Shown here one piece after another: positions 1 to 64,000 of a stretch of DNA of 64,000 nucleotides. The position numbers and the translations under genes were made by a program. How positions within the stretch are numbered: the stretch's first letter is position 1; every line of letters starts with the position of its first letter. The notes beneath the pieces were generated by a model. That model did no database searches. It was given only the letters and a program-made list of their open reading frames with translations, and was not told the origin of the DNA. Where the stretch lies: positions 103,742-167,741 of the forward strand of contig CAZHMV010000001.1 in NCBI GenBank assembly GCA_964532665.1, read 5' to 3'. This DNA comes from an uncultured Anaerolineales bacterium. Lineage in GTDB: Bacteria > Chloroflexota > Anaerolineae > Epilineales > JAANWY01.

Positions 1-1277
1 GGCAACAGGAACTGAACCGGTCCCCAGAATGGCCGGCTGCCATGGTAGACCAGCGGTGCGGTCACGTTAGGCCCATCGTACGTGTCATCGTCGTGAATGG
101 TGTAAAGGATCGGGCCATTGTCACTGCCGGCATGGACTCTGATCTCAGGGCCGCTCATGGACGGAACGGGCGTTAGTGTGTACAACAGGGGGCCCGTCTC
201 ATTGGGGCCGGCCCAAATGTGGCCGTTGCCGAAGTTGACGGTGAAGAGAATCTCCCCGGTGGCGTTCGCCCCCCGGTGAATGCGCCCCTTTCCCGCTTCC
301 CGGTCGATGGAAAAGAAGATGACTCGGGGACCGGTTGTGTTCGGCCCTTGAAATAGCCGTCCGCTGGGCGGATCGTACAGGTATAGCCATGGCTTGCCAA
401 TCGGGTCCTCGGATATCCGAACAGGCACTTCATCATCGGCGATGGTAACGCGATCGCTGTTGGAAAGACCAACCGAATAGTGCTCCGGATCGGCCGTCAA
501 GGTGATAATCACCGTTTCATCACCCTCCTGAATGCCGTCATCGATCGGCGTGACAGTGATTGTGGCACTGTCAGAGCCAGATGCAATCGTGACGCTGCCA
601 GCCAGATTCACGTAATCGGTTCCGTTGGTGGCAGTGCCGCCGACGCTGTAATTCACGGTCACATCGCCCAGCAGGTCAACGCGGGTAACGGTGAAAACGC
701 CGACATTTGGACCCCATTCGGCCGCGTCAGGGTCCGTAGCGCTGATTGTTATCGGATCGCCGGCGATGGTGACGGTGTCGCTACCCGGCGAGCCAACTGT
801 GTAGTTGGGATCGGCGCTTAAGCTCACAACCACCGTTTCGTCACCTTCCTGGATCGCATCATCTATCGGCGTGACAGGAAGTGTCACGGACGAAGTGCCC
901 GATGCGATGGTAATCGTGCCGGGCAGGGCAGTGTAGTCAGTCCCGTTGGTGGCCGTGCCGCTAACGGCGTACTTCACCGTCAAGTCGCCGGCTGTGTCAC
1001 TGCGCGTGATGGTGAATTCACCGGGGTTCGGGCCGTCTTCAGCGGCCATGGAATCCGTGGCAGCGACTGTTACCGTCGAGGTGTTCAAGCCAGCGGAGAC
1101 TATCACCGTGAGGGCAGAACCGCTCCCTGCGATGTCGATGCCATCGATGCTCTGTGTGCTCGGGGGCTGAGTTGGCAGAGACAATGCCGGCTTCGTCATG
1201 ATGAGCAGGGCAACCAACATCAAGAGGCCGGACAGAAGGATTGTGAATACATGGCTCGTTGTGCTGCTGAATCTCAT
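1..1277 (-). CDS. Secreted Calx-beta repeat protein, 3'-truncated by the window edge (N-terminal signal peptide, at least 3 Calx-beta-like repeats, then a GPNxTGP-type repeat region)
   Basis: Minus-strand ORF starting at ATG 1277 (MRFSSTTSHVFTILLSGLLMLVALLIMTKPA..., RBS AAGGAGAG upstream) and open to position 1. Repeated TATNGTDY...PIDDxIQEGDETV motifs are typical of Calx-beta. It is not in the ORF track because it has no in-window stop. Confidence 0.6.
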   Translation of the reverse strand, partial: MRFSSTTSHVFTILLSGLLMLVALLIMTKPALSLPTQPPSTQSIDGIDIAGSGSALTVIVSAGLNTSTVTVAATDSMAAEDGPNPGEFTITRSDTAGDLTVKYAVSGTATNGTDYTALPGTITIASGTSSVTLPVTPIDDAIQEGDETVVVSLSADPNYTVGSPGSDTVTIAGDPITISATDPDAAEWGPNVGVFTVTRVDLLGDVTVNYSVGGTATNGTDYVNLAGSVTIASGSDSATITVTPIDDGIQEGDETVIITLTADPEHYSVGLSNSDRVTIADDEVPVRISEDPIGKPWLYLYDPPSGRLFQGPNTTGPRVIFFSIDREAGKGRIHRGANATGEILFTVNFGNGHIWAGPNETGPLLYTLTPVPSMSGPEIRVHAGSDNGPILYTIHDDDTYDGPNVTAPLVYHGSRPFWGPVQFLL

Positions 1278-1391
1278 GGCACTCTCCTTTGCAGGGTTGC
1301 GCTCCCTCCATTGGCCTGAACTCATTGTATCAGATGGGTTGGTGTTTGTCAATGCCAAGGGGCGGTGCTTTGTGCTGTCGGTTTTCTCAGG

Positions 1392-1397
1392 TATAAT
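1392..1397 (+). promoter_or_regulatory. Candidate -10 box TATAAT (with weak -35 TTGTGC 16 nt upstream) for the CDF transporter gene
   Basis: TATAAT at 1392-1397, about 45 nt upstream of ATG 1441. The -35 is a weak match. Confidence 0.3.
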
Positions 1398-1440
1398 TCG
1401 ATAGATCGACAGGAGGTGAATTGGCTGACACAATCGTCGA

Positions 1441-2892
1441 ATGCCGAGGGCTGACCGCCGGCAACAGAGGCGGCAAAGGGCACTGGTGTATTGGGGACCA
1501 GAATCTAACGTGAATCACTATACGGCCGTCCAACGGGTGCTTCTGGTTACGCTGGTATTGAATCTCCTGGCAGCCGGTGCCAAAGTCGCTGTCGGCTATC
1601 TGACCGGATCACTCAGCCTCCTGGCCGGCGGGTTTGATTCGGTGTTTGACTCGGCGTCCAACATCATTGGGCTCGTCGGTGTATACCTGGCGTCGCGGCC
1701 ACCAGATGCAACGCACCCCTACGGGCATCGGAAATTCGAGACGCTGACGGCGGTCGCCATCGCCGTTTTGCTCTTCTCGACCTTCTTTCGTCTGATCCGA
1801 AGCGCTATTGGGCAACTGCTGGGCCCACTGGTGTCGCCGCAGGTAACGGTTTGGAGCTTTGCCGTCCTGCTGTTCAGCATGGCTGTTCAACTGGCCGTCA
1901 GTCGGTATGAGGCTCGAAAGGGGCGTGAGTTGCACAGCGATCTCCTCCAGGCCGATGCCGCCCACACGCGGGCAGACTTCTGGGTTTCCCTCTCCATCAT
2001 TGGCGGGTTAATCGCTGTTGTCGCCGGCTATCCGGTCGTTGATCCTCTGCTGGCCATCGGCATCAGCTTTGTGATCGCCAGCATCGGAATCGGTATTGTC
2101 CGTGATAGTTCCCGGATTCTGTCCGACGCGGCGGTGCTTGATCCCAACCTGATTCGACAGATTGCCCTCTCGGTTGACGGCGTGCAGGGCGTTCATGCCA
2201 TCCGCAGTCGAGGGCCGGCTGATGAGGTGTGGATCGATATGCACATTCAGGTTGATCCCCAACTCGGAATTGAGCGGGCGCACGCCATCGGACATGAGGT
2301 GAAATCGCAGATTCTGGGAGAGATTCCAGGGGTGCGAGAGGCAGTCATTCACATCGAGCCAGAGTCATCTCTCACACAGGATGCGGACGCGGTGGTGGCG
2401 GTCCGGCGGGTGGCCGGCCAATTCCCCCTGACGCCTCACGAGATCCACGTGTTTGATGTAGATGGGGCAAGACACGCCTGCCTGCACGTGGAGCTGGAAC
2501 AAGGTATGAGTCTGGCCGACGCCCACGAACTGGCAACGCAGTTGGAAAATGCAGTAGCAGCACAGGTGCCCGACATTTCAGTCGTTACGACTCACCTGGA
2601 GCCGCTGTCGGGAGGTGCGTCAGGCAGCGAAGCCCGACCGCAAGATTTACCGGTCGTCGAGCAGGCTGTTCGCGAGACGGCCGCCGGCATTGATGGCTTG
2701 TGGGACTGTCACGACGTGGCACTCCGCGAGGTCAATGGGCAACTGTTCCTCATTGTGCATTGTCTGTGTGATGGTGATATGTCGTTGTCAGACGCCCATC
2801 AATTGGCCAGCATCCTTGAGCGGCGCCTGAAAGCCCGTCTACCCCGGATCGAGCGAATATTGATCCACGTCGAGCCGCCCGAGGCGCGCTAG
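1441..2892 (+). CDS. Cation diffusion facilitator (CDF) family metal efflux transporter with three tandem C-terminal cytoplasmic (ZT_dimer-like) domains
   Basis: HPYGHRKFE motif and a six-TM N-terminal region typical of CzcD/FieF/MntE. The C-terminal region contains repeated about 70-aa modules (VRRVAGQF...HLEP; GIDGLWDCHDV...HVEPP). An alternative GTG start near 1510 is possible. Confidence 0.8.
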   Translation: MPRADRRQQRRQRALVYWGPESNVNHYTAVQRVLLVTLVLNLLAAGAKVAVGYLTGSLSLLAGGFDSVFDSASNIIGLVGVYLASRPPDATHPYGHRKFETLTAVAIAVLLFSTFFRLIRSAIGQLLGPLVSPQVTVWSFAVLLFSMAVQLAVSRYEARKGRELHSDLLQADAAHTRADFWVSLSIIGGLIAVVAGYPVVDPLLAIGISFVIASIGIGIVRDSSRILSDAAVLDPNLIRQIALSVDGVQGVHAIRSRGPADEVWIDMHIQVDPQLGIERAHAIGHEVKSQILGEIPGVREAVIHIEPESSLTQDADAVVAVRRVAGQFPLTPHEIHVFDVDGARHACLHVELEQGMSLADAHELATQLENAVAAQVPDISVVTTHLEPLSGGASGSEARPQDLPVVEQAVRETAAGIDGLWDCHDVALREVNGQLFLIVHCLCDGDMSLSDAHQLASILERRLKARLPRIERILIHVEPPEAR

Positions 2893-2931
2893 AGTCTACC
2901 CGAAAAATGCTCGAGAGTCGTACTACGCACT

Positions 2932-3597
2932 TCAATCTTTCTCCGGAGTGCGGGTCACGTACACATTCCGCGCCAATTCGCGCCCGACAACGTGTTCCTC
3001 GTTCCCTACACGGAGCGTGAGCGGGCCATCAAATGGCGCCACATTGATAACCTCAATGGCCGTGTTGGGAAACAGGCCAAGGGTGCCCAGGTACCGTAGC
3101 TTCGCAGCGTCCTCGTCACTGACCTGGCGGATGATGACAGTCTGACCGGCCTGGACTTCGGCAAGGGGAGTATGCAGCGGTTCGTAAAGTTCACCTTCGG
3201 CAGTGGGGATTGGGGCACCGTGGGGGTCGATCAGAGGCTCGCCCAGGGCATCGGCGATAGCTGCTTCCAGGTCATCAGAAAGAACGTGCTCCAGCCTCTC
3301 GGCCTCGGCGTGTACCTTGTCCCAGGGGATCCCCAGCGCCTCAGCCAGGTAGAGCTCAAGTAGCCGATGATGCCGAATCATTTGCACGGCGATTTTCCTG
3401 CCGGCCTCGGTCAAGGCCACACCTCGATACGGCTCGTAGGTCAGCAGGTTCATGTCCGCCAGCCTTTTCACCATGTTGGTGACAGATGCCGGCGATACCT
3501 CCAGCCGTTCGGCGATAGCCGATGTGGTCACCCGTTTCCCCCGGCGACCCAGCTTGTAGATCGTCTTCAGGTAGTCCTCGATTGACTGGCTGACCAT
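2932..3597 (-). CDS. DtxR/MntR-family metal-dependent transcriptional repressor with C-terminal FeoA/SH3-like domain
   Basis: N-terminal winged HTH (DYLKTIYKL...SPASVTNMVKRL), a metal-binding/dimerisation region and a FeoA-like C-terminus. Convergent with the CDF exporter. Confidence 0.85.
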   Translation of the reverse strand: MVSQSIEDYLKTIYKLGRRGKRVTTSAIAERLEVSPASVTNMVKRLADMNLLTYEPYRGVALTEAGRKIAVQMIRHHRLLELYLAEALGIPWDKVHAEAERLEHVLSDDLEAAIADALGEPLIDPHGAPIPTAEGELYEPLHTPLAEVQAGQTVIIRQVSDEDAAKLRYLGTLGLFPNTAIEVINVAPFDGPLTLRVGNEEHVVGRELARNVYVTRTPEKD

Positions 3598-3611
3598 CGT
3601 TGTCTCCAGGA

Positions 3612-3666
3612 AAGGGGAACCTGGGAGAACTCAAGGGAACTCAGGGGAAATCTTGAGTTCCCCTGG
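3612..3666. repeat. GGGAACTC-type short tandem repeats forming a hairpin (GGAACTCA/TGAGTTCC arms)
   Basis: gggaactcaagggaactcaggggaaatcttgagttcccc. A related element occurs at 57543-57610. Confidence 0.6.
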
Positions 3667-3715
3667 TCATCTCCTTGTTCCGTTCGATTCCTCATTGAAC
3701 TCCGCTGACACGCAA

Positions 3716-3731
3716 TTTAGGCGAGCCTAAA
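3716..3731. promoter_or_regulatory. Perfect palindrome TTTAGGC-GA-GCCTAAA, candidate DtxR/IdeR-type operator upstream of the regulator gene
   Basis: 16-bp inverted repeat about 120 bp upstream of the DtxR-family gene start. It shares the TAGGC/GCCTA core of IdeR/DtxR boxes. Confidence 0.4.
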
Positions 3732-3766
3732 CCTCGCATAGAGTATAGTGGGGGTTCCGCGTTTTG

Positions 3767-4906
3767 TCAAGTGCCGGCTGTGGCTTCGAGCGTGGCAGTT
3801 ATGGCCGTCAGCACGTCGGCCTCGGTGACGTCCAGGACGTGGCCTGATGGCGCGCGAACGATGCGGTGATACTCGGGGGTGCCCCAGGGTCCAAAGATCT
3901 CTGGTTCGAACGGTCCCCACAGGTGAACTGTTGGCACATCCAGGGCGACAGCCAGGTGCATCGGGCCGGTGTCTGCGCCGACGGCCAGGCGGCAGCGAGC
4001 CAGCAACGCCGCGGCCTGCCCCAACGTGGTCTCGCCGGCCGCGATGACCGGCGTCGCGTGCATGTGTTCCGCAATGGTCCTGGCCAACTCATCCTCGTCA
4101 GGCGAACCAGTGATGACAATTCGCGCCCCCAGCGTCTCGGCCAGGTGATCCGCCACGGCTGCCCATCGGCGGGCCGGCCAGAGTTTAGCGGGGTCGCCGG
4201 CCCCCGGGTGCACCCCGACGACGGTTTCATGCGGTTCGATCCCCTGATCCGCCAGGAATTGGCTGGCGAAGGCCCGTTCATCCGCCGTCAGGTCGAACCG
4301 CAGCCGGCGGTTGGTGTCGGGAACTGGCCGGCCGGCAGTCCGGGCCAGGGCTTCAACCAGCGCCAGGTTGTGTTGCACTGCGTGTCGATCAGGTACATAA
4401 GCAAGCGCCGTCGTGAGGAAAGGTTGCGTTTCCGGCGTGGCGTAGCCGATGCGTGCCGGGATGCCGGCCAACGCGCTCAGAAGAGCCCCCCACCAGTGAT
4501 CGAATCGCAGGATCAGCGCCGTATCGAAGCCATGCGGGCGCAGCCATCGCGCCTCGCGCAACAACACGCGGTATGGATACCATGGCGAAGGTTTGGGCCG
4601 GCGATCGAACCAGGGGAACGGACATCTGAGCACAGCATCCACATTCGGGTTCCGCTCAACGACCGTGGCAGCCCACGGACCGACGAGGGTGGTGATTCGT
4701 GCATGCGGAAACGTCTCGCGCAGCAGTTGCAGGGCCGGCGTCGCGAACAGCAGATCGCCGATGTGGTCCGGTCGAATCACCAGGATGTGATCTGGCTGCA
4801 GACGGCCGTCTGCAGACGGCGTCTGGATGCCGTGGGCTGCAAGCCGCAAGAGTTGAAGCCGGAGCCATGCGTGTCGCATCATGTTGCCAGGCGCAAGAGT
4901 GTACAT
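3767..4906 (-). CDS. Glycosyltransferase family 9 (heptosyltransferase-like, RfaF/WaaC family)
   Basis: GT9 motifs: IRPDHIGDLLFATPAL and HPGAGDPAKLWPARRWAAV. Confidence 0.75.
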   Translation of the reverse strand: MYTLAPGNMMRHAWLRLQLLRLAAHGIQTPSADGRLQPDHILVIRPDHIGDLLFATPALQLLRETFPHARITTLVGPWAATVVERNPNVDAVLRCPFPWFDRRPKPSPWYPYRVLLREARWLRPHGFDTALILRFDHWWGALLSALAGIPARIGYATPETQPFLTTALAYVPDRHAVQHNLALVEALARTAGRPVPDTNRRLRFDLTADERAFASQFLADQGIEPHETVVGVHPGAGDPAKLWPARRWAAVADHLAETLGARIVITGSPDEDELARTIAEHMHATPVIAAGETTLGQAAALLARCRLAVGADTGPMHLAVALDVPTVHLWGPFEPEIFGPWGTPEYHRIVRAPSGHVLDVTEADVLTAITATLEATAGT

Positions 4907-5010
4907 ACAGTTCGGACTGGCTGCCCGGGCTGCGTGTATGAGAACAGCGGATCGCTCGGATTTACGGATTCCCAGGCTCCGAATCCGTAAATCCGAGCGA
5001 TCCGTTGTTC

Positions 5011-6228
5011 TTAATGATGATAGACTGCGTCCATGCGCGGGATGATGGCCTCCCAGGCATATTCGCGCTCTACCAGGCTTCGGGCGCGAGTCCCCAGGGC
5101 AGCCCGGCGGTCCGGGTTGTCCAGAAGCGAGAGGACAGCAGCGGCGAAGTCATCGGCGTTGTCGGCCAACACCAGATGCTCGCCGGCGTGGCCGGCAATC
5201 CCCTCGGCGCCAAGGGTCGTGCTGACGATGGCTTTGCCCATCGCCATGGCCTGGAGCACCTTCAGCCGGGTACCGCCGCCCATCCGCAGCGGCACGATGT
5301 ACACCTGGGCGCCGGCCACGTACGGTCGGATGTCATCCACATACCCCGTTACAGCGACATTTGGCCCACGGGCGAGGGCCTGCACGCGGCTGTGGGGCTC
5401 GCGGCCTACAATTGCCAGGGTGATACCTGGCCGCGCGGCCTGGATGCGTGGCAGAATCTCGCCACAGAACCAGAGCATGGCATCAACGTTGGGCCGAAAG
5501 TCCATCTTACCGGTGAAGACCAGGTTCGCAGTCTGGACGCCGTCCGCGCCGGCATATTCGGGGCGGAAGAAATCGATATCGACGCCGTTGGGCACAACCG
5601 CAGGCGACAGCCCGGGTACCAGCCGGCGCAGAGCTTCTGCATCCGTCTCCGAGACGGCAACAACCCGGTCGGCTATCTGGCAAATCTGCCGCTCATAGCG
5701 GCGCAGCTTGAGCCATTGAATAAGGGAGTAGCCGGCGGCCGGCCAGCGTGTTGGCCGGCCGCCGTCGGTGAGGAACGCCCGGCGCTGCAGGACGTATTCG
5801 GCGTTATGATCGTCAAACACCAGTTTCGTGCGGTCGCTCAGCAGCCGGCTTTCCTGCAGCGCCAGAGCGTACTGGCCCATCTCGATCCCTTCAACCTGTA
5901 TCACATCGAACTGCTCATCCTGCACCCACTGCTCAAGTCGCGTCTGGAACTGGCGAGATGGCAGGCGGAGCGCCATGTCCGGCTGCGGCGACAGAAAGGT
6001 TGTCACCAGGCGTTGGGACAGGGACCGGATGGGCGGCATGGGGATCACATGGACCTGGTCACACAGACCAGGGAGCGGTGTATCGCTGACTGACCGCAAT
6101 CCATCGGTGAAAGAGATCAGGGCGATTTCGTGACGTCGGGCCAGGCCTGCCAACAGGTGGAAGTTGCGAATGGTCGTGCCCTGATGCGGCGGGTATGGCA
6201 GTTGGGGCGTCAGGAAAAGCAGCTTCAT
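5011..6228 (-). CDS. Glycosyltransferase family 4 (GT-B, group 1)
   Basis: GT4 C-terminal EX7E-type region (VPLRMGGGTRLKVLQAMAMGKAIVST). Confidence 0.8.
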   Translation of the reverse strand: MKLLFLTPQLPYPPHQGTTIRNFHLLAGLARRHEIALISFTDGLRSVSDTPLPGLCDQVHVIPMPPIRSLSQRLVTTFLSPQPDMALRLPSRQFQTRLEQWVQDEQFDVIQVEGIEMGQYALALQESRLLSDRTKLVFDDHNAEYVLQRRAFLTDGGRPTRWPAAGYSLIQWLKLRRYERQICQIADRVVAVSETDAEALRRLVPGLSPAVVPNGVDIDFFRPEYAGADGVQTANLVFTGKMDFRPNVDAMLWFCGEILPRIQAARPGITLAIVGREPHSRVQALARGPNVAVTGYVDDIRPYVAGAQVYIVPLRMGGGTRLKVLQAMAMGKAIVSTTLGAEGIAGHAGEHLVLADNADDFAAAVLSLLDNPDRRAALGTRARSLVEREYAWEAIIPRMDAVYHH

Positions 6229-6288
6229 CCTGAGCCTGTCGAAGGGTTCATCCTGAGCCTGTCGAAGGGTTCATCCTGAGCCTGTCGA
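6224..6288. repeat. Tandem repeat, 23-bp unit TTCATCCTGAGCCTGTCGAAGGG x 2.8, overlapping the start codon of the GT4 gene
   Basis: Read directly. Each unit contains aggctcaggATG on the minus strand, so the RBS plus start codon is triplicated out of frame. Confidence 0.85.
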
Positions 6289-6293
6289 GCGAC

Positions 6294-7406
6294 CTACACG
6301 GACTGGGCTACGCGCCGGTAAACGGCCAGTGTCTCTTCGGCCATTCGCTCCAAAGAGAACTTGCTGGCCTGTTTGAATCCGCGCTGTCGAAAATCTGCCC
6401 GAAGGTCTTCGTCGGCCAGCAGCCGGCCAATGGCAGCCGCCCAGCCTTCTACGTCCTCCGGAGGAACGAGCCAGCCGGCATCGCCAACCACCTCGGGCAG
6501 CGATGACACATCGGACACAATGGTTGGTGTCCCAACGGTCATAGCTTCCAGCGGAGGAAGCCCGAAGCCCTCGTAGAGTGCCGGGTGAACGTGGACCGTT
6601 GCCGCATTGTAGATCAATATTAGATCATCCTGGGGAACGCGGCCAACAAATTGGACGTCATTTTCCAGGTCGAGTTCCGAGATCAGGGAGAACACCTCTT
6701 CAAACAGCCAGCCGCGTTTGCCGACAATCACCAGTGGAGCCAGTGGGCCATGCCGATCCAACAGAATCCGCTGAGCGCGGAGCACGGTTGGGATATTCTT
6801 TCGCGGTTCGATAGTGCTCACGAACAGGACGAACTTCTCGGGCAGGTTGTATTTCTCGCGAACCTGTGCCAAAATCTGTGGGTCGTCGATGGGGTGAAAT
6901 GCCGGATCGGCGGCCTCATAGATGACGGTGATGCGGTTGGCCGGCACGCCCAGTAGATTTGCAATGTCCTTTCGCGTGCTTTCGGACACGGCGATGATGT
7001 GATCGGTCCGGTGGACAGCCTGGTCGATCTGCCCGTAGTACCGGGCAGCGTCCTGCGTCAGGAATTGGGGATAGCGCAGAAAATGGAGGTCGTGGATCGT
7101 GATGACGGAGCGTGTACTGCGCCAGAAGGGCGGAACGAAATCCGGACTGTGAAGCAGGTCCACGTTCGTGAGGGCAATCTCGACCGGAAGGACCCACTGC
7201 TCCAGCCGATGATGGCTGGGGGTCCAGAGGTTGCGGCGTTGGAAGCGGCGAGTGTTTGCCATGACCGCCGCGTCTTTGCGGCTTTGAAATAATACGAATT
7301 CCTCGGGGCTGTCGAATTGGGCCAGGCCTTGTACGAGGCGACGGATGTATTGTCCGATGCCGGCCTCCGTGTAGTAGGCCATTCGGGCATCGATCCCGAT
7401 GCGCAT
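6294..7406 (-). CDS. Glycosyltransferase family 4
   Basis: The protein starts MRIGIDARMAYYTEAGIGQY, a typical GT4 N-terminus. The ORF-track start at 7484 is an upstream extension. An AGGGA RBS precedes ATG 7406. Confidence 0.75.
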   Translation of the reverse strand: MRIGIDARMAYYTEAGIGQYIRRLVQGLAQFDSPEEFVLFQSRKDAAVMANTRRFQRRNLWTPSHHRLEQWVLPVEIALTNVDLLHSPDFVPPFWRSTRSVITIHDLHFLRYPQFLTQDAARYYGQIDQAVHRTDHIIAVSESTRKDIANLLGVPANRITVIYEAADPAFHPIDDPQILAQVREKYNLPEKFVLFVSTIEPRKNIPTVLRAQRILLDRHGPLAPLVIVGKRGWLFEEVFSLISELDLENDVQFVGRVPQDDLILIYNAATVHVHPALYEGFGLPPLEAMTVGTPTIVSDVSSLPEVVGDAGWLVPPEDVEGWAAAIGRLLADEDLRADFRQRGFKQASKFSLERMAEETLAVYRRVAQSV

Positions 7407-7489
7407 AGAAATCCCTAACTGTGAATTGCTTAGTCTGCGAGCATTCCTGGGTACTATTATACTGCTGAGATTGCACCTGGTCAAGCAGG

Positions 7490-7518
7490 TTGCATCAGAG
7501 TCGCCGACGCAGTATAAT
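7490..7518 (+). promoter_or_regulatory. Sigma70-like promoter for phoU (TTGCAT-17-TATAAT)
   Basis: -35 TTGCAT at 7490-7495, a 17-nt spacer, and -10 TATAAT at 7513-7518, about 45 nt upstream of ATG 7563. Confidence 0.5.
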
Positions 7519-7562
7519 CTCGACAGCCATCCACGCTACCGACTGATGAAGGAGATGGGATC

Positions 7563-8219
7563 ATGACCCGGGCAGCCTTTCAGGAACGGCTTGATGAAGT
7601 GTTAGGAAATCTGTTGGCGATGGGCGATCTCGTGGATACCGCAATCGTGCGCGCAGTGCAGTCGTTGGCAGAGCGCGATGCAGAATTGGCGCAGCGAGTG
7701 ATCGCAGAAGACCGGCGAGTCAACCAGGCTATGTACGATCTGGAAGAGCAGACGCTGGTTCTCATTGCCACACAACAACCCCTGGCCGGCGACCTCCGCA
7801 CCCTGATGTCCGCGGCCAGCATAGCCACCGAGCTGGAGCGGATGGGGGACTACGCCGAGGGAATCGCCACCATCACGCTCCGAGGCATCGATCAGCCGTT
7901 GCTGAAGCCGTTGATCGACGTTCCGCGTATGACCGAAATCGGACGAGAGCTACTGCGTGGCCAGCTTCAGGCGTTTATTGATCGAGACGTGGAGCGAGCG
8001 CGTATGCTGGCCGCACGAGATGACGAAATCGACAGATTGTTCGATCAGATATACCGTGAGCTGCTGACGTTCATGGCAGAAGATCCCCGAACAATCACCC
8101 GAGCTACCCACCTCATCTGGGTCGCCCACAACCTGGAGCGGATCGGAGATCGGACGACGAACATCGGAGAACGGGTGGTCTTCCTGGTGACGGGTGAGGT
8201 TGTCGAGCTCAATCCCTGA
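7563..8219 (+). CDS. phoU: Phosphate signalling complex protein PhoU
   Basis: Two PhoU repeats (AERDAELAQRVIAEDRRVNQ... and ARDDEIDRLFDQIYREL...). No pst genes are adjacent. Confidence 0.85.
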   Translation: MTRAAFQERLDEVLGNLLAMGDLVDTAIVRAVQSLAERDAELAQRVIAEDRRVNQAMYDLEEQTLVLIATQQPLAGDLRTLMSAASIATELERMGDYAEGIATITLRGIDQPLLKPLIDVPRMTEIGRELLRGQLQAFIDRDVERARMLAARDDEIDRLFDQIYRELLTFMAEDPRTITRATHLIWVAHNLERIGDRTTNIGERVVFLVTGEVVELNP

Positions 8220-8231
8220 CGAGGCTGTTTC

Positions 8232-9917
8232 ATGGATCAACAGACAACGCAAGATGCGACGCAGTTGCTGACCTGGCTTGACGAGCAACAGCGTGAGGAT
8301 CGCCGGCAACTGGCAGCACTCCAAACCCTTGCCGAAACGCAGGGTCGGGGGATGGAAGACCTCACGCAACGTTTTGAGAGCCTGGAACGCCGGCTGGCCG
8401 GCACGCAGGCCCAACTGGCCAGGTTTGCCGAGATCGAAGCTGCCCTCCAGGAACTCAAGAACGAAATCCTGGGGGTCGTCGAAGCCAGTGAGAATCGGCT
8501 GCGAAAGATAGATGCACAGTTGGAATCGCGGCTGGAAGCCCAGAGCCCCCAACTGGCGAACCTGGCGAAGACGCTGAAAGCCGTGCAAAGCGACCTGACG
8601 GCGCTGAGGAGTCAGGTCGAGACGATGCCGGCACGCATCGACGGTCAGGTCGAGCAAGCGGCGGGACTAGCTCGCGATATCGAAGGGCTTGAGACAAGGT
8701 TCAATCAAACCCAGGCCCGTCTGGCTCAACTGAACGAGCGGTTATCCAACCAGACAGATTCGATGGCGGCTCTGTCGCGACAACTGGAGCATCTGGAGGG
8801 CCGGCTCTCGAGCACACAGGCGCAGTTGGTCAAATTCCCCCAGATTGAGGCTGCACTCCAGGAGGCGAAGAACGAGATCGTCTTCATGATACACGACCTG
8901 GAAGCGCAGCGGGCAAAGGAGGCCCGACAATCGGCCGAGCTTCGCGAGGCTGAACAGAAGAATGTCCGTGTAGCCCTGGACAACATACGCAAGCGCTTAG
9001 AACCGATACCGCAACTGGACGAACGCATCAAGGCATTGGCGGCCGAGGATCAGCGGCTCCGTGGTCTCATCTCGGAGCAGGAGCAGCGAATTCCACCGTT
9101 GAGTGAATCCATCCAGGAACATCGGGACCGAATCTCATATTTGGAGGAAGGGGCGTCGCGGACATCCCATCGCACCGATGAACTGGAAGTGAAGATCCCG
9201 CCGCTGCACAAGGCGATTGAGGAGAATGCCGGCCAAATCCAGTTTCTGCAAGAATGGGCCCAGCGCAGCGCCGAGAAAATCGACGAACTGAAACGGTTCG
9301 AGGATCGGATGGAACGATGGCGGACTGCCTTCATCGAGGAAATTCGTCAGGCCGAACAGCGTCGGGATCGCCGGCTGGGGGACTGGGAGGCAACGCTCGG
9401 GGAGTACGAGGACGCCATGGACCGGTGGCGAGAGACGCTTCGCCGCTACGAGCTGGCTTATCAAGACAACCGCCGGACGATGGGTGACTTGCAGGCGCTG
9501 GCGCAGCGCCTGGAGCGGGATCAGGCGGAGGTGGCCGAGCAGCAGCGGCTGGCCGACGAGCGCCTGCAACGGGAACTGGAGGCCTGGCAGGAAGAGAATG
9601 AGAAGCGCTGGCACTTCTTCCTGAAGCAGCGTGACTACGATTGGGAACAAGAGACGAAGCACGATGCGGAGCAGGATGGCCGGCTCGAATTGTTGGAAAT
9701 CTGGCGTGCCGAGATCACCGATCGCTTTGCTGAGGAACTTGATCGGCTGGACGAAAACGACCGGCGCGTCCTCCAGCGCCTTGTCAGTCTCATTCGACAT
9801 CTCGACGCCGCCCTCGATCACCAAATCTCACACCAAAGCGAACGGCGAGCGATGCTAAGCGAAGAGATCCAGTCGTCGGACGTGCTTGTGACGCGAGCGA
9901 AGAAGCCTGGTGATTGA
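8232..9917 (+). CDS. Long coiled-coil protein of unknown function with an internal duplication
   Basis: Heptad-rich and Q/E/R/L-rich. Duplicated segment RLAGTQAQLARFAEIEAALQELKNEI / RLSSTQAQLVKFPQIEAALQEAKNEI. It ends 35 nt before selB. Confidence 0.6.
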   Translation: MDQQTTQDATQLLTWLDEQQREDRRQLAALQTLAETQGRGMEDLTQRFESLERRLAGTQAQLARFAEIEAALQELKNEILGVVEASENRLRKIDAQLESRLEAQSPQLANLAKTLKAVQSDLTALRSQVETMPARIDGQVEQAAGLARDIEGLETRFNQTQARLAQLNERLSNQTDSMAALSRQLEHLEGRLSSTQAQLVKFPQIEAALQEAKNEIVFMIHDLEAQRAKEARQSAELREAEQKNVRVALDNIRKRLEPIPQLDERIKALAAEDQRLRGLISEQEQRIPPLSESIQEHRDRISYLEEGASRTSHRTDELEVKIPPLHKAIEENAGQIQFLQEWAQRSAEKIDELKRFEDRMERWRTAFIEEIRQAEQRRDRRLGDWEATLGEYEDAMDRWRETLRRYELAYQDNRRTMGDLQALAQRLERDQAEVAEQQRLADERLQRELEAWQEENEKRWHFFLKQRDYDWEQETKHDAEQDGRLELLEIWRAEITDRFAEELDRLDENDRRVLQRLVSLIRHLDAALDHQISHQSERRAMLSEEIQSSDVLVTRAKKPGD

Positions 9918-9952
9918 AGACAGACTGAACTACATGAGGAGCGAAAAAACCG

Positions 9953-11878
9953 TTGCGTGTCATAGGAACTGCCGGCCACGTTGACCACGGCAAATCAACC
10001 CTCGTCGAGGCGTTGACCGGCATCGATCCGGATCGCCTCAAAGAGGAGAAGGAACGTGAGATGACCATTGATCTGGGCTTTGCCTGGATCACGTTGCCCG
10101 GTGGCGAGACGGCGAGCATCATCGACGTGCCGGGACACGAGGACTTCATCAAGAACATGCTGGCCGGCATCGGGGGAATCGATGTGGCCTTGCTGGTCGT
10201 GGCAGCAGACGAAGGGCCGATGCCCCAAACGCGGGAGCACCTGGCCATCCTCGACCTGTTGGAAGTGAAGAGCGGTCTGGTGGCGCTGACCAAGATCGAT
10301 CTGGCGCACGAGCCGGACTGGCTGGACCTGGTGGAGGCCGAAGTCGAGGATATGCTGGCCCCGACGAGTCTGGCCGGCGCCCCCATCATCCGCGTGTCGG
10401 GGCGAACGGGGGAAGGGCTTGAGGCGTTGCGTGCCGCGCTGGATCATCTCCTGGCAGAAACGACGCCCCGGCGGGATGTGGGCCGGCCCCGCCTGCCCGT
10501 CGATCGCGCATTCACGGTGGCCGGCTTCGGGACGGTTGTGACGGGCACCCTGATTGACGGACATTTCCAGGTTGGCGATGAGGTGGAGATTCAGCCCAGG
10601 GGGCTGAAAGCCCGCATCCGTGGCCTCCAGACGCACAAACAGAAAATCGGGATGGCTGTCCCGGGCAGTCGAGTAGCCATCAATCTCTCGGGGGTAGGAG
10701 TTGATGAACTGGAGCGGGGCGACGTCGTGACGAAGCCAGGATGGCTGCGGGGCACGCTGTTGATGGACGTGCAGCTCAGGATGCTGGCAGAGGCTCCCAG
10801 GACGCTCAGGCACAACGTGGAGGTCGAGGTGTTCACCGGGGCAGCCCAGATGTTGGCTCGTACGCGCGTTCTTGGCCGGCAAGACATCCCGCCGGGTGAA
10901 ACAGGCTGGGCCCAACTTCGATTAACAGAACCTTTGGCTGCAGCGAAGGGAGATCGCTTCATCATTCGGCAGCCGTCCCCCGGTTTAACCATTGGCGGGG
11001 GTATCATCGTGGACCCGCATCCGCGTCGTCGGCATCGCCGCTTCCAGCCGGCGGTCATTCAGCGGCTGGAGGCCATGGCCTCGGATACGCCGGAGGACAG
11101 CCTGCTGGGGACCCTGTTCAAACAGGAACCTATCGAAGCGCGCCAGATCGTTCGCCGCAGCCAGTTGGAACCGAAAGCGGCTGCATCCGCCCTGGCCGGC
11201 TTGCTGGATAGGGGGCTGGTCATCGTCCTGGACAGCGGTACGCTGGACCCTGAACGCCTGGTGCGAAGCTCGGCCTATCTGATTTCAACTGACGGGTGGT
11301 CGCGACTGCTCGACCGGATTGAAAAGGCCCTGGCCGAGTATCACGCGGCGTATTCCCTGCGCCAGGGGATGCCGCGCGAAGAGCTTCGCAGCCGGCTGCA
11401 CCTGGATGCCCAGCTTGTGAATGCCGTGGTTGACCGCGCCGTAGATCAGGGCGAGATCGTCGCCGAGGCCGGCACGTTGCGTCTGCCCTCACACCGGGTG
11501 TCGTTCTCGCCCGAACAGCAGAAGCGGATTGATGCGGTGCTGACCGCTTTTCGCAAGACGCCGCGCACACCACCCTCGACCGGTGACGTCCGGACCCAGG
11601 TTGGCCCTGACGTGTTGTATGCGCTGGTGGAACAAGGCTACCTCACACAGATTAGCGAGGACGTTCTGTTCCTGACCGAAACCTACCAGGAGATGGTGGA
11701 GCAAATCGTAGCACATCTTCAGCGCGAGGGGAGCATCACGGTGGCCCAGGCGCGCGACATGTTCCAGACCAGCCGCAAGTACGCGCTGGCGTTGTTGGAG
11801 CACCTGGACGAGGCCCGTGTGACCAGGCGGGTTGGCGATGAGCGGGTGCTGGTGAACGATCTCCGGCGGTCAGGTTGA
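9953..11878 (+). CDS. selB: Selenocysteine-specific translation elongation factor SelB
   Basis: G-domain GTAGHVDHGKSTL, then EF-Tu-like domains II/III and C-terminal winged-helix domains. Confidence 0.85.
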   Translation: MRVIGTAGHVDHGKSTLVEALTGIDPDRLKEEKEREMTIDLGFAWITLPGGETASIIDVPGHEDFIKNMLAGIGGIDVALLVVAADEGPMPQTREHLAILDLLEVKSGLVALTKIDLAHEPDWLDLVEAEVEDMLAPTSLAGAPIIRVSGRTGEGLEALRAALDHLLAETTPRRDVGRPRLPVDRAFTVAGFGTVVTGTLIDGHFQVGDEVEIQPRGLKARIRGLQTHKQKIGMAVPGSRVAINLSGVGVDELERGDVVTKPGWLRGTLLMDVQLRMLAEAPRTLRHNVEVEVFTGAAQMLARTRVLGRQDIPPGETGWAQLRLTEPLAAAKGDRFIIRQPSPGLTIGGGIIVDPHPRRRHRRFQPAVIQRLEAMASDTPEDSLLGTLFKQEPIEARQIVRRSQLEPKAAASALAGLLDRGLVIVLDSGTLDPERLVRSSAYLISTDGWSRLLDRIEKALAEYHAAYSLRQGMPREELRSRLHLDAQLVNAVVDRAVDQGEIVAEAGTLRLPSHRVSFSPEQQKRIDAVLTAFRKTPRTPPSTGDVRTQVGPDVLYALVEQGYLTQISEDVLFLTETYQEMVEQIVAHLQREGSITVAQARDMFQTSRKYALALLEHLDEARVTRRVGDERVLVNDLRRSG

Positions 11879-11888
11879 GAAAGGGCAC

Positions 11889-11993
11889 TGCTCACCCTCC
11901 CGCAGGTTTGAAGCTTCTTGCCCCGAGAACTGTGCCAAAGGTCTTGTCCCAGGGGCAGAGGCATCGTTGATCGCAACCTGCGGGAGGGTGGCA
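11889..11993. mobile_element. MITE-like palindromic repeat element copy 1 (diverged); terminal inverted repeats CTCACCCTCCCGCAGG / CCTGCGGGAGGGTG
   Basis: The same TIRs and overall length as copies at 20377-20484, 34051-34167 and 51424-51538. Confidence 0.7.
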
Positions 11994-12016
11994 AGGTAGT
12001 CATTGAGAAAGGTTGA

Positions 12017-12868
12017 TTGTCTCTGGAAGTGCAGTGGTGGATTGCGGGATTGCTGCTCAGCACGGTGATCGGTGGTCTGGGATACCGAAGTAAGGCGTTG
12101 GCACCTGGCGGCGTGGTGGGCGCAATCATCATCGGAACGATCATCTTCGGTGCCGGCGGTTGGGTGTGGGGGTTGCTGCTAATCCTGTTCTTCGCCTCGT
12201 CCAGCCTGCTGTCTCGATATCGAGAAGCGGACAAGGCGGCGTTTTCTGAGAAGTTCGCCAAGCCAGGTCGGCGCGATCTGGGGCAGGCAGTGGCCAACGG
12301 CGGCTGGGGGGCGTTGCTGGCGTTCCTGTTCCTGCTGCATCCCACTCCGTTGCTCTTCACTGCCTTCGTGGGGGCCATGGCGACTGTGAATGCGGACACG
12401 TGGGCGACGGAACTGGGCGTGTTGAGCCGGCAACCGCCGCGCCGCATCACCACGGGAGAGCAGGTGCCGCCGGGCACGTCGGGCGGCGTTTCGGTTCTGG
12501 GCACCGCGGCTGCAGTGGCCGGCGCTCTCCTGATCGGGTTGGCGGCTGAGGGCCTGCGTCTCGCTCCCGTCTTGTTGTCCGGCGGTGATGTGGTCCGCTG
12601 GACGATGTGGCTCCCGCTGACGGCCGGCCTGGGCGGATCGGCCGGCGCGTTTTTCGACAGCCTGCTGGGGGCGTCGGTGCAGCGCGTATACTGGTGTGAT
12701 CTCTGCGATGAGGAGACGGAGCGGGCGGTTCACACGTGTGGGACTCGCAGCCGGCCCTTGCGGGGATGGCGCTGGCTCGACAATGACACCGTGAACTTCC
12801 TCAGCTCGGTGGTGGGGAGTGGCGTGACAGCCGGCCTGCTGTGGCTGACTCTGCGGGTGTATCTGTGA
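12017..12868 (+). CDS. DUF92/TMEM19-family integral membrane protein
   Basis: Multi-TM Gly/Ala-rich protein with a TTG start per the track. This is a family-level call only. Confidence 0.55.
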   Translation: MSLEVQWWIAGLLLSTVIGGLGYRSKALAPGGVVGAIIIGTIIFGAGGWVWGLLLILFFASSSLLSRYREADKAAFSEKFAKPGRRDLGQAVANGGWGALLAFLFLLHPTPLLFTAFVGAMATVNADTWATELGVLSRQPPRRITTGEQVPPGTSGGVSVLGTAAAVAGALLIGLAAEGLRLAPVLLSGGDVVRWTMWLPLTAGLGGSAGAFFDSLLGASVQRVYWCDLCDEETERAVHTCGTRSRPLRGWRWLDNDTVNFLSSVVGSGVTAGLLWLTLRVYL

Positions 12869-12869
12869 G

Positions 12870-13481
12870 CTACTGTCGTAGTTTCTCATAAAGTGCGCGC
12901 TTGTTTCGCTCAAACAGCGCCCGGTACTCTGGATCATGAAGTCGATCCACAGTCATGATCCAGGCATCTTCCCGGTTGTCGGTGTAGTAACCTTTTCGCC
13001 GGCCAACTCGCTCGAAGGCGTATTTTTCATACAGGCGTTGTGCCGCGTGGTTAGAGACGCGCACCTCCAGAGTAACGAAGTCAGCGTCCTCGGCCAGGGC
13101 TGTTTCGATCACCTGGACGAGCAGAAGTTCACCCAATCCTCGACGCCGGGCGTCGGGATGTACCGCGATGGTGCTGATATGGGTCTCGCCGGCTACCAGC
13201 CAGAAGCCGACATAGCCCAGCACGGGCGGGCCGGCCGGCTTCGGCGGGCCCAGCAGCCGGCGCAGTCTGATACGCCAGCCGCCGGTATTCGAGTTGGGCA
13301 CCTGGGGCGGTGCTTCGCGTGATCGCACCACGTAGTAGTGCGCGTTGGGATTGAACCTCAGCTCGTAGCGGTAGGCGGAGGGCGCCCATGGTGTCGGGAA
13401 GGATTGTCGCTCAATCGCCATGACCTCGGAGATGTCCGAGACGCGCATCGGAACAACTTGGTAAGGGATGTCTTCGTACAT
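12870..13481 (-). CDS. rimI: GNAT acetyltransferase, RimI-like (ribosomal-protein-alanine N-acetyltransferase)
   Basis: GNAT motif A (IAVHPDARRRGLGELLL). Located in the conserved tsaB-rimI-tsaE context. Confidence 0.7.
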   Translation of the reverse strand: MYEDIPYQVVPMRVSDISEVMAIERQSFPTPWAPSAYRYELRFNPNAHYYVVRSREAPPQVPNSNTGGWRIRLRRLLGPPKPAGPPVLGYVGFWLVAGETHISTIAVHPDARRRGLGELLLVQVIETALAEDADFVTLEVRVSNHAAQRLYEKYAFERVGRRKGYYTDNREDAWIMTVDRLHDPEYRALFERNKRALYEKLRQ

Positions 13482-13539
13482 TGCAGAGAAAGGTCCAATC
13501 AGTAACGAGGATTGAAGGTGTAACTACTGGTCACTGAGG

Positions 13540-14205
13540 TCAAGAGCCGGGCTGATGCAGGTAAACTGGTGCCAGCGTTGCCGGATCATCGGCGTGGCCG
13601 GCTGCCAGTTCCAGCCAGCCGGCCTCGGCCAAATGGGCGGGCCGGCGCACCCGGTTGGCCGGCGATGCGACAATAGCAGATTGACCCAGAACCTGTCTGA
13701 GTTGGGACGCATCTGCACTGTCCAGCTCGCCGCTGAACAGGACCGGCTCGTCGATCTGGCCGGCAAGCTCGGCCAGGGTCGTGATATGATAGGCGTCTAC
13801 CGATGGCGGTGGGCCATCAACGGGGTAGCAGGCGGCGACAATCCGGCCGCGACCGGCCCGGAGGATAGCCCAGAGCGGTAAGTCGCGGGTCTGGTGAGCA
13901 TGAGCGATGATGTCCGGCGTCGGGATGGCGACGATGTCAATCCCGTGGGCGTAGGCCAGCGCTTTTCCAACACTCATGCCGATACGCAGGCCCGTGAATG
14001 ATCCCGGGCCCCGCGCCACGACGATGCCGGTCAGGTCTGCGGTTGACAGGCTCTGTGTTTCCAGCATGGCTCGAAGGTTCGGTGTCAGCTCCACCGTGTG
14101 GTTGATGTGTGAGTGCCAGGTATGTTCGGCCAGGATGACTTCGCGCTCCGGATCCAGGATGGCGAGGCCGGCCGATTGAGTGGCAGTATCGATAGCCAGA
14201 ATCAT
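13540..14205 (-). CDS. tsaB: tRNA threonylcarbamoyladenosine biosynthesis protein TsaB (YeaZ)
   Basis: ILAIDTATQSAGLAIL N-terminus. A 4-bp overlap with the tsaE stop. Confidence 0.8.
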   Translation of the reverse strand: MILAIDTATQSAGLAILDPEREVILAEHTWHSHINHTVELTPNLRAMLETQSLSTADLTGIVVARGPGSFTGLRIGMSVGKALAYAHGIDIVAIPTPDIIAHAHQTRDLPLWAILRAGRGRIVAACYPVDGPPPSVDAYHITTLAELAGQIDEPVLFSGELDSADASQLRQVLGQSAIVASPANRVRRPAHLAEAGWLELAAGHADDPATLAPVYLHQPGS

Positions 14206-14732
14206 AGACCGTATGCAAGCCGTTTGAATTCTTCGAGGAGTTGCCGGTATCGACTACCCTCGGCCCGGATCAACAGGCCACGTTTGGTGTCGTCAACGGT
14301 GTGCATCTCAATCCACAGCCGCTCTTCGGGCAGGAGCATTTCTGCTCGTTCCGGCCACTCTACCACACAGACACCGTCGCCGTAAAAGTAGTCATCCAGG
14401 CCCAACGTCTGGAGTTCCTCCAGGTTCTCCAGGCGGTAGAAGTCGATATGGTACATGGCCGGGTGCTCGCCCACCGGGCCGTATTCGCGAATGAGCGTGA
14501 ATGTTGGGCTGATGATAGGTTCTTCAATGCCCAGGCCCTGCCCCACTCCCTGGGCAAAAGTCGTTTTGCCGGCCCCCAGCGGGCCTTTGAGGCAGATGGT
14601 CTCTCCGCCCTGCAGCAGGGGTGCCAGCCGTGAAGCCAGCCGGCGGGTCTGTTCCGGGCTGTGGCTGATGATGTCGAGCGTGTCAGGAGACAGGATGGGA
14701 CTCACAACCGACCTCCCGCTTAACAACTCCAT
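14202..14732 (-). CDS. tsaE: tRNA threonylcarbamoyladenosine biosynthesis ATPase TsaE (YjeE)
   Basis: P-loop GPLGAGKTTF and a YHIDFYRL motif. Confidence 0.75.
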   Translation of the reverse strand: MELLSGRSVVSPILSPDTLDIISHSPEQTRRLASRLAPLLQGGETICLKGPLGAGKTTFAQGVGQGLGIEEPIISPTFTLIREYGPVGEHPAMYHIDFYRLENLEELQTLGLDDYFYGDGVCVVEWPERAEMLLPEERLWIEMHTVDDTKRGLLIRAEGSRYRQLLEEFKRLAYGL

Positions 14733-14945
14733 CCATGAATCTCACGAATGAGATCAGCAATCCGTCCATTCGCGCCAAACGCGAGCAGTTCGTGGTCGAA
14801 AATCGTTGAGCAATCGTTGACTAAATGTTCTGCCTGGATCGAACCTACTAAACGGCTTCGGCGTTGTATCAGTAGATGAATTATACATGTGATGGAACAC
14901 CGGGACAAGACGCGTATTGTTGAGTTGGTGTGAGAGGATTCTCTT

Positions 14946-15674
14946 ATGAATGTGTTAGTGTTATCAGATATTCATGCAAACCTGGCTGCCCTCAATCAGG
15001 TACTGGATGAAGTAGGTGACGTTGATACAATTTGGTGTCTGGGGGATGTGGTGGGCTATGGACCGGAGCCTAATGCCTGCATAGATCGGCTGCGGGAATT
15101 GCAGCCGGAGTTTTGGTTGGCTGGCAACCATGATTGGGCGGCGCTGGGAAAACTGGACACCTCGGACTTTAACCCCATGGCCAGACTGGCAGCCCTGTGG
15201 ACGCGGCATCAGTTGACGCCCGACAACATGGCTTGGCTGGACACGCTCCCGGCTATTGTGAGGGCTTCAGATCAGTTTACCCTGGCTCATGGTAGCCCCC
15301 GCCATCCAATCTGGGAATACGTTCTTAACGCCCGGGCTGCAGCGGCCAACTTCGCTCACTTCGACACGCCCTACTGCCTGGTGGGGCACACACACGTTCC
15401 GGCAATCTACCGACAGCAGAATGGTCGTGTGGACGTGCCGGCCTTCATGCTGGGGGAACCGATCCAACTGCCCAACGGGCGCGTTATCATCAACCCTGGC
15501 GGTGTGGGGCAGCCACGCGATGGTGACCCTCGGGCAAGCTATCTCATCCTCGATACCGAGGCGCTGACGGCAACCTATCACCGGGTAGCGTATCCCATCC
15601 AGGAAACGCAAGCGAAAATGACGGAGGCCGGCCTGCCGTCCCGCCTGATCACGCGCCTGAACTACGGGTGGTGA
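14946..15674 (+). CDS. Metallophosphoesterase, PPP family (PrpE/ApaH-like)
   Basis: Motifs LSDIHAN, GDVVGYG and GNHD. Confidence 0.7.
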   Translation: MNVLVLSDIHANLAALNQVLDEVGDVDTIWCLGDVVGYGPEPNACIDRLRELQPEFWLAGNHDWAALGKLDTSDFNPMARLAALWTRHQLTPDNMAWLDTLPAIVRASDQFTLAHGSPRHPIWEYVLNARAAAANFAHFDTPYCLVGHTHVPAIYRQQNGRVDVPAFMLGEPIQLPNGRVIINPGGVGQPRDGDPRASYLILDTEALTATYHRVAYPIQETQAKMTEAGLPSRLITRLNYGW

Positions 15675-15681
15675 CCAGGAG

Positions 15682-15781
15682 CAGTAGTCAGTGATCAGTA
15701 ACCAGTGATCAGTAACCAGTGATCAGTGATCAGTACCCAAGACCTGATGACTGATGACCGATCACTGGTCACTGATTACTG
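15682..15781. repeat. Heptamer-periodic hairpin element, CAGTGAT/CAGTAAC family
   Basis: cagtgatcagtaaccagtgatcagtaacc... followed by the inverted arm ...gatcactggtcactgattactg. Confidence 0.8.
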
Positions 15782-15787
15782 AAACAG

Positions 15788-15828
15788 ACGCCCAGTGGAA
15801 CATCACTGGGCGTTTGTGCGTTTTGTGG
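15788..15828 (+). terminator. Rho-independent terminator downstream of the metallophosphoesterase gene
   Basis: Stem ACGCCCAGTG/CACTGGGCGT with loop GAACAT, followed by TTTGTGCGTTTTGTGG. Confidence 0.65.
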
Positions 15829-15912
15829 ACGAGGGTCCGCGCTATTCGCTCTCACCGTTCGTTGCAGTTTATTGTTGGTTGTCAGGTAGTGAGCGACAGA
15901 GGAGAAAACGCG

Positions 15913-16872
15913 ATGACACGAGTCCCAAACCTGAGATTGGTGGCACTCATCGGGCTGCTACTGCTGATGCTTGCGTTGGCGGCATGTGCCCGAGCGCCGG
16001 CCCCGCTTGCGCAGCTTCAAGGGGAAAAGGTGACCGAAAGAGCAGCCGTCCCTACAGCCCCACCGCCGGCGCCACTAGGGTTCTCGCCGGACCTCGCATA
16101 CCCCGGGCTGGGATCCGGCGGCGCTGTGCCCGAAGCCCGGTCCCAGGCCCGGCAAGGCGTCTTCGATAGCCGGCAGGTCATCCGCACGGCCGATCTGACC
16201 ATCGTGGTTGACGATACGCAAACAGCGGTCAACCAACTGCGAGCGATGGCCGGCTCTTTCGGCGGCTACATGGCCGATGCCAAACTATGGCAGGTAAAGG
16301 ATGACCTGATGCGAGGCACCATCACCCTGCGCATTGACGCCCGCGAGTTCGACGATGCCCTGGATCGCATCAAGGAACTGGCCCTGGAAGTGCAGCGTGA
16401 GAACATCGGCAGCCAGGACGTGACCCAGGAATACACCGACCTGAAGTCGCGGCTCCGCAACCTGGAGGCGACCGAGAAGGAATTACTGGCGCTGCTGAGC
16501 GACATCCGGAAACAGACCCACAATGCTGAGGATATACTCCGGGTGTACCGCCAGTTGACAGAGATTCGCGGCCAGATTGAGCAGATCAAGGGGCGGATGC
16601 AGTATCTGAACAACCAGATCAGTCTGGCAACCATCAACGTGGAGCTGATTCCCAAAGAGGAAAAGCCGATTGTGCAGCCAGGCTGGCAACCCGCACAGAC
16701 GCTCCGGGACGCCCTGGGGGCGCTGGCGTCCGCCGGCCAGTGGTTCGTCAACGCCGCGATCTGGCTCGTCGTCTTCGTCCTGCCGGTGGGACTGGTCATC
16801 GCCACCCCGGTTGGCCTGATGGTGGCCGGCTTCCGTCGCTGGCGTGGCCGGCCTGTCGCAGAATCGACCTGA
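15913..16872 (+). CDS. DUF4349-like lipoprotein (lipobox signal peptide, coiled-coil, C-terminal TM helices)
   Basis: MTRVPNLRLVALIGLLLLMLALAAC lipoprotein signal. The coiled-coil region and C-terminal hydrophobic segments match the DUF4349 architecture. The track start at 15754 is an upstream extension through the repeat. Confidence 0.5.
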   Translation: MTRVPNLRLVALIGLLLLMLALAACARAPAPLAQLQGEKVTERAAVPTAPPPAPLGFSPDLAYPGLGSGGAVPEARSQARQGVFDSRQVIRTADLTIVVDDTQTAVNQLRAMAGSFGGYMADAKLWQVKDDLMRGTITLRIDAREFDDALDRIKELALEVQRENIGSQDVTQEYTDLKSRLRNLEATEKELLALLSDIRKQTHNAEDILRVYRQLTEIRGQIEQIKGRMQYLNNQISLATINVELIPKEEKPIVQPGWQPAQTLRDALGALASAGQWFVNAAIWLVVFVLPVGLVIATPVGLMVAGFRRWRGRPVAEST

Positions 16873-16901
16873 TCGCTATAAGGTAGGGTCGTCTTACGGC
16901 G

Positions 16902-18113
16902 TCAGCTTTGCTTTTTGGGTGGTTTAGGCAGTAGGCCGTATCGCTCGTTCAGTATTTTCTCAAGGGCCTTTGTCAGCTCTTCTTCGGTTCTCGGGGCCGG
17001 CTTTGGCCTGGTCTTGCCAGCGCGCTTGCGGAAGTCAGCCAGACGCCGGGCGATTACTTCCTGCACCTGGCGCGGGTTCGGTATGCTATCGAAGGTAAAC
17101 TCGCCCATCGTGCCGGCTGTCTCCAGTCGCGTGTTGCCATAGTTCAGGAACTTGGCAAGGAACGTGGGCTGCTCGTAGCTCACATCCTGGATCATGCCCA
17201 GGTTTGCCTCCCGACGGAACTCCGACGTGAACGGCTTCTTTTCGATGTCGATGACATGCGTATCTGTCAGGACGTAGAGGTCGTTGTGCCAGTCGATGGT
17301 AATCCAGGCAATCCAGCCAACCAGGATCAGCAAGATGATCGCGGGGATCACCACAATGGCTACTTCGGGGATGAGTTCAACCGGCGCCGGCAGGTTTGAC
17401 AACAGAACAGCGGCCCAGACGACGAGAACCAGCAGGGCTATCAACACGGGTCGGATCACCTTTGTAAGCAATCTAAACCAATGCTTCCGCCAGACCCGGA
17501 CATCTCCCCCCCTGGGATAAACCGGATAGAGCATTCGGGCGAACATCTTCAGGGGATGCATGATTCGCATCCGGCCCGCCTGCCACTCTTCAGCTTCCTT
17601 CATGCTGGCCTCCGGGAGACCCGCCGCCTCGAAAATCAGCCGTTGGATCTTGCGCGGCTTGGGAATAGATTCAAACTTAATCTGTCCGGTCTTGCTGGCT
17701 GTCTCGATGGTCACGTCACCGAAGTAGAGCATGTTAGCGATGAGGGATGGCATCCTGACAGTCACATCCTGGACCTTGTCAAGGTTGGCCTCCTGGCGGC
17801 TCTCGAACAAGAAGTAAACACGTTCGATGTGCAGAACACGTTGATTGGTCAGAATGTAGTGATCGTTCTCCCAGTCAAGGAAACGCCATATCGTGAACCC
17901 CAGCGGCCCGATGCAGAGCAAGAAAATCAGGCCGGCCCAGGGAAGTGCTGTAAGAGAAAGCGCCAGGCCAACACCTACCCCAACACCCACTGCCGCGAAG
18001 AAGATGGCCAGGGGTGGCATCAGCCATTTCAAGAGGATGTACCAATGACGCCGCTTCTTGAAAACGACTGTCTCATCCCGGTGCTGGCCGGGAAACTGTG
18101 GTCGATCAGACAT
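16902..18113 (-). CDS. Membrane protein with two bacterial PH (bPH_2/YdbT-like) domains
   Basis: Two copies of a TM pair followed by a PH-like domain (WENDHYILTNQRVL... and WHNDLYVLTDTHVI...). Confidence 0.65.
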   Translation of the reverse strand: MSDRPQFPGQHRDETVVFKKRRHWYILLKWLMPPLAIFFAAVGVGVGVGLALSLTALPWAGLIFLLCIGPLGFTIWRFLDWENDHYILTNQRVLHIERVYFLFESRQEANLDKVQDVTVRMPSLIANMLYFGDVTIETASKTGQIKFESIPKPRKIQRLIFEAAGLPEASMKEAEEWQAGRMRIMHPLKMFARMLYPVYPRGGDVRVWRKHWFRLLTKVIRPVLIALLVLVVWAAVLLSNLPAPVELIPEVAIVVIPAIILLILVGWIAWITIDWHNDLYVLTDTHVIDIEKKPFTSEFRREANLGMIQDVSYEQPTFLAKFLNYGNTRLETAGTMGEFTFDSIPNPRQVQEVIARRLADFRKRAGKTRPKPAPRTEEELTKALEKILNERYGLLPKPPKKQS

Positions 18114-18122
18114 GATCGTCCC

Positions 18123-20033
18123 TCACAGATAAGCTTTGAGCTTCTCGGCCGCCGGCCTGGTCATGCCGGGAACAGCCAGGAGTTCCTCCAACGAAGCCTG
18201 CCGCACGCCCTCCACAGAGCCGAAAGTCCTCAGCAACGCCTGCCGACGCCTGGGGCCGATTCCCGGCACCTCCTCCAGGATGGAGGCGATGCCCTGCTTG
18301 CGGCGCAGCCGGCGGTGGTAGTTGAGCGCAAACCGATGCGCCTCGTCCCGCACCCGTTGTACCAGGAATAGCGCCTGGGAATCGCGGGGCAACACGACCG
18401 GGTCCGGTTCCCCCGGCCTGAAGATCTCCTCTTTTCGTTTAGCCAACCCGATGACGGGGATGTGGTCAACGCCCAGCTCTTGCATGACTTCCAGAGCTGC
18501 ATTCAGTTGTCCTTTCCCACCATCGACGATGACCAAATCCGGCGCGATGGCCCAGGCATCGGCTTCTGGCGCGGCGCGCGGTCCGTCGGCCCTGGTGGTG
18601 GGGACGGATTCCTCCTCTGCCCGGCGTGCGACCAGACGGCGGAAGCGGCGGCGCAGAACTTCTTGCATCATGGCATAGTCATCCGCCCCCTCCACGGTGC
18701 GAATTTTGAACCGCCGATAGTCGCTCTTGCGCGGCGTGCCCCTGGCGAAGACCACCATGCTGCCGGTTGCTGCCGTCCCCTGGATATTGGAGATGTCGTA
18801 GCATTCGATGCGGGCCGGCGGTCGATCCATCCCGAGTGCCTCCTGCAGCTCCGCTACGCCGGTCACCTGCTTTTCTGCATCAACCTGCCACTGGGCACTC
18901 AGGGCGTGCAGCGTTTCAGTCGCGTTTTCCGCTGCCATCTCAACCAGTGCATGATCCTGACCACCCTGCGGCACCCGGATTGCCACTTTATCGCCCCGCA
19001 TGTCTCGAAGCCAGGATTCGATAATCAGGGCCTCGTCGATCTCGTCCTGGACGAGAATCTGTGGTGGGATGCTGGCCGCCTCGTCGTAGAACTGCTTGAC
19101 GAAGGAGGTCATCACATCCCGGGCTTCTTCACCCTCAGCCCCCTCCAGCATGAAGTACTCGCGGCCGATGAGCTTGCCATTGCGGATGAAGAACACCTGG
19201 ACACACGCCTGCCCGTCATCCCGCGCCAGAGCAATCACGTCCTGATCCACCAACTCCGGTGAGACAACCTTCTGGCGCTCGATGACCCGCTCGATGGCCA
19301 GGAGCTTATCGCGGATCGCCGCCGCGCGCTCGAATTCCAGGTTGCCGGCAGCTTTCTGCATGTCCTGCCTCAGGTCTCGCAGGACTTGCTCTGTCTTGCC
19401 TTGTAGGAAGTCGCACAACCCCTGAATCATCGCCCGGTATTCTGCCCGATTCACCACGCCGATACACGGTGCCTGGCACAGCCCGATGTGGTAGTACAGA
19501 CAGGCTCGCTCGTCTTCGCCGGTGATGATTCGGTCGCAGGTGAGGTAGGGGAAGATCTTACGCAGCGTGTGCAGTGTCTCGTGCACAGCCCATGCGGCGG
19601 TGAAGGGGCCGTAGTACCTGCCGCCATCTTGACGCATCCGTCGCGTCATATAGACCTTCGGGAAATCGTCCTGCCAGGTGACCTTGATGTATGGGTAGCG
19701 TTTGTCGTCTTTGAGCCGAACGTTGTAGCGCGGTCGATGGCGCTTGATCAAGTTCATCTCCAGGATCAGCGCCTCCAACTCCGACTCCGTGACGATGAAG
19801 TCGATGCCGGCCACATACGTCATCATGTGATGGGTCTTGGAGTTCAGGTTGGCTGACCTATGGAAGTATGACCGCACGCGGGCGCGCAGATTGACCGCCT
19901 TCCCTACGTAGAGAACCCGGCCCGAGTCATCCTCGAAGAGGTAGACGCCGGGCTTGGTGGGCAGGTTGTCAAGGATGTTCTTGATGTTATCCGGAACCTT
20001 GCGTTGTCCGTTCACTTCGGCAGGCTCTTGCAA
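18123..20033 (-). CDS. uvrC: Excinuclease ABC subunit C (UvrC)
   Basis: GIY-YIG N-terminus (GVYLFEDDSGRVLYVGKA), UvrBC-interacting region, RNase H-like endonuclease domain and a C-terminal HhH. Confidence 0.9.
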   Translation of the reverse strand: MQEPAEVNGQRKVPDNIKNILDNLPTKPGVYLFEDDSGRVLYVGKAVNLRARVRSYFHRSANLNSKTHHMMTYVAGIDFIVTESELEALILEMNLIKRHRPRYNVRLKDDKRYPYIKVTWQDDFPKVYMTRRMRQDGGRYYGPFTAAWAVHETLHTLRKIFPYLTCDRIITGEDERACLYYHIGLCQAPCIGVVNRAEYRAMIQGLCDFLQGKTEQVLRDLRQDMQKAAGNLEFERAAAIRDKLLAIERVIERQKVVSPELVDQDVIALARDDGQACVQVFFIRNGKLIGREYFMLEGAEGEEARDVMTSFVKQFYDEAASIPPQILVQDEIDEALIIESWLRDMRGDKVAIRVPQGGQDHALVEMAAENATETLHALSAQWQVDAEKQVTGVAELQEALGMDRPPARIECYDISNIQGTAATGSMVVFARGTPRKSDYRRFKIRTVEGADDYAMMQEVLRRRFRRLVARRAEEESVPTTRADGPRAAPEADAWAIAPDLVIVDGGKGQLNAALEVMQELGVDHIPVIGLAKRKEEIFRPGEPDPVVLPRDSQALFLVQRVRDEAHRFALNYHRRLRRKQGIASILEEVPGIGPRRRQALLRTFGSVEGVRQASLEELLAVPGMTRPAAEKLKAYL

Positions 20034-20376
20034 GCACTAGCAAGCAATGATGAAGTATCAGTAGCTGGGAAAACACGCTCCAGGCGGGTCCGTGACCCGC
20101 CGATCTGACCGGTCCCGGGCCGGTCAGGAGCGAGAATTCTCATCTACTGAGTATCAGCCGACGAATTCACTCGCTGGCCAGCCGGGATCATGAAAGAATT
20201 AGCACATAGATTCTATCACAATTAGAGTTTCAGGGCAAAGCCCCCGCTTGCAGAAGCGACCGAGAATCGCAAGTTGCGAAAGACGTCGGAGTGATGCACA
20301 ATGAAGGAGACCTTGGAAGCCAACGATCTACCGGGGAGAGAATTGTGCAGCCTACTCTTATGAAGATTGAGAGGTT

Positions 20377-20484
20377 ACTACTCATCAGCCACCCTCCCGC
20401 AGGTTGCGATGCGCAATGGTTTTGCACCCGAAAAACGGCCTTGAAGCAGCGATTCTCGGCCAATCCTGCGGGAGGGTGAGTAGT
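20377..20484. mobile_element. MITE-like palindromic repeat element copy 2
   Basis: Near-identical to the reverse complement of copy 3 (34051-34167) apart from an 11-bp deletion. Confidence 0.8.
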
Positions 20485-20498
20485 TTGACACTGTCAAA

Positions 20499-22151
20499 CT
20501 ACGAACCTGTCAGGTGGCCAGCCACGTACATCAAGTCGGCCACGTCCACGATCCCATTGCCGTTCGAGTCGTACCACAGGTTGGACTGACGCCAACTGCC
20601 GGCCATCATTTGGACATCGCCCAGGTCCACCACACCGTCGTGGTTGAAGTCAAGATCGGGGGCTGTGCTCACGCCAAGAGTCACGTCGTCCAGATCGAAG
20701 TAGAAGCTGGCGTTGGGTCCCGAGTTGCTTATGGCTTTGAAGGTGATCTGCACCTGTTGGCCGGCATAGGCACTCAGGTCGAATGCGGACGACTCCGCCC
20801 ACTCGGTGGGCCCGCTATCGTCCAGCGTGACCAGAGTCTCAAGCAGGCTGCCGCTGCCATCCCTCACCTGAAGCTCCAACGAGGCAATCGGGGGCAGGTC
20901 TCCGCTGGTCCGCCACCAAAAGTGCCACGTTGCTGAAGTGGCATCGGCCGGGATGTCCACTTGTTGATAGATTTCACCTGGCCCAGACAGCGAGGCATAC
21001 TGGTTCCCGCTGTGGGCAGGAAACACCATGTCTCCTTGAAAATCAGGGTATGCATCTCCCGTTGTGACCCACGGAGAGGAGGAGAGGGCTGATTCAAACC
21101 CCGGGTCTTGCAGGATTTGAGAACTGCTCCCGCCGCCAGGAGGCGTGGTTGGGGTTGGCGTCACTGTCGCAGTCGCTGTTGCCGTCTGAGTTGGCGTTAG
21201 GGTGGGTGTTGGCGACTCGGCTGGAACAGTTCCAGTCACGGTTGGCGTTGACGTTGGCAAACTCCCAACGTGCGACTCGATCCAGCTCTTGAAGTTTGCC
21301 ACGCGGGTGTAGACGCCGTATTTGTTCGGGGAAGCGCAGCCGTCGCCCCAACTGACAATGCCGGCCTGCACCCAGCCACTCCCCTGCGCGTCCGGCACCA
21401 TCAGCGGTCCGCCGCTGTCTCCCGAACAGGAGTCCTTGCCGCCCAAGGCGTAACCAGCACACAACATGTTATCCGTGATCTGGCCGTTGTAGGCGTTGGA
21501 GGCATTGCAGACAGCATTGGAAACAATGGGGACCGAGACCTGCTGCAATGCATCTGTATAACTGGAGTCGTTATTCGGATCTGTGAGTCCCCAACCGATG
21601 ACGGTAGCCAGTGTGCCAGGGTCGAAGAGCGCACTGTCGCCGGCTCCGACTACCGGTATCGTCGGCTGTGACGACGGCCTGCTCAGATGCAGCAGCGCAA
21701 TGTCGAAGTCAACCGTGGACGGGTTATACGACGGATGTTGTATGATCTGCGTCACGGAGATTCGTTCGCCATCGGATGAACTTAAGGTGTGCCGGCCAAG
21801 TACGACATCGATGTCTGACGGGCTGCTATTCTCCGTACAGTGAGAAGCGGTGAGCACCCATTGGGGATCGATGAGGGCTCCGCCGCAGAACTGCCCCTGA
21901 AACGCATTGGGCTGACCGGAGCTCACAAGCGCCGCCATCCAGGGCCAGGCACCGGGCTGTGCCTCGTACCCGCCCACGATGTCCAGCCCAGGAGAAGGGG
22001 GCTGGGGCGTCGCCGGGGCTGGCGTAGGCGTTTCCTCGACGGCGACACCGACGGCGGTCGCAGGATCGGGGCCTTGTGCCCACGTATAGGTCGCGACAGT
22101 TAGCAACAACGTGAAGAACAGCAGCAAGCTCAAGGTCTGCAAACGTTTCAC
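20499..22151 (-). CDS. Secreted trypsin-like serine protease (S1 family) with Thr/Pro linker, beta-sandwich domain and C-terminal type-I dockerin
   Basis: Signal peptide; catalytic triad motifs IVGG, TASHC, DIALL and GDSGGP; C-terminal dockerin repeats DFNHDGVVDLGDV and DSNGNGIVDVADL. GTG start. Confidence 0.8.
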   Translation of the reverse strand: MKRLQTLSLLLFFTLLLTVATYTWAQGPDPATAVGVAVEETPTPAPATPQPPSPGLDIVGGYEAQPGAWPWMAALVSSGQPNAFQGQFCGGALIDPQWVLTASHCTENSSPSDIDVVLGRHTLSSSDGERISVTQIIQHPSYNPSTVDFDIALLHLSRPSSQPTIPVVGAGDSALFDPGTLATVIGWGLTDPNNDSSYTDALQQVSVPIVSNAVCNASNAYNGQITDNMLCAGYALGGKDSCSGDSGGPLMVPDAQGSGWVQAGIVSWGDGCASPNKYGVYTRVANFKSWIESHVGSLPTSTPTVTGTVPAESPTPTLTPTQTATATATVTPTPTTPPGGGSSSQILQDPGFESALSSSPWVTTGDAYPDFQGDMVFPAHSGNQYASLSGPGEIYQQVDIPADATSATWHFWWRTSGDLPPIASLELQVRDGSGSLLETLVTLDDSGPTEWAESSAFDLSAYAGQQVQITFKAISNSGPNASFYFDLDDVTLGVSTAPDLDFNHDGVVDLGDVQMMAGSWRQSNLWYDSNGNGIVDVADLMYVAGHLTGS

Positions 22152-22382
22152 GGATCACCCCACATCTACCCGAAGTGACTACCAGGAACGGAATCCTCCC
22201 CTAATGATAGTATGTATTTGAACTCCGGCGCGCCGGCAAGGTGAAAAAGATATGAATAGTAAAGGCGGACTCCCCCTGGCCCATTCTACCACACGCCTCG
22301 CCGGCCCGCAAGCACACCACGCATCTCGCAGACAAAGGCGGGCCGCCGCTCCATTTGCGCCTTTCCGCCAATCCGTGGTCCC

Positions 22383-23666
22383 TCACCCACCCTCTCTCAC
22401 CAACCAAACCAACATCAACAGCGCGATGAGGGACGCGCCGGCAGAGATCGCCCCGTTCAGCGTCATCCCGCCGTGGAGCCACAGCCGAGTCGCCGTCACA
22501 GAGCCGGCCATCCGGCCGGCGGACATTGCGGCCACGTTCAACGCCATCAGCGTGCCCCGCGTGGCCGGCGCCAGTTCCGACACCAGGGGGATGGACGACA
22601 CGATGCTGAACTCGAAGGTGATGAACAGGACGGCCAGCCCTACCAACGCCACGGCGAGGCTGCCGGTCATGGCCGGCAGCAGCAGGTAGGCACCGGCTGT
22701 GAGCAGCGCGCCGCCAGCCACGGCCCGCTTCTTGCCAATGCGATCCACAAAAGCAGCCGACGCCCCCTCGGCGAGCACTTCCGAGACGCCGATCACGATG
22801 GATGCCACGCCCAGCGCGCCCACGCTGAGCCCAAAGGTCGATTCCATCCAGGCTCCGTAGACGACGAACACATTCTCGTTGGCAAACATCATCAGGACGC
22901 TGACGGCGAGGGCAGCCAGGGCGCTGTGGTTCTTCAGCAAGGCCGGCGAGTGAAGATCGACCTGGAAGCTGTGCCGGCGGTCGGCCTGGGGGAGCCGTAG
23001 GGTGAGGATGAAGCTGAGCAGCCCCAGGATGGCAATGGCGATGAACGGCGCCTGCCAGCCGTAGCGTTCGATGAGGAAGCCCGTGGCCGGCACGCCCAGC
23101 AACCACGCCGCCGACCATGACAGCTCGACCGTCCCCATGATCCGCCCCCGGCGGTGATACGGGATCAGATCGCCCAGGTACGCTTGCAGCGCCGGATCGT
23201 AGACGACCTTCGCGATGCCGAAGAGCGCGAAAGCGAGAAAAGCCACCTGGTAAGCGGCCAGGGCCGGCCATTCGGTTGGCAAAACGATCAGGAACGCCGC
23301 CGCCACCAGCATCGCCAGCCCGCTCAGCATCATGGCTCGCCGGCCATGCCGATCGGACACGGGGCCGAAGAGTGGACTGCTTAACCCGACGAAGGCGCGG
23401 ACCGTCAACAGGAAGCTGACGGCGGTCAACGAGACGCCCAACCCACGGCTGATGGCCGGCAGGAAGGGGTACACAACCCGGAAGCTGCCGTTCAGGACTG
23501 TGCGGGAGAGCAGGATGATCCCGAGGAACACCAAAGTTGGTGAAGAGGACGCTTCACCCGTTGGGGAACGGTCACTCACGATATGAAGATGCTTTTCAGC
23601 GTCTACCGTCTCCCCGTCACCGTGTTCCTGTAGCTCGCTGCATCTGTGCTCAAGAAGGGTTGGCAA
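22383..23666 (-). CDS. MFS transporter
   Basis: Twelve predicted TM helices with MFS loop motifs. The N-terminus is uncertain. Confidence 0.7.
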   Translation of the reverse strand: MPTLLEHRCSELQEHGDGETVDAEKHLHIVSDRSPTGEASSSPTLVFLGIILLSRTVLNGSFRVVYPFLPAISRGLGVSLTAVSFLLTVRAFVGLSSPLFGPVSDRHGRRAMMLSGLAMLVAAAFLIVLPTEWPALAAYQVAFLAFALFGIAKVVYDPALQAYLGDLIPYHRRGRIMGTVELSWSAAWLLGVPATGFLIERYGWQAPFIAIAILGLLSFILTLRLPQADRRHSFQVDLHSPALLKNHSALAALAVSVLMMFANENVFVVYGAWMESTFGLSVGALGVASIVIGVSEVLAEGASAAFVDRIGKKRAVAGGALLTAGAYLLLPAMTGSLAVALVGLAVLFITFEFSIVSSIPLVSELAPATRGTLMALNVAAMSAGRMAGSVTATRLWLHGGMTLNGAISAGASLIALLMLVWLVREGG

Positions 23667-25194
23667 CTTGCAGCAATGATTGGCGGGCCGCCTCCAGGCG
23701 TTCCAGGACCTTCTCTTTCCCGACGATCTCCAACGTGCCGAAGAGTGGAGGGGCTACGCGCTTGCCGGTGACAGCAACACGGATCGGCGTGAGGAACTGG
23801 CCAACCTTGAGCCCCAAGTCGCTGGCCCTGGCACGGAGGGCCTGCTCGATCGCATCGTGCTCAAAAGGCTCAACGCCGGCCAGCACGGCATGGGCGGCTG
23901 CCAGAGCGTCGGCGGTTTGGGCCGTGTCCATCTTCTTGCCCGGCAGCTCGGCTGGGTCGGGATGCACCTCTTCCTCGAAGAAGAAGTCGATCCAATCAGC
24001 GGCCTCGTCCAGGGTGTGGATGCGCTCCTGGATCAGGGGCGTAACTCGCCGCACGAAAGCCAGGTCCACGTCGAACCCCTTTTCCTGCAAGAACGCGGTG
24101 AGCCGGTCGGCTAACTCATCGACGGACAGTTGGCGGATGTAGACGCCGTTCATCCACTTTAGCTTATCATACGAAAAAGCCATAGATGCCGGCCGAATGT
24201 CGGCAATGTCGAAGCGTTCGATGGCCTGCTCGCGGGTGAAAATGTCCTGGTCGCCGCTGTAGGCCCAGCCCAGCAGGGCCAGGAAGTTGAACAGGGCCTC
24301 GGGGAGGTAGCCGGCAGCCCGGAACTCACGAATCTCCGTCATCTGCGCGGACCCTCTGCGCTTGGACAGCTTGCCGCGACCGCTTGGGTCCAGGGTCATC
24401 GGCATGTGAGCAAAGGCCGGCGGTTCCCACCCGAAAGCGTCATACATCACCAGGTGCGGCGGTACGCTGGAAATCCACTCGTCGCCGCGGATGATGTGCG
24501 AAATCTCCATGAGGTGGTCGTCGATGACGTTGGCGAAGTGATAGGTGGGAAAGCCGTCGGATTTGATCAGGACGATGTCTTCCAGATGCTCGAAGTCAAA
24601 CGTTATCTCGCCCCGGATGATGTCCTCGAAGGTGATCTGGCCTTTCAGTGGCATTTTCAGCCGGATGACAGGTGTGATGCCCTCAGCTTCACGTGTTGCC
24701 CGCTCCTCATCAGTCAAATTGCGGCAATGTCGGTCGTATCCAGGTGACTCTCCACGAGCCAGCTTCTCCTGTCGAACCTTCTCCAGCCGTTCAGGCGTGC
24801 AGTAACACTTGTAGGCGTAGCCGCCTTCCAACAGCTCTTGCGCATACTTGTGGTAGATGTCCAGGCGCTCCGACTGAAGGTATGGCCCGTAGTCACCGCC
24901 AACATCCGGCCCTTCATCCCAATCCAGTCCGAGCCAGCGCAGTTGCGCCTTGATGTCCTCCAGCGCGCCCGGCACGAACCGCTTCCGATCGGTGTCCTCG
25001 ATGCGCAGGATGAAGTCGCCGCCGGTGTGACGGGCCCACAACCAGTCGAACAGAGCTGTTCGCGCGTTGCCAACGTGGAGCCAGCCCGTCGGACTTGGGG
25101 CGAATCGGACACGAACCCGTTGACCGCCGGACGGGATCGGGCGGTGTCGTGGTTTTGTCGAAGGGTTAGTGGGATCAGAGGGAGCCTGGCTCAT
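23650..25194 (-). CDS. gltX: Glutamate--tRNA ligase (GluRS)
   Basis: PSPTGWLHVGNARTALF (HIGH-type) and KLSKR (KMSKS) motifs. The start is taken at MSQAPSD (25194); the track's 25266 extension is possible. Confidence 0.85.
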   Translation of the reverse strand: MSQAPSDPTNPSTKPRHRPIPSGGQRVRVRFAPSPTGWLHVGNARTALFDWLWARHTGGDFILRIEDTDRKRFVPGALEDIKAQLRWLGLDWDEGPDVGGDYGPYLQSERLDIYHKYAQELLEGGYAYKCYCTPERLEKVRQEKLARGESPGYDRHCRNLTDEERATREAEGITPVIRLKMPLKGQITFEDIIRGEITFDFEHLEDIVLIKSDGFPTYHFANVIDDHLMEISHIIRGDEWISSVPPHLVMYDAFGWEPPAFAHMPMTLDPSGRGKLSKRRGSAQMTEIREFRAAGYLPEALFNFLALLGWAYSGDQDIFTREQAIERFDIADIRPASMAFSYDKLKWMNGVYIRQLSVDELADRLTAFLQEKGFDVDLAFVRRVTPLIQERIHTLDEAADWIDFFFEEEVHPDPAELPGKKMDTAQTADALAAAHAVLAGVEPFEHDAIEQALRARASDLGLKVGQFLTPIRVAVTGKRVAPPLFGTLEIVGKEKVLERLEAARQSLLQVANPS

Positions 25195-25315
25195 CGGATT
25201 CACTCTCGGGTCATCATTGTGTAGACGTGTATGTAGTATTCTAGCACCGCTGGGATGAGTGTGCAAGCCAGAGCCGTGTTCCCCTCGGCCTGTATGACGG
25301 CAGGGAGCCCCCCGG

Positions 25316-25398
25316 AAGCGATAGCGATAGTGATAGTGATAGCGACAGTGGCCGGCTTGCCGTCACTATCACTATCGCTATCACTATCGCTGTCGCTA
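25316..25398. repeat. Hexamer-periodic (GATAGY) hairpin element abutting the rodA stop codon
   Basis: gcgatagcgatagtgatagtgatagcgacagtg - loop - cactatcactatcgctatcactatcgctgtcgc. Confidence 0.75.
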
Positions 25399-26499
25399 GA
25401 ACTCGAAGGCGCGCGGCCGGCGCATTACAATGCTCTGAACCAATCCCAATGCAATCAGCAAGGTCATCAGCGAGCTTCCGCCGTAGCTGATGAACGGCAG
25501 GGGCATGCCCGTCGCCGGTACCAGGTTGATGTTGACGCCGATGTTGATGAAGGCCTGGAACAGAATGATCGTCGCAATGCCCACCGCGATCAGCCGGCCA
25601 AAGTCGTCGCGGGCCAGATTCGCCGCGCGTACGATCCGCAAGATCAGGAACGCCAGCAGCGCAAACAGGATCAACGCCCCCACAAAACCCAATTCCTCTG
25701 CGAGAACAGAGAAGACGAAGTCGGTGTGACGGACACGCAAGAAACGGAGCTGGCTCTGCGTGCCACTGGCGTAGCCTCGGCCCAGCCAACCACCGGAGCC
25801 AACAGCAATCAGTGCCTGCGTGACGCTGAAGCCGAGACCCTGCGGATCGCGAGTCGGGTCCAGGAATAGTACGATCCGGTCCTGCATGTAGCCGTGCAGC
25901 TTCGTGAGGGCCAGCGGGAGCACCAGGCCGGCGCCAAGTCCCAACAGTCCTATGTGGAAGACCCGTATGCCGGCCACGAAAGCCATCGCCAGCCAGATCA
26001 CCATCATGCTGAGCGCCGTGCCCAGATCGGGCTGCTGGTAGATGAGAGCCATCGGGATGGCCGCCAGCCCCAGCGAGACCAGCACATGCCGCAGTTGGCG
26101 CATGTCGTTATCGGCCATGTACTTTGCCAGGCCGATCACCACCAGCAGCTTGGCCAGCTCCGAGGGTTGCACCGGCAGGAAGCCAAAGCTCAACCAGCGT
26201 TGGGACCCCCCGGACACGGCTCCGACCCCGAGCACCACGACCAGCAAGCCAATTGCAGCGGCATAGGCGAGCCAGCCCAGGGAGCGCAGGAAGCGGTAGT
26301 CCAGCGCAGCGACGAAAAACAGGATCACGAGGCCGGCCAGGGTGTACACCACTTGCCGGCCGGCACACGGCAACGTGCCGGGGCACGCACTGTTGCCCCA
26401 CGGATCGGCGCTGTAGATCATCGCCACACCGAAGCCGATAGTGACGACTGTGATGATCAGTAGAAGCCAGTCAAAGTCACGCCACAGGGATCGATACAT
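25396..26499 (-). CDS. rodA: SEDS-family peptidoglycan polymerase RodA
   Basis: FtsW/RodA/SpoVE family. It is the last gene of the mreBCD-mrdA-minCDE cluster. Confidence 0.8.
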   Translation of the reverse strand: MYRSLWRDFDWLLLIITVVTIGFGVAMIYSADPWGNSACPGTLPCAGRQVVYTLAGLVILFFVAALDYRFLRSLGWLAYAAAIGLLVVVLGVGAVSGGSQRWLSFGFLPVQPSELAKLLVVIGLAKYMADNDMRQLRHVLVSLGLAAIPMALIYQQPDLGTALSMMVIWLAMAFVAGIRVFHIGLLGLGAGLVLPLALTKLHGYMQDRIVLFLDPTRDPQGLGFSVTQALIAVGSGGWLGRGYASGTQSQLRFLRVRHTDFVFSVLAEELGFVGALILFALLAFLILRIVRAANLARDDFGRLIAVGIATIILFQAFINIGVNINLVPATGMPLPFISYGGSSLMTLLIALGLVQSIVMRRPRAFEF

Positions 26500-26505
26500 G
26501 CCACC

Positions 26506-26784
26506 TCAAGAACTTTTATCGCCACCGTTGCGGCGGAGCGGTTTCAGCGGGATGTCCGCCACCAGCCGGCTCCGACCGCCGTCGTGTGCCACCGAGAGTT
26601 GGACGTGACGCTTGTCCACCTCGATGTGCTTCGAGATACCGCTGATGATTTCGTCTTTCAGCGTGTCGAGCAAGCCGGGCTCGATGTGCGCACGGTCGTA
26701 TACCAGGACGACCTGCAGACGCTCTTTTGCAATGTCTTTGCTCGTAGTCCCCTGCTGCCCGAAGAGTCGGTCCCAGAAACTCAT
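26506..26784 (-). CDS. minE: Cell division topological specificity factor MinE
   Basis: MSFWDRLFG N-terminus. Its start overlaps the minD stop. Confidence 0.85.
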   Translation of the reverse strand: MSFWDRLFGQQGTTSKDIAKERLQVVLVYDRAHIEPGLLDTLKDEIISGISKHIEVDKRHVQLSVAHDGGRSRLVADIPLKPLRRNGGDKSS

Positions 26785-27590
26785 AACTCACCCCCTGGTG
26801 CTCGGAAGAGGTCCAGCAGCCGCTCGAGGAAGGATGGCGGGGCTTTCAATTCCATGAAGGGCACATCCTCACCCAGGAGCCGGCCGGCGATCTGGCGGAA
26901 GGCCTGGCCGGCCGTGGAGCCGTTCAGCAAAGCTACTGGACGCCCCTGGTTTGTGGAAACGATGATTTGCTCGTCCTCCGGTACGACACCGATCAGTTCA
27001 ATAGCGAGGATGTCAAGGACATCCCCGGTGTCCAGCATATCGCCGCGCTGGACCATCGACGGTTTGAGGCGGTTGATGATGAGTCGCGCCGGGCCCTTTT
27101 CTTCCGCCTCAACCAGGCCAATGATGCGATCGGCGTCGCGCACAGCCGAGACCTCGGGGGTCGTGATGATGACAACCTCGTCGGCTGGGGCAACAGCGTT
27201 GCGATAACCCTGCTCAATGCCTGCTGGAGAGTCAATCAGGACAAAATCGACCAGCTCACGAAGATCATCGCACAACTCGCGCATTTGATCTTCGGAGACG
27301 GCCGTCTTATCCCGGGTCTGAGCTGCTGGCAGCAGGTGAAGCTCGGGCAGGCGCTTATCGCGGATCAAGGCCTGCTGCAGGCGGCAATAGCCCTCGACGG
27401 CGTCTACCAGATCGTAGACGATTCGGTTCTCCAGTCCCATGACCACATCCAGGTTCCGGAGTCCGATGTCCGCATCGACGACGACGACCCGCATCCCGCG
27501 CTGGGCCAAGGCGACACCCAGGTTGGCAGTCGCTGTGGTCTTGCCAACGCCACCTTTACCCGACGTGATGGTGATCACTCGTCCAGGCAT
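26781..27590 (-). CDS. minD: Septum site-determining ATPase MinD
   Basis: Deviant Walker A SGKGGVGKTT. Confidence 0.9.
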   Translation of the reverse strand: MPGRVITITSGKGGVGKTTATANLGVALAQRGMRVVVVDADIGLRNLDVVMGLENRIVYDLVDAVEGYCRLQQALIRDKRLPELHLLPAAQTRDKTAVSEDQMRELCDDLRELVDFVLIDSPAGIEQGYRNAVAPADEVVIITTPEVSAVRDADRIIGLVEAEEKGPARLIINRLKPSMVQRGDMLDTGDVLDILAIELIGVVPEDEQIIVSTNQGRPVALLNGSTAGQAFRQIAGRLLGEDVPFMELKAPPSFLERLLDLFRAPGGEL

Positions 27591-27610
27591 CTTGTCCTCC
27601 TCTCAAAAAG

Positions 27611-27660
27611 ATTGGAGATTCGAGATGGGAGATTGGAATCGCCAATCCCCAATCTCTATT
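27611..27660. repeat. Heptamer-periodic hairpin element (GAGATTS/CAATCYC) between minC and minD
   Basis: gattggagattcgagatgggagattggaatcgccaatccccaatctc. Confidence 0.65.
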
Positions 27661-28312
27661 GTTCCCAACTTCGTACAACGATCTGTCCATTTTCCACGCG
27701 CGCCATCTCTGGCTGCGGTGTTCCCGTTTCGTCTTCAGGCGGGCGGGCAATCTGGTTGCCAATCCGAAGCTGTGTCGGGGCCAGGGATAATGCGCAGACG
27801 AAGGCCTGATCGTCTCCCAGCGCGCCGGCATGGACCATTCCCCGCAGGTGCCCCCACACAATCACATCGCCGCCGGCCACGATTTCAGCCCCTGGATTCA
27901 CATCGCCCACAATGATCACCGAACCCGGATGGCGAACACTCTGACCGGATCGCAAGGTCCGGCGCACCACCATGCCGTCCGTCGTTTCAGCCGGCCGTGG
28001 GGGGGGCTGAGGATGCGGGCGGGCGGTGTCGTATCCCAGGCGTTGAGCCGCCCGGCGCGTGTCAGACGACTCGCTGAGGACCGTGGTCAACGTCATGTCT
28101 TGCTCCTTCAGCAAGCCGACGATCGTCTCCAAATCCCCGCTCTCCAGCGTGCGCTCTCCGAGTTGGAGGATCACCTGGCCGCCGGCGAAGAAGGCTGCTG
28201 CCTGAGCGAGGTGTTCCTCCAGGTCCGCCAGTACCGCGTCCCAGTCATTGTCACCCAGGATCACGAGCAGGCCATCCTTCGTGCCTTTGATCGTTACCGG
28301 ATTCTCAGTCAT
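27656..28312 (-). CDS. minC: Septum site-determining protein MinC
   Basis: C-terminal beta-helix repeats (IIVGDVNPGAEIVAGGDVIVWGHLRG). Confidence 0.8.
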   Translation of the reverse strand: MTENPVTIKGTKDGLLVILGDNDWDAVLADLEEHLAQAAAFFAGGQVILQLGERTLESGDLETIVGLLKEQDMTLTTVLSESSDTRRAAQRLGYDTARPHPQPPPRPAETTDGMVVRRTLRSGQSVRHPGSVIIVGDVNPGAEIVAGGDVIVWGHLRGMVHAGALGDDQAFVCALSLAPTQLRIGNQIARPPEDETGTPQPEMARVENGQIVVRSWEQ

Positions 28313-28328
28313 CGCTGGCTGTTTTATC

Positions 28329-28362
28329 AGACCTTTAGGGTTTCTGAAAACCCTAAAGGTCT
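28329..28362. repeat. Perfect 15-bp-stem palindrome (AGACCTTTAGGGTTT-ctga-AAACCCTAAAGGTCT) between mrdA and minC
   Basis: Read directly. No U-tract follows on either strand. Confidence 0.85.
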
Positions 28363-28369
28363 CGCTGGC

Positions 28370-30391
28370 TCACGGGCTGCTCGCCGGCGTCGGTGTCGGT
28401 GGCGGTTGCCAGGCCGGCAGCCCATAGTAGGTTCGAATGATGTCAGCGGCGATGGGAGCTGCTATCTGCGAACCCTCAATCACATGCCCGATGCCGCGTC
28501 CATCTACGAACACAACGACTACGATCTCAGGAGCCTCAAAGGGAGCAAAGGCCACGAACCAGGCATGGGTCGGCAGGTTGCCATCTTCGTCACGCATACA
28601 GTCCGTGCCGGCTTCGTTGGGCTGGCAGAACTCCGCCGTGCCCGTCTTGCCTGCTACGCGCACCTCCTCCGGCAGATGTGTCCAGGCCGGCTGAGCCGTC
28701 CCCACCGTGACGGCCTGGCGCATTCCCTCGCGAACGATGGCCAGGTACGCCGGGTTAACGGGGACTTCACGGATCACTTCAGGCTTGAAGCTGTCAACAG
28801 TCTGGCCTTGGGAATCGACGATACGCTGAACAATCTGCGGGCGATACAGGGTGCCACCATTGGCGATAGCAGAAACCATGTTGAACATCTGGAGGGGGGT
28901 TACCAGCACATCGCCCTGGCCGATGCCCATGTTGTAGGTATTGCCGGTGGTCCACACTCCGCCCTCGGCCCCAAACCGCCGGCGCTTCCACCGGGGCGTC
29001 GGTACCAGGCCGGCTGCTTCCCCGGGCAGGTCGATGCCGGTGGGTGCACCCAGTCCGAAAGCCTCCGCATACTGAGCCAGCCGATCCACGCCCAGGCCGC
29101 GAAAATCCTCGAACCCGCCGGCCACCTCATAGAAAAACACATCGCAGGACTGAGCAATCGCACCTACGACATTGAGCTTGCCGTGGCCCGTCTTTAGCCA
29201 GCAGTAGAAGGGTTGCGCCAGATCGAGGTCATCTGGAAAATACTGATTCTTGACCAGGATCACGCCCGGATCGTTAATCAGGGTATTGGGCGCAATTACG
29301 CCCTCTTGGAGCGCGGCTGCTGCGGGAATGAGCTTGAAGATCGATCCAGGTGGGTACAAGCCGGCGATGGCACGATCCAGCAGCGGGTTGAAGGGCGCGG
29401 TCGTGAGCTTCTCCCAGTCCTGGGCCGCGATACCGCCGGCGAACAGGTTGTCGTCGTAAGCCGGTATGGAGACCATTGCCAGGATTTCGCCGGTGTTCGG
29501 ATCACCAACCAGTGCGACACCAGAGGAAGCCCCAATCTCGTGCAGCGCCGTGCGCAGAATGTTCTCGACGTCTTTCTGCAATTGAGCGTCAACGGTCAGA
29601 TACAGATTGTGCCCCGGGGTCGATTCGATTGGCTTGCCAATCGTGCGCAGAACGCGGCCCAACACATTTACTTCGACGAATCGTTGCCCCTTGTCTCCCC
29701 GGAGCGCATCCTCGAAGGTGTACTCGATGCCGGCCAGCCCAATTCGGTCATCCGGGGCGTAATCCTGTTTCAGATACACGTCCGCCGATTCTTTCGGAAT
29801 CGGCCCCATGTAGCCCAGAATGTGGGACATCAGGGAACCGGTGACGTATTCCCGAATGGGAGCCGTTTCGACGCGAACGCCTGGCAGAGATAGATGTGCC
29901 TCTTCGATGATGAGCGCGATGTCACGCGGAACGTTGGCTTTCACCAGCACTGGTGCGTATGGATCATGCTCTCGCCCGGCCTCGACGATCTCCTGAATGC
30001 CAGGCCGCGACACCGTGTCAACGCCGGCCGTCTGACCACTGACCGGGATGCCCAGAAGGTTCGACAACTGTTCATACACGTCCGGTGCCTGATCGTCGGG
30101 CAAATCAGCCGGCACGATGCTGACTGCAAAGCTGGCCTTGTTGCGGATCACAATCTGGCCATTTCGGTCGTAGATGACGCCGCGCGGTGCATCGATGGCT
30201 TCCACGCGAAAGCGGTTGGTGTCGGCCTGCAGCCGGTACTGGTCGCCCCGCACGATCTGAAGCTGCCACAGCCGGCCGGCCAACAGGACGAACGCCAGAA
30301 CCACGACCGCGCGATAGACCATCAGGCGTCCTGAAGCACCGTTCTGGTTCAGGTCTCGGGGGGGGCGGGGAAAAGGGTCGCGGAGTTTCAT
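28370..30391 (-). CDS. mrdA: Penicillin-binding protein 2 (peptidoglycan D,D-transpeptidase MrdA)
   Basis: SxxK (GSIFKLIP), SxN and KTGTA motifs. The start is taken at MKLRDPF (30391); the track start is 30523. Confidence 0.8.
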   Translation of the reverse strand: MKLRDPFPRPPRDLNQNGASGRLMVYRAVVVLAFVLLAGRLWQLQIVRGDQYRLQADTNRFRVEAIDAPRGVIYDRNGQIVIRNKASFAVSIVPADLPDDQAPDVYEQLSNLLGIPVSGQTAGVDTVSRPGIQEIVEAGREHDPYAPVLVKANVPRDIALIIEEAHLSLPGVRVETAPIREYVTGSLMSHILGYMGPIPKESADVYLKQDYAPDDRIGLAGIEYTFEDALRGDKGQRFVEVNVLGRVLRTIGKPIESTPGHNLYLTVDAQLQKDVENILRTALHEIGASSGVALVGDPNTGEILAMVSIPAYDDNLFAGGIAAQDWEKLTTAPFNPLLDRAIAGLYPPGSIFKLIPAAAALQEGVIAPNTLINDPGVILVKNQYFPDDLDLAQPFYCWLKTGHGKLNVVGAIAQSCDVFFYEVAGGFEDFRGLGVDRLAQYAEAFGLGAPTGIDLPGEAAGLVPTPRWKRRRFGAEGGVWTTGNTYNMGIGQGDVLVTPLQMFNMVSAIANGGTLYRPQIVQRIVDSQGQTVDSFKPEVIREVPVNPAYLAIVREGMRQAVTVGTAQPAWTHLPEEVRVAGKTGTAEFCQPNEAGTDCMRDEDGNLPTHAWFVAFAPFEAPEIVVVVFVDGRGIGHVIEGSQIAAPIAADIIRTYYGLPAWQPPPTPTPASSP

Positions 30392-30396
30392 GACAG

Positions 30397-30897
30397 CTAC
30401 AAGCTCATCTGGGGCTGGGCAGTGAGCCGGTGGAGACGACGGAGCGGCAGGTAAATCAGTGGCAGCGCCAGCAAGTTGAGCAATGCAGCCGGCAGGATGA
30501 CGTGCAGAAGAGCCGGCTCCCAAAGCACAGGTTCTCCGAGAACCTGCAACAGGAACAAGACGAGAGCGTTGTAGAACAAAGTTGCCAACAACACAACCAG
30601 GGCCGGCAACAGGAAATTGGCACGGAAGACGTTGATCTCACCCAGCCCTGAGAGATAGCCTGCAAGCAACATAGGCAAGGTCATAACACCAAACGGAGCG
30701 CCGGAGAGGAGATCCAGCATGATCCCTCCGAGAAATCCCCACACCACTCCCTCTCTTCCACCCCGGAGAAGACTCCATGACACAACGGTCAGCAGCATGA
30801 ACTGCGGCTCTCCCCTGATGAACGAGAGATGTGGAGCCAGGGTTGATTGGAGGAGTGCGATGCCGGCCAGGAAGACAACGGCCAGGTAAGGACTCAT
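30397..30897 (-). CDS. mreD: Rod shape-determining protein MreD
   Basis: Small polytopic membrane protein directly after mreC. Confidence 0.7.
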   Translation of the reverse strand: MSPYLAVVFLAGIALLQSTLAPHLSFIRGEPQFMLLTVVSWSLLRGGREGVVWGFLGGIMLDLLSGAPFGVMTLPMLLAGYLSGLGEINVFRANFLLPALVVLLATLFYNALVLFLLQVLGEPVLWEPALLHVILPAALLNLLALPLIYLPLRRLHRLTAQPQMSL

Positions 30898-30951
30898 CGG
30901 TCTGCTACCTTGACTGCGCTCAGCACAACAGCGTCATTGTCCGAATCGCGT

Positions 30952-31794
30952 TTACTGCACGTCGTCGTAATTCGTCGGTTGGAAATCGGTAACGACGGAG
31001 ACGATCTCCAGTGCGCCAAAGTCGGCTGCCGGCCATAGATCGGCCGTCTGGAAGGGGTCCACGTCGCGCTTGTGAACCTTCGTTACCTGCCCGATGGCCA
31101 GCCGGCGCGGGAAATTGCCGCCGTAACCCGACGTGATCACGATGTCACCGACGTGAACCTCCACGTCTGGCGGAATCCGCGTCATCTGGAGCGTGCCGTC
31201 AACAGCGCCGGTCACGATGCCTGTCGCACCCGAACTTTGAATGCGCGCATTTACCTTGCTGGTCGGGTCGGTGATGAGCAGGACGCGAGAGGCGTGGTTG
31301 CCCACCCGAACGACCTGGCCCACGAGCGCGCCGGCCCGCGTGACCGGCATACCCCGTTTCACACCATCGCTTGCACCTACATCGATGATGATATAGGCGA
31401 GCGCGTTGTTGGGATCGTGACCTACGACCTGCCCTCCCAGAATGTCAGCCGCCTGAATGTCAAACGAGGCGTTGGCCCGCTTGAACTGAAGCTCCTGCCG
31501 CAAGGAGCTGATTTCCCGTGTCTCGTCCTTGAGCTTGACATTCTCGATCATCAGTTGATCGACCAACTCGCGGAGCGCCTTGTTCTCGGCCTGTAGGCTG
31601 TCAAGATGACGAGCTGTTTCGATGACGTTGCTGACGCGGTCAGTTGCCCGATCGATGACCCGCTGGACCGGCACCGCCGCATCCAGGACGACCCGTTCAA
31701 CCGGCGCCAGGGCGGCCGTGCGGTGCAAGGCAAAGCCGATCAGGCTCAGCCCCATCAAGATAAACAGGATTGTTGAGTCACTCGCGCGTTTCAA
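30952..31794 (-). CDS. mreC: Rod shape-determining protein MreC
   Basis: N-terminal TM, coiled-coil, then beta-rich domains. Confidence 0.8.
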   Translation of the reverse strand: MKRASDSTILFILMGLSLIGFALHRTAALAPVERVVLDAAVPVQRVIDRATDRVSNVIETARHLDSLQAENKALRELVDQLMIENVKLKDETREISSLRQELQFKRANASFDIQAADILGGQVVGHDPNNALAYIIIDVGASDGVKRGMPVTRAGALVGQVVRVGNHASRVLLITDPTSKVNARIQSSGATGIVTGAVDGTLQMTRIPPDVEVHVGDIVITSGYGGNFPRRLAIGQVTKVHKRDVDPFQTADLWPAADFGALEIVSVVTDFQPTNYDDVQ

Positions 31795-31827
31795 GTTCTG
31801 CTACCTTCCTGGCACGACACAGATTTC

Positions 31828-31884
31828 CACGGACTGTTGTCTTCGGATGTCGGACGTCGTAGTCCGTGTCATAGTCCGTGTCGT
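31828..31884. repeat. Short tandem/inverted repeat cluster (AGTCCGTGTC x2 and CACGGACT) between mreB and mreC
   Basis: cacggactgttgtcttcggatgtcggacgtcgtagtccgtgtcatagtccgtgtc. Confidence 0.6.
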
Positions 31885-31885
31885 G

Positions 31886-32947
31886 TTAGCGAACGACGCC
31901 GACTCGCTGGGTGGCTGCCAGGGCCACGTGCAGGGTGTCCAGGTCCTCCAGGACGGCGCCTGCACCCCGAGCCACGCAGGCCATGGGGTCGTCCGCCACC
32001 CGGACGTGCATTTTTGTTTCGTCTTGCAGGCGCTGGGCCAGGCCTTGCAGCAGCGCACCACCGCCGGCCAGCACGATCCCGTGATCCATCAGATCCGCCA
32101 CCAACTCGGGCGGCGTATCGTCCAGGGTATCGCGCACCAGATCGACAATGATGCCGACCGGGCCGGACAGAGCTTCGCGTATTTCGACGCTGCTGACCTC
32201 AACGCTTTGCGGGAGCCCGGTGATCAGGTTCCGCCCCCGTAGTTCCATGGTTTGTTCCTCTTCCAGGGGGTAGGCGGACCCGATCTGCATTTTGGCTGTT
32301 TCGGCCATCCGCTCACCGATGTAGAGATTGTATTTTTGCCGGGCATAGTTGATGATGGCCTCGTCCATCTCGTCGCCGGCCACTCGCAGAGACCCGGCCA
32401 CGACGATACCGCCCAATGCGATCACGGCGACCTCGGTGGTGCCGCCGCCGATGTCCACGATCATGCTGCCCATGGATTCAGTCACCGGCAGGCCGGCACC
32501 AATGGCAGCCGCCATCGGTTCCTCGATCAGGTAGGCCCGGCGAGCGCCGGCATTGATGGCCGCATCATGGACGGCCCGCTTCTCAACCTCGGTGACACCG
32601 CTGGGGATACCGACCACGACCCGCGGCCGCGGCATGGGCGAGAGGACTTTCTCATGAACCTTGTTGATGAAATAGTGGAGCATCTTCTCCGTGACGTCGA
32701 AGTCCGAGATGACGCCATCGCGGAGCGGGCGAATGGCGACAATGTTGGCCGGCGTCCGCCCAACCATTTCTTTGGCCTCGGCGCCGATGGCCAGGACTTT
32801 GCGCGTCTTTTTCTCGATGGCGACAACCGAGGGCTCATTGATGACGATACCCTGTCCACGGACCATCACCAGGGTGTTAGCGGTGCCCAGGTCAATTCCC
32901 ACATCGCGTGAGAAAAGGCCCAGGATGGCATTCAGAGGGCTGAACAA
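31886..32947 (-). CDS. mreB: Rod shape-determining actin homologue MreB
   Basis: GIDLGTANTLV, DIGGGTTEVAV and LAGGGALL motifs. Confidence 0.9.
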   Translation of the reverse strand: MFSPLNAILGLFSRDVGIDLGTANTLVMVRGQGIVINEPSVVAIEKKTRKVLAIGAEAKEMVGRTPANIVAIRPLRDGVISDFDVTEKMLHYFINKVHEKVLSPMPRPRVVVGIPSGVTEVEKRAVHDAAINAGARRAYLIEEPMAAAIGAGLPVTESMGSMIVDIGGGTTEVAVIALGGIVVAGSLRVAGDEMDEAIINYARQKYNLYIGERMAETAKMQIGSAYPLEEEQTMELRGRNLITGLPQSVEVSSVEIREALSGPVGIIVDLVRDTLDDTPPELVADLMDHGIVLAGGGALLQGLAQRLQDETKMHVRVADDPMACVARGAGAVLEDLDTLHVALAATQRVGVVR

Positions 32948-33005
32948 AGAAGATCCTCCTCACACAAATTGCAGATGACTGTCAGCATTATACCATAAAT
33001 CGGGG

Positions 33006-33051
33006 AAGAAAAAAAGGCCCGACAGGGCCACAAAAGTGTTTCCTGTCGGGC
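33006..33051 (-). terminator. Rho-independent terminator downstream of rplY
   Basis: Minus-strand stem GCCCGACAGG...CCTGTCGGGC followed by TTTTTTTC. Confidence 0.7.
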
Positions 33052-33084
33052 AGGACGCTTAAAGTTTGCTGCTGGTTCCCTCTC

Positions 33085-33178
33085 GTGATCACCAGTCATC
33101 AGTATTCAGTGATCAGTATTCAGTGGACAGTTTCCGATGACCGATCACTGATGACTGATCACTGATTGTCGGTCTCTT
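33085..33178. repeat. Heptamer-periodic hairpin element, CAGTGAT family; overlaps the last codons of rplY
   Basis: gtgatcaccagtcatcagtattcagtgatcagtattcagtg...ccgatcactgatgactgatcactgattg. Confidence 0.8.
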
Positions 33179-33812
33179 CGGCTGCTCCAGGTTCCACTGC
33201 CTCCGGAACGACCTCTTCCTCTAGAACCTCTTCTTCGGCCTCCGCGCGCTCCATCTCAGCATAGCCGATGCGGACGATCATTTCGTCGGGGTCGGTGAGC
33301 ACGGTGATTGAATCAGGCAGATCCAGGTCTCGCACGAAAACCGCGTCATCGACTTCTTCCAGACCGGAGATGTCGATAGTGATGGAGGGAATCAAGTCGG
33401 TGGGCAGGGCCTCAATCTCAATCGCATCCAGTGCCTGATTAACCATGGCGTCGCCGCGCTCAACAATAGCAGGTGTTCCTTCGAGGTGGAGGGGGACCTC
33501 GCTGGTGATGGTCTCAGTAAGCACGACCTCCTGAAAGTCAACGTGCAACAGACTGCGGGTGATCACGTCGCGCTGGACATCGCGGGCCAGCGTGATATGC
33601 CGCTTCCGGTCCCCTTTGATTTTCAGGGAGATCAGACGGTTGGCGCCGGCCCGCCGAAGGACGGTAGAAAGGTGTCGAGCGTTGATCTGTACCGGAATCG
33701 GGTCGATTTCAGCACCATAGATGATACCCGGCACCAGACCCTGCCTCCGGAGACGCTTGACTTTCTTGCCAATCATTTCGCGCTTCTCAGCGGTGAGTTC
33801 AATCTGCTCCAT
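33159..33812 (-). CDS. rplY: 50S ribosomal protein L25 / general stress protein Ctc
   Basis: The start is taken at MEQIELTAEKRE (GAAGGAGC RBS). L25 beta-barrel followed by an acidic C-terminal tail. The track start is 33938. Confidence 0.8.
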   Translation of the reverse strand: MEQIELTAEKREMIGKKVKRLRRQGLVPGIIYGAEIDPIPVQINARHLSTVLRRAGANRLISLKIKGDRKRHITLARDVQRDVITRSLLHVDFQEVVLTETITSEVPLHLEGTPAIVERGDAMVNQALDAIEIEALPTDLIPSITIDISGLEEVDDAVFVRDLDLPDSITVLTDPDEMIVRIGYAEMERAEAEEEVLEEEVVPEAVEPGAAEETDNQ

Positions 33813-34050
33813 AAGTCTGTGTGCTCCTTCGCTACGGTCTGTCCTGGGGGCCCTCCTGAGGCCCATCCCCAGGTCCCTCCCGAGCTTGTCGAGGGACCTG
33901 TCGAGGGGCTCGGCGAAGAACTCAGTACAGCCTGGCACAAACGTGCCCTGACCAGACGCAGGACGGTCAGGGCATCGTGCATCATACTGACGAAAACTGC
34001 AGCTAACATTATAGCATGTGTGGGTCTGCCGTGCAAATTGACCCTACGTA

Positions 34051-34167
34051 GCTACTCACCCTCCCGCAGGTTTGGAGCCTTTCTGGCCGAGAATCGCTGC
34101 TTCAAGGCCGTTTTTCGGGTGCAAAACCATTGCGCATCGCAACCTGCGGGAGGGTGGCTGAGTAGTA
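34051..34167. mobile_element. MITE-like palindromic repeat element copy 3 (full length)
   Basis: TIRs GCTACTCACCCTCCCGCAGG ... CCTGCGGGAGGGTGGCTGAGTAGTA. It is the reverse complement of copy 2. Confidence 0.8.
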
Positions 34168-34243
34168 ACGATCCTACTTAATTAATAAGAAGTTCGGTCT
34201 TGCTTTGAGCTAAGCCCTGTGGTACGATTGGCGCACGCGTACC

Positions 34244-37030
34244 ATGACCACTATCAATCGCCGCCGGCTTGGCGTCATTCTCTACGTCCTGTGCCTCGGG
34301 GGTCTGTTATTCACCGGGTTCCTCGCTGTCTTTGGACAGCGTTGGCTCCATCGCGGGATCGTCTACGGCCCGCCGCCAGCCATCTCCCTGGCCGGCGCCT
34401 ACCCCTTCGGCGTCAACGTCACGCTGGAGCAGTATTCCCCATCCCAGCGAACGCAAATCCTGAGCCGGCTCGATGACGATGGGTTCCGTTGGGTCCGCCA
34501 GGTGTTGCTCTGGGATCAAGTCGAACCGCGTCCAGGGGAGTACGTGTGGTCGCCGTGGGATCAGATCATCGAGGACGTCGCGGATCACCACCTCAAGCTA
34601 ATCCTGGTCATCGACCGGACGCCGGCCTGGGCTCGCACCGCGCCGGACGCCGACCCACGGGCGCTGCCGGCGCGCCCCGAGGACCTGGCCGGCTTTGTGG
34701 GGGCGGTGGCGGAGCGTTACGCCGGCCAGGTAGCCGCTCTCGAAATCTGGCGCGAGCCGAACCTGCAACCCTATCGTCAGGCAGGTGAGCCGTGGGCCGG
34801 CGGCCCTGACCCGACGCTGTATGTCGCGCACCTGAGAGCAGCCTACCAGTCTGCCAAAGCTGCCAACCCGACCCTCATCGTCCTCAACGCTGGCCTGGCC
34901 CCGACAACTGAGAACAGCTCGCGGGCCATGAGCGACGTGGATTTCCTGGAAGCCATGTACGATGCCGGCGCTGCGCCGTACTTCGATGCACTGGCGGCGC
35001 GTCCGCTGGGCTTCTGGTCCGGTCCCGAGGATCGGCGGGTGGACGCCAGAGTCTTGAACTTCTCGCGGATTCTGCTGTGGCGCGAGATCATGCTCCGCTA
35101 CGGCGATGCCGGCAAGGCGGTGTGGGTGGTGGGGTTTGGCTGGAATGCGCTGCCGGCGGACTGGTCCGGCCTGCCCTCACCCTGGGGGACCGACGATCCA
35201 GCGAAGCAGGCGCGTCGAACCGTCGAGGCCGTGCGCCGGGCACAGGCGGAATGGCCGTGGATGGGTCCCATGCTGGCGTTGCACCTCGATCCGGATGCGC
35301 CCCCCGACGACCCGATCCAGGGGTTCGCGCTGCTGGACGATCAACTCAGCCCGCGGCCGGCCTATCTTGCCCTGCGCGACCTGATCGCAGAGCACACGGT
35401 GGGTGTCGGGCGCTACCCGGCCGATGCGTGGTTTGCCGGCACCGACTGGCGGCCCGTGGACGACGCCACCGTGCGCCGCATGCCCGACGGCGACATCATC
35501 GTCAGCCGGCCCGTCCCCTTCGGTCGATTCTACCTGGCCATTGGGCTGCTGCTGGCAGCCGCCGGCCTCGTCGCGTGGCGTCTCGACCGCCTGATCCGCC
35601 TCCCGCGCTGGGAACTGACTTTCGCTCTCACGACCACCATCTTCTTGCTCTCACCCTGGCTTTCTCTTACCCTTGTCTCAATTCTCGGCCTATTCATCCT
35701 GTTCACGTTTCGACTGGACCTGGGTCTGGCTACCATCGTCCTCTTCATTCCATTTTTCCACTTCCCCAAATCCCTGGGCTCACACCCGATGTCCATTCTC
35801 GAACTCCTCACCTGGCTGGCCATCGCCGCCTGGCTGACCAGACAACTTCCCCGCTTCATTCACGCAATACGCAGTACGCAATACGCAATACGCAGTACGC
35901 AGTACGCATCACGTCTCGCGTCTTACGTCTCACGTCTTACGTCTTGCGTCTCACGTCTTACGTCTCTTGACCATGCGGTGATCTTCCTCCTGCTCGTGAG
36001 CCTCCTCTCCCCTTTCGTCGCCGCCAACAAAGGTGTGGCCATCCACGAACTGCGGGTGGTCGTGATCGACTCAAGTTTGTTCTACTTCCTCGTTCGGTCA
36101 TTGGGGCTGTCCCGTACCCGGCGACGTCCCGAGTCCATCGAGGGGATGTGGCGACTGGTGGATGCACTGGTGTTGGCCGGCCTCATCGTTGCGCTGTACG
36201 GCTTCTACCAGTACATCTTCTCCGGTGATGTCATCGTTGCGGAGGGGGTGCGGCGCATGCGGGGTGTGTACCCATCGCCGAACAACCTGAGCCTGTTCCT
36301 GGGGCGGATCGTGCCGCCGGCCGGCGTGGTTGCGATTTGGGGACCGGCGCGGTGGCGGCGGGTGTTCTACGCCGTGGCCGGCCTGGTCATCACCGGTGCT
36401 CTGTTCCTCACCTTCAGCCGCGCGGCGTGGCTGGTGGGCTTGCCGGCTGCAGCGCTGTTCGTGGGCCTTGTGCGGGGCCGGCGCGCGCTGACGGCCGCTG
36501 TTGCAACCGTTCTGGCTCTCACACTCAGCGTGCTGCCATTTGCCGGCACGGCTCGCATCGGCTCGTTGTTCGAGTTATCGCCGGGCAGCTCGACCTACCG
36601 CCGGCTCGAACTGTGGCAATCGGCAGTGCATATCATCCGCGACCACCCGATCTTCGGGGTGGGATTGGACAACTTCCTGTACCAGTATCGGGAAAAATAC
36701 GTCCTGGCCGGCGCTCGAGACGACCCCAGCCTGTCCCACCCGCACAACCTGATCCTGGATTTCTGGACCCGCCTGGGGGTTTTGGGGGTTGCGGCGCTGG
36801 TCTGGCTGGTGGTCGCGTTTTTCAGAACAGCCTGGCAGTTGTATCAGCGGTTGGATGAGGATGGACGTGTGCTGGCGCTCGCGCTTATGGCCAGCATGGT
36901 CTATGCGCTGGCGCACGGCCTGCTGGACAACTCGTACTTCCTGGTGGATTTGGCATACCTGTTTATGCTGGTGATGGGGGTGATCAGCCGGCTGGAGTTG
37001 GGGCGTCTGGGCAACGAACAGAGGAATTGA
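34244..37030 (+). CDS. Fusion membrane protein: N-terminal TIM-barrel glycoside-hydrolase-like domain (EIWREPN motif) plus C-terminal O-antigen ligase/polymerase (Wzy_C) domain
   Basis: One N-terminal TM, then a cellulase-family-like region, then more than 10 TM helices with the Wzy_C signature FSRAAWLVGLPAAALF and HPIFGVGLDNF. It contains an in-frame heptamer-repeat insertion at 35862-35967. Confidence 0.6.
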   Translation: MTTINRRRLGVILYVLCLGGLLFTGFLAVFGQRWLHRGIVYGPPPAISLAGAYPFGVNVTLEQYSPSQRTQILSRLDDDGFRWVRQVLLWDQVEPRPGEYVWSPWDQIIEDVADHHLKLILVIDRTPAWARTAPDADPRALPARPEDLAGFVGAVAERYAGQVAALEIWREPNLQPYRQAGEPWAGGPDPTLYVAHLRAAYQSAKAANPTLIVLNAGLAPTTENSSRAMSDVDFLEAMYDAGAAPYFDALAARPLGFWSGPEDRRVDARVLNFSRILLWREIMLRYGDAGKAVWVVGFGWNALPADWSGLPSPWGTDDPAKQARRTVEAVRRAQAEWPWMGPMLALHLDPDAPPDDPIQGFALLDDQLSPRPAYLALRDLIAEHTVGVGRYPADAWFAGTDWRPVDDATVRRMPDGDIIVSRPVPFGRFYLAIGLLLAAAGLVAWRLDRLIRLPRWELTFALTTTIFLLSPWLSLTLVSILGLFILFTFRLDLGLATIVLFIPFFHFPKSLGSHPMSILELLTWLAIAAWLTRQLPRFIHAIRSTQYAIRSTQYASRLASYVSRLTSCVSRLTSLDHAVIFLLLVSLLSPFVAANKGVAIHELRVVVIDSSLFYFLVRSLGLSRTRRRPESIEGMWRLVDALVLAGLIVALYGFYQYIFSGDVIVAEGVRRMRGVYPSPNNLSLFLGRIVPPAGVVAIWGPARWRRVFYAVAGLVITGALFLTFSRAAWLVGLPAAALFVGLVRGRRALTAAVATVLALTLSVLPFAGTARIGSLFELSPGSSTYRRLELWQSAVHIIRDHPIFGVGLDNFLYQYREKYVLAGARDDPSLSHPHNLILDFWTRLGVLGVAALVWLVVAFFRTAWQLYQRLDEDGRVLALALMASMVYALAHGLLDNSYFLVDLAYLFMLVMGVISRLELGRLGNEQRN
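35862..35967. repeat. Heptamer-periodic hairpin element (ACGCAAT/ACGCAGT + ACGTCTY arms) inserted in-frame inside the CDS
   Basis: It encodes HAIRSTQYAIRSTQYASRLASYVSRLTSCVSRLTSLD. It belongs to the same family as the elements at 39712, 41168 and 43949. Confidence 0.8.
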
Positions 37031-37039
37031 ACGAACAGA

Positions 37040-37960
37040 TCAGCCATTCTCATCCACCTGCAGATACCCATCCTGCAGCGCCACGCAGTGGACGATGCGC
37101 TGATCGATGAGCTTGTCCGCCGGCGTGGTGCAGGCACGGACAGTCACGTGATTCTTCAACGGCGTTTTCAGCAGCTTGCGTACCAGCGTCTCCTGAACCT
37201 GGAAAATGCCGGCTGAGTTGCTCATCACCACCTCGATGTCTACCGCCGTCCTCTTCCCCCGTCGGATGTGGACCTCCTCAATCGACAACGCCGATACCGA
37301 ATGAATGTCGATCCTGCCCAGATCGAAGGACATGCGGCCGCGCCCCTTCGTCATATCTGTGCCGTCGGCCACGGCGACGATCCCGCCCTCGATGGTCAGC
37401 GGCGGCGGGTCGCAGTCATGGGTAGCGATGGTGGACAGGATGAAGCTCTGGATAAGCTGATGCTGCTCGGGGTCGGGGTAGATGGCCGGCAGCAGTCGCT
37501 CCAGGATCGGTTGTGTCAGGATCACGCCGTATGCCACGTGGTTGGAGCGATGGAGCTGATTGCCGATGTCGTGCAACATGGCGCCGGCCAGGATCACGAG
37601 CATGGCGTCGTCCATGCCGCCGGCACCGGATGCGACGACATCCAGCGGCACATCCGCCTGAACCAGGGCTGCGGCGATCTGCATCGCGCCGGCTGTGGCA
37701 ACCTGCGCATGGACCGGCCCGTGATCGTTGTATCCCATCTTCATCACGGCGGTGTAGTTTGCCAGGTCCCAGTGGGCGTTCACCCTCGGATCGTCCAGCA
37801 AGGCGTCGTAGAGCCGGCGTGCCCTGGGGTAGGGTGCGACAAACTCGCGCACAATATCGTCGGCACTGTGGGCCAGATCGTGATAGTCGCCTGGTAACTC
37901 AATGTGGACCTGGTGATCGTCGTGGCTGCAAGGCTGGCGTTCGATCTTGATACGGCTCAT
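37040..37960 (-). CDS. HD-domain phosphohydrolase family protein
   Basis: H...HD motif (GAMLHDIGN). Confidence 0.6.
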   Translation of the reverse strand: MSRIKIERQPCSHDDHQVHIELPGDYHDLAHSADDIVREFVAPYPRARRLYDALLDDPRVNAHWDLANYTAVMKMGYNDHGPVHAQVATAGAMQIAAALVQADVPLDVVASGAGGMDDAMLVILAGAMLHDIGNQLHRSNHVAYGVILTQPILERLLPAIYPDPEQHQLIQSFILSTIATHDCDPPPLTIEGGIVAVADGTDMTKGRGRMSFDLGRIDIHSVSALSIEEVHIRRGKRTAVDIEVVMSNSAGIFQVQETLVRKLLKTPLKNHVTVRACTTPADKLIDQRIVHCVALQDGYLQVDENG

Positions 37961-38090
37961 TAGATTGTTCTCCGGTTCGATATGTCATAATGTGGATTTC
38001 AAGCGTCGCGTGTTGACACGACATACGACGTTCACCGGAGATCGGGTCTTACAGCATTCATCATGGTGTCACAAGTGCACCCTTACGCTT

Positions 38091-38118
38091 TTGACATGGC
38101 AACGGCTCCGTCTATACT
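38091..38118 (+). promoter_or_regulatory. Sigma70-like promoter (TTGACA-16-TATACT) for the DUF2179 protein gene
   Basis: Consensus -35 and a near-consensus -10 about 65 nt upstream of ATG 38185, in a locally GC-poor region. Confidence 0.45.
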
Positions 38119-38184
38119 TGGTAAGTGAGCATGATAAGAGCAGACGCATTGTGGGGCTGTGGTTATCCTGCAATCTATTAGGAG

Positions 38185-39258
38185 GTGGAGGAGATGCCAG
38201 ACGAGCGAACGATTGATGATGAGCAGCACGAAGAGCCGATCTGGACTTTCCGGGGCTATGAGTTGTCGGCGAGTGATCTGAACTCGGCGATGGTTCATCT
38301 GTACCGGGGCGAGGTCCAACGGAGTAACACCTGGCGCCGGCGGCTGGATAGCACAACCAATTGGGCCGTGGTCACGACGGCTGCCGCTCTGTCCCTGGCT
38401 TTCGGCGCGCCCAGCAACTCCCACGTAATGATCATCCTGACAACCCTTCTGGTCACTGTGTTTCTGTATATTGAGTCGCGGCGCTATCGTTATTACGAAT
38501 TGTGGACCTCGCGCGTCCGGCTGATGGAGACCGACTTCTTCGCTGCCATGTTGGTTCCCCCCTTTTGCCCCGATGAGGATTGGGCACGCCGGCTGGCCGG
38601 CAGCCTCCTGCGGCCGGAGTTTCCGGTGAGTGAGATGGAAGCCCTGGGCCGGCGTTTCCGCCGCAACTATGCGGTCATCTTCACCATTCTTGCCCTGGCA
38701 TGGTTCGCGAAGATCGCCATTCATCCTGAGCCGGCGTACTCCTTGCAAGACCTCCTCAATCATGCCAGATTGGGCCCGCTCCCGGGCTGGCTGATAATGG
38801 GAGCCGGGGGGGTATTCTACGTTGCCATTTTTGCAATCGGTTGGCTCACTGTGGAGATGCATGAAGCGCCGGGCGAGGTACTACCCCGCTATCCGTCACC
38901 GCTGGGGCCAGGGCGGTTAATTAACAATATCGCTGAGAAGGCGCAGGAACTCATCCCCGGGACGCTGCATCGTGTGCCGCGCCGCCAGCAATTGGCCTAC
39001 ATCATCACCGACAAAAGCCAGCGCCTGGCCGAGCGACTGATGCATGAGCTGGCGCGCGGGGTGACAGCTCTGGCCGGCACCGGGATGTACACAGGCAAAC
39101 AGCACACAGTCTTGCTGTGCGCGGTCACGCCCACCCAGGTCGCACAGCTCAAGAACATCGTCCGCGAAACGGACCCAGACGCCTTTGTGATCATCACGTC
39201 AGCCTTCGAGGTGATGGGACGAGGGTTCAAGCCAATCAAGAAGGAGTCGAAAAGTTGA
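38185..39258 (+). CDS. Membrane protein with N-terminal DUF2270-like TM domain and C-terminal DUF2179 (YitT-type) domain
   Basis: C-terminus YIITDKSQRLAERLMHELARGVTALAGTGMYTGKQHTVLLCAVT...DPDAFVIITSAFEVMGRGF matches the DUF2179 signature. Confidence 0.55.
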   Translation: MEEMPDERTIDDEQHEEPIWTFRGYELSASDLNSAMVHLYRGEVQRSNTWRRRLDSTTNWAVVTTAAALSLAFGAPSNSHVMIILTTLLVTVFLYIESRRYRYYELWTSRVRLMETDFFAAMLVPPFCPDEDWARRLAGSLLRPEFPVSEMEALGRRFRRNYAVIFTILALAWFAKIAIHPEPAYSLQDLLNHARLGPLPGWLIMGAGGVFYVAIFAIGWLTVEMHEAPGEVLPRYPSPLGPGRLINNIAEKAQELIPGTLHRVPRRQQLAYIITDKSQRLAERLMHELARGVTALAGTGMYTGKQHTVLLCAVTPTQVAQLKNIVRETDPDAFVIITSAFEVMGRGFKPIKKESKS

Positions 39259-39296
39259 AAGTTGGCAGGTCGAAGATTTCACGTTAACCTTCAACC

Positions 39297-39659
39297 CTAA
39301 CCGCTGCCGACAACGAAAGCGATGGCATGGCCGCCCTCGTGGGCCAGGCTGACGGCCAGTTCGGCGACGCCAAGGGCCTGGGCCAACTGCGAAGCAGCGC
39401 CGTGGAGGCGGATGTGGGGCTTGCCGCGGTCGTCGCACCAGACTTCAATCTCCCGCCATCGCACATCCCCGACGCCGGTGCCCAGAGCCTTGGCCACAGC
39501 CTCTTTCGCCGCCCAGCGAGCCGCCAGGGCTTCGGCGCGGCCGGCACAGTAGTCGCGCTCATCCTCGGTGAAGACCCGTTCGAGAAAGCGGGTGCCATGG
39601 CGAGCGAGCGCGCTCTCGATCCGCCTGACCTCAACCAGATCGACACCTGCGATCAACAT
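39297..39659 (-). CDS. acpS: Holo-[acyl-carrier-protein] synthase
   Basis: MLIAGVDLVEVRRIE and a conserved ACPS fold of about 120 aa. Confidence 0.8.
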   Translation of the reverse strand: MLIAGVDLVEVRRIESALARHGTRFLERVFTEDERDYCAGRAEALAARWAAKEAVAKALGTGVGDVRWREIEVWCDDRGKPHIRLHGAASQLAQALGVAELAVSLAHEGGHAIAFVVGSG

Positions 39660-39711
39660 GTCGCTGCCAAACAGTGTCTTTGCGTAGACACAAGGAGTAA
39701 CTACCTCGATC

Positions 39712-39810
39712 TAGACGTAAGACGCAAGACGTGAAACGCGAAACGCGAAACGTGAACATCCTGGACAGTTCATCCCGTTTCGCGCTTCCCGTTTCACGTT
39801 TCGCGCATCG
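39712..39810. repeat. Heptamer-periodic hairpin element (GACGTAA/GACGCAA/AACGCGA); supplies the last codons of the M16 gene
   Basis: gacgtaagacgcaagacgtgaaacgcgaaacgcgaaacgtgaa ... cgtttcgcgcttcccgtttcacgtttcgcg. Confidence 0.8.
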
Positions 39811-41119
39811 GTGGGCCGGCGATGGCCAGTGCGTAGGCGTCCCTCGGGAAGACGCGCCGCGCCGCCTGCTGGACCTGTTCGATGGTGACAGAGTTGATCA
39901 GATCCGGGTAGCGCTGCAGGTAGTCCGGCCCCAGACCAAATAGCTCCATGTCGAGCAAAGTGCCGGCCACCCCTTCGTTCGTTTCCAGGCCCAACGGCAG
40001 GGAACCAGTCAGGTACGATTTCGCATCGTCGATTTCTTGCTCCGACACAGGTTCATCCTGGATGCGGTGGATTTCGGCCAGGATCGTGTCGGTGGCGCGC
40101 TCCACATTGACCGGGTTGACCCCCGTGACGACCCGCCAGGGACCGCGTCCCAGGTGCGCCGACAGTTGGCTGTAGACATAGTAGGCCATTCCCTGCTCGT
40201 CACGCACCTTGTCTCCCAGCCGGCCCCCGATGCCAAAGGTCCCCAGAATCGTGTTGGCCAACCTGGCGCTGTAGTAGTCGGGGTCATCGCGTGCAATGCC
40301 AGGCACTCCCAGGATGATGTCTGCCTGGAGCTTGTCGGGCATTTCGCGCACTTCGCGGCGGACCTCCGTCAGTTGAGTGTCACCGGACGAGTAGCGGACG
40401 TCGGGAATATCCTGTGGGGGACGGGGATCTGCCGGCTGCCAATCCCCCAGGACCTTCTCCACTTTCGAGATGGCATCTTCGGGATCGACGGCGCCAGCCA
40501 CGGCGATGATCGCATCGGTCGGGCGGTAATAGCGGTGGTAAAACTCGGCCAGGTCGTCCCGCGCGATAGTGCCAACTGTCTCAACATATCCATCACTGCT
40601 CCGGCCGTAAGGATGCCCGTCCGGGTACGCGAGTTTGAGGAACGCCAGGTTGGCAACCCCGCGCGTGTCGTTGTCACGTTCCTGCAGTGCGGTGACTAAC
40701 TGCCCACGCACTTTCTCGGTTTCCTCCTCCGGGAAAATGGGATTTCGCAGCACATCGGCCAGAATCCCAAGCACATGGTCCAGGTCTTCGGCCAGGCACT
40801 TGACCCCGAAGGAGGTGACGTGCAGGCCGCCACCTACGCCGAGGCTGGCTCCGATCGACTCGATGGCCTCGCTGATTTCATCGAAGGTACGGTTCTGCGT
40901 TCCGTGATCCAGCATGTCGGCGACGAAGCTGGCCAGGCCGGCCTGCTTCGGTGGATCATCCACGCTGCCAACGCGCAGGTGTCCTCGCAGCACGACCGAT
41001 GGGCTGAGGAAGTTGTCACGGGCCAGCACGGTGATGCCGTTGTCGAGCGTTCGACGCGTGATAGACTCTGGCGTGGGGAGAGAGAGTTCTGGGTTGGTTT
41101 GTTCTGTTCGGATATTCAT
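39794..41119 (-). CDS. M16-family peptidase, non-catalytic-type subunit (no HxxEH motif)
   Basis: Insulinase-like fold. It pairs with the upstream M16 gene that carries HWVEH. Confidence 0.75.
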   Translation of the reverse strand: MNIRTEQTNPELSLPTPESITRRTLDNGITVLARDNFLSPSVVLRGHLRVGSVDDPPKQAGLASFVADMLDHGTQNRTFDEISEAIESIGASLGVGGGLHVTSFGVKCLAEDLDHVLGILADVLRNPIFPEEETEKVRGQLVTALQERDNDTRGVANLAFLKLAYPDGHPYGRSSDGYVETVGTIARDDLAEFYHRYYRPTDAIIAVAGAVDPEDAISKVEKVLGDWQPADPRPPQDIPDVRYSSGDTQLTEVRREVREMPDKLQADIILGVPGIARDDPDYYSARLANTILGTFGIGGRLGDKVRDEQGMAYYVYSQLSAHLGRGPWRVVTGVNPVNVERATDTILAEIHRIQDEPVSEQEIDDAKSYLTGSLPLGLETNEGVAGTLLDMELFGLGPDYLQRYPDLINSVTIEQVQQAARRVFPRDAYALAIAGPPMRET

Positions 41120-41167
41120 TTCATAGAGTTCCTTAGACAGACGTTGTGTACTGGCGCGGGAAGTTAG

Positions 41168-41240
41168 ATTCTTACGTCTTGCGTCTTACGTACTGCGTAA
41201 GCGCTGTCTTTACGCAAGACGTAAGACGCAAGACGCAATA
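41168..41240. repeat. Heptamer-periodic hairpin element (CTTACGT/CTTGCGT family) between the two M16 genes
   Basis: cttacgtcttgcgtcttacgtactgcgtaagcg...tacgcaagacgtaagacgcaagacgcaatac. Confidence 0.8.
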
Positions 41241-41241
41241 C

Positions 41242-42519
41242 TCACACCGGCACATACCACCCAACTGTACGGTTCCTCTCCACCAGGTACGTCTGCGACA
41301 CACGCTGAACATCCTCAGCCGTGACTGCGGCCAGCCGGCCCAGGTAGGCATCGAGCCAGGTGTGGTCGGCGATGATGGATGAGAACCCGAGCCAGTATCC
41401 CTGGTTGGTAACGCTTTCACTGGAATAGGCGAACTGGGCCTTGGCCTGCTTGATGGCTTTGGTCAATTCCTCCTCGGTGACGGGCTCGTCTTTGACGCGC
41501 TCGATCTCGTGCCACAGGGCGTCTTCCACTTCCTGTGGGGAGCGGCCGGCCCGAACCGTCGCCGAGAAGGAGAACAGATAAGGATCCACGGTCGCGAAAA
41601 CGTTGCTGCCAACCGCCGACGCGAGTTTCGTCTTCACGAGAGCCTGGTAGAGACGTGACGTCCGATTCGTTGTGCCACCACCGCCGAAGAAGGCCATGGC
41701 CTGGGAGCCACCCAAGATGCTGTCCAACACCAGCAGTGGGAAGAAATCTGGATGGTCGGCTGCCGGCACGTGGAACACCGCCTGTATGTATGCCGTCCGT
41801 CCCTCGCCACGAACTGTCACCCGACGCTCGCCGCGCTGTGGGGGTTCTACAAACGTGACCAGCGGCACTTCGGGGCCTTCTGGGATGCCCTCGAACAGCT
41901 CTCGAACCCGATCCAGCAGCGCCTCGGTCTCGAAGTCCCCAACAGCGACGGCAATCGCATTGTTGGGCGTGTAGTAGGTGCGGTAGTGCTTCCACAAATC
42001 GTCGCGCGTCATGGACTCCAGGTCGCACTGCCACCCGATGACCTCGTGATGATACGGATGAACCTTGAACGCGGCCGCCTGAACCTCCTCGCTCAGCAGA
42101 AACGTGGGCTGGTTCTCATGCATCTGGCGCTCCGAGATGATGACGGTGCGCTCAGCATCGGCCTCTTCGGGGTCGAAGACGGAATTGATCATGCGATCAG
42201 ATTCGAGGCGCAACGCCAGGTCGAAACGGTCAGCCGGCAAGGTCTCGAAATACGTGGTAAAGTCCACCCACGTCATGCCGTTCATGATACCTCCGTTGCG
42301 CGCGATCTGGCGATCGATTTCGCCCTTCGGGAACTGAGGCGTATCTTTGAAGAGCATGTGCTCCACCCAGTGAGAGACACCCGTCACACCCAGAGTTTCG
42401 TTCCGACTGCCGACGCGATAGAATACCCAGAAGCTGGCAACGGGCGCGCGGTGGATTTCCTTTGTCAAGACGGTCAGGTGGTTATCCAACACCGTCATGC
42501 GGATGTTATTCTCCATCAA
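41242..42519 (-). CDS. M16-family zinc peptidase (active-type, HWVEH zinc-binding motif)
   Basis: HxxEH inverted zincin motif at [12 protein letters not shown] 4-bp overlap with the ugd stop. Confidence 0.8.
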
Positions 42520-43895
42520 ACCGGCTCCTCAACTTCCAACACGGTCTTTTCAAACCTGATCAACGTATCTCTTCCCCATTCCGTGCGACCGGTGCCGTTG
42601 TAGCCACGGCCCATGCCCTGGTACACGAAGCCCAACTCCGCCATTTTGTCGGGTTCGTAGATGTTCCGGCCATCGATGATCACAGGCCGGCGCATCAAGT
42701 CGCGGACGCGGCCCAGGTCGAGCTGCTTGAACTCGTTCCACTCCGTGGCGATTACCAGGGCATCGCTGCCTTCCGCGACACGGTAGGCATCTTCACACAG
42801 TTCGACCTGCTCGAGCTGCCGGCGCGCGTTCTCCATCGCTACCGGATCATACGCCTTGATCTGCACACCCTCGTTTTGCAGCATGTGGATGATCTCGACC
42901 GCAGGTGACTCACGCATATCATCGGTGTTGGGCTTGAAAGACAACCCCAGTATCCCGATGCTTGTGTCATCGAGCCGGCCCAGGATGTTGCGCAGCTTGC
43001 GAATTACCTGCCGGCGGCGGTCGCGGTTGATCTCGATGACGGCTCGCAGCAGTTGGGGGTGCGTGCCATGGATGGCCGCCATGTGGGCCAGGGCTTTGAC
43101 GTCCTTGGGAAAACAGCTTCCCCCCCACCCTATGCCGGCGTCCAGGTAGGCATGCCCGATGCGCTTGTCGTACCCCATGCCGGCAGCAACCTCCTTGATA
43201 TCGGCTCCTAGTTGCTCGCACACCGACGCGATCTCGTTGATGAACGAGAGACGTGTCGCAAGAAAGGCGTTGGAAGCATATTTGATCATCTCGGCGGTGC
43301 GCAGGTCGGTGATGATGATCGGCGCTCGCAGAGGCAGGTAGAGCTGGGCCACCGATTCGGCGTGGTCCCGGTCGATCGCGCCCAGCACCACGCGGTCGGG
43401 ATTCAGGAAATCGGTGACCGCCGAGCCTTCCCGGGTGAACTCGGGGTTGGAAACGACCGCGAACTTCACCGGCTCCTTCAGATGCCGCCGGACCACGTTC
43501 GCCACAACGTCGCCGGTGCCAATGGGCACCGTGCTGCGATTTACGATGACCACCGGATGATCCAACACCTGGCCGATCCCGCGAGCAACGTCCCGCACAT
43601 AGTGCAGATCGGCTTCTCCCTCAGCGCCCGACGGGGTATCGACGCAAATGAAGATGAACTCGCTGTTGTGGACACCTTCCTCGTACGAAAGAGTGAAGCG
43701 CAGCCGGCCCTGTCCGACGTTTCGGCGAACCATCTCCTCCAGCCCGGGCTCGTAGATGGGCATGACGCCGCGCTGGAGCTTGGCAATCTTGGATTCGTCG
43801 ATGTCGATGCAAGTCACGTTGTTGCCCAGGTCGGCGAAACAGGTGCCGGTCACCAGACCGACGTAGCCGGTACCAATGACGCAGATGTTTTTCAT
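42516..43895 (-). CDS. ugd: UDP-glucose 6-dehydrogenase
   Basis: N-terminal Rossmann fold GTGYVGL and a catalytic GGSCFPKD motif. Confidence 0.85.
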
Positions 43896-43948
43896 GAATG
43901 TGTTCTCCTTGTGGGTAATTGATGTTTAGCGATAGGAGGACAGGAAAA

Positions 43949-44016
43949 CGATTGCGTATTGCGTATTGGGTAGAGAGTCGGCCAGGAAACACCTTGTACG
44001 CAGTACGCAGTACAAG
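43949..44016. repeat. Heptamer-periodic hairpin element (GCGTATT / GTACGCA arms; G-U-pairing hairpin)
   Basis: attgcgtattgcgtattggg...cttgtacgcagtacgcagtacaag. Confidence 0.65.
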
Positions 44017-44044
44017 CTTATCTTACCACACAAACGAATTGTCC

Positions 44045-45382
44045 TCAACCTATCGAGATGGCAACACCGTTGCTCTCCCGGGCGCCGGCCATGACCCTTT
44101 GGGCAATCCGCTGCCCGATCTCCACGGCGTAGTTGGTGCCCCGGTCCCAGGGGTACACCTGGCTCATGCTGGCAAAGTACAGGCCAGGGACCGGCGTCTC
44201 CAGCGGTGGGATGTGTTGCGAGTAGTTCACCGGCACCACCGGCTGGGCGTAGGCAGCTTTGAAAAGCCACTTCTGTTTGACCCAGGACGGGTCGAAGGTC
44301 GGGTTGATGCGCGAGAGGGCCGGCTGAAATACCTCGAAAAGCTCGTCCTCGTCCATGGAGAAATAGGGATGGGTCGGCGGCAGGTAATCGCCCAGGTATG
44401 CCAGGTGGTCGCCCCCATAATGCTCCGGGTCAATGAAGTTCGTGTGCTCCACAAAGGCCAGAAATGGAAACACACGCTTGTCCAGATTGATCCAGTACAT
44501 GCCATCGGTAATATGCCGATCAAAGGCGATGACCATGACCACAGCCCCCAGGGCATTCAGGTTGCGCAACGACACCAGATAGTCCGATGGCAAGCCGGGT
44601 ACCATGCGCATAAGCAGCGCCGGCGACACGGTACTGATCACGGCATCGAAGGCTTCGTCAACGCCCTCCCCCCTGACACGTAGCCGCCCTTCCGTCAGGA
44701 GAGTAACAGACTGCACCGGCGTGGAGACCAATATCTCACCTCCCAGCCGACGGACCCGATCTGCCAGGGCATCCACAAAAGCCTGAAACCCGCCTTCAAA
44801 GTAGCCCAGCTTGAACGTGCGGGCCCTGAAGCGTGCCCACAGCCAGGCAGCGTTCACCTCGTTGGCAAAGGGGCCGAACTTCCCTTCAAGCAATGGCTGG
44901 ATGCCGTTGCGATAAGCCGTTTCCCCCATCCAGCGCCGCGACCATTCAGCAGCAGTGGTCTGCTCCAGTTCGCCCCAGTTGGTGGTCCCGTATTTCAGGT
45001 AGGCCATTGCAGCGCCGTACCGAACACGGGCCAGGAACGGCATTGCCGGAAAGCGCAGCACATTCCGTGTCGCCTCGATGGGGTTGGCCCCATCCAGGGG
45101 AAAGATCTGCCCATTGTACCATTGCGCCGTGATAGGATTGCGAAAGAAGAGCCTGTCGCCAAAACCGATCTCATCCACCAGCTTGCGGATAGCACGATCA
45201 GTCTGGAACAAGTGATGGTAGAAGCGCTCCAGATGCCAGCCCCATCCTTCGGCGCGGAACCCCGAGGCAAGCCCACCTACTCCGGGCGCTGCCTCAAACA
45301 GGATGGCGTCATGGCCAGCCCTGGTCAACTCATAGCCGGCGGTGAGACCTGTCACGCCGGCGCCGATGATACCAACTTTCAA
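44045..45382 (-). CDS. FAD-dependent oxidoreductase (amine oxidase / phytoene desaturase-like family)
   Basis: N-terminal dinucleotide-binding motif IIGAGVTGLTAGYEL...EAAPGVGG. Confidence 0.7.
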   Translation of the reverse strand: MKVGIIGAGVTGLTAGYELTRAGHDAILFEAAPGVGGLASGFRAEGWGWHLERFYHHLFQTDRAIRKLVDEIGFGDRLFFRNPITAQWYNGQIFPLDGANPIEATRNVLRFPAMPFLARVRYGAAMAYLKYGTTNWGELEQTTAAEWSRRWMGETAYRNGIQPLLEGKFGPFANEVNAAWLWARFRARTFKLGYFEGGFQAFVDALADRVRRLGGEILVSTPVQSVTLLTEGRLRVRGEGVDEAFDAVISTVSPALLMRMVPGLPSDYLVSLRNLNALGAVVMVIAFDRHITDGMYWINLDKRVFPFLAFVEHTNFIDPEHYGGDHLAYLGDYLPPTHPYFSMDEDELFEVFQPALSRINPTFDPSWVKQKWLFKAAYAQPVVPVNYSQHIPPLETPVPGLYFASMSQVYPWDRGTNYAVEIGQRIAQRVMAGARESNGVAISIG

Positions 45383-45417
45383 AGATCACTCCACCTTCGA
45401 TAACAAAGACCAGACAA

Positions 45418-45486
45418 CGGGATGCGGGATGTGAGATACGGGATACGAGATACGGGATGCCGCATCCCGCATCTCGCGTCACGTCC
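45418..45486. repeat. Heptamer-periodic hairpin element (GGGATRY family); overlaps the last codons of the downstream gene
   Basis: gggatgcgggatgtgagatacgggatacgagatacgggatgccgcatcccgcatctcgcgtcacgtccc. Confidence 0.75.
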
Positions 45487-46507
45487 CACTCGTCATGCCC
45501 AACGGCGCTTCCTCGACAGGTGATTCTATTTCCACTTCCGTCCTTACCTCCTCCCACGACAGATGCTCGCGCCAGAGATAGAAAGCACCCAGAGCGGTGA
45601 TGGGCAGCCAAAGGGCTGCGTGGAGCACGGCAGTGTACGCTGTGGCTACGCTGCCGGCCACGCCAAAGTTCTCCAGAATCTCAATCCCCGGGGCATCGAA
45701 CGTACCGATGTAGCCAGGGGCCGCCGGCAGTGTGGTGAACAGGTTGACCACGCCGTTCATCAGCATCAGCACGTAGAAATCGACATGAAACGGGAACGCG
45801 TGCATCACGAACCAGTACTTGCCCGTCTCAAACAGCCAGATGACGACAGACGTGATGAAAATCATCATCACGTCTCGCCCTCTGCGCAGCGAATGCAGCC
45901 CTTCCAGGAAGAGGTCAAGGGGTTCTCGCACACGCGGTTGCAATCTTTCGGGCAGCAGGCGTTCGATGAGCCGGCCGTAGATGGCTTGGGCGCGCTCCGG
46001 CATGGCTGCCAGCAACAGAAAGACGACCAACGCCCCGATGAACAGCAGGCTGAACAGAACAACGAAGGTGCTGTAGCGCGACCCCAGGCCGGCAATCGGC
46101 AGAGTGATGAACACGAACAGCAGCATCGTGAGTCCGTCGAACAGCCGCTCCACGACCACCGTCGCCAGCGTGGCACTGATGGGAACGCCGGTTCGTCTTT
46201 TGAGCGCGTATGAGCGCAGGAGTTCGCCGGCTCGAGCCGGGTAGATGTTGTTACCCATATAGCCGATGCAGACGAAGGGAAACAACTGCTGCAGGGAGAT
46301 GACCTTCAAGGGACGGAGCATATAGTGCCAGCGCCAGGTGCGCGCCCCCACGCCCAGGAAATACACGGCGACACCCGGCAATAGCCAGAAGTATTGCGCG
46401 TTTTGTAACGCATGCCACACTTCGGGAAGGTCCTGCTTGCGCAGTACAAACGCCAGAAGAATGGCGCTGATAAGCATTCCCAACCAGAATCGCCAGCGTT
46501 TCCGCAT
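45479..46507 (-). CDS. LPG_synthase_TM / UPF0104-family integral membrane protein (flippase-like domain)
   Basis: Eight predicted TM helices with a GVGARTWRWHYMLR-type motif, followed by a cytoplasmic tail. Confidence 0.6.
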   Translation of the reverse strand: MRKRWRFWLGMLISAILLAFVLRKQDLPEVWHALQNAQYFWLLPGVAVYFLGVGARTWRWHYMLRPLKVISLQQLFPFVCIGYMGNNIYPARAGELLRSYALKRRTGVPISATLATVVVERLFDGLTMLLFVFITLPIAGLGSRYSTFVVLFSLLFIGALVVFLLLAAMPERAQAIYGRLIERLLPERLQPRVREPLDLFLEGLHSLRRGRDVMMIFITSVVIWLFETGKYWFVMHAFPFHVDFYVLMLMNGVVNLFTTLPAAPGYIGTFDAPGIEILENFGVAGSVATAYTAVLHAALWLPITALGAFYLWREHLSWEEVRTEVEIESPVEEAPLGMTSGT

Positions 46508-46586
46508 GCCTGCTCACTTTCCCGAATCCGTAACTACGTTAACCATAGGAGCGTGCACACGCGGCACGCCCCTGAGTCAACGCGGA

Positions 46587-46615
46587 ATTATACACGAGAG
46601 TGCTGGGAGAAACAA
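46587..46615 (-). promoter_or_regulatory. Candidate promoter (TTGTTT-17-TATAAT) for the LPG_synthase_TM-family gene
   Basis: Minus-strand -10 TATAAT (plus-strand 46587-46592) preceded by GTG, with a -35 TTGTTT. Confidence 0.4.
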
Positions 46616-46715
46616 AGGAAGGAATGGAAGTGTGGAAGAGGGAGAATGGAAGATGGACAATGGAAAGGGGAAGATGGAGGTTGACCTCCATCTTCCCCTT
46701 TCCGTTGTCCATCTT
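46612..46715. repeat. Heptamer-periodic repeat (GGAATGG/AAGATGG...) forming a roughly 32-bp near-perfect hairpin abutting the SWIM gene stop
   Basis: gaagatggacaatggaaaggggaagatggagg-ttgacc-tccatcttcccctttccgttgtccatcttc. Confidence 0.8.
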
Positions 46716-46973
46716 CTAGTTGGCGCTTGTTTCAGCCATCCACTCAGGACGAAGCATGCCGTTCAAGACCCGCTCCATGGTCATGGTGTGGCTGCACACA
46801 CCGCGCGTCAGGAAGAAATCGCAATCGCAATTCCAGTGGCCCTCGTTGTATGAAACTGCATGTGAGTTGTGGTCGCCAGCAATTGTAACTCTGAACTCAC
46901 TGAAAACGATCCGGTCTGTTTCTTGCGCGTATTGCTTCGCCTTCTGGATCTTGCCGATCATCGCCGAATCCAT
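46716..46973 (-). CDS. Small SWIM zinc-finger protein (85 aa)
   Basis: CxC-x11-CxH pattern (HWNCDCDFFLTRGVCSH). A GAAGGAGG RBS precedes the ATG. Confidence 0.5.
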   Translation of the reverse strand: MDSAMIGKIQKAKQYAQETDRIVFSEFRVTIAGDHNSHAVSYNEGHWNCDCDFFLTRGVCSHTMTMERVLNGMLRPEWMAETSAN

Positions 46974-47026
46974 TTCTAAGAACCTCCTTCTTCTTGATGA
47001 GAGGGAAACCTGGTGAGTTAGGAAAC

Positions 47027-47062
47027 AAAAAGCACGCAGGCAGACACCTACCTACGTGCTTC
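47027..47062 (-). terminator. Rho-independent terminator (stem AAGCACG/CGTGCTT followed by a TTTTTGTTT tract)
   Basis: Minus strand. It is downstream of the PGI/PMI gene and lies inside the leader of the SWIM gene. Confidence 0.6.
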
Positions 47063-47150
47063 TCCAGACGCTTACTCGCGTTGCTCTTCGGCTCATTGGA
47101 GTTACTTGGGTCCTCCTTGCGGCCACGTCGCCGCTAAGTTCTTCATGTCA

Positions 47151-47179
47151 AGTATAACCGTTTCGATTCGCGATGTCAA
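47151..47179 (-). promoter_or_regulatory. Near-consensus sigma70 promoter TTGACA-17-TATACT firing toward the terminator and SWIM gene
   Basis: -35 at 47179..47174 and -10 at 47156..47151 (minus strand). GC-poor local context. Confidence 0.5.
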
Positions 47180-47211
47180 ATCTATGTCCCCAGGAAACGA
47201 GGTAATTTGCC

Positions 47212-48291
47212 TTAAAATCCTGAGTTCGTAGGAATATCGTTCGAAAGTCGCTCTTTCAAGTAGTCGATGGCAGGGATAGGGGTCGGGTCCACCTGGTTGA
47301 GAGCGGCCAGGTAGTAGCTCACGTAGTCCGCGTAGTGCAGCGCTGACAACATTTGAGCTGTCGGGCTCTCGCCCCACGAAGTGATCACGGCGTGGTCGAT
47401 GCCGGCCTGTTCCAGCATCTCGGCAGTGATGTCGAATCGTGTCGCAATCCGGGGGTCATCGAGGGACGAGCGTAACATGACGACAAACGCCGTGCCGCCA
47501 AGGTGCGCCGGGTGCTGGTAGCCCAGGACGGTGTTGTGGTTCAGCTCCGGCAGCTCGTCGAAGGCGGCCCAGGTCTTGGCGTTCTCGTTGAACTGGCCCT
47601 TCCAACGCCGGGCCACGGGGGCCAGAAGGCCGGCCCCGTAGATCGTCGGGACCTTGTCGTAGAGCCGGCGTGCCAGGTCCTTGGCCGGATTGCGAGCCGC
47701 CGGCACCTGTGGCCCGATGAGGCGTTGGAGCCGCAGCATCACGTCGATGGCTTCCGCCACCTCATCGCCTTTGTCCGCCAGCAACCCGAACCGAACCAGC
47801 AAGCCCAGCAGGAGCGTGAAGGAGTGGCCAACGGCCGCACGTGGTGGCGCATCGTAACTAAACAGCACGTGCAGAAAGCCCCGTTCCTGCGCGATTTCGG
47901 CCAGCCGGCCACCGGTCGTCACGGCCACCGTTCTGGCCTCGAAGCTCAGCGCTTCGCCGAGGGCTGACAGCGTCTCCTCGGTGTTGCCGGAGAAACTGGA
48001 AATGATAACGAGGGTATTTTCGTTTACATAGGCCGGCAGGTGATAGTCCCGGTTGACCGCGATAGGCACGGGGCACTCAGGTTCCGCCAGGGCCTGCACC
48101 AGCGACCCACCGATAGCCGACCCTCCCATGCCGGCGATGATCACGTTGTGGGTCTCGTGAGGAGTGAGTGGCGTCAAGGCCTGGATGGTATCCCACGCAT
48201 CCTGGACCTGGGTCGGCAGTTCGCTGATACGATCCAGCATGTTTGCCGGATCATTAGCACGCAGAGCATCAAGATCGTCTAAGTCAATCAT
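47212..48291 (-). CDS. Bifunctional phosphoglucose/phosphomannose isomerase (SIS-domain PGI/PMI family)
   Basis: SIS motifs NVIIAGMGGSAIGG and SFSGNTEET. Confidence 0.8.
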   Translation of the reverse strand: MIDLDDLDALRANDPANMLDRISELPTQVQDAWDTIQALTPLTPHETHNVIIAGMGGSAIGGSLVQALAEPECPVPIAVNRDYHLPAYVNENTLVIISSFSGNTEETLSALGEALSFEARTVAVTTGGRLAEIAQERGFLHVLFSYDAPPRAAVGHSFTLLLGLLVRFGLLADKGDEVAEAIDVMLRLQRLIGPQVPAARNPAKDLARRLYDKVPTIYGAGLLAPVARRWKGQFNENAKTWAAFDELPELNHNTVLGYQHPAHLGGTAFVVMLRSSLDDPRIATRFDITAEMLEQAGIDHAVITSWGESPTAQMLSALHYADYVSYYLAALNQVDPTPIPAIDYLKERLSNDIPTNSGF

Positions 48292-48436
48292 AGTACCGCT
48301 ATTCTAGCAGACTCTTCCACATAAATCAATCGAGTGGCCAAAATCAATCAATCGCCCGTCGCTGGCGACGTGGCGTGCCTCATTCGGTTGGGCGGCCTGG
48401 CAAGCGCTCAGCGGGGTGGATGCCCTGCGAGGGCAT

Positions 48437-48464
48437 TTGACATCGCTCACTGACCTGGTAGAAT
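48437..48464 (+). promoter_or_regulatory. Sigma70-like promoter (TTGACA-16-TAGAAT) for mnmE; the predicted TSS lies only about 4 nt before the ATG (near-leaderless)
   Basis: A 7-bp palindrome GGATGCCCT-GCG-AGGGCAT overlaps the -35. Confidence 0.45.
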
Positions 48465-48474
48465 TGCTCAGGAA

Positions 48475-49839
48475 ATGTACACCCTTGACGACACCATCGC
48501 CGCCATCGGCACGCCGCCTGGCCAGGGAGGGATCGGCATTGTGCGCCTGAGTGGCCCCGAGGCCCTGAGCATTCTGAAGCAGGTCTTTCAGGTGCCCCAC
48601 GGCCGCGAATGGATCGCCCGTCGGATCACGTTTGGGCAGGTGGTCGATCCGGCCACTAACGAAGTGCTCGATGAAGCACTCGCATTCTACATCCCGGCCC
48701 CCCACACCTACACCCGGCAGGACGTGGCCGAGATTCAGGGGCACGGCAGCCCGGTCTCGCTCCAGCGCATCCTGAACCTGGTCCTGCGTCACGGCGCCCG
48801 GCTGGCCGAGCCGGGCGAGTTCACCCTACGGGCTTTCGTCAATGGCCGGCTCGATCTGGCCCAGGCCGAAGCTGTGCTGGATATGATCCAGGCGCGGACC
48901 GAGGCCGGCCATCGCATTGCCATGGGCCAACTTAGCGGCCGGCTTTCGGACGCCGTGCGGGGCGTGCGCCGGCAACTGCTGGACGTGCTGGCCTACCTGG
49001 AGGCGAGCATCGACTTCACTGATGACGAAGTGCCGCCCCAGGACATCGTCAAGCCGCTCAACAACATCCTCAACGAAATCGGGCAACTGTTACGGGATGC
49101 CGACCGGGGTATCATCTATCGCCAGGGCGTGCGGGCAGCCATCGTGGGCCGGCCCAATGTGGGCAAGTCCAGCCTGCTCAACGCGCTGCTTCAGGTGGAA
49201 CGGGCCATCGTCACGGAAGTTCCGGGCACGACGCGCGATACGCTGGAAGAGACGATCAACCTCCGAGGCGTGCCGCTGGTGCTGGTGGACACCGCCGGCA
49301 TCGCAGAAACCGAAGACCAGATCGAACGATTGGGGGTCATTCGAAGCCGCGAGGCACTGGAACAGGCGGACCTGGCTCTGCTGGTCGTGGACGGGAGCCG
49401 CCCTCTCGATGCTGCAGATCGCGAAATCGCTACCCTGATCGGCAACCGACCGGCCATTCTCGTCGTCAATAAGATTGACCTGGGCACTTCCAGGGTCGAG
49501 TTCGACACATGGCCGGCTGATGCGCCACGCGTGCGTGTTTCGGCATTGACGGGCGCCGGCCTCGACGCCCTGGAAGAGGCCCTGGTGAACACAATCCTCG
49601 CCGGTCGGGCAGTTCCCAGTGACCGTCCCATGGTGAGCAGCCCGCGCCACAAGGCGCTGCTGACGCAAGCGACCGAGCACATTCAGGCCGCCCTGGAGGC
49701 TCACGAGCGAGGGTTGCCGGCGGATTTTGTGTCCATCGACGTGATGGCAGCGGTGACGTCGCTGGGCGAGATTACAGGCGAGACGGCCGGCGAGGACTTG
49801 CTGAATGCCATCTTCAGCCAATTCTGCGTCGGAAAGTGA
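48475..49839 (+). CDS. mnmE: tRNA modification GTPase MnmE (TrmE)
   Basis: N-terminal AAIGTPPGQGGIGIVRLSG, G-domain GRPNVGKSSL, C-terminal CIGK. Confidence 0.9.
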   Translation: MYTLDDTIAAIGTPPGQGGIGIVRLSGPEALSILKQVFQVPHGREWIARRITFGQVVDPATNEVLDEALAFYIPAPHTYTRQDVAEIQGHGSPVSLQRILNLVLRHGARLAEPGEFTLRAFVNGRLDLAQAEAVLDMIQARTEAGHRIAMGQLSGRLSDAVRGVRRQLLDVLAYLEASIDFTDDEVPPQDIVKPLNNILNEIGQLLRDADRGIIYRQGVRAAIVGRPNVGKSSLLNALLQVERAIVTEVPGTTRDTLEETINLRGVPLVLVDTAGIAETEDQIERLGVIRSREALEQADLALLVVDGSRPLDAADREIATLIGNRPAILVVNKIDLGTSRVEFDTWPADAPRVRVSALTGAGLDALEEALVNTILAGRAVPSDRPMVSSPRHKALLTQATEHIQAALEAHERGLPADFVSIDVMAAVTSLGEITGETAGEDLLNAIFSQFCVGK

Positions 49840-49845
49840 TCATTC

Positions 49846-51315
49846 ATGTATCGATCTGACGAAAGTCCAATAACACGTTTGTCCGTTCTTGTCGTTGTAA
49901 TCATCATTCTGGGATGGCTGGCATCCAGCATTGGGTCATCCACAGTATTCGCTGAGTCGCCTCAGGCTGAGCCGGGGCCTCGGGGCGTCTTCATCATCCC
50001 GACTCCGCCGCGGATCCCAACCGCCGACCACACGTTCCGGCCCCTTGTCTCAATTCCGTTTGCCCCCACCCCGCCCGAACTCAGAGCCCTGCCGGCTGTC
50101 GGTGAGGTCAAAGCGTCGGCCAGTGTCGTTGCTGAAGGTGCTTCTGTACCGGCCCGTCAGGCGCTCGACGTGCCGGCAGATGAATCAGCCGACCCATCCC
50201 TGGTCGAGATACCCGACGGGGTCATGAACATCGTACTGCTGGGAACTGACAAGCGACCCGAGTGGGGCGACTGGCGGACGGACACGATCATCGTTGTGTC
50301 AATCAATCCGCAGGCGCAATCTGTCGGCCTGTTATCGATCCCGCGCGACCTGTGGATCCGGATTCCGGGGTTCGGTGTCGGACGCATCAACACGGTCGAT
50401 TTCATCGGTGAGTGGAAAGACGCGGAAGGCGGCGGGCCGGGGCTCCTCAAGCGAACCATCGAGGCCAATCTCGGCTTACCGATTCATCGCTATGCCCGTA
50501 TTAACCTGGAAGGGTTCATTCAGCTCATAGATGCGCTCGGTGGCGTGACAATTGACGTCGATTGCCCGGTCCACGATGCATTTCTGGATGAACCACTGAC
50601 CGGTGAGGAAGGGTTGGCGCCGCTAAATCTGGATGTCGGGGTCCACCATCTGGATGGGCTGGCGGCGTTACGTTACGCCCGGTCTCGTCACAGTGGGACC
50701 GACTTCGATCGCGCGCGGCGACAGCAGAAGCTGCTCCGCAGCCTGGCGGAACAGAATCTCAACTGGCAACTCATCCCGAAGCTGCCCCGCCTGTGGGAAA
50801 CGCTGGGTGACGCCGTTCAGACCGATCTGACGCTGCCGGAGATGATTCGGTTGGCCTCAATCGGATTGCAAATCCAGCAGAACCGAATCAAGAGTCGCTT
50901 CATTGACTGGGGGGCGACAGAGAACTGGGTCACAGCCGGCGGCGCTCGGGTATTGCTGCCCAATCATGAAACGTTGCCGCAGGCAGTAGCAGAATTCCTC
51001 GACCCGCCCGAAGAAGACGTGCGTCTGGGGGCGGAGCACGCGCGGATTGAGGTTCAAAACGGCACGACGACCGAGGGGCTGGCCGAAGTGGCCGCCAAAC
51101 GGCTAATACGAGACGGCCTCCAGGTCGTCGGGACGTCCCGGACAGGTCGTTTGGCGCACTCAACCATTCTCGCTTACAATGACACCCCCCGTACGCTCCA
51201 GGTGCTGCAAGATGTCCTGCACCTGAGTCCTGACTCAGTCGCTCATTCCCCGGAGCCCGATGATCGGGTAGACATTCGAGTGATACTGGGAAGCGACTGG
51301 CAACCCTGCCCCTAG
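49846..51315 (+). CDS. LytR-CpsA-Psr (LCP) family protein with C-terminal LytR_C domain
   Basis: N-terminal TM, LCP core (NIVLLGTDKR...DTIIVVSIN...LSIPRDLWI) and a C-terminal LytR_C-like region. Confidence 0.8.
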   Translation: MYRSDESPITRLSVLVVVIIILGWLASSIGSSTVFAESPQAEPGPRGVFIIPTPPRIPTADHTFRPLVSIPFAPTPPELRALPAVGEVKASASVVAEGASVPARQALDVPADESADPSLVEIPDGVMNIVLLGTDKRPEWGDWRTDTIIVVSINPQAQSVGLLSIPRDLWIRIPGFGVGRINTVDFIGEWKDAEGGGPGLLKRTIEANLGLPIHRYARINLEGFIQLIDALGGVTIDVDCPVHDAFLDEPLTGEEGLAPLNLDVGVHHLDGLAALRYARSRHSGTDFDRARRQQKLLRSLAEQNLNWQLIPKLPRLWETLGDAVQTDLTLPEMIRLASIGLQIQQNRIKSRFIDWGATENWVTAGGARVLLPNHETLPQAVAEFLDPPEEDVRLGAEHARIEVQNGTTTEGLAEVAAKRLIRDGLQVVGTSRTGRLAHSTILAYNDTPRTLQVLQDVLHLSPDSVAHSPEPDDRVDIRVILGSDWQPCP

Positions 51316-51423
51316 TCTGTGGCAAGCCTGTGACAGGGGATATGGCCGGCCCTGCCAGCGTGTGGCAGGGCCGATTTCTTCTGGTGTGCCAGACATGCCG
51401 TGTATCCAGGGCCGGGCATTGCA

Positions 51424-51538
51424 ACTACTCCCCCTCTTGCAGGTCAATCCTTCTCTGGCCGAGAATCGCCGCCCTCAGTCCCTTTACCACGGGCAAAACC
51501 ACGGTTCATCACAGTCTGCGGGAGAGTGGCTGAGTGGT
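51424..51538. mobile_element. MITE-like palindromic repeat element copy 4 (degenerate)
   Basis: Shares GGCCGAGAATCGC, AAAACCA and TGCGGGAGAGTGGCTGAGTGGT with copy 3. The TIRs are partly eroded. Confidence 0.6.
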
Positions 51539-51670
51539 TGCCTGGAATCCAAATATCTTCCCTATCACTTCTTCATAATTTCTGAACAAGTTTCTTGTAT
51601 ACTTGTGGCAGATACGGTTTGGCCGGCATGTTGGTCTGCCGAACGAACAGAAGTGAAGGAGGTAAGTGGA

Positions 51671-52231
51671 ATGAGTAGGAAATACAAGATCGGAATCGTG
51701 GGGTTGCTGGTAGTCGGCGTGCTGGTGGCGGCCATGGCCGGCACCGCGCTGGCCCAGGACGCGACTCCCACGCCGGCACCCAGGGCCTTCGGCTTTCACG
51801 GCTGGGGCCGCGGCGCCGGCTGTGGTGGCCTGTGCGGGCAGGCAGGCCTCGACGCCGCTGCCGAGGCATTGAACATGAGTGCCGATGACCTGTCCACCCA
51901 ACTGTGGGGTGGCCGGACCCTGGCCGACTTGGCGGATGAGGCCGGCGTTGACCTGCAAGCCGTTCGTGACGCGGTCGATGTTGCTTGCGAGACAGCCAAG
52001 CGGGACGCCATCGAGCAGGCCGTTCAGGATGGACGTCTGAGCCGGGAGCAGGCCGACTGGCTGCTGCAGGGCCTGGATAACGGCTACTGGGGTGGCCGCG
52101 GCTCCTTCGGCTTCGGCCGTGGGTTTGGACATGGACGTGGCTTCGGCCGAGGGTTTGGAGCTAACCCTGGCGGCATGAGGTGGGGCGCTCCGCCAGCGCA
52201 GAGCGCGCCGGCTGCGGGCAACTCCGCGTAG
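51671..52231 (+). CDS. Secreted small protein with two helical repeats and a Gly/Arg/Phe-rich C-terminal tail (GRGFGHGRGFGRGFG)
   Basis: Signal peptide MSRKYKIGIVGLLVVGVLVAAMAGTALA. RBS GAAGGAGG. Sits directly upstream of the two-component system. Confidence 0.5.
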   Translation: MSRKYKIGIVGLLVVGVLVAAMAGTALAQDATPTPAPRAFGFHGWGRGAGCGGLCGQAGLDAAAEALNMSADDLSTQLWGGRTLADLADEAGVDLQAVRDAVDVACETAKRDAIEQAVQDGRLSREQADWLLQGLDNGYWGGRGSFGFGRGFGHGRGFGRGFGANPGGMRWGAPPAQSAPAAGNSA

Positions 52232-52253
52232 TTACGCACCACTGGTGCTGGAA

Positions 52254-52283
52254 GGGGGGAGAGGCCGGCTACGGCCTCTCCCC
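52254..52283 (+). terminator. 12-bp-stem GC-rich hairpin downstream of the secreted-protein gene (terminator-like, no U-tract)
   Basis: GGGGAGAGGCCG-gcta-CGGCCTCTCCCC. Confidence 0.4.
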
Positions 52284-52305
52284 CTCGAAGGAGGAGACCT
52301 CTGTT

Positions 52306-52392
52306 CTTATCCGTGTTTCTTTCCATCCGTGAGAGATGTTGATCCCTTGTCGGTTCGAGACGCAGCTTCGCCGGGCAGTTACATTTGTCGCC
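52306..52392 (+). other. Conserved roughly 90-nt non-coding element (copy A) upstream of the response-regulator gene; paralogous to 62221-62312
   Basis: ttatccgtgtttctttccatccgtgagaga...cttgtcggttcgagac...gcagcttcgccgggcagtt is about 75% identical to copy B. Confidence 0.6.
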
Positions 52393-52462
52393 GTGGCAGG
52401 ATGGGGCTATATTTGACATCAGGAATGTTGCTGTTGTCGGTTGAAGAGGGAAAGAGGCTGCG

Positions 52463-53149
52463 ATGCCGAAAACAATTCTGGTGGTGGATGACGAAAAACA
52501 GTTACGCACATTGGTGAAGGCCTACCTGACGCAGGAGGGATTCCGAGTCGTGACCGCCGCTGATGGGCGGGAAGCTCTGTTTGTGGCGCGGCATGAGAAG
52601 CCAGACCTCATCATCCTCGACCTGATGATGCCAGAAATGGACGGGTATGAATTCATGCGCGTCTACAGCAAGGAACGGGAGACCCCCGTGATCATGCTGA
52701 CTGCCAAAGTTGAAGAAAACGACAGAGTTCTGGGGTTGGAACTGGGGGCAGATGACTACGTCACAAAGCCGTTCAGCATGCGCGAACTGGCGGCGCGAGT
52801 GCGGGCCGTGCTACGTCGCGCCGGCAGTCCCTTGCCCGATTCGGAAATCCTGCGTGCCGCTGACATTACACTTGACCGGGCCAATCACGTTGTCACCGTG
52901 AGCGACAGGCACGTCGATCTCACGCCCACCGAGTTTGACCTGCTGGCCATCCTGATGGCGGCGCCAGGGCGCGCCTTCTCTCGCTTTGACCTGCTCGACC
53001 GGTTGCAGGGCACCGCCTTTGACGGATACGAACGCACCATCGACGTCCACATCCGAAATCTGCGCTCCAAGCTTGAACCGGACCCACGCCATCCACGCTA
53101 CGTTGAGACGGTTTTTGGGGTCGGGTATCGGTTTACGGCTGGTGGTTAG
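52463..53149 (+). CDS. OmpR-family response regulator
   Basis: Receiver domain (DDEKQLR...DLMMPEMDG) plus a winged-helix trans_reg_C domain. Confidence 0.9.
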   Translation: MPKTILVVDDEKQLRTLVKAYLTQEGFRVVTAADGREALFVARHEKPDLIILDLMMPEMDGYEFMRVYSKERETPVIMLTAKVEENDRVLGLELGADDYVTKPFSMRELAARVRAVLRRAGSPLPDSEILRAADITLDRANHVVTVSDRHVDLTPTEFDLLAILMAAPGRAFSRFDLLDRLQGTAFDGYERTIDVHIRNLRSKLEPDPRHPRYVETVFGVGYRFTAGG

Positions 53150-53164
53150 AGGGGTTGTGGGGGC

Positions 53165-54625
53165 ATGATTCGCTCACTGGCTCTTAAGCTCACCCTGGCT
53201 TTTCTCGTGGTTGCGGTTATGGGCACCGTGCTGGTGGCCTTGTTCGTCGGGCAGCGAACGCAGGATGAGTTTGGCCGGTTCGTCCTCGACCGATACCGGG
53301 CGGATGTTGTCACCGAGTTGGCCGCGTACTACGAGAAGAATGGGAGTTGGGAGGGAGTAGATGCCATCGCGGTCCGTGATCTCGGTGGGCACCCTGGTCG
53401 GTGGGGGCCGGGTTGGGTACGGGTAACGCTCATTGATGCGCACAGCAAGGTTGTTTATGGCGAGTCACGTTACCGCGTGGGAGAGCAGGTGCCCCGGTCT
53501 GACAGCAATCACAGCCTGCCGATTCGGGTGAATGATGAAACGGTTGGTTGGTTGCTGTTCGATTCGTTTAGAGCCAGGGGGCGCCTGCTACCAGGTTCAC
53601 CTGAGTCAGCTTTCCTGGCAAGGGTGACGCGCGCCATCACCTTTGGCACCCTGGGAGCCATGGTGATTGCGTTGCTACTGGGTGTCTTGCTGGCGCGCAC
53701 CATCTCGCGTCCAGTTCGTGAATTGACGGCCGCCACACAACTCGTGGCGCAAGGGGAGCTGGGGCTTCAGGTACCTGTTCGCACCAAGGACGAGTTGGGT
53801 GAACTGGCTGCCTCGTTCAACCAGATGAGTGCAGACCTGGCGCATTCGAATCAGTTGCGCCGGCACATGACGGCCGACATCGCCCACGAACTGCGGACGC
53901 CCCTCAGCGTGATCCTGGGCTACACGGAAGCGTTGAGCGACGGCAAGCTGCAAGCCACACCGAAGACGTTTAGCATTTTGCACGACGGGGCGAAACACCT
54001 CAGTCGCCTGGTCGAGGATCTGCAGACGCTGGCGCTGGCAGATGCCGGCGAGTTGTCGCTAACTCGCCGGCCTGTTGATCCCAGAGTGTTGCTGGAACAC
54101 GCGGCGTCGGCTTACATGGGGCGCGCCGAGGAGAAGGGCATCTCGCTAAGCGTCGAGGCTGCACCGGATTTGCCGGAGGTCGAGGTTGACCCCGATCGGA
54201 TGGCGCAAGTGCTGGGCAATTTGCTGACCAATGCGCTGCGCCACACACCGGCCGGCGGGCGAGTCACTATGCAGTGTTCAGTCATCAGTCAACAGTTAGC
54301 AGTAAACAGTGATCAGTCATCAGTGATCAGTAACCAAACTGCTGCGGACGGCAAACTGATTACTGATAACTGTTTACTGATTACTGTCACGGACACCGGC
54401 ACCGGCATTGCCCCCGAGGACCTACCCCACGTTTTTGAACGCTTCTATCGCGGGGACAAGTCGCGCCAGAGGCAGGAAGGGGAGTCGGGACTGGGGCTGG
54501 CGATTGCCAAATCGATTGTGCAGATGCATGGTGGGAGCATTGCCGTTGACAGTACGCCTGGCGAAGGCACGACTTTCACCATCGTTTTGCCGGCCGAACC
54601 GGGTCCCCCTGACGGTGAGGTATAG
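53165..54625 (+). CDS. Sensor histidine kinase (2 TM, HAMP, HisKA, HATPase_c) carrying an in-frame repeat insertion in the ATPase domain
   Basis: H-box HELRTPLSVILGY, N-box LLTNALRHT, G1 DTGTGI and G2 GLGLAIAKSIV. Confidence 0.85.
   Translation: MIRSLALKLTLAFLVVAVMGTVLVALFVGQRTQDEFGRFVLDRYRADVVTELAAYYEKNGSWEGVDAIAVRDLGGHPGRWGPGWVRVTLIDAHSKVVYGESRYRVGEQVPRSDSNHSLPIRVNDETVGWLLFDSFRARGRLLPGSPESAFLARVTRAITFGTLGAMVIALLLGVLLARTISRPVRELTAATQLVAQGELGLQVPVRTKDELGELAASFNQMSADLAHSNQLRRHMTADIAHELRTPLSVILGYTEALSDGKLQATPKTFSILHDGAKHLSRLVEDLQTLALADAGELSLTRRPVDPRVLLEHAASAYMGRAEEKGISLSVEAAPDLPEVEVDPDRMAQVLGNLLTNALRHTPAGGRVTMQCSVISQQLAVNSDQSSVISNQTAADGKLITDNCLLITVTDTGTGIAPEDLPHVFERFYRGDKSRQRQEGESGLGLAIAKSIVQMHGGSIAVDSTPGEGTTFTIVLPAEPGPPDGEV
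54272..54390. repeat. Heptamer-periodic hairpin element (CAGTGAT family) inserted in-frame between the N-box and G1-box of the histidine kinase
   Basis: It encodes QCSVISQQLAVNSDQSSVISNQTAADGKLITDNCLL. Confidence 0.8.
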
Positions 54626-54638
54626 ATTGGAGGAGAAC

Positions 54639-56198
54639 ATGAAAAGGATTGTTGTTATCGTGGCCGCGGTGGCAGCCCTGGGAGTCATCGGCTTTCTTGG
54701 CTATCGGCGAATGAACAAGCCGGGCACGGCCGCGGCCGCCGAGCTCCAGACCGTGCCCGTGCGACGGGGAACTCTGGCAGCCACCGTCAACGCGGCCGGC
54801 AACATTGCCGCTAAAGCGGAGACCACCCTGGCCTTTCGCACTACCGGTGAAGTGAAGGCAGTGTACGTGCAGTTGGGGGACCAGGTGGAGGCCGGCCAGG
54901 TCCTGATGGAGCTGGACACCACGGACCTGGAGCTGGATATGGCCAAGGCGCGTTTGTCGCTGGCAACGGCTGAGGCGCAACTGGCCAAGACGAAGGCCGG
55001 CCCGGCCGCGGCGGAGTTGGCGGCCGCCCAGGCCAGCCTGGAGAGCGCCCGCGAGAACCTGGCCAGGGTGCAGGCCGGCCCTACCCAGGCCCAACTGGCG
55101 GCCGCCGAAGCCGCTCTGAAGGCTGCGCAAGACAGCTACCAGCGCACAGTTGACCGGCCAACCCCGGACGATGTCGAGCAGGCCAAACTGAAGCTGGATC
55201 AGGCGAAAAACAGCCTGTGGGCAGCCCAGAACCAGCGGGATGCCACCTGTGGGCAGTCAAACTCTTCGCCTCAGTGTGATAGTGCCAAAGCCCAGGTGGC
55301 GAACGCCGAAATCACTGTTCGTCTGGCAGAGGCGACCTACCAGGATGCCCAGACACCGGCCACCGCCGCCGAGATCGAGAATGCTGCGGCTCAGGTGCAG
55401 CGCGCCCAGGACGACCTGGACCGGCTGCGCGACAGCCCCACCTCTGCGGAGTTGGCGGCAGCGAAAGCCCAGGTGGCGCAAGCCGAGTCTCAGTTGGACA
55501 AGCTGACCAACGGGGCCACAGCGGAGGATCTGGCCATTGCAGAGGCCCAGGTGGAACAGGCGCGGCTGTCCTTGCAGCAGGCCGAGCGCCGGCTGGAGGA
55601 GGCGAAGCTGGTCGCGCCCTTTGCCGGCACGGTGACGGCCGTTAACTACCAGGAGGGTGAATACGCCAGCGCCAACAAGGCCGCTGTGGACCTGACGGAC
55701 CTCTCAACCCTGGAGATCGAGGTCCCGCTGGCCGAGATGGACGTGGCGCGGGTGGCCCCCGGCCAGGAAGTCAAGATCGTGCTGGATGCACTCCCCGACG
55801 TCACTCTGCGAGGCCGGGTGAGCTACGTCGCGCCGGTGGCGACCATCGCCCAGGGGGTTGTCAACTACCCGGTCAAGATCGAAATCGAGAATCCCGACCC
55901 GGCGGTGCGGCCCGGGATGACGGCCGGCGTGAGCATCGTGGTGGAGCGACGGGAGGACGTGTTGATGGTGCCGAACCGGGCAGTGCGCGCGGCTGGCCGG
56001 CAGCGGGTGGTGGAGGTGCTCTACCAGGACCAGGTGATCCAGGCCCCGGTTACGCTGGGCATGAGCAACGATACGATGACCGAGGTTATCAGCGGCCTGA
56101 AGGAGGGCGATCAGGTAGTGTTGCGCGGGGCCACCACGACCCGGGTGACGCCGCGAGGACCGGGAGGCGGTTTCTTCGGTGGAGGTGGCCGGCGGTAG
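54639..56198 (+). CDS. HlyD-family periplasmic adaptor (membrane fusion protein, MacA/YknX-like) with extended coiled-coil
   Basis: N-terminal TM, lipoyl-like beta domain, long alpha-hairpin and a C-terminal beta-barrel. The start is taken at ATG 54639 (GGAGGAGAAC RBS); the track's 54408 overlaps the kinase gene. Confidence 0.8.
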   Translation: MKRIVVIVAAVAALGVIGFLGYRRMNKPGTAAAAELQTVPVRRGTLAATVNAAGNIAAKAETTLAFRTTGEVKAVYVQLGDQVEAGQVLMELDTTDLELDMAKARLSLATAEAQLAKTKAGPAAAELAAAQASLESARENLARVQAGPTQAQLAAAEAALKAAQDSYQRTVDRPTPDDVEQAKLKLDQAKNSLWAAQNQRDATCGQSNSSPQCDSAKAQVANAEITVRLAEATYQDAQTPATAAEIENAAAQVQRAQDDLDRLRDSPTSAELAAAKAQVAQAESQLDKLTNGATAEDLAIAEAQVEQARLSLQQAERRLEEAKLVAPFAGTVTAVNYQEGEYASANKAAVDLTDLSTLEIEVPLAEMDVARVAPGQEVKIVLDALPDVTLRGRVSYVAPVATIAQGVVNYPVKIEIENPDPAVRPGMTAGVSIVVERREDVLMVPNRAVRAAGRQRVVEVLYQDQVIQAPVTLGMSNDTMTEVISGLKEGDQVVLRGATTTRVTPRGPGGGFFGGGGRR

Positions 56199-56255
56199 GT
56201 CACGTTGGTTCTTCGCTGCGTAACTCCCCGGACAGGAACTGATGTCAACCAGCTA

Positions 56256-56636
56256 TTACGCTGCTGCCGGCATCTGCCGAAGGGTCCGTGGCGCCTTGCT
56301 CGGGTTCAAACGAATGGTGGGAGGCGAGCCCGGTTGCAATTCCAGGAACTCTTTTACCGGAGCAGTTTTAAGAACCTGGACAATCGTCGCCCGTTCCTCG
56401 GCTGTGAGATTGGACAGGGCCAGCAGTGTCAATGGCCCGTCGTCGCCGGCGGACTGGGCGGCCAGCAAGCGTGAATAGTCAATGAAGATGATCTCAATGG
56501 GCTGGGCCGTCTCAGGGTCGAAGTAGAGCACGATGCTGGGATTCAATTCCAGGCCGGCGCTTCTTGAGTTTCGGGTATCTTGAAAGAAAACGGTGAAAAT
56601 GTCACCTTCTGGATCATATCGAGTATGCATCAGCAT
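56256..56636 (-). CDS. DUF2283-family small protein, on the opposite strand inside the efflux gene cluster
   Basis: [18 protein letters not shown]...[21 protein letters not shown] matches the DUF2283 YDxExD...GxxxGIEI pattern. An alternative upstream start is at 56690. Confidence 0.5.
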
Positions 56637-56792
56637 GCTCCCAACGTTCCCCGGTAAGGTAGACTTCGCGCCCCCGCCGATCGCGGGCAAAGATGGGCCA
56701 CTTGTGGTTCGCCGTAGTCATCGATTTGGACCCCGGCTAGTATTCTACTGCGAGTTCCCATTGAATGCAAATGGAGGTTCTCTGGAGTGCAA

Positions 56793-57519
56793 GATGATTA
56801 GTCTGACACACGTAACCAAAGTTTACTGCATGGGCACTGTTGAAGTCCATGCCTTGCGCGGCGTCTCGCTGTACATCGACGAGGGTGAGATGGTCGCCAT
56901 CATGGGGCCGTCGGGGTCGGGCAAGTCCACGCTGATGAACATCATCGGCTGTCTGGACACGCCGACGGCCGGTAGCTACTACCTGGCCGGCCAGGACGTG
57001 AGCCAGATGGATGACGACCAACTGGCCGAGATCCGCAACAAGCGCATCGGCTTCGTCTTTCAGACATTCAACCTGCTGCCCCGAACTCCCGCCCTGGACA
57101 ACGTGGAGTTGCCACTCATCTACGGCAACGGCAAGGACCGCCGGCAACGGGCCATCGCAGCTCTGGAGAGTGTGGGATTGGGGGAACGGGTGGATCACCG
57201 GCCCAATGAGCTATCCGGCGGCCAGCAGCAACGGGTGGCCATCGCCCGCGCTCTGGTGACGAACCCGTCCATCATCCTGGCCGACGAGCCGACGGGAAAC
57301 CTGGACAGCCAGGCCGGACAGGAAGTGATGGCCATCTTCCAGCAACTGAACCGAGAGCGAGGCATCACGGTGGTGTTGGTCACCCACGAGCCGGCCATCG
57401 CCGCCCACGCCCAACGGGTCATCTCCATTCGGGACGGCCTGATCGTCGGCGATGAGCCGGTGGCCGAACCGAGGGATGCTGAAGCAGGGGTTTCTCTGTA
57501 CAACAGCGGTAACGTATGA
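56793..57519 (+). CDS. ABC transporter ATP-binding protein, MacB/LolD-like
   Basis: Walker [10 protein letters not shown], signature [15 protein letters not shown], Walker [13 protein letters not shown]. Confidence 0.9.
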
Positions 57520-57542
57520 TCACCTGGTCGGTTGGCGTTCGC

Positions 57543-57610
57543 TGAGTTCCTCTGAGTTTCGCCGGGGGGTTCGGGGGAACTCGAGGGAACTCAGGGGAAC
57601 TCGGGGGGGT
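57543..57610. repeat. GGGAACTC-type tandem repeat hairpin between the ABC ATPase and permease genes
   Basis: gagttcctctgagtttcgcc ggggggttcgggggaactcgagggaactcaggggaactcggggggg. Confidence 0.7.
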
Positions 57611-57659
57611 ACCGCGTGAGGGATAAGTATACAGTTGCCAACAGTGAGGTGAGCGATCC

Positions 57660-64000: not shown

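Follow-up and report, generated by a model that had tools for sequence, protein, structure and literature searches.

A probable MITE family with ISBst12-type ends in Anaerolineae

Four repeats in the window (the whole 64-kb stretch of DNA that was analyzed) are very probably copies of a MITE, a non-autonomous DNA transposon about 120 bp in length, that has ISBst12-type ends and is most likely moved in trans by transposases of that group. Mobilization in trans is the most likely route because the ends of the MITE are those of ISBst12-group terminal repeats. In the mechanism that we propose, an ISBst12-group DDE transposase, whose gene lies in another part of the genome or has since been lost from it, would bind both GTAACTRCTCAGCC ends, would excise or copy the element, and would insert it by a staggered cut to give an 8-bp target duplication. 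We infer that transposases of this group mobilize the element in the present organism, and that the element has no function for its host. Because the MITE is widespread in Anaerolineae and carries ISBst12-type end sequences, it counts as a genomic parasite of an ordinary kind.

The family appears to be undescribed. In the literature that we searched, no paper ties ISBst12 or IS66 to MITEs, and none describes MITEs of Anaerolineae. A MITE family is now tied to the ISBst12 branch of IS66, which is single-ORF and has received little study, and the family's combination of a 14-nt end and an 8-bp duplication offers a clean natural substrate for studying ISBst12-group transposases. Moreover, these elements give rise to spurious ORFs and break metagenome assemblies, with several copies located at contig ends. 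Gene calling should benefit from recognizing them in Anaerolineae, which are abundant yet poorly represented in culture.

The four copies in the window and their insertion sites

With copy limits taken from terminal repeat to terminal repeat, and with the plus orientation denoting a short arm at the low coordinate, copy c1 (11884-12003, +, 120 bp) lies between selB and a DUF92 gene, and c2 (20374-20487, -, 114 bp) lies between the gene for a trypsin-like protease and uvrC. Copy c3 (34048-34169, +, 122 bp) is found between an L25 gene and a Wzy_C gene, and c4 (51421-51541, +, 121 bp) separates a LytR_cpsA_psr gene from a response regulator and its histidine kinase. An earlier sequence-only reading had listed four copies at 11889, 20377, 34051 and 51424; all are present, at positions that differ from these by 3-5 nt, and their neighbors are those it had named (selB, the protease, Wzy_C and the two-component module). 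Sequence flanking one copy is unrelated to that flanking the others, and the copies show no tie to any gene family. At 114-122 bp, the element is without coding capacity, and the ORFs that extend across the copies are only spurious read-throughs, as had been suspected.

The 14-mer CACCCTCCCGCAGG is present without mismatches in both arms of c1-c3 and with 2-3 mismatches in both arms of c4, and its paired form has no further occurrence in the window. The most canonical of the four copies is c3, whose short arm consists of GTAGCTACTCA joined to the stem and whose long arm ends ...GGCTGAGTAGTAAC; its stem 14-mer matches are at 34057-34070 and 34143-34156. In c1 the stems occupy 11894-11908 and 11975-11989, and the terminal repeats are diverged (GGCACTGCTCA... 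and ...TGGCAAGGTAGTCAT). Copy c4 is decayed, with CCCCCTCTTGCAGG and TCTGCGGGAGAGTG as its arms and GCAACTACTCC and GCAACCACTCA as its terminal repeats. Folding of c1-c3 is far above that of shuffled sequences (z = -5.5 to -6.2), with dG -61.9 and z -6.2 for c1 and dG -59.5 and z -5.5 for c3. The folding check that had been suggested for the family therefore reveals strong hairpins in these three copies but not in c4, which folds no better than its shuffles (z = -0.3).

Copies c2 and c3 run in opposite orientation with 98% complementarity over 84 nt; c2 is without 11 nt adjoining one stem and has small indels in its terminal repeats. The sequence-only reading had correctly singled out this near-identical, inverted pair with its 11-nt indel, and also the divergence of the other two copies, whose identity to c3 over 85 nt is 64% for c1 and 75% for c4. 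We infer that c4 and c1 are old and that c2 and c3 are young. Recent transposition of the near-identical pair, as had been claimed, is plausible from the 98% identity, but c2 is without a target-site duplication, and c1, c2 and c4 are carried by every near-identical strain covering them (c3 lies outside this coverage). No empty site was found among the loci examined.

The duplication that flanks c1 is perfect. Its left copy, TGAGAAAG at 11876-11883 and read directly, includes the selB stop codon TGA (11876-11878), and its right copy, TGAGAAAG at 12004-12011, keeps a GAAAGG ribosome-binding-like sequence 5 nt before the TTG start of the DUF92 gene (12017), which is called as a 283-aa gene. Copy c1 illustrates how a duplication can save both the stop codon and the ribosome-binding site of the next gene after an insertion between tightly coupled genes. 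If the diverged terminal bases are counted, the direct repeat lengthens to TTGAGAAAGG. The predicted empty site for c1 would read ...GGT TGAGAAAG GTTGATTG....

For c3, the left duplication GACCCTAC (34040-34047) and the right duplication GATCCTAC (34170-34177) agree at 7/8 positions, and for c4 the flanking 8-mers CGGGCATT (51413-51420) and CTGGAATC (51542-51549) agree at 5/8. No duplication is seen at c2, where the flanks are ATTGAGAG versus ACACTGTC. The short-arm end of c2 merges into a local palindrome, GTAGTTTGACA-C-TGTCAAACTAC (20480-20502), that holds the stop codon of the protease gene.

Anatomy and distribution of the family

From the outside inward, a full copy consists of an 8-bp target-site duplication, the terminal inverted repeat GTAACTRCTCAGCC (14 nt) and a stem of 15 bp, ACCCTCCCGCAGGTT; a loop of about 70 nt separates these from the complementary stem and repeat. 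The consensus of the terminal repeat, drawn from 58 arms, is GTAACTRCTCA(G/C)CC at both ends, a length of 14 nt. Inverted repeats of 20 bp had been proposed; inverted repeats are indeed present, but the true terminal repeat is their outer 14 nt, fused to an inner stem that is absent from the ISBst12-type insertion sequences examined.

Both terminal repeats were recognized in 29 copies. The 8 nt immediately outside these repeats match at 8/8 positions in 12 copies, at 7/8 in seven and at 6/8 in two, such that 19 of the 29 anchored copies agree at 7/8 or better, whereas the best match among the control sequences, the next 8 nt outward from the same copies, is 5/8. Similarly, flanking direct repeats of at least 8 nt accompany about 30 of 126 elements, compared with 1.6 expected from mismatched flanks. 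The duplication has a fixed length of 8 bp and a variable sequence. Assignment of this short, non-coding, multicopy element, bounded by inverted repeats and flanked by duplications, to the bacterial MITEs is supported by these data. The MITE-like palindromic family first noticed in the window is borne out by its inverted repeats, its 8-bp duplications and, among the matches listed, its copies in about 37 related assemblies.

Among the matches listed, about 37 genome assemblies of Chloroflexota, mostly Anaerolineae, together contain more than 113 loci with the two-arm pattern. By our estimate, about two chance matches to this pattern are expected in the 596-Gb genome collection, and a chance palindrome is thus most unlikely. 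The window holds four copies in 64 kb, and at least 12 loci occur in each of two single assemblies. Further copies are truncated, decayed or situated at contig ends, and tandem arrays exist (L009). A blastn search of plasmids gave no match. In viral contigs, the 14-mer alone produced only single matches attributable to chance and two apparent pairs inside phage genes, and the two-arm pattern produced one Anaerolineae-like copy and one Sphingomonas-type palindrome. Pattern matches of the latter sort, from Sphingomonas and alphaproteobacteria, were judged to be an unrelated GC-rich palindrome.

Relation to ISBst12-group insertion sequences

The published terminal repeats of ISDge4 are GTGACTACTCAGCA and GTAACTGCTCAGCA, with an 8-bp direct repeat (PMC12898284), and as many as 13 of the 14 positions are identical between these repeats and the MITE ends. 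The insertion sequences P0067, L262/L263 and L322 match the MITE ends exactly over the whole 14-mer. In Geobacillus, the element at 14107-15741 of pHTA426 has the ends GTATCTATTCAGCC and GTAACTATTCAGCC, an 8-bp duplication GACGAGTT and a transposase of 485 aa with DDE_Tnp_IS66, zf-IS66 and DUF6444. ISBst12, ISDge4 and this "IS66-like ISGka4 family" element of Geobacillus kaustophilus pHTA426 are like the MITE in having the 14-nt repeat GTAACTRCTCAGSC and an 8-bp duplication. Moreover, GTGAC and GTATC variants at one end are common to the MITE and to ISBst12-group elements.

This trend is also evident in metagenomic relatives, 66 of 80 of which contain GTAACT[AG]CTCAG[GC]C pairs, spaced mostly 1.5-1.6 kb and up to about 2.1 kb apart, and 10 of which have perfect 8-bp duplications. 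Some metagenomic insertion sequences end in GTAACTACTCACCC, which is the exact short arm of the MITE. Cluster names gave no information on the hosts of the ISBst12-like proteins, although one relative is archaeal. A contig that belongs to Anaerolineae or Chloroflexi by Zwf hits of 83-88% (L264) carries a complete ISBst12-like insertion sequence with the duplication CTTGGAAC and, 7.5 kb off, a 123-bp MITE that has the terminal repeats of that insertion sequence and the duplication TTCCTTTG.

Because the ends and the duplication length are the same as those of ISBst12-type elements, the parent is not a member of IS200/IS605 or IS630, the families in which a search for a cognate transposase had been suggested at the outset, and the GTAA... 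ends and 8-bp duplication instead indicate the ISBst12 group of IS66. Nevertheless, ISBst12-group elements are single-ORF elements of 1.5-1.6 kb, whereas the MITE is about 120 bp long and is without a transposase gene. None of the 66 insertion sequences examined contains a counterpart of the MITE interior, with its 15-bp stem and 70-nt loop. Hence, the MITE did not arise by simple internal deletion from any insertion sequence sampled, and its stem and loop, to judge from these comparisons, are not derived from the insertion sequences.

As had been remarked for the immediate surroundings of the copies, no transposase is nearby: a tblastn search with an ISBst12-type query revealed no IS66-type transposase in the window, in about 30 kb of additional sequence from the same contigs, or in the 113 MITE-bearing loci. 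Unpaired arms, GTAA-started pairs 0.6-4 kb apart, and lone repeats with their neighboring ORFs likewise yielded no autonomous element in the MITE-bearing loci.

The conserved interior and alternative explanations

Among the matches listed, the stem sequence and the loop length (69-71 nt) are conserved in about 37 species beyond the constraint of the search pattern, and the -1/+1 pair covaries, although the universality of the stem is overstated because the survey itself selected for the stem. Transposase binding to the 14-nt repeat does not explain why the stem and the 69-71-nt loop are conserved, since the insertion sequences do not have the stem. The same stem also occurs between other kinds of termini, with duplications of 10-12 bp. 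It is conceivable, but rather unlikely, that the stem and its loop of about 70 nt are an independently selected "hairpin cargo" that has been acquired or exchanged by non-autonomous elements of at least three transposase systems in Anaerolineae. Such cargo might be kept for an effect at the RNA or DNA level in one orientation, for example insulating or stabilizing transcripts between closely packed genes. The termini around it are of the ISBst12 type, with 8-bp duplications, and of two or more other kinds, with 10-12-bp duplications. If functional, the cargo would exemplify the spread of a structural module by transposons.

Alternatively, the conserved stem and loop might primarily serve the host as an RNA or DNA structure, such as a stabilizer of mRNA 3′ ends, a processing site or a protein-binding palindrome, for which the transposon ends are a mere vehicle. 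The conservation and covariation noted above would fit a host structure, as would the absence of the stem from the insertion sequences and the presence of the module between at least three kinds of termini. Moreover, confident calls of orientation favor one direction relative to the flanking genes by 10 to 1, and c1 and c2 begin 5 and 11 nt, respectively, past stop codons. However, the less certain calls show no such bias (6 to 7), the family tolerates decayed copies such as c4, and the copies are untied to gene families. Searches of Rfam 15 at the gathering score gave no matches in the window or in five related loci, a permissive threshold gave only microRNA-hairpin noise, and the loop exhibits no covariation or compensatory changes, results that argue against an RNA gene. 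No promoter consensus, U-tract or terminator-like site was found inside the copies. With these points weighed against it, and with a stem-based search that overstates how universal the stem is, a primary host role is improbable. An intrinsic terminator was considered and rejected, as no U-tract follows the hairpin and no copy has a terminator-like site.

The transposon reading also has to be distinguished from REPINs, in which two inverted REP sequences form a hairpin whose mobility depends on a RAYT, an HUH/Y1 transposase from the IS200/IS605 superfamily. REPINs are like the MITE in hairpin shape, intergenic position and occasional tandem arrays, and an intergenic hairpin of about 100 nt with a pair of 20-nt inverted repeats separated by about 70 nt, as well as the ...GTAG at which the window copies end, could be taken for one. 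Y1 transposition, by IS200/IS605 or RAYT, makes no target-site duplication. REPINs accordingly depend on Y1 and are without such duplications, whereas the MITE has 8-bp duplications and DDE-type ends that match a DDE insertion-sequence family. The GTAG is not conserved, the canonical element end being CAGTTAC, and no Y1 transposase lies beside any copy. That the family consists of REPINs is therefore very doubtful, and the duplications alone largely refute it.

It is more improbable still that the MITE belongs to IS200/IS605 or to an IS630/Tc1-like family. The palindrome does resemble palindromic elements derived from IS200/IS605, and IS630 commonly gives rise to small hairpin MITEs, but the duplication is 8 bp long and variable, neither TA as for IS630 nor absent as for IS200/IS605, and the GTAACTRCTCAGCC termini are ISBst12-type ends; this duplication length and these ends refute an origin from either family.

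Finally, a local segmental duplication or recombination product without mobility, which would suit the missing duplication at c2 and the near-identical, inverted c2 and c3, has next to no probability and is refuted for the family, since the four window copies have unrelated flanks and many species carry the element at sites that are unrelated to one another and have their own duplications. Only c2 may owe its position to gene conversion or recombination. The sequence-only reading had likewise reserved a local duplication for the case that only these copies exist genome-wide, with neither flanking duplications nor a related transposase. Duplications exist, and there is a related family of transposases whose elements have the same ends, including in Anaerolineae; on copy number, the evidence is the presence of copies in about 37 related genome assemblies. 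An integron attC reading was also rejected.

As a MITE with ISBst12-type ends, the element resembles classical bacterial MITEs such as Correia/NEMIS of Neisseria, RUP of Streptococcus pneumoniae, ERIC, and Nezha of cyanobacteria, which are likewise small, non-coding, multicopy and mostly intergenic, are bounded by repeats with duplications, and form a long hairpin (PMC3733652 for background). It differs from them in its host phylum, here Chloroflexota, in its end sequences and in its parent insertion-sequence group.

The four copies in the window

The four MITE-like palindromes of the sequence-only reading were confirmed by direct reading of the sequence, at 11884-12003 (+), 20374-20487 (-), 34048-34169 (+) and 51421-51541 (+) (copies 1 to 4). 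The 14-mer CACCCTCCCGCAGG occurs in both arms without mismatches at three of these sites and with 2-3 mismatches at the fourth, and no further paired occurrences were found in the 64-kb window. Alignment and a repeat finder bore out that copies 2 and 3 are near-identical in opposite orientation apart from an 11-nt indel (98% complementary over 84 nt, with the deletion in copy 2); copies 1 and 4 are diverged. Pfam returned the neighbouring genes as earlier named. These degrees of likeness suggest insertions of differing age, with copy 4 the most decayed. When folded, copies 1-3 form a long hairpin (z about -5.5 to -6 versus shuffled sequence), and the decayed copy 4 has no fold stability beyond shuffled sequence. 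An RNA gene or riboregulator is not supported as an explanation of these hairpins: Rfam yielded only microRNA-hairpin noise, and when seven copies of the window's subfamily, drawn from four species, were aligned, the outer stem alone was predicted (covariation term -0.04). The copies contain no promoter or terminator consensus and have no tie to any gene family.

Copy 1 is flanked by the duplication TGAGAAAG at 11876-11883 and 12004-12011. Its insertion point is the selB stop codon, the TGA being kept in the left duplication copy, and in the right copy a ribosome-binding-like GAAAGG precedes the DUF92 start codon, TTG, by 5 nt. Judging from the sequence, the spacing between these genes would have grown from about 10 nt to the present 138 nt with both signals intact. 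Copy 3 is flanked by GACCCTAC and GATCCTAC, and the flanking 8-mers of copy 4 retain a decayed match (5/8). Comparison of the flanks of copy 2 revealed no target-site duplication, so recombination, and not clean transposition, may have produced or altered this copy; at its short-arm end it runs into a local palindrome containing the stop codon of the protease gene. Copy 3 also lies 11 nt from the -35 element of a strong promoter-like site of the ribosomal protein L25 gene (34008-34037, minus strand; 10/12 matches, extended TG), and the LytR_cpsA_psr gene is followed by a canonical intrinsic terminator (51347-51373), 48 nt downstream of which lies copy 4.

Anatomy and distribution of the family

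When species-representative genomes were scanned once for both arms at a spacing of 50-80 nt, the matches listed comprised at least 113 loci from about 37 Chloroflexota assemblies, mostly Anaerolineae, Anaerolineales, Thermoflexales and Thermoflexia, with at least 12 of the listed loci in each of two single assemblies. A few Sphingomonas matches were set aside as a different, GC-rich nested palindrome; this Sphingomonas/Sphingomonadales sequence (CCCCTCCCGCAGGCGGGAGGGG ... CCCCTCCCGCCTGCGGGAGGGG, about 100 nt; loci L024, L053, L055, L059, L077, L081, L088 and L102, and viral locus L237) merely shares the 11-mer of the scan. Local duplication, which had been named as the outcome that would refute a mobile family, is excluded by the unrelated flanks and by the presence of the element in many species. 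Contigs near-identical to the window occur in three JGI metagenomes and some read-set assemblies, with copies 1, 2 and 4 present wherever covered. In the JGI contig most like the window (L342, 3790-3815), the stem within copy 2 reads CCTGCAGG versus CCTGCGGG at window 20390-20403 and the adjacent flank also differs, so the window represents a closely related strain and not exactly the same contig.

An exact flanking direct repeat of at least 8 nt is present in about 30 of about 126 elements, against an expectation of 1.6 from pairing the left flank of one element with the right flank of another. These repeats sit at fixed distances from the stem and thus define the canonical limits: an 8-bp duplication, GTAACTGCTCAGCC, TA, the stem CCCTCCCGCAGGTT, a loop of about 70 nt, the stem AACCTGCGGGAGGG, TGAGCAGTTAC and the second 8-bp duplication. 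A bulge of 4-5 nt is explained by unequal arms: on one, a short spacer separates the 14-nt terminal repeat from the stem, and on the other the stem takes in the last three bases of the repeat (GTAACTGCTCA then CCC). Target-site duplications were likewise found among 29 copies anchored on the terminal repeats, where the 8-mers flanking the repeats match at 8/8 in 12 copies, at 7/8 in 7 and at 6/8 in 2; the 8-mers one step further out, taken as a control, match at no more than 5/8. Whole-element length is 120-124 bp in 25 of these copies. Arm-to-arm distances in the family peak at 93-95 nt, with shortened 28-52-nt versions, truncated and decayed copies, and one tandem array. The array (L009 2225-2772, Anaerolineae assembly JALUTT) comprises five hairpin units head-to-tail with a period of 114 nt, and no terminal repeats of the ISBst12 group, the single-ORF branch of IS66-family insertion sequences, are recognisable between the units.

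Relationship to ISBst12-type insertion sequences

The IS66 family is marked by GTAA ends and an 8-9-bp duplication. In ISDge4 from Deinococcus geothermalis, a single-ORF ISBst12-group member of this family, the terminal repeats are GTGACTACTCAGCA and GTAACTGCTCAGCA and the direct repeat is 8 bp long (PMC12898284). The terminal repeats match the MITE consensus at up to 13 of 14 positions, and the GTGAC variant is also found among MITEs. Similarly, an element on Geobacillus kaustophilus plasmid pHTA426 (14107-15741; 485-aa product with DDE_Tnp_IS66, zf-IS66 and DUF6444) has ends GTATCTATTCAGCC and GTAACTATTCAGCC and an 8-bp duplication, GACGAGTT, and MITE copies in JALUTT have exactly GTATCTATTCAGCC as their long arm. 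A homologue search recovered thousands of metagenomic relatives. For one of these, P0067, the left end of the insertion sequence is exactly GTAACTGCTCAGCC and the right end is GGC-TGA-GCAGTTAC, with the transposase stop codon inside. Profile-guided scanning of metagenome contigs found 80 such insertion sequences. In 66 of them GTAACT[AG]CTCAG[GC]C pairs occur, mostly at a spacing of 1.5-1.6 kb (about 2.1 kb at most), and 10 carry a perfect 8-bp duplication. The others lie mostly on collapsed short contigs. The exact MITE short arm, GTAACTACTCACCC, forms the end of three metagenomic insertion sequences, and the CCCTCCCGCAGG stem is absent from all those scanned. On a 120-kb contig (L264) whose glucose-6-phosphate dehydrogenase shares 83-88% identity with proteins named from Chloroflexi/Anaerolineae assemblies, a complete ISBst12-type insertion sequence (duplication CTTGGAAC) lies 7.5 kb from a 123-bp MITE with the same ends, a different palindromic interior and the duplication TTCCTTTG. 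At Anaerolineae and Thermoflexales loci there are other MITEs that combine ISBst12 ends and perfect or near-perfect 8-bp duplications with unrelated hairpin interiors.

These data establish the ends, the duplications, the copy numbers and the presence of this insertion-sequence type in the lineage. The best-supported account is that an ISBst12-group DDE transposase moves the MITE, itself non-autonomous, in trans; this enzyme would recognise the 14-nt ends and make staggered target cuts of 8 bp. REPIN/RAYT parentage and the previously suggested IS200/IS605 or IS630 transposases are excluded by the variable 8-bp duplication and the sequence of the ends. Searches by tblastn with the ISBst12-type transposase were negative in the window, in agreement with the earlier remark that no transposase is nearby, and also in contig extensions and MITE-bearing loci; no empty site was present among the retrieved loci. 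MITEs and the ISBst12 group, each already known, are joined here; the literature searched held no paper linking the two and none on MITEs in Anaerolineae. The MITE is of interest chiefly for annotation and assembly of Anaerolineae genomes, and as a natural candidate substrate for a poorly studied transposase.

Two further arrangements involve ISBst12-like ends. Downstream of the P0067 transposase gene in five independent contigs (L245, L247, L249, L250 and L251), an IS110-family transposase gene sits exactly inside the right terminal repeat, between GGCTGA and G, and this shared insertion point suggests that an IS110-type element targets the repeat. In the window's contig family (L240 13648-13700), about 60 nt past the low-coordinate end of the window, a short hairpin between convergent genes, ATAACTACTCAGCC-GCTCCCGCCGGATC...GATCCGGCGGGAGC-GGCTGA, combines an ISBst12-like end with a different stem.

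The stem-loop and other palindromes

Stem and loop length are conserved beyond the search constraint: among 117 elements, TT follows CAGG in 88, AA precedes CCTG in 93, the -2/+2 pair is A:T in 103, the -1/+1 pair covaries, and the loop is 69-71 nt in 72 although the search window was 50-80. Because the insertion sequences lack the stem, terminal-repeat binding does not account for its conservation. The same stem-loop also lies between other termini, of the TAGGGCTTTCTCAAAGTC and CAGGGCCTGTGCAAAG types with 10-11-bp duplications and of GGCTACCTGACAGTTTG or CACTACCCGACA..TTGA with 10-12-bp duplications, each having few members (L004, L089, L094, L006, L027, L051 and L113). Confident orientation calls for copies between co-directional genes run 10 to 1 with the genes, but less certain calls split 6 to 7, so an orientation bias is only suggestive. 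Taken together, conservation, alternative termini and orientation raise the idea that the hairpin has a selective value of its own as a cargo module, which we consider rather unlikely.

Many other long palindromes, built of tandem heptamers (CAGTGAT/CAGTAAC, ACGTCTT/ACGCAAG and GCGATAG/TGATAG types; folds of -45 to -95 kcal/mol), are intergenic. In the window they lie at 15688-15785, 33093-33167, 54285-54388, 58906-59012, 39708-39755, 41167-41243, 25317-25397 and 35862-35965, the last within the Wzy_C ORF and not intergenic. Similar heptamer palindromes, of CACAAAG and CACAGAG, make up the interiors of MITEs with ISBst12 ends in a Thermoflexales assembly (L017 789-908, L076 7276-7397). Two near-perfect palindromes at 46649-46716 and 4941-5011 (arms of 33 and 31 nt, 97% complementary; loops of 2 and 9 nt) have sequences unrelated to that of the MITE.

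Follow-up and report, generated by a model that had tools for sequence, protein, structure and literature searches.

A compound heptanucleotide repeat occupies the middle of a gene for a putative polysaccharide-assembly membrane protein, where it is in frame and encodes part of a loop between two transmembrane helices. We consider it, with a probability of roughly 70%, to be a long-lived, slippage-driven microsatellite that is tolerated in a permissive, Arg-compatible cytoplasmic loop. The anatomy of the array, its reading frame, the occurrence of arrays at the corresponding position in orthologs, their concentration there and the presence of the same unit in other real genes were all observed, and are described below. 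Coordinates refer to the window, i.e., the whole 64-kb stretch of Anaerolineae DNA that was analysed, and the features are collected in Table 1.

Table 1. Features of the host gene, its loop, related arrays of the window, and loop DNA of orthologs.
Feature	Position	Strand	Description
Host gene	34244..37030	+	928 aa; N-terminal anchor helix, PslG-like GH39 TIM-barrel, 15-helix WaaL/Wzy_C-like membrane domain
Pfam Wzy_C match	36383..36799	+	residues 714-852, E 5e-21
43-aa loop coding region	35840..35968	+	residues 533-575, between TM6 and TM7
Arm 1	35862..35908	+	(ACGCAAT/ACGCAGT) x6.7; residues 540-555 (H)AIRSTQYAIRSTQYA; Tandem Repeats Finder: period 7, ACGCAAT, 6.7 copies, 92% matches
Arm 2	35909..35966	+	(ACGTCTC/ACGTCTT/GCGTCTY) x8.3; residues 556-574 SRLASYVSRLTSCVSRLTS; Tandem Repeats Finder: period 7, TCACGTC, 8.3 copies, 80% matches
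Intergenic hairpin array	39713..39802	.	(AGACGCA/GAAACGC)n ... (CGTTTCA)n; RNA fold z -6.2
Intergenic hairpin array	41170..41245	.	(TCTTACG)n ... (ACGCAAG)n; RNA fold z -7.4 (+), -7.2 (-)
Intergenic hairpin array	43951..44013	.	(ATTGCGT)3 ... (GTACGCA)2.6; RNA fold z -4.8
Kinase array	54278..54386	+	(CAGTSAT)n ... (ACTGATT)n in frame, histidine kinase ORF 53165..54625; z -5.5
L001 loop DNA			(CCGCATC)x9
L002 loop DNA			CACGCAT then (CACGTTT)x4
L003 loop DNA			decayed array, lag-7 match fraction 0.40
L004 loop DNA			(ACGCAAC)x2, ACGCATC, then about 10 units (ACGTTTY)
L008 loop DNA			45% identity; (ACGTTTC)x4
L017 loop DNA			(ACGCAAT)x2 then (CCGCATC)

Two heptamer arrays, (ACGCART)x6.7 followed by (ACGTCTY)x8.3, abut without a spacer at 35862-35966 and together make up 105 nt, i.e., 15 units or 35 codons (residues 540-574 of the 928-aa product), whose in-frame translation within the ORF is HAIRSTQYAIRSTQYASRLASYVSRLTSCVSRLTSLD. 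An earlier, sequence-only reading had described an in-frame repeat of the ACGCAAT/ACGTCTT family; Tandem Repeats Finder bears this out, and translation of the ORF gives exactly the peptide of that reading. The head-to-tail 7-nt units extend beyond chance length (Tandem Repeats Finder scores 73-93). All three sense frames of the array are open, all three antisense frames contain stops, and both alternative sense frames terminate within 13 nt past the array (at 35968 and 35979). The same reading had called the repeat a hairpin, which holds in part: there are two partly complementary arms, but they match at only 30 of 47 positions (64%, or 81% once antisense G.U pairs are counted), and the predicted RNA fold was not significant for the sense strand (z -1.5) while that of the antisense strand was (z -3.8). 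The hairpin of the loop-coding array is degenerate; taken as a whole, the element forms an imperfect inverted repeat, and its sequence shows no distinct termini. An assembly artefact was rejected since a second assembly (P0126) gives a 928-aa product with an identical array and a single substitution, at residue 293.

The host protein scored 75.4 bits against PF04932, for which the gathering cut-off is 31.7, and its N-terminus gave a weak GH42-like Pfam match. In Foldseek searches, its AlphaFold2 model (pLDDT 90.3) matched the GH39 structure of PslG (5bx9, E 3e-15) and the WaaL ligase (7tpg_B, E 1.9e-8, target TM-score 0.66). The TIM-barrel ectodomain occupies approximately residues 40-425, and the membrane domain has a WaaL-like multi-helix fold with a large extracytoplasmic loop (771-835), inside the Pfam match, bearing conserved Arg and His; in an alignment of 70 sequences, R787, H832 and H834 were invariant. 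Judging from these models, it is a PslG-like/WaaL-like polysaccharide-assembly membrane protein of putative activity. Homologs numbered 732 at E<=1e-10, and those with a named source were all labelled Anaerolineae/Chloroflexota.

The repeat-bearing loop is N-terminal to the Pfam match. We take it to lie within the WaaL-like fold because the WaaL match extends over 456 alignment columns, roughly what the C-terminal membrane domain would occupy in full. Two separate genes joined by a stop-free spacer were rejected, as orthologs are collinear across the loop and the WaaL match appears to cover helices upstream of it. That the repeat-encoded peptide sits between transmembrane helices, as the sequence-only reading had proposed, agrees with both hydropathy and the AlphaFold2 model. 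The loop contains seven Arg/Lys, lacks Asp and Glu and is followed directly by the invariant D576. A cytoplasmic location is predicted from hydropathy, a positive-inside count and helix counting; helix parity and the positive-inside pattern are mutually consistent and agree with the modelled helices. The model places helices at 518-549, 555-570 and 574-587 and a turn at 550-554, adjoining the junction of the DNA arms at 555/556, which suggests a helical hairpin, at a loop pLDDT of only 68-82.

The array is one of many. A search for lag-7 arrays found 13 in the window (~2 per 10 kb), compared with a mean of 0.01 and a maximum of 1 in 100 dinucleotide-chain shuffles; lags 4, 5, 8, 9 and 11 gave no arrays, and lags 6, 10 and 12 gave 3, 1 and 3. 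Eleven of the 13 are in short spacers between long ORFs, an assignment made from ORF position, with a Pfam check that covered the flanking genes of some spacers only. These intergenic-looking arrays fold as strong hairpins built from an array plus an inverted array, and the arrays of the window vary from one to the next in unit, copy number and overall length and have no constant core or defined ends. Nearly all arrays of the genome are an array plus its inverted array, a layout for which simple slippage does not account. The proposal that the loop array shares its unit families with the intergenic hairpins was borne out: (ACGCART)2 recurs at 43951 and 43998, and (RCGTCTY)2 at 41174, 41216, 41223 and 39719. 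The arm 1 family makes both arms of the hairpin at 43951; the arm 2 family is found in the hairpin at 41170, between two M16 peptidase genes, and the hairpin at 39713 has a related ACG-core unit and also contains the arm 2 unit. The kinase case cited by the sequence-only reading is likewise real, the array being in frame inside the HATPase_c domain, where the Pfam match spans 137 residues for 109 profile positions. An Rfam scan of the whole window returned no family match. Canonical intrinsic terminators were rejected as an identity for the arrays, since terminator and promoter consensus matches in 32500-46000 were no more numerous than in shuffles and the arrays were not flagged as terminators, the one exception being a short stem at the centre of the 41170 element.

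The same units also occur inside other genes. A metagenome sample yielded 138 (ACGCART)n arrays, of which 31 were within long sense ORFs, where they comprised 3-7 units. The 10 array-bearing ORFs checked all had Pfam domains, in nine flanking the array on either side or enclosing it and in one (L167) on one side only, and the in-frame hosts included Iso_dh, Mur ligases, PrmC, MoeA, MetH, an amidohydrolase and PKS/NRPS genes. A protein-database search with the idealised repeat peptide recovered only five short hypothetical proteins, HMMER bias handling and the word index being unsuited to such a peptide.

To establish what occupies the loop elsewhere, orthologs were compared, keeping only ORFs that span both sides of the loop, and loops were mapped in the DNA of 68 loci by pairwise alignment (short tblastn anchors placed 7). 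A variable loop of about 15-87 aa was found at this site in 119 of 119 orthologs, the shortest natural loops being ~14-16 aa (L058, P0046, P0108 and P0013), and no clean empty site was found among the 119. Close relatives (66-82% identity) all have heptamer arrays there, with other lengths and units, and array-bearing loops range from 16 to 51 aa with differing unit counts between genomes. Conserved protein flanks the array, with the invariant D576 directly after it and all Wzy_C invariants downstream. The loops of the close clade begin alike, with HAIR(N/S), which points to common descent, and more distant clades have unrelated heptad units (WSLVIGH, PISNIQY, ASCILHP, KAKSWKL); many clades have non-repeat loops. 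Across clades, the DNA unit families in the loop were ACG-core, GTCACTG, AAGCTGG and CCAATAT, and this gathering of unrelated families in one loop is also unaccounted for by simple slippage. Conservation of the peptide in unrelated Wzy_C proteins would have spoken against the sequence-only reading; the peptides were found only in orthologs of the fusion protein, and their sequences differ. Throughout the family the loop ends in an R-x-L-T-x-L-D-like motif, and the arrays reproduce it. The idea that a native proto-repeat at this end seeded the arrays was rejected, as non-repeat orthologs have TGG CGC TCT CTT ACC ATG CTC there, with no period-7 signal and a different R-to-L spacing.

No length polymorphism was seen within the 90%-identity clusters checked: loops were identical between P0001 and P0126, among seven members of the P0051 cluster and among four members of the P0044 cluster. 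The within-species comparison consisted of two assemblies only, with identical arrays, and a metagenome scan for other alleles with the 24-nt left flank found no further copies. The contigs of two relatives (P0011 and L017) break inside the array.

The arrays are concentrated at the loop. Seven-residue periodicity was present in 21 of 119 ortholog loops, compared with 0-4 at lags 5, 6, 8 and 9, and these loops, the kinase and the 31 long ORFs of the metagenome sample uphold the earlier suggestion of recurrent exonisation. Heptad-periodic segments of the orthologs fell at reference positions 530-559 in 16 of 22 cases; the remainder were five Leu/Ala-rich, membrane-type segments and one N-terminal segment (P0061). 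At the DNA level, 9 of the 16 lag-7 arrays in the 68 ortholog loci were in the loop, which makes up 1.5% of the bases (binomial P 4e-13), an enrichment of ~37-fold over the 0.24 arrays expected under uniform spread. Other indel-tolerant parts, e.g., the linker after the hydrolase domain, had no arrays. Heptamer arrays have repeatedly filled this one permissive loop, and slippage does not explain why the site is favoured. It is unlikely, in our estimation, that the concentration goes beyond passive tolerance, through DNA-level targeting or selection for an adjustable, Arg-rich helical hairpin.

The array is one of a genome-wide period-7 population, most of which are hairpins of array plus inverted array in short spacers, and it has been present in the loop since before the divergence of the close relatives. 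It probably changes by replication slippage, with gain or loss of units, by point mutation and by the spread of variant units, and only changes that leave the total length a multiple of 3 nt survive. On this reading the array is tolerated because its units have no stop codon in any sense frame, because the loop is where the protein is hypervariable, because the CG of the unit yields one Arg per 7 residues, which suits the positive-inside rule, and because a 7-nt period in DNA becomes a 7-residue period in protein, which fits helices. Slippage is the mechanism we infer, with effects on the protein that are probably near neutral. Since arrays are identical within clusters, slippage is either not fast or hidden by consensus assemblies.

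Three other explanations were weighed. Transposition of a MITE/RPE-like mobile palindromic element into the gene, followed by its exonisation, is quite improbable as the origin of the array. Intergenic hairpins no more than 5-8 kb distant do contain the units of both arms, members of the family commonly pair an array with its inverted array, a second in-frame copy is present in the kinase, and different unit families per clade would imply several independent arrivals; Rickettsia palindromic elements (RPEs) also set a precedent for in-frame palindromic insertions (PMC10969869). However, the copies have no constant sequence, length or termini in common and no consensus of defined length, no spacer or terminal structure is visible at the loop copy, and its arms mix two unit families and are poorly complementary. 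Filled sites have no empty counterpart among the orthologs, and the first codons shared with the arrays of close relatives indicate descent rather than new insertion. The sequence-only reading had envisaged the discrete insertion of a hairpin element, and this part of its interpretation is not supported, on the same grounds (no empty site, arrays in all close relatives, no constant core or ends, a degenerate hairpin in this copy), whereas the in-frame loop repeat and its recurrent exonisation stand.

A phase-variation switch, in which gain or loss of one unit shifts the frame, truncates the protein before Wzy_C and thereby toggles a surface polysaccharide, is very unlikely. The array is a coding SSR whose 7-nt unit, repeated 15 times, is not divisible by 3, and it is long beside the coding arrays of the metagenome sample; the alternative frames stop almost at once, surface-glycan genes are the classic contingency-locus class (PMC4679880; PMC8262952), and two contigs break inside the array. 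Yet such breaks are the ordinary behaviour of assemblies at repeats, two independent assemblies have the same in-frame array, three other 90%-identity clusters checked show no length variation, and the imperfect units (80-92% matches) lower slippage. The immediate stop needs a CTT Leu codon that is not conserved in relatives, and similar arrays are found in the kinase and in housekeeping enzymes; all orthologs are in frame as well, a weak argument since only loop-spanning ORFs were kept. We also doubt that selection has made the loop a structural module, in which unit number would tune the length of an Arg-rich helical hairpin on the cytoplasmic side; if real, such a module would explain the concentration of arrays. 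Consistent with such a module are the ~37-fold excess, at least 3-4 independent unit families in the loop and none elsewhere in the protein, the modelled helix-turn-helix with its turn beside the arm junction, the placement of L, Y and V of arm 2 (SRLTSYV) on one helix face (a hand helical-wheel estimate) and the reproduction of the motif at the loop end. Peptide, unit and length vary freely, however, many clades have non-repeat loops, the shortest loops indicate that a module is dispensable, and model confidence in the loop is modest; the concentration is also explicable by an inherited, self-renewing array combined with tolerance.

Heptamer repeats inside genes are a known kind of event, for which the site described here is unusually favoured. 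Like other prokaryotic heptanucleotide SSRs, the arrays consist of tandem 7-nt units, are numerous and mostly intergenic, and belong to several unit families per genome; unlike them, they pair in inverted orientation into long hairpins, number 13 in 64 kb and include a copy deep in a conserved gene. The tandem heptanucleotides of Calothrix PCC 7601 are reportedly the STRR sequences. Literature searches on heptanucleotide repeats in Chloroflexi/Anaerolineae, and on STRR, found no description for this lineage. In most prokaryotic genomes heptanucleotides outnumber every other class of long SSRs, and an origin by polymerase slippage has been proposed for them (Mrazek, 2007, as cited in PMC4679880); three tandem heptanucleotides have been reported in Calothrix PCC 7601 (PMC4679880; PMC4692102). 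The heptameric SSRs GGGAATC and GGGGAYT of Xanthomonas and Nostoc are also genome-wide, rarer in coding DNA and in part inverted into stem-loops, and inverted heptamer arrays occur in Xanthomonas (PMC4692102). Those units are G-rich and quadruplex-forming, with four units preferred (PMC4692102), whereas the loop array has no G-tract units and is a coding copy.

RPEs and other intragenic MITEs such as ERIC and BOX are likewise palindromic repeats found in frame in unrelated functional genes, where they add peptide segments compatible with protein folds, but RPEs are elements of about 150 bp with family consensus sequences (PMC10969869); the arrays of the window have 7-nt units that vary in kind and number, no constant core and no empty/filled polymorphism that we could see. 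The likeness to Borg tandem repeats is conceptual: fast-evolving repeats in ORFs add peptide while the frame is kept, and those of Borgs give rise to intrinsically disordered regions in proteins that archaeal extrachromosomal elements encode (PMC9879509). The loop array differs in its 21-nt/7-residue period, its predicted helix and its bacterial chromosome host. Contingency loci also have SSR units not divisible by 3 and include surface-glycan genes (PMC4679880; PMC8262952), but, unlike those of host-adapted bacteria, the arrays described here are imperfect, belong to an environmental organism, occur in housekeeping genes as well and showed no frame-switching alleles.

These results show that the dense period-7 hairpin arrays of an Anaerolineae genome also enter proteins, and they provide a well-documented example of one permissive loop of a conserved polysaccharide-assembly enzyme being refilled by different heptamer units, a bacterial case of repetitive DNA making new protein segments alongside RPEs and Borg repeats. 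For annotators, peptides such as AIRNTQY, SRFTFHV and HHASRIT in MAG proteins are translated microsatellites rather than domains, and contigs tend to break there. Why this loop collects arrays so much more often (~37 times) than uniform spread predicts is a testable question; were targeting or selection to hold, heptanucleotide microsatellites would provide bacterial proteins with a built-in generator of heptad helical modules, since any 7-nt period in DNA becomes a 7-residue period on translation.

The nearest coding precedent is that of TAACTGA heptamers, which in ORFs yield LSVISYQ repeats in marine Beggiatoaceae and some cyanobacteria (MacGregor, 2015, PMC4679880). As here, they are mainly intergenic, with some in ORFs as 7-residue peptide repeats, and stops bar their forward orientation from ORFs just as they do the antisense strand of the loop array. 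The TAACTGA cases are mostly at protein ends or in hypothetical proteins, whereas the loop array, of ACGCART and ACGTCTY units, is mid-protein in a membrane enzyme that is conserved and has 16 helices, and orthologs share the array, with turnover. The CAGTRAY family of the window resembles the reverse complement of TAACTGA.

The array in the host gene comprises two directly adjoining arms (spacer, 0 nt) and totals 105 nt, i.e., 15 units or 35 codons, translated in the host ORF frame as HAIRSTQYAIRSTQYASRLASYVSRLTSCVSRLTSLD. All three sense frames are open across it; each of the antisense frames has stops. A self-match scan of the 64-kb window revealed 13 lag-7 arrays, where 100 dinucleotide-chain shuffles of the window averaged 0.01; lags of 4, 5, 8, 9, and 11 gave none, lags 6 and 12 gave three each, and lag 10 gave one. 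The gene and array (source, JGI metagenome 3300038380) are present in two independent assemblies, whose proteins, P0001 and P0126, differ solely at residue 293.

Coordinates and repeat units of the arrays in the window and in the loops of homologous loci (L numbers)
Feature	Position	Setting	Units or remarks
Host ORF	34244..37030	+ strand	928 aa; contains focal array
Arm 1	35862-35908	host ORF	6.7 copies ACGCAAT/ACGCAGT
Arm 2	35909-35966	host ORF	8.3 copies ACGTCTC/ACGTCTT/GCGTCTY
Kinase array	54278-54386	ORF 53165..54625	(CAGTSAT)n...(ACTGATT)n in frame in HATPase_c; RNA fold z -5.5
Heptamer hairpin	15674-15782	short spacer	
Heptamer hairpin	33093-33167	short spacer	
Heptamer hairpin	39713-39802	short spacer, intergenic	RCGTCTY; arm 2 unit family
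Heptamer hairpin	41170-41245	short spacer, intergenic	RCGTCTY; arm 2 unit family
Heptamer hairpin	43951-44013	short spacer, intergenic	ACGCART; arm 1 unit family
Heptamer hairpin	45417-45475	short spacer, intergenic	CCGCATC paired with (ACGGGAT)n
Heptamer hairpin	58900-59015	short spacer	
L001 loop			(CCGCATC)x9
L002 loop			CACGCAT, then (CACGTTT)x4
L003 loop			decayed array
L004 loop			(ACGCAAC)x2, ACGCATC, then (ACGTTTY) x about 10
L017 loop			(ACGCAAT)x2, then (CCGCATC)
L008 loop		45% identity	(ACGTTTC)x4
Loop unit		other clade	WSLVIGH from (TGGTCAY)
Loop unit		other clade	PISNIQY from (CCAATAT)
Loop unit		other clade	ASCILHP from (GCATCCT); one CpG-to-TpG step off L001 unit
Loop unit		other clade	KAKSWKL/ASSFQLP from (AAGCTGG) paired with (CCAGCTT)
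Loop unit		other clade	HHAPRTT

Intergenic arrays of the window consist of an array followed by an inverted array and form strong hairpins (RNA fold z -3.5 to -10), with arm complementarity of 74-88% in the six measured. The sequence-only reading had described the coding copy as a hairpin-repeat insertion as well. Its arms do represent two unit families, each with its own intergenic hairpin nearby, but the hairpin is weak, the arms being complementary at 30 of 47 positions (64%) and the sense-strand fold not significant (z -1.5). The antisense strand folds better (z -3.8) because eight A.C mismatches turn into G.U pairs. Since the complementarity and fold of the coding copy are weak and its arms come from two families, this member of the family is better termed two abutting, related arrays. 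At both 35855-35972 and 41165-41250, most mismatches between arms read A.C on the plus strand and G.U on the minus, and RNA of the minus strand therefore folds better than that of the plus (-45.6 vs. -26.0 and -45.4 vs. -40.1 kcal/mol, respectively). The seven heptamer hairpins in spacers lie past gene 3' ends, in tandem and convergent gene pairs alike, and fall mainly into two unit families, with CAGT and ACG cores; they lack the T-run of intrinsic terminators. Heptamer arrays occur at ~2 per 10 kb in the window vs. 0.3 per 10 kb in 77 ortholog loci. The sole non-heptamer of the set, a hairpin of 6-nt units at 25317-25398 between two minus-strand ORFs, (AGCGAT/AGTGAT)n opposite (ATCACT/ATCGCT)n, has the strongest fold of the window (-58.7 kcal/mol, z -10).

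In the host protein, Pfam placed Wzy_C at residues 714-852 (E 5e-21); its N-terminal match, of GH42-like type, was weak. An AlphaFold2 model based on 70 homologs (mean pLDDT 90.3, pTM 0.83) resembled PslG, the GH39 hydrolase of the Pseudomonas Psl polysaccharide (5bx9, E 3e-15), in its N-terminal domain and the O-antigen ligase WaaL (7tpg_B, E 1.9e-8, TM-score (target) 0.66) in its membrane domain. The fusion protein is widespread (732 homologs at E<=1e-10), and source-named homologs in this set are labelled Anaerolineae/Chloroflexota. Hydropathy and the modeled helices agree on an external hydrolase domain preceded by an N-terminal anchor helix and followed by 15 more membrane helices, and bear out the placement of the repeat peptide in a loop between transmembrane helices. 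Twelve helices are predicted between the hydrolase domain and the large external Wzy_C loop (residues 771-835; invariant R787, H832, and H834), an even number consistent with both being external, and the predicted internal loops are all Arg-rich. The array-encoded residues, 540-574, lie within a 43-aa loop (533-575), which sits between helices 5 and 6 counted after the hydrolase domain and is predicted to be cytoplasmic. This loop has seven Arg/Lys and no Asp/Glu residues, and invariant D576 comes next. In the model, the membrane helix ahead of the loop continues to residue 549, followed by a turn (550-554) and a return helix (555-570), with pLDDT of 68-82 in the loop; the junction of the DNA arms (residues 555/556) adjoins the turn. 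Subtracting the 35 repeat-encoded residues would leave an 8-residue loop and unaltered helix parity; the shortest natural loops have 14-16 aa (L058, P0046, P0108, and P0013).

Comparison with homologs did not uphold the view of the array as a discrete insertion. None of 119 full-length orthologs has an empty site, and all 119 possess a variable loop of 15-87 aa. In the closest clade (66-82% identity), every member has heptamer-derived peptides at the same loop position, and the loop's opening codons, HAIR(N/S), are common to the clade, which points to inheritance of these arrays from a common ancestor. Seven-residue periodicity was detected in 21 of the 119 loops, compared to 0-4 at lags 5, 6, 8, and 9. 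Over full protein lengths, 16 of 22 heptad-periodic segments lie at reference positions 530-559, the remainder being Leu/Ala-rich, membrane-type segments (5/22) and an N-terminal one in the homolog P0061 (1/22). Across 68 ortholog loci (481,567 bases), the loop makes up 1.5% of the DNA and holds 9 of 16 lag-7 arrays (expected, 0.24; binomial P 4e-13), although the 16 are not fully independent, since some share descent. On the evidence of the ortholog loops and these three counts, the loop is a long-lived site, used again and again by heptamer arrays, and the focal array (~15 units) is among the longest. The CCGCATC unit fills the loop in L001 (4620-4699) and L017 (1-37) and occurs in the window solely in the intergenic hairpin 45417-45475; hence, across related genomes, loop arrays and intergenic arrays draw on common unit families. 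Contigs of L017 (start) and P0011 (end) break exactly within the loop array, as expected of repeats in short-read assembly; mixed array lengths in the population would also fit. In the ortholog locus L045, which has a loop array too, (GGAGTCC)n at 2610-2637 and inverted (CCGGACT)n at 2818-2854, spaced about 180 nt, lie at or just beyond the end of the gene's matched region (162-2819).

The best-supported account of the focal array is a compound heptanucleotide microsatellite, which covers neither the inverted pairing nor the choice of loop. Turnover of such an array would involve slippage as well as point mutations and the spreading of variant units, with length changes filtered for multiples of 3 nt. 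We infer slippage by analogy with known heptanucleotide SSR behavior (Mrazek 2007, as summarised in PMC4679880); no length polymorphism was seen where checkable. A mobile element of the MITE or RPE type is disfavored, since the arrays have no constant core, descend clearly among close relatives, and lack an empty site in any ortholog. A phase-variation switch is possible in principle, as the 7-nt unit is not divisible by 3, the host gene is of the surface-glycan class, and the two other frames run into stops at 35968 and 35979. However, frame-shifted alleles were not found, the array is identical in two assemblies, and the stop context varies among relatives. Selection of the repeat peptide as a helical module would explain the hot spot in the loop but is at odds with the free variation of loop sequence and length.

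The proposal that exonisation is recurrent, made from this array and a kinase gene, is supported by three lines of evidence, the kinase, a metagenome scan, and a Pfam check of open frames from that scan. The kinase has a HAMP-HisKA-HATPase_c architecture, and its HATPase_c match takes 137 residues for 109 profile positions, with ...GGRVTMQCS before the array and LLITVTDTGTGI after; one sense frame is open there, vs. three at the focal copy. Scanning metagenomes with (ACGCART)x3 yielded at least 120 loci, with GC contents from 31% to 72%. Among the matches listed, 31 of 138 arrays lie in sense frames that run without a stop for 80 codons or more to each side, and unit numbers are 3-7 in coding and up to 18 in non-coding arrays. 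All ten open frames tested against Pfam were recognisable genes. Domains flank or surround the array in nine (two PKS/NRPS modules, isocitrate/isopropylmalate dehydrogenase, PrmC, two Mur ligases, MoeA, MetH, and an amidohydrolase); L167, an AMP-binding enzyme, is the exception, with a match on the upstream side only. In some metagenome ORFs (L094, 3810-3858; L117, 824-879; L198, 6584-6947), the two arms of an ACGCAAT hairpin are both translated (IRNTQYAIRIAYCVLRN), and five separate arrays fall in a single open frame that runs for at least 326 aa before the contig end cuts it off.

Heptamer SSRs, heptamer repeats in ORFs, inverted heptamer arrays, and in-frame palindromes are already described elsewhere. 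Heptanucleotides are the dominant class of long SSRs (Mrazek 2007, as summarised in PMC4679880), and TAACTGA arrays include LSVISYQ repeats within ORFs (PMC4679880). Xanthomonas has inverted GGGAATC arrays (PMC4692102), Rickettsia in-frame palindromic RPEs (PMC10969869), and Borg elements tandem repeats within ORFs (PMC9879509). We found no literature description of such repeats in Anaerolineae, and no Rfam family matched in the window. What merits follow-up is the hot spot formed by this one loop and the broad presence of (ACGCART)n within housekeeping genes.

Two short tandem repeats in the window, (TCGGGGGAAC)x3.7 at 57571-57607 and a G/A-rich 14-nt unit (x2.7) at 46633-46678, have periods other than 7 and no obvious partner. 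A perfect 23-nt tandem repeat at 6224-6288 (TTCATCCTGAGCCTGTCGAAGGG x2.8), between two minus-strand ORFs, reads FILSLSKG, HPEPVEG, and LRQAQDEPFDRLRMNPSTGSG in its frames. Similar peptides occur in frame in fusion-protein orthologs, i.e., FRQAQDDA (P0004/L004 loop), PSTGLRAG (L024 loop), and the P0006 inserts PFDTAQDKAQD and NPSTGPSS; from this likeness, a second repeat family appears to have been exonised too.

Follow-up and report, generated by a model that had tools for sequence, protein, structure and literature searches.

Inverted heptamer arrays at cistron ends of an Anaerolineales gene string resemble the hairpin-forming STRR of filamentous cyanobacteria

In several filamentous cyanobacteria the region between hupS and hupL contains short tandemly repeated repetitive (STRR) sequences, 7-bp repeats that fold into hairpins, for which roles in transcript stability or translational coupling have been proposed (PMC2670836). 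Heptamers also build a stem, P6b, in the group I intron of the Nostoc tRNA-Leu(UAA) gene (trnL); its motifs are degenerate (TDNGATT or NNTGAGT), its length changes through indels of 7 and 14 nt in one strand of the stem or in both, and differing motifs give the same structure (PMC4476775). TAACTGA repeats, intergenic heptamer arrays of filamentous bacteria present in marine Beggiatoaceae, some Cyanobacteria and Bacteroidetes, are sets of direct repeats (1 of 170 inverted) lying a few nucleotides upstream of start codons (PMC4679880). Chloroflexus aurantiacus carries (GATAGRA)n heptamer satellites (PMC6749651), and GGGAATC or GGGGAYT heptamer repeats are found in Xanthomonas and Nostoc (PMC4692102). 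REPs are known to make the upstream mRNA more stable and to stall ribosomes if they lie no more than 15 nt from a stop codon (as cited in PMC12306157).

The window, the whole 64-kb stretch of DNA analysed here, has Anaerolineae MAGs (Chloroflexota) as its nearest relatives and belongs to a GC-rich genome (61%). Pfam confirmed a minus-strand string of up85, LPG_synthase_TM, FAD oxidoreductase, ugd-M16a, M16b and acpS (Table 1), with the order up85-LPG-(FAD)-ugd-M16-M16-acpS being housekeeping synteny kept across Anaerolineae. Since ugd and M16a overlap by 4 nt they have no spacer between them, and the fifth gap of the string is that upstream of the LPG gene, after the 85-aa ORF. The preliminary description placed a hairpin in each of the five string spacers, and an inverted pair of tandem ~7-nt arrays was indeed found in 5/5. 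Its claim of a different heptamer per spacer holds in that the units differ (GAAGATG-like in J, GCGGGAT/ATCCCGY in I, GTACTGC/CAATACG in H, GTCTTRC/GYAAGAC in G and GYGAAAC/GTTTCRC in F), but they are only partly independent, as the unit of element G reappears in the 3′ tail of element F, and element J is only weakly 7-periodic.

Table 1. Coordinates of the elements, string genes and promoter-like motif in the window
Feature	Coordinates	Strand	Position or remarks
Element J	46633..46716	minus	up85-LPG spacer
Element I	45418..45484	minus	LPG-FAD spacer
Element H	43951..44013	minus	FAD-ugd spacer
Element G	41167..41243	minus	M16a-M16b spacer
Element F	39713..39805	minus	M16b-acpS spacer
Element A	15674..15782	plus	CAGTGAT/ATCACTG family; begins at metallophosphoesterase gene stop
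Element B	25317..25398	minus	hexamer version GCGATA/GTGATA, 34-nt arms; over FtsW/RodA-family gene stop
Element C	27609..27650	minus	GATTGGR/CCAATCY; fills minC-minD spacer from minC stop
Element D	33093..33166	minus	CAGT family; over rplY last codons (DNQ) and stop
Element E	35862..35966	plus	adjacent arrays (ACGCART)6.7 and (TYACGTC)8.3; inside Wzy_C ORF 34244-37030
Element K	54278..54386	plus	CAGT family, TAACTGA-like 3′ arm; inside histidine kinase ORF 53165-54625
Element L	58900..59012	.	CAGT family; between convergent genes
up85 (85-aa ORF)	46716-46973	minus	upstream of LPG gene
LPG_synthase_TM gene	45479-46507	minus	Pfam
Amine-oxidase/FAD gene	44045-45382	minus	Pfam
ugd	42516-43895	minus	Pfam
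M16a	41242-42519	minus	Pfam
M16b	39794-41119	minus	Pfam
ACPS (acpS) gene	39297-39659	minus	Pfam
Extended -10-like TGTATAAT	46587..46594	minus	downstream of element J; kept in L001, L002

The 33-nt arms of element J (46649-46681/46684-46716) are 97% complementary around a 2-nt loop, with a purine-rich 5′ arm (GAAGATG GACAACG GAAAGGG GAAGATG GAGG), a pyrimidine-rich tail (46633-46648) and a stem base overlapping the TAG stop of the 85-aa ORF. Element I pairs a 5′ arm of GCGAGAT GCGGGAT GCGG with a 3′ arm of six ATCCCGY/ATCTCGY units, its start covering the TGA stop of the LPG gene. Element H, which begins 31 nt past the upstream stop codon, consists of GTACTGC x2.6 (43996-44013) and CAATACG x3 (43951-43972) about 23 nt apart. 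Starting at the TGA stop of M16a, element G has 34-nt arms (41167-41200/41210-41243; 85% complementary) reading GTATTGC GTCTTGC GTCTTAC GTCTTGC and GCAGTAC GTAAGAC GCAAGAC GTAAGA, while in element F (33-nt arms, 39723-39755/39773-39805; 85% complementary) the 5′ arm GCGAAAC GTGAAAC GGGAAGC GCGAAAC forms the last four codons of M16b and its stop, and the 3′ arm of three GTTTCGC and one GTTTCAC is followed by the tail GTCTTGC GTCTTAC GTC. The earlier proposal that elements supply the last codons of genes was borne out for M16b (ending MRET), rplY (DNQ) and the 1106-aa fusion protein (VNSEQ).

Compared with 200 dinucleotide shuffles of the mRNA strand, four of the five elements fold strongly, with z-scores from -5.7 to -11.9 (J -11.9, I -5.7, G -8.4, F -6.1), and element H, with z -1.7, is a weak sense-strand hairpin that folds better on the antisense strand (z -4.8). 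TRF called period 7 at all five string sites. Lag-7 identity in the arms of four elements was 0.67-1.00 and at other lags 0.00-0.44; in element J it was 0.58-0.62 vs 0.51-0.56 at lag 6. TRF found 18 period-7 arrays in the 64-kb window, which group into 12 elements with six or more unit types; 10 Markov shuffles yielded no such array. Among 143 sequences of related Anaerolineae loci (1.5 Mb), in which intergenic bases make up 13%, period 7 was the commonest intergenic tandem period, and 87 of the 125 period-7 arrays were mostly intergenic, with a median Watson-Crick stem score of 10 for intergenic arrays and 6 for those in CDS (shuffled maximum 8). Rfam 15 gave no match in the window at the gathering threshold, the long stems producing sub-threshold miRNA-precursor look-alikes only.

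The window elements resemble STRR in consisting of 7-nt units in tandem, in the presence of several families of unit in one genome, in lying mostly between genes and in their ability to form hairpins, and in both cases elements lie between operon cistrons for two subunits (hupS/hupL). Unlike STRR, their host belongs to the Anaerolineae (Chloroflexota), at 61% GC, rather than to heterocystous or filamentous cyanobacteria. To our knowledge the units in the window are not the three classical STRR units (STRR1-3), and an array, loop and complementary array flush with the stop codon, a junction hot spot and in-frame copies are not described in the STRR literature surveyed. The P6b stem likewise is heptamer-built and varies in whole units but is one locus in a structured RNA, not dispersed between protein-coding genes. 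The CAGT-family elements, inverted arrays at stop codons 18-145 nt before the next start, have almost the unit of the TAACTGA repeats (TNACTGA in the 3′ arms) and, like them, translate as SVISxQ and LITDN (PMC4679880); unlike those repeats the window arrays are inverted and at stop codons, and the five string elements use other units. The heptamer satellites (PMC6749651, PMC4692102) are likewise in excess in intergenic DNA and, at a given gene pair, vary in length and sequence from one close relative to the next, although the accounts of them are of direct arrays or of G-quadruplex formers, with no mention of hairpin architecture or of an association with stop codons. The class is probably the Chloroflexota counterpart of the hairpin-forming STRR of filamentous cyanobacteria.

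The reading that we favour, and hold to be reasonably probable, is that the elements are STRR-like, slippage-driven palindromes of heptamer arrays whose transcripts form hairpins at the ends of cistrons. Each element comprises a tandem ~7-nt array, a short loop and a tandem array of the complementary unit, and the arrays would gain and lose whole units by replication slippage. Close relatives differ in the presence, unit and copy number of elements, in length steps of 7 nt between genes and of 21 nt inside ORFs, where the reading frame must be kept. A G/A-rich hairpin homologous to element J is found in L001 and L002, and the element I unit recurs in both with other copy numbers (in L001 by a 7-nt length step). 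Element H is missing in L001 and has other elements in its place in L002 and L005; element F recurs in L001, its loop unchanged and its length differing by 21 nt, but is absent from L003 and L005. The homologue of element G in L004 has the same TGAGTATTGCGT start and units changed together in both arms (GTCTTGC/GCAAGAC in the window vs GTACTGC/GCAGTAC in L004), with the element absent or a remnant in L003 and L005. As slippage alone gives direct, not inverted, repeats, the origin of the second arm is one that we infer; stem selection and hairpin-templated correction (quasipalindrome template switching), alone or together, would keep the arms complementary.

On the same reading, elements would persist where they are harmless, that is between a stop codon and the next promoter or ribosome-binding site, in the last few codons and in tolerant protein loops; many units contain TGA, TAA or TAG so that any frame closes within three units. 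At 11/13 gene ends in the window the base of the stem adjoins or overlaps the preceding stop codon, and across related loci the median distance from array to stop is 1 nt (40/65 within 5 nt). As the genes of the string are co-directional and closely spaced the elements should be transcribed into polycistronic mRNA, where stems of 20-35 bp would form directly 3′ of the stop codon and would act, most plausibly, as a REP-like 3′-exonuclease barrier, an RNase III substrate or an obstacle to the terminating ribosome. A REP-like effect on mRNA is plausible by analogy. The run of five (9/24 element-bearing tandem spacers of at least 40 nt in the window, giving 0.375^5 or ~0.007 per position) is only mildly unusual, because element density is high across the whole window.

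It is possible, although we consider it doubtful, that the stems are selected operon punctuation, setting mRNA stability, RNase III/RNase E processing or translational uncoupling, with the heptamers being the mode of building. The M16a-M16b junction, where the genes for both subunits of an enzyme meet, is a hot spot throughout the phylum: arrays occur at 26/38 gapped junctions vs 1/31 for ugd-M16a, and by lineage in 31/88 (at least 10 unrelated units), 1/63 for ugd-M16a and 31/449 for other tandem spacers. A process of mutation alone would not obviously lead to such a contrast between sites, which may point to selection. In keeping with punctuation, stems outlast changes of unit and, even within an ORF, are still present at a protein identity as low as 67%, 0/6 divergent spacers of the window carry an element, and element J occupies the position at which the distant relatives L006, L008 and L009 have a canonical GC-stem and T-run terminator. 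The STRR hairpins between hupS and hupL are analogous (PMC2670836), and E. coli REPs within 15 nt of the stop affect translation (Liang et al. 2015, as cited in PMC12306157). Against this, elements F, G and H are missing in some relatives whose M16 proteins are 82-92% identical, and about half of the intergenic arrays in other lineages are without a strong inverted partner. Neither is there asymmetry between strands in G·U vs A·C (28 vs 28), that is no bias of wobble pairs to the transcribed strand, and arm pairing is not strictly maintained, since every element I unit in L001 has a sense-strand A·C mismatch. The REP comparison of the preliminary description is upheld for position and architecture, but the lack of a single sequence family, the rapid turnover, the in-frame copies, the missing U-tracts and the even wobble counts speak against a conserved punctuation system. 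More far-reaching, and improbable in our judgement, is a maintained post-transcriptional punctuation system of heptamer hairpins common to filamentous Cyanobacteria (STRR), Beggiatoaceae (TAACTGA) and Anaerolineae; if it existed, a factor reading or writing 7-nt units would build cistron-end stems in place of classical terminators, the stems would set the expression ratio of subunit pairs (M16a/M16b or hupS/hupL) and the same machinery would seed translated 7-aa repeats in proteins.

That the elements are unusual factor-independent terminators or attenuators is very unlikely, even though very stable stems stand at gene 3′ ends and element L lies between convergent genes. The motif TGTATAAT is probably the promoter of the LPG string, in which case element J, replacing the canonical terminator of distant relatives, would mark the 3′ end of the preceding transcript. 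A generic terminator scan of 33000-52000 (19 kb) found no canonical excess (13 vs 13.1 expected), such that something else might terminate, and called none of the five elements as a whole element. However, a U-tract or T-run follows the stem at 0/5 string elements, and canonical terminators exist at 51347-51373 and at 33016-33029 (GGCCC-TGTC-GGGCC + T7), the latter directly downstream of element D, which argues against the elements being terminators. Moreover, elements lie inside evident operons (minC-minD, M16a-M16b) and ORFs, and intrinsic terminators have much shorter stems than the 20-35 bp seen here.

REPs are conserved sequence families of 20-40 nt; they carry a head motif, GTAG or CGTC, and are accompanied by a RAYT transposase. 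Like REP/REPIN of Enterobacteria and Pseudomonas the window elements are extragenic palindromes in co-directional strings near stop codons, but they have many unrelated units, internally tandem arms and a total length of 60-110 nt; one conserved REP/REPIN palindrome family was rejected, as the five elements differ in units and loops. Also very unlikely is a mobile origin, with non-autonomous elements (REP/REPIN or MITE type) being dispersed by a transposase whose gene lies elsewhere in the genome. In its favour, the CAGTNAN family recurs at 15.7, 33.1, 54.3 and 58.9 kb and the GTMYTRC family at 35.9, 39.7, 41.2 and 44.0 kb (GTAYTGC at a different locus in L004), insertions are found in genes and CGTC, known as a REP head motif (PMC3733652), is present in the ACG family. 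Against it, loops, ends and full-length sequence are not shared by any pair of elements, neither target-site duplications nor terminal inverted repeats were seen, and orthologues of an element differ in whole units, not in whether a fixed cassette is present. CGTC occurs within GTCTTRC/GACG units (F tail, G, E) and is absent from I, J and the CAGT family; no transposase, including a RAYT (Y1 transposase) gene, was found among the ~50 ORFs of the 64-kb window. Integron attC sites, which belong to mobile promoterless cassettes and have R''/L''-L'/R' boxes with a GTTRRRY core and an integrase, were rejected, the string being conserved housekeeping synteny with no integrase in the window and no GTTRRRY/RYYYAAC box pair being noticed on reading the sequence.

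The class is not confined to the string, with at least 12 heptamer-type elements in the window. Element L overlaps the stop codons of both convergent genes and encodes the end of the 1106-aa protein. Two copies lie in frame within genes, element K in the histidine kinase ORF and element E in the 928-aa Wzy_C ORF. In L145, element K is shorter by 21 nt in one arm and longer by 21 nt in the other, and the Wzy_C loop varies in copy number by 7-aa units.

An overlap of 4 nt between ugd and the first of two M16 peptidase genes (M16a, followed by M16b) reduces the minus-strand string to five real spacers, and an inverted repeat was present in all five (elements F to J). On the mRNA strand a tandem array of a unit of about 7 nt comes first in each, and beyond a short loop the complementary unit follows, likewise in tandem. 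In elements F to I the 7-nt period is sharp, with a lag-7 identity of 0.67-1.00 and at most 0.44 at other lags, while element J is weakly periodic (0.58-0.62 at lag 7 versus 0.51-0.56 at lag 6). The preliminary description had placed a heptamer hairpin in each gap; this stands for the inverted repeats but less well for element H, which folds better on the opposite strand, and for the period of element J. Its claim that elements supply the terminal codons of upstream genes was borne out at M16b (MRET*), rplY (DNQ*) and the 1106-aa APH-M23-aminotransferase fusion (VNSEQ*). Fold z-scores were calculated for the mRNA strand against dinucleotide shuffles using exact element boundaries, and arrays were also given a stem score, since fixed ±30-nt flanks made MFE z-scores detect too few hairpins when the partner arm lay beyond the TRF cluster. 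TRF itself replaced a first period detector (mismatch penalty -3) that was too strict and missed most arrays.

Genes, repeat elements and terminators of the window (fold z on the mRNA strand unless stated)
Feature	Position	Strand	Remarks
85-aa ORF	46716-46973	minus	
LPG_synthase_TM-family gene	45479-46507	minus	
Amine-oxidase-type FAD oxidoreductase	44045-45382	minus	
ugd	42516-43895	minus	
M16 peptidase gene (M16a)	41242-42519	minus	
M16 peptidase gene (M16b)	39794-41119	minus	
acpS	39297-39659	minus	
Element A	15674-15782		
Element B	25317-25398		hexamer GCGATA/GTGATA form, same architecture, 34-nt arms
Element C	27609-27650		minC-minD
Element D	33093-33166		after rplY
Element E	35862-35966		within ORF 34244-37030
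Element F	39.7 kb		fold z -6.1
Element G	41.2 kb		fold z -8.4
Element H	44.0 kb		fold z -1.7; -4.8 on opposite strand
Element I	45.4 kb		fold z -5.7
Element J	46.6 kb		fold z -11.9
Element K	54278-54386		within ORF 53165-54625
Element L	58900-59012		between convergent genes
Intrinsic terminator	33016-33029	minus	GC stem + T7, rplY-mreB spacer
Intrinsic terminator	51347-51373	plus	GC stem + T-run
Other-period hairpin	4941-5011		31-nt arms
Other-period hairpin	57542-57594 or 57542-57607		23-nt arms
Other-period hairpin	62185-62247		25-nt arms
23-nt repeat	6224-6288		2.8 exact copies

The heptamer hairpins are a genome-wide class and not a local feature of the string. TRF found 18 period-7 arrays in the window against none in ten shuffles, and these form 12 elements, F to J with A, B, C, D and L, plus E and K inside ORFs. 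On the corrected gene map a heptamer or hexamer hairpin occupies 9 of the 24 tandem spacers that are 40 nt or longer, one of two convergent spacers and none of six divergent spacers, and because so many tandem spacers carry one, the run of five is mildly unusual at most. At 11 of the 13 gene ends in the window that adjoin a hairpin, the stem base is over the stop codon or 0-3 nt away. The unit of element B resembles the (GATAGRA)n satellites of Chloroflexus aurantiacus (PMC6749651).

The same pattern was seen in a survey of Anaerolineae (143 sequences, 1.5 Mb), where tandem arrays most often had a period of 7; of the 125 such arrays, 87 were mostly intergenic although intergenic DNA makes up only 13% of bases. 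The median distance from array to upstream stop was 1 nt. Intergenic arrays usually had an inverted partner (median stem score 10 versus a shuffled maximum of 8), with arrays inside CDS mostly lacking one (median 6). Stop triplets recurred at +7 and +14 after stops at 14 of 1046 gene ends compared with 0-8 for other lags, an enrichment that follows from arrays abutting stops and so is no independent evidence. The M16a-M16b junction is a hot spot, with an array in 31/88 cases (26/38 where the gap is at least 20 nt) against 14/73 (13/48) at M16b-acpS, 1/63 (1/31) at ugd-M16a and 31/449 in all other tandem spacers of 20-600 nt. In many lineages the M16 genes overlap at this junction, and the spacers that exist are mostly heptamers, of at least 10 unrelated units including CAATGAA, CAGTGAT, GACGTTT, AACCTGA, AAGGAYG and ACGGAAC. 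The junction has also gained whole small genes in L009 (11269-11604), L013, L022, L023, L037 and L061, the insert being a HicB-like ORF, as judged by eye, in L009 and a membrane-protein-like ORF of about 850-900 nt in L022, L023, L037 and L061.

Closest to the window are the Anaerolineae MAGs L001 to L005, with M16a identities of 92, 90, 88, 82 and 82%, all other relatives falling at 55-65%, and the gene order of the string is conserved among relatives. Element I, with the unit GGGATRC in differing copy numbers, occurs in the window and in both L001 and L002, a single 7-nt step separating the window from L001 and each genome having its own unit variant homogenised within an arm. L001 also has element F, with an identical loop and a 21-nt length difference; L003 and L005 lack it. 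The homologue of element G in L004 has the same start, TGAGTATTGCGT, as the window but another unit in each arm (GTACTGC/GCAGTAC, where the window has GTCTTGC/GCAAGAC); elsewhere the site holds another repeat (L001), only a 10-nt palindrome (L003) or nothing (L005). Among the orthologous spacers compared, element H was seen in the window alone. L001 and L002 contain G/A-rich homologues of element J, at whose position L006, L008 and L009 instead show a GC stem and T-run of the classical kind. Comparison of these spacers shows that the elements change faster than the flanking non-coding DNA and in whole units, with the stem tending to survive. A search for strain-level polymorphism found no metagenome relative of more than 65% identity, and an exact look-up of the window's 928-aa protein returned no contig. 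In L004 (811-2042) and L009 (7919-9336) ugd is interrupted at about residue 260-265 by an insert of 1.2-1.4 kb that could be an intein, intron or IS.

Two elements are read in frame within genes. Element K (CAGT/TAACTGA-like) belongs to a histidine kinase with HAMP, HisKA and HATPase_c domains. Its translation, SVISQQLAVNSDQSSVISNQTAADGKLITDNCLLIT, falls in the loop ahead of the G1 box and adds about 36 aa (SVISxQ... / ...LITDN) to the stretch from the N box to the G1 box, with TCA standing where the frame would meet TGA. Most homologues (450-460 aa) lack the insert, which occurs in relatives of 94, 84 and 67% identity with the DNA hairpin fold retained; in L145 one arm is 21 nt shorter and the other 21 nt longer. 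As its arms encode two strands either side of the loop, element K may simply lengthen a beta-hairpin. Element E, in a Wzy_C-family (O-antigen ligase-like) protein, comprises two adjacent heptamer arrays read as HAIRSTQ YAIRSTQ YASRLAS YVSRLTS CVSRLTS, in a loop where orthologues have variable numbers of 7-aa repeats. A change of one 7-nt unit would shift the frame, such that the locus could be phase-variable. These in-frame copies argue for a general mutational origin with survival wherever tolerated.

Rfam, at gathering and E-value thresholds, gave no relevant match and no known RNA family, no U-tract follows the string's five hairpins and there is no transposase among the window's ORFs. The asymmetry of G·U versus A·C, used as a test for RNA-level selection, gave no signal among the five elements (3 to 2) and no wobble bias toward the transcribed strand among 65 arrays across loci (28 to 28). 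On these results slippage-driven, STRR-like palindromes (after the short tandemly repeated repetitive sequences of filamentous cyanobacteria) rank first, and the elements are probably of this kind. They are likely to be transcribed and to form stems of 20-35 bp immediately downstream of the stop codon, which would presumably act as a barrier to 3′ exonucleases, a target for RNase III or an obstacle to the ribosome as it terminates. Selection for a role as punctuation, the reading originally proposed, is the main rival and rather unlikely: the M16a-M16b hot spot, stems that outlast changes of unit and the empty divergent spacers favour it but the in-gene copies and the lack of wobble bias do not. 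The hairpin observation is confirmed and its earlier interpretation supported in part. That the elements act as terminators without a U-tract is improbable, the two textbook intrinsic terminators, one directly downstream of hairpin D, indicating that the organism uses canonical termination too. Spread by a transposase, with none encoded in the window, is the least credible of the ranked readings. Canonical terminators were rejected on the missing U-tracts and the genuine terminators elsewhere in the window, and integron attC, CRISPR and MITE readings on conserved synteny, on missing spacers or terminal repeats, and on the window having no integrase or transposase.

The Anaerolineae hairpins belong with a known heptamer-repeat phenomenon. 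The STRR sequences of filamentous cyanobacteria, "usually made up of 7 bp repeats", can be seen as hairpins in places such as the hupS-hupL spacer, with transcript stability and translational coupling proposed as functions (PMC2670836), and in the Nostoc trnL intron heptamer motifs with 7- and 14-nt indels build the P6b stem (PMC4476775). An excess of heptamer SSRs has been described for many bacteria (Mrazek et al., 2007, as summarised in PMC4679880, PMC4692102). Beggiatoaceae carry TAACTGA direct repeats upstream of start codons (PMC4679880), a unit almost identical to that of the window's CAGT family (elements A, D, K and L), and SVISxQ and LITDN peptides result from both. REPs of E. coli that lie at most 15 nt from the stop codon are reported to stall ribosomes (Liang et al., 2015, as cited in PMC12306157). 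A search of the open-access literature turned up no account of Anaerolineae with inverted heptamer arrays at their stop codons. The function and origin of STRR have been a question since 1990 on mostly cyanobacterial evidence, and Anaerolineae provide a second well-sampled phylum showing the phenomenon. Three regularities, stems abutting stop codons, a conserved subunit-gene hot spot and steps of 7 nt (intergenic) or 21 nt (in-gene), together bring the question within reach of comparative genomics and metatranscriptomics. Annotation of Anaerolineae MAGs has to reckon with elements that rewrite the 3′ ends of genes, add 7-aa repeats to proteins and can mislead gene callers; an ORF-based caller split the histidine kinase and put element K in a divergent spacer.

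The window also holds near-perfect long hairpins of other period (about 8-10 nt). Two follow stop codons, that at 4941-5011 beginning exactly at the stop, and the third lies within about 40 codons of the start annotated for the 1106-aa ORF, pointing to a true start further downstream. A different repeat family, around CCTGAGC...GTCGAAGG, accounts for the 23-nt repeat of the window and recurs in L143 (6150-6400, 7855-8185, 9735-9980), L002 (4270-4537) and L005 (147-564); in close relatives it forms near-perfect palindromic, MITE-like elements of 200-400 nt in spacers that are short in the window.

Follow-up and report, generated by a model that had tools for sequence, protein, structure and literature searches.

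A putative ribosome-mediated transcription attenuator upstream of a SWIM-like zinc-finger gene in Anaerolineae

Results

Genes and Features at the Locus

The window analyzed here is a 64-kb stretch of the genome of an uncultured Anaerolineales bacterium. On its minus strand, an 85-aa SWIM-like zinc-finger protein is encoded at positions 46973 to 46716, with the ATG at 46973 and a Shine-Dalgarno (SD) motif, GAAGGAGG, at 46990-46983, 9 nt before the start codon; a previous sequence-only reading of this DNA had already named the ribosome binding site, the start codon and the gene, and all of them are present. The SWIM label it gave to the protein is approximate, given that the Pfam SWIM family (PF04434) scores 17.0 bits, below its 19.6 cut-off, and that the only NCBIfam match, also sub-threshold, is to the SWIM region of Snf2 helicases; on the other hand, C49, C51, C60, and H62 (CxC...CxH) are invariant in an alignment of 32 homologues. 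The protein is modeled by AF2 with a pLDDT of 87, and no relative was found in the PDB by sequence, nor any significant Foldseek match by fold.

The gene upstream in the window encodes a bacterial PGI-type SIS protein (PGI/PMI) and ends, on the same strand, 33 nt upstream of the -35 hexamer described below, with no other terminator between its end and that hexamer. Downstream lie genes for an LPG_synthase_TM-family membrane protein and an amine-oxidase-like flavoprotein. A 33-bp inverted repeat at the 3' end of the SWIM-like gene (46716-46649, minus strand) lacks a U tract and is likely the 3'-end hairpin or terminator of the unit.

In a consensus scan of the minus strand, a promoter consisting of TTGACA (-35; 47179-47174) and TATACT (-10; 47156-47151) separated by a 17-nt spacer was recovered as previously noticed, matching the consensus at 11 of 12 positions. 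This exact pattern (TTGACA-N17-TATACT) occurs twice in the 64 kb, compared with 0.05 expected from shuffles, and the promoter is probably strong. Judging from the usual distance to the -10 hexamer, transcription would start near 47144, and a predicted end near 47024 gives a transcript of about 120 nt, in agreement with the length first proposed. Folded as a whole, the 120-nt RNA has a minimum free energy (MFE) of -48.4 kcal/mol (z = -4.2), and its parts follow one another in the order 5' hairpin, AAGGAGGA, ATG of a leader open reading frame (uORF) at 47096, small hairpin and long terminator hairpin.

The 5' hairpin of the MFE fold (GCGGC-GACGUG-GCCGC, 47134-47119, minus strand) lies directly upstream of the SD-like motif AAGGAGGA (47118-47111, minus strand) and is kept in the consensus structure of the clade to which the window belongs. 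Analogous 5' hairpins were also seen by eye in other clades. The uORF itself (47096-47052, minus strand) comprises 14 codons and a TAG and encodes MSRRATRVSVWRST*. Both the micro-ORF and the preceding motif had been pointed out in the sequence-only reading, with the caveat, added here, that SD and AUG are 15 nt apart, compared with 9 nt at the SWIM-like gene. The stop codon (47054-47052) falls inside the 5' arm of the terminator, 6-10 nt from the base of the arm depending on whether weak basal pairs are counted. The small hairpin (ACGC-GAGUAA-GCGU, 47081-47068, minus strand; MFE fold) lies within the uORF, separated from the terminator stem by 3-6 nt; most members of the window clade retain it, though it shows little covariation, and it could, speculatively, be a candidate pause signal for the polymerase.

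The intrinsic terminator, the putative attenuator, occupies 47064-47023 of the minus strand, with a 5' arm at 47064-47048, a GUGU loop at 47047-47044, a 3' arm at 47043-47027 and a tail, UUUUUGUUU, extending to 47023. The hairpin (47064-47027) has a folding energy of -26.9 kcal/mol (z = -7.7 against shuffles), and the stem AAGCACG/CGTGCTT with its U tract, noticed before, is real and forms the base of this longer structure. Between the terminator and the SWIM-like gene of the window, the consensus scan detected no second promoter.

Conservation of the Leader Across Anaerolineae

The alignment of 32 SWIM-like proteins from Chloroflexota MAGs was used to collect related loci. Of at least 571 confirmed stretches in species-representative genomes and at least 580 stretches in metagenomes, we took 80 loci each, together with 10 close relatives of the window, the last by exact-protein look-up because close relatives were not among the matches of the metagenome scan (80 loci). 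Removal of duplicates left 152 non-redundant upstream regions from Chloroflexota of the class Anaerolineae; the carriers, among the matches listed, are Anaerolineae, Anaerolineales, Caldilineales, Ardenticatenales, Longilinea, and Brevefilum.

Within the 200 nt upstream of the gene, nearly all loci share one order of elements: promoter, purine-rich SD, short ORF, terminator, SD, gene. A terminator, defined as a hairpin with a U tract and a folding energy of -10 kcal/mol or lower, precedes the gene in 140 of 152 loci, and an SD precedes the gene in 149 of 152. In 138 loci the terminator is at least as stable as -12 kcal/mol and lies within 130 nt of the gene (median -18.8 kcal/mol). The promoter is upstream of the terminator in all loci and matches the consensus at 10 or more of 12 positions in each of the 137 testable ones; of these, 128 have TATACT as their -10 element, and the -35 element reads TTGACA in 101 and TTGACT in 25. 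The recurrence of the layout of promoter, uORF, terminator and gene in about 140 divergent loci implies that the arrangement reported for the window is more than chance.

From the U tract to the start codon of the SWIM-like gene the median distance is 47.5 nt and the minimum 21 nt, which leaves no space for a second promoter and a 5' untranslated region, and the gene is therefore transcribed only by read-through. The leader unit is thus, by this distance in the related loci, the sole transcriptional entry to the SWIM operon, and with no other promoter available the terminator necessarily gates the gene.

We also built a covariance model from 77 leaders of other clades, with the window clade excluded. 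It matched positions 47116-47023 of the window (minus strand) over its full length with 30.4 bits (E = 6.8e-6), aligning its AUG with that of the uORF, and this was the only significant match in 64 kb on either strand. In 428 kb of related loci, all 52 matches were on the strand of the SWIM-like gene and upstream of it. Some loci depart from the simplest layout: L005 carries two tandem leaders, L017 has a 93-aa ORF between leader and SWIM gene, and in L079 the two are separated by a 219-aa peroxiredoxin-like ORF. The leader therefore gates an operon and not one fixed gene boundary. The unit is usually monocistronic, since in 112 of 148 related loci another intrinsic terminator follows no more than 130 nt past the SWIM-like gene. 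Among its neighbors, a gene of the LPG_synthase_TM family is the commonest and lies downstream in the same orientation in 56 of 124 loci.

Upstream neighbors vary by clade and include genes for PGI, a HAD hydrolase and MoaA, as well as, in one clade, a LacI-family gene in divergent orientation. For the window, the earlier suggestion of a terminator shared with the PGI/PMI gene is plausible. Such sharing does not account for the existence of the terminator, however, since other clades have a different or a divergently oriented gene at that place.

A Conserved Short Reading Frame Ends at the Terminator

We scored a uORF where an SD-like motif lay 3-13 nt before an ATG, GTG, or TTG, the start codon lay 33-48 nt upstream of the terminator stem, and the frame stayed open to within 12 nt of the stem or beyond; as a control, the 100 nt preceding each stem were shuffled 200 times with dinucleotides preserved. 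A uORF was found in 113 of 138 loci, which are phylogenetically related so that such counts overstate the number of independent observations, compared with 15.0 ± 3.5 (maximum 25) in the shuffles. With a stop codon also located between -12 and +20 of the stem start, the numbers are 85 of 138 and 6.5 ± 2.3. Overall, the combination of SD, start codon and frame is 7-13 times commoner than in shuffled sequence, and the "possible micro-ORF", at first listed in passing, is the conserved core of the leader. By the same definition, no uORF was found in 25 of the 138 loci (approximately 18%).

The distance from start codon to stem has a sharp mode at 40 nt, with exactly 40 nt in 40 loci and 38-42 nt in 74, and stop positions, counted from the first base of the stem, peak at +8, within the 5' arm as in the window, and at -1. 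When start codons anywhere from 15 to 95 nt upstream of the stem are admitted, a candidate uORF appears in 120 of 138 loci, beginning with ATG (89), GTG (16), or TTG (15) and no other codon. These 120 uORFs stop in the 5' arm (59), in the loop (16), at most 12 nt before the stem (12) or in the 3' arm (1), and the other 32 read through the terminator, 9 of them as far as the start of the SWIM gene. In one clade, where starts are TTG and frames run on past the terminator, the start codon occupies a non-homologous position.

The encoded peptides are basic, with a median of 16 residues (range 9-19), and are unrelated between clades, as illustrated by MIVSALQIGKHFVPKH, MSVIRLSQLNIPQQKTP, and MSGVARKGRTCPY alongside the MSRRATRVSVWRST of the window. 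Geometry, by contrast, is kept across clades, the start codon lying 40 nt ahead of a stem that contains the stop. In three clades variation is greatest at the third codon position, and among codon differences of a single nucleotide the synonymous fraction is larger in frame than in either shifted frame (0.41 vs. 0.25 and 0.33; 0.36 vs. 0.34 and 0.15; 0.37 vs. 0.15 and 0.26). We regard this as a moderate but consistent indication of coding.

In the window clade, the alignment shows the ORF kept in all 8 distinct sequences despite many non-synonymous changes. Two of its loci, L168 and L169, have an 11-nt insertion and have lost the TAG (GCACGUAGG to GCACGCAGG), and a new in-frame TGA is located at the base of the stem; such a relocation is what selection for an ORF ending at the terminator predicts. 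Four close relatives (L002, L003, L165, and L166) have an SD-AUG spacing of 15-16 nt, and this spacing in the window clade is poor for initiation; other clades have 7-13 nt. An in-frame GTG further upstream was considered as an alternative start for this clade and rejected, given that L003 has no GTG there and L165 has an in-frame stop.

Other Modes of Control

A search of the 64 kb against Rfam 15 returned no match at gathering score, and at E ≤ 10 only spurious matches of miRNA hairpins to the terminator; no Rfam family corresponds to the leader, and the proposal of a riboswitch-type riboregulator is left without support from this database. A conserved aptamer-like structure was not found either. 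For 129 loci, transcripts were cut after the 5' arm and compared with shuffled leaders, and the probability of pairing between the 5' arm and the upstream leader was 0.425 compared with 0.472 in the shuffles, i.e., no excess and if anything less. The anti-terminator pairing suggested for the leader is thus absent.

Sequestration of the uORF initiation region was not found family-wide, as this region is barely less accessible than in shuffled controls (accessibility-related value 0.434 vs. 0.463). In one clade, SD and AUG are located within an 11-bp hairpin with three compensatory pairs, and there a GCUUUACAA stretch is invariant, without synonymous variation; RNAalifold found no such hairpin in another clade. 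The zinc-finger product prompted us to consider amino-acid sensing through Cys or His codons, which was rejected, as these codons are not enriched among 72 unique leader peptides. In fact, no residue is enriched in these 72 peptides relative to out-of-frame translation.

Discussion

A Model of Direct Occlusion by the Ribosome

Taken together, the leader is probably a ribosome-mediated transcription attenuator that acts by direct occlusion in the manner of pyrBI, a reading that we hold with no more assurance than this because its functional steps are all inferred from sequence. Between the two options left by the sequence-only reading, the comparative evidence favors the attenuator leader, and the independent small RNA less so. 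The short RNA, which would be abundant, may in addition act in trans. By default, the terminator hairpin would form and transcription would stop before the SWIM-like gene. A ribosome translating the uORF close behind RNA polymerase would cover the 5' arm, and the loop too once it stands at the stop codon, during synthesis of the 3' arm and the U tract; with the hairpin blocked, the polymerase would continue into the SWIM gene. Direct occlusion is the simplest model because the terminator is the sole obstacle, the ORF ends in the 5' arm, and no alternative pairing is found. The model supposes that the uORF is translated, that read-through depends on this translation and that some condition alters the coupling. 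Output would then reflect how promptly and tightly translation follows transcription on the leader, and not how much of a single amino acid or ligand is available. As the sensed quantity, we favor general translational capacity or coupling over a specific metabolite, since neither the sequences nor the compositions of the peptides are conserved across clades.

In structures of the expressome, the closest approach of the ribosomal P site to the active site of the polymerase is about 30-35 nt. The fixed spacing of 40 nt suggests that ribosome and polymerase are under a geometric constraint, and at the distance just given a trailing ribosome would have come close to the uORF stop by the time the polymerase reaches the release site, approximately 80 nt from the AUG. 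Given protection of about 10 nt downstream (PMC4824070), a ribosome with the TAG (47054-47052) in its A site should cover the RNA to about 47042, that is, the whole 5' arm and the loop. In Escherichia coli, termination at tR2 fell from about 90% to less than 10% when a stop codon 28 nt ahead of this terminator was brought to within 5 nt of it, an effect that vanished without translation; according to the authors, the hairpin needs 10-15 nt of RNA free between itself and the A site in order to fold (PMC4824070). The same work reports that translation relieved a terminator located 30 nt after the start codon by only about 10%, in that the first ribosome rarely catches the polymerase so early. 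By that measure, the default at the present locus is probably efficient termination, and efficient relief would need fast initiation, a polymerase pause, or both.

A more far-reaching reading, which we think quite improbable, is that the leader is a dedicated gauge of transcription-translation coupling across the class, with the SWIM-like protein in the same circuit. With the AUG 40 nt before the stem, a stop codon 8 nt into the 5' arm and a release site some 80 nt from the AUG, only a ribosome in near-contact with RNA polymerase would prevent termination, and the SWIM-like protein would act on the translation or transcription machinery or bind its own leader.

Alternative Explanations

The transcript of about 120 nt could instead be a gene in its own right, either an abundant small RNA or the mRNA of a micro-peptide, with SWIM expression reduced to unregulated leakage through the terminator. 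The unit does have a near-consensus promoter, a strong terminator and a stable 5' hairpin, and peptide motifs are conserved with synonymous changes within clades (Q-L in one, R-Q in another); however, the peptides are unrelated between clades while the geometry is kept, the unit never occurs away from a SWIM-family operon in the window and the 428 kb of related loci, and the SWIM gene has no promoter of its own, so that we consider an independent gene unlikely. Far less credible still is a coincidence of ordinary parts, in which the terminator of the upstream gene, constitutive partial read-through to SWIM and a small ORF arising by chance are simply juxtaposed. Short open frames are common, and the PGI/PMI gene of the window does end just upstream on the same strand without a terminator before the promoter, but a promoter precedes the terminator at every locus, the gene upstream changes from clade to clade and is even divergent in one, and the frequency of SD, start codon and frame is well above that in shuffles.

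Control of the leader by a trans-acting factor or by a physical signal on the RNA, with the uORF merely executing the response or incidental to it, also seems rather unlikely to us, and it could coexist with the occlusion model. Candidates would include autoregulation by the SWIM protein, another RNA-binding protein, temperature, or a small ligand. The compensatory changes in the SD/AUG hairpin of one clade and the invariant stretch found there are what such a signal might leave, and the strict link to one gene family fits autoregulation. On the other side stand the near-normal accessibility of the initiation region across the family, the lack of any alternative pairing with the terminator, and the searches for an aptamer-like structure and for an Rfam match, both negative; nothing shows the SWIM protein to be an RNA binder, and its fold is without a solved relative.

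Relation to Known Attenuators

Full-text searches of open-access papers returned no prior description of the leader or of the small SWIM-like protein of Chloroflexota. The leader is most likely an undescribed attenuator family of Anaerolineae whose mechanistic class is already known. If the occlusion model holds, this is a compact family, absent from Rfam and conserved across the class, at a gene whose protein occurs in at least 571 genome stretches, from a group in which almost no gene regulation has been studied experimentally. The rigid spacing would then be a natural reporter of the distance between ribosome and polymerase in Chloroflexota, and the conserved 85-aa zinc-finger protein would be marked as tightly regulated and worth study. 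For annotators, there is reason to call a uORF of 14-19 codons and a premature terminator at SWIM-like loci.

Attenuators of the trp, his, and leu operons likewise place a leader peptide and an intrinsic terminator before the regulated gene. They depend on runs of regulatory codons and on a 2:3 antiterminator, and a ribosome at the stop codon favors termination. The leader described here has no codon enrichment and no antiterminator, and its predicted logic is the opposite one; it is not a trp/his-type attenuator, given the lack of regulatory codons and of an antiterminator.

The closer parallel is to the pyrimidine genes. The pyrL leader of pyrBI has 44 codons, and UTP-sensitive pausing of the polymerase at U-rich sites lets the ribosome catch up. 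In contrast, the uORFs of the present family have a median of 16 codons and start only 34-40 nt from the stem, no U-rich pause region was identified in these leaders, and the regulated gene encodes a SWIM-like zinc-finger protein. With another regulated gene, a much shorter uORF, no UTP-sensing features evident and no relationship to the pyr attenuators in Rfam or by sequence, the leader is not a member of the pyrBI/pyrE family. What is shared with E. coli pyrBI (pyrL) and rph-pyrE is a leader ORF that enters an intrinsic terminator with no need of an antiterminator (PMC5021804; PMC4824070). At pyrBI, a ribosome close behind RNA polymerase blocks the hairpin (PMC5021804, citing Roland et al., 1988).

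The leaders of erm, cat, bmrCD, and ABC-F genes similarly have a short uORF before a terminator and use the ribosome as the sensor (PMC4191407; PMC4335068). Those leaders control resistance genes and switch between alternative structures through drug-dependent stalling. Neither feature is seen in the present leader, which is not a drug-inducible one. Lambda tR2/ninA and synthetic constructs resemble it in having a terminator about 30 nt after the start codon or a stop codon a few nt away, but these are single or engineered cases in E. coli, and the start-proximal effect of about 10% is a caution for the present model (PMC4824070). In Streptococcus gallolyticus, longer leader peptides that reach a premature stem-loop terminator upstream of pil1 raise downstream transcription, read-through being attributed to ribosome-induced destabilization of the hairpin (PMC3894217). 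The pil1 switch is a genetic one, in which phase-variable GCAGA repeats alter the length of the ORF, whereas in the Anaerolineae leaders the length of the ORF is fixed and conserved.

Leader variants and the short leader ORF

In the Chloroflexota loci that encode the small SWIM-like zinc-finger protein, the leaders of clade C1 (e.g., that of locus L015, 2858-2961) carry GCUUUACAA at uORF codons 5-7 (Ala-Leu-Gln). These nine bases are near-invariant across the clade, with one substitution (in locus L032) and zero synonymous changes, whereas the adjacent codons vary. A CAA or CAG codon near uORF position 7 also recurs in further clades. Together, this near-invariance without synonymous change and the recurring codon point to a constraint acting either at the nucleotide level or on the nascent peptide.

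In one clade (leader regions of L018, L020, L048, L088, and L110), the uORF has a TTG start codon, placed 4 nt 5' of where the homologous AUG lies in other clades. The uORF of this clade has no stop in the terminator arm and continues through the terminator for 28-38 codons. In L018, L020, and L110 its reading frame closes at the SWIM-like gene's SD, suggesting translational coupling as a variant design.

The leader can also differ in copy number and in the gene that follows it. Locus L005 carries two tandem copies (2434-2533 and 2658-2760) upstream of one SWIM-like gene, and the upstream copy, which resembles the leader type of L004, has a weaker U tract; this may be an attenuator in tandem form or a duplicate in decay. 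The leader and the SWIM-like gene are separated by an additional gene in two genomes: a 93-aa ORF (2672-2953) follows the leader of L017 (2372-2473), and a 219-aa peroxiredoxin-like ORF (2307-2966) follows that of L079 (2206-2301). Thus, the leader can potentially gate a two-gene operon.

Genomic context and other elements in the window

A gene for an LPG_synthase_TM-family membrane protein lies downstream of the SWIM-like gene in the window (45479-46507, minus strand). Of 124 loci, 56, spanning several clades, have a gene of this family after the SWIM-like gene and in the same orientation; such conserved order hints that the two may be functionally linked. For the copy in the window, a separate promoter-like site seems to be present (TTGTTT-17-TATAAT, preceded by TG).

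A 33-bp inverted repeat (97% complementary; 46649-46716) starts at the SWIM-like stop codon, occurs once in the 64-kb window, and lacks a U tract; close relatives have a similar GGAAGGGGGAAGA... hairpin with a T-rich tail. Rfam matches of the repeat to miRNA precursors were considered spurious.

The only other perfect copy in the window of the SWIM leader's promoter, TTGACA-N17-TATACT, is at 3742-3770 (minus strand). It precedes a leader of ~145 nt containing direct repeats (GAGTTCCC...) and extending to about 3598, followed by a 221-aa ORF (2932-3597, minus strand) whose N-terminus resembles, by eye only, a DtxR/MntR-type metal-dependent repressor. This promoter and leader may constitute another regulated leader.
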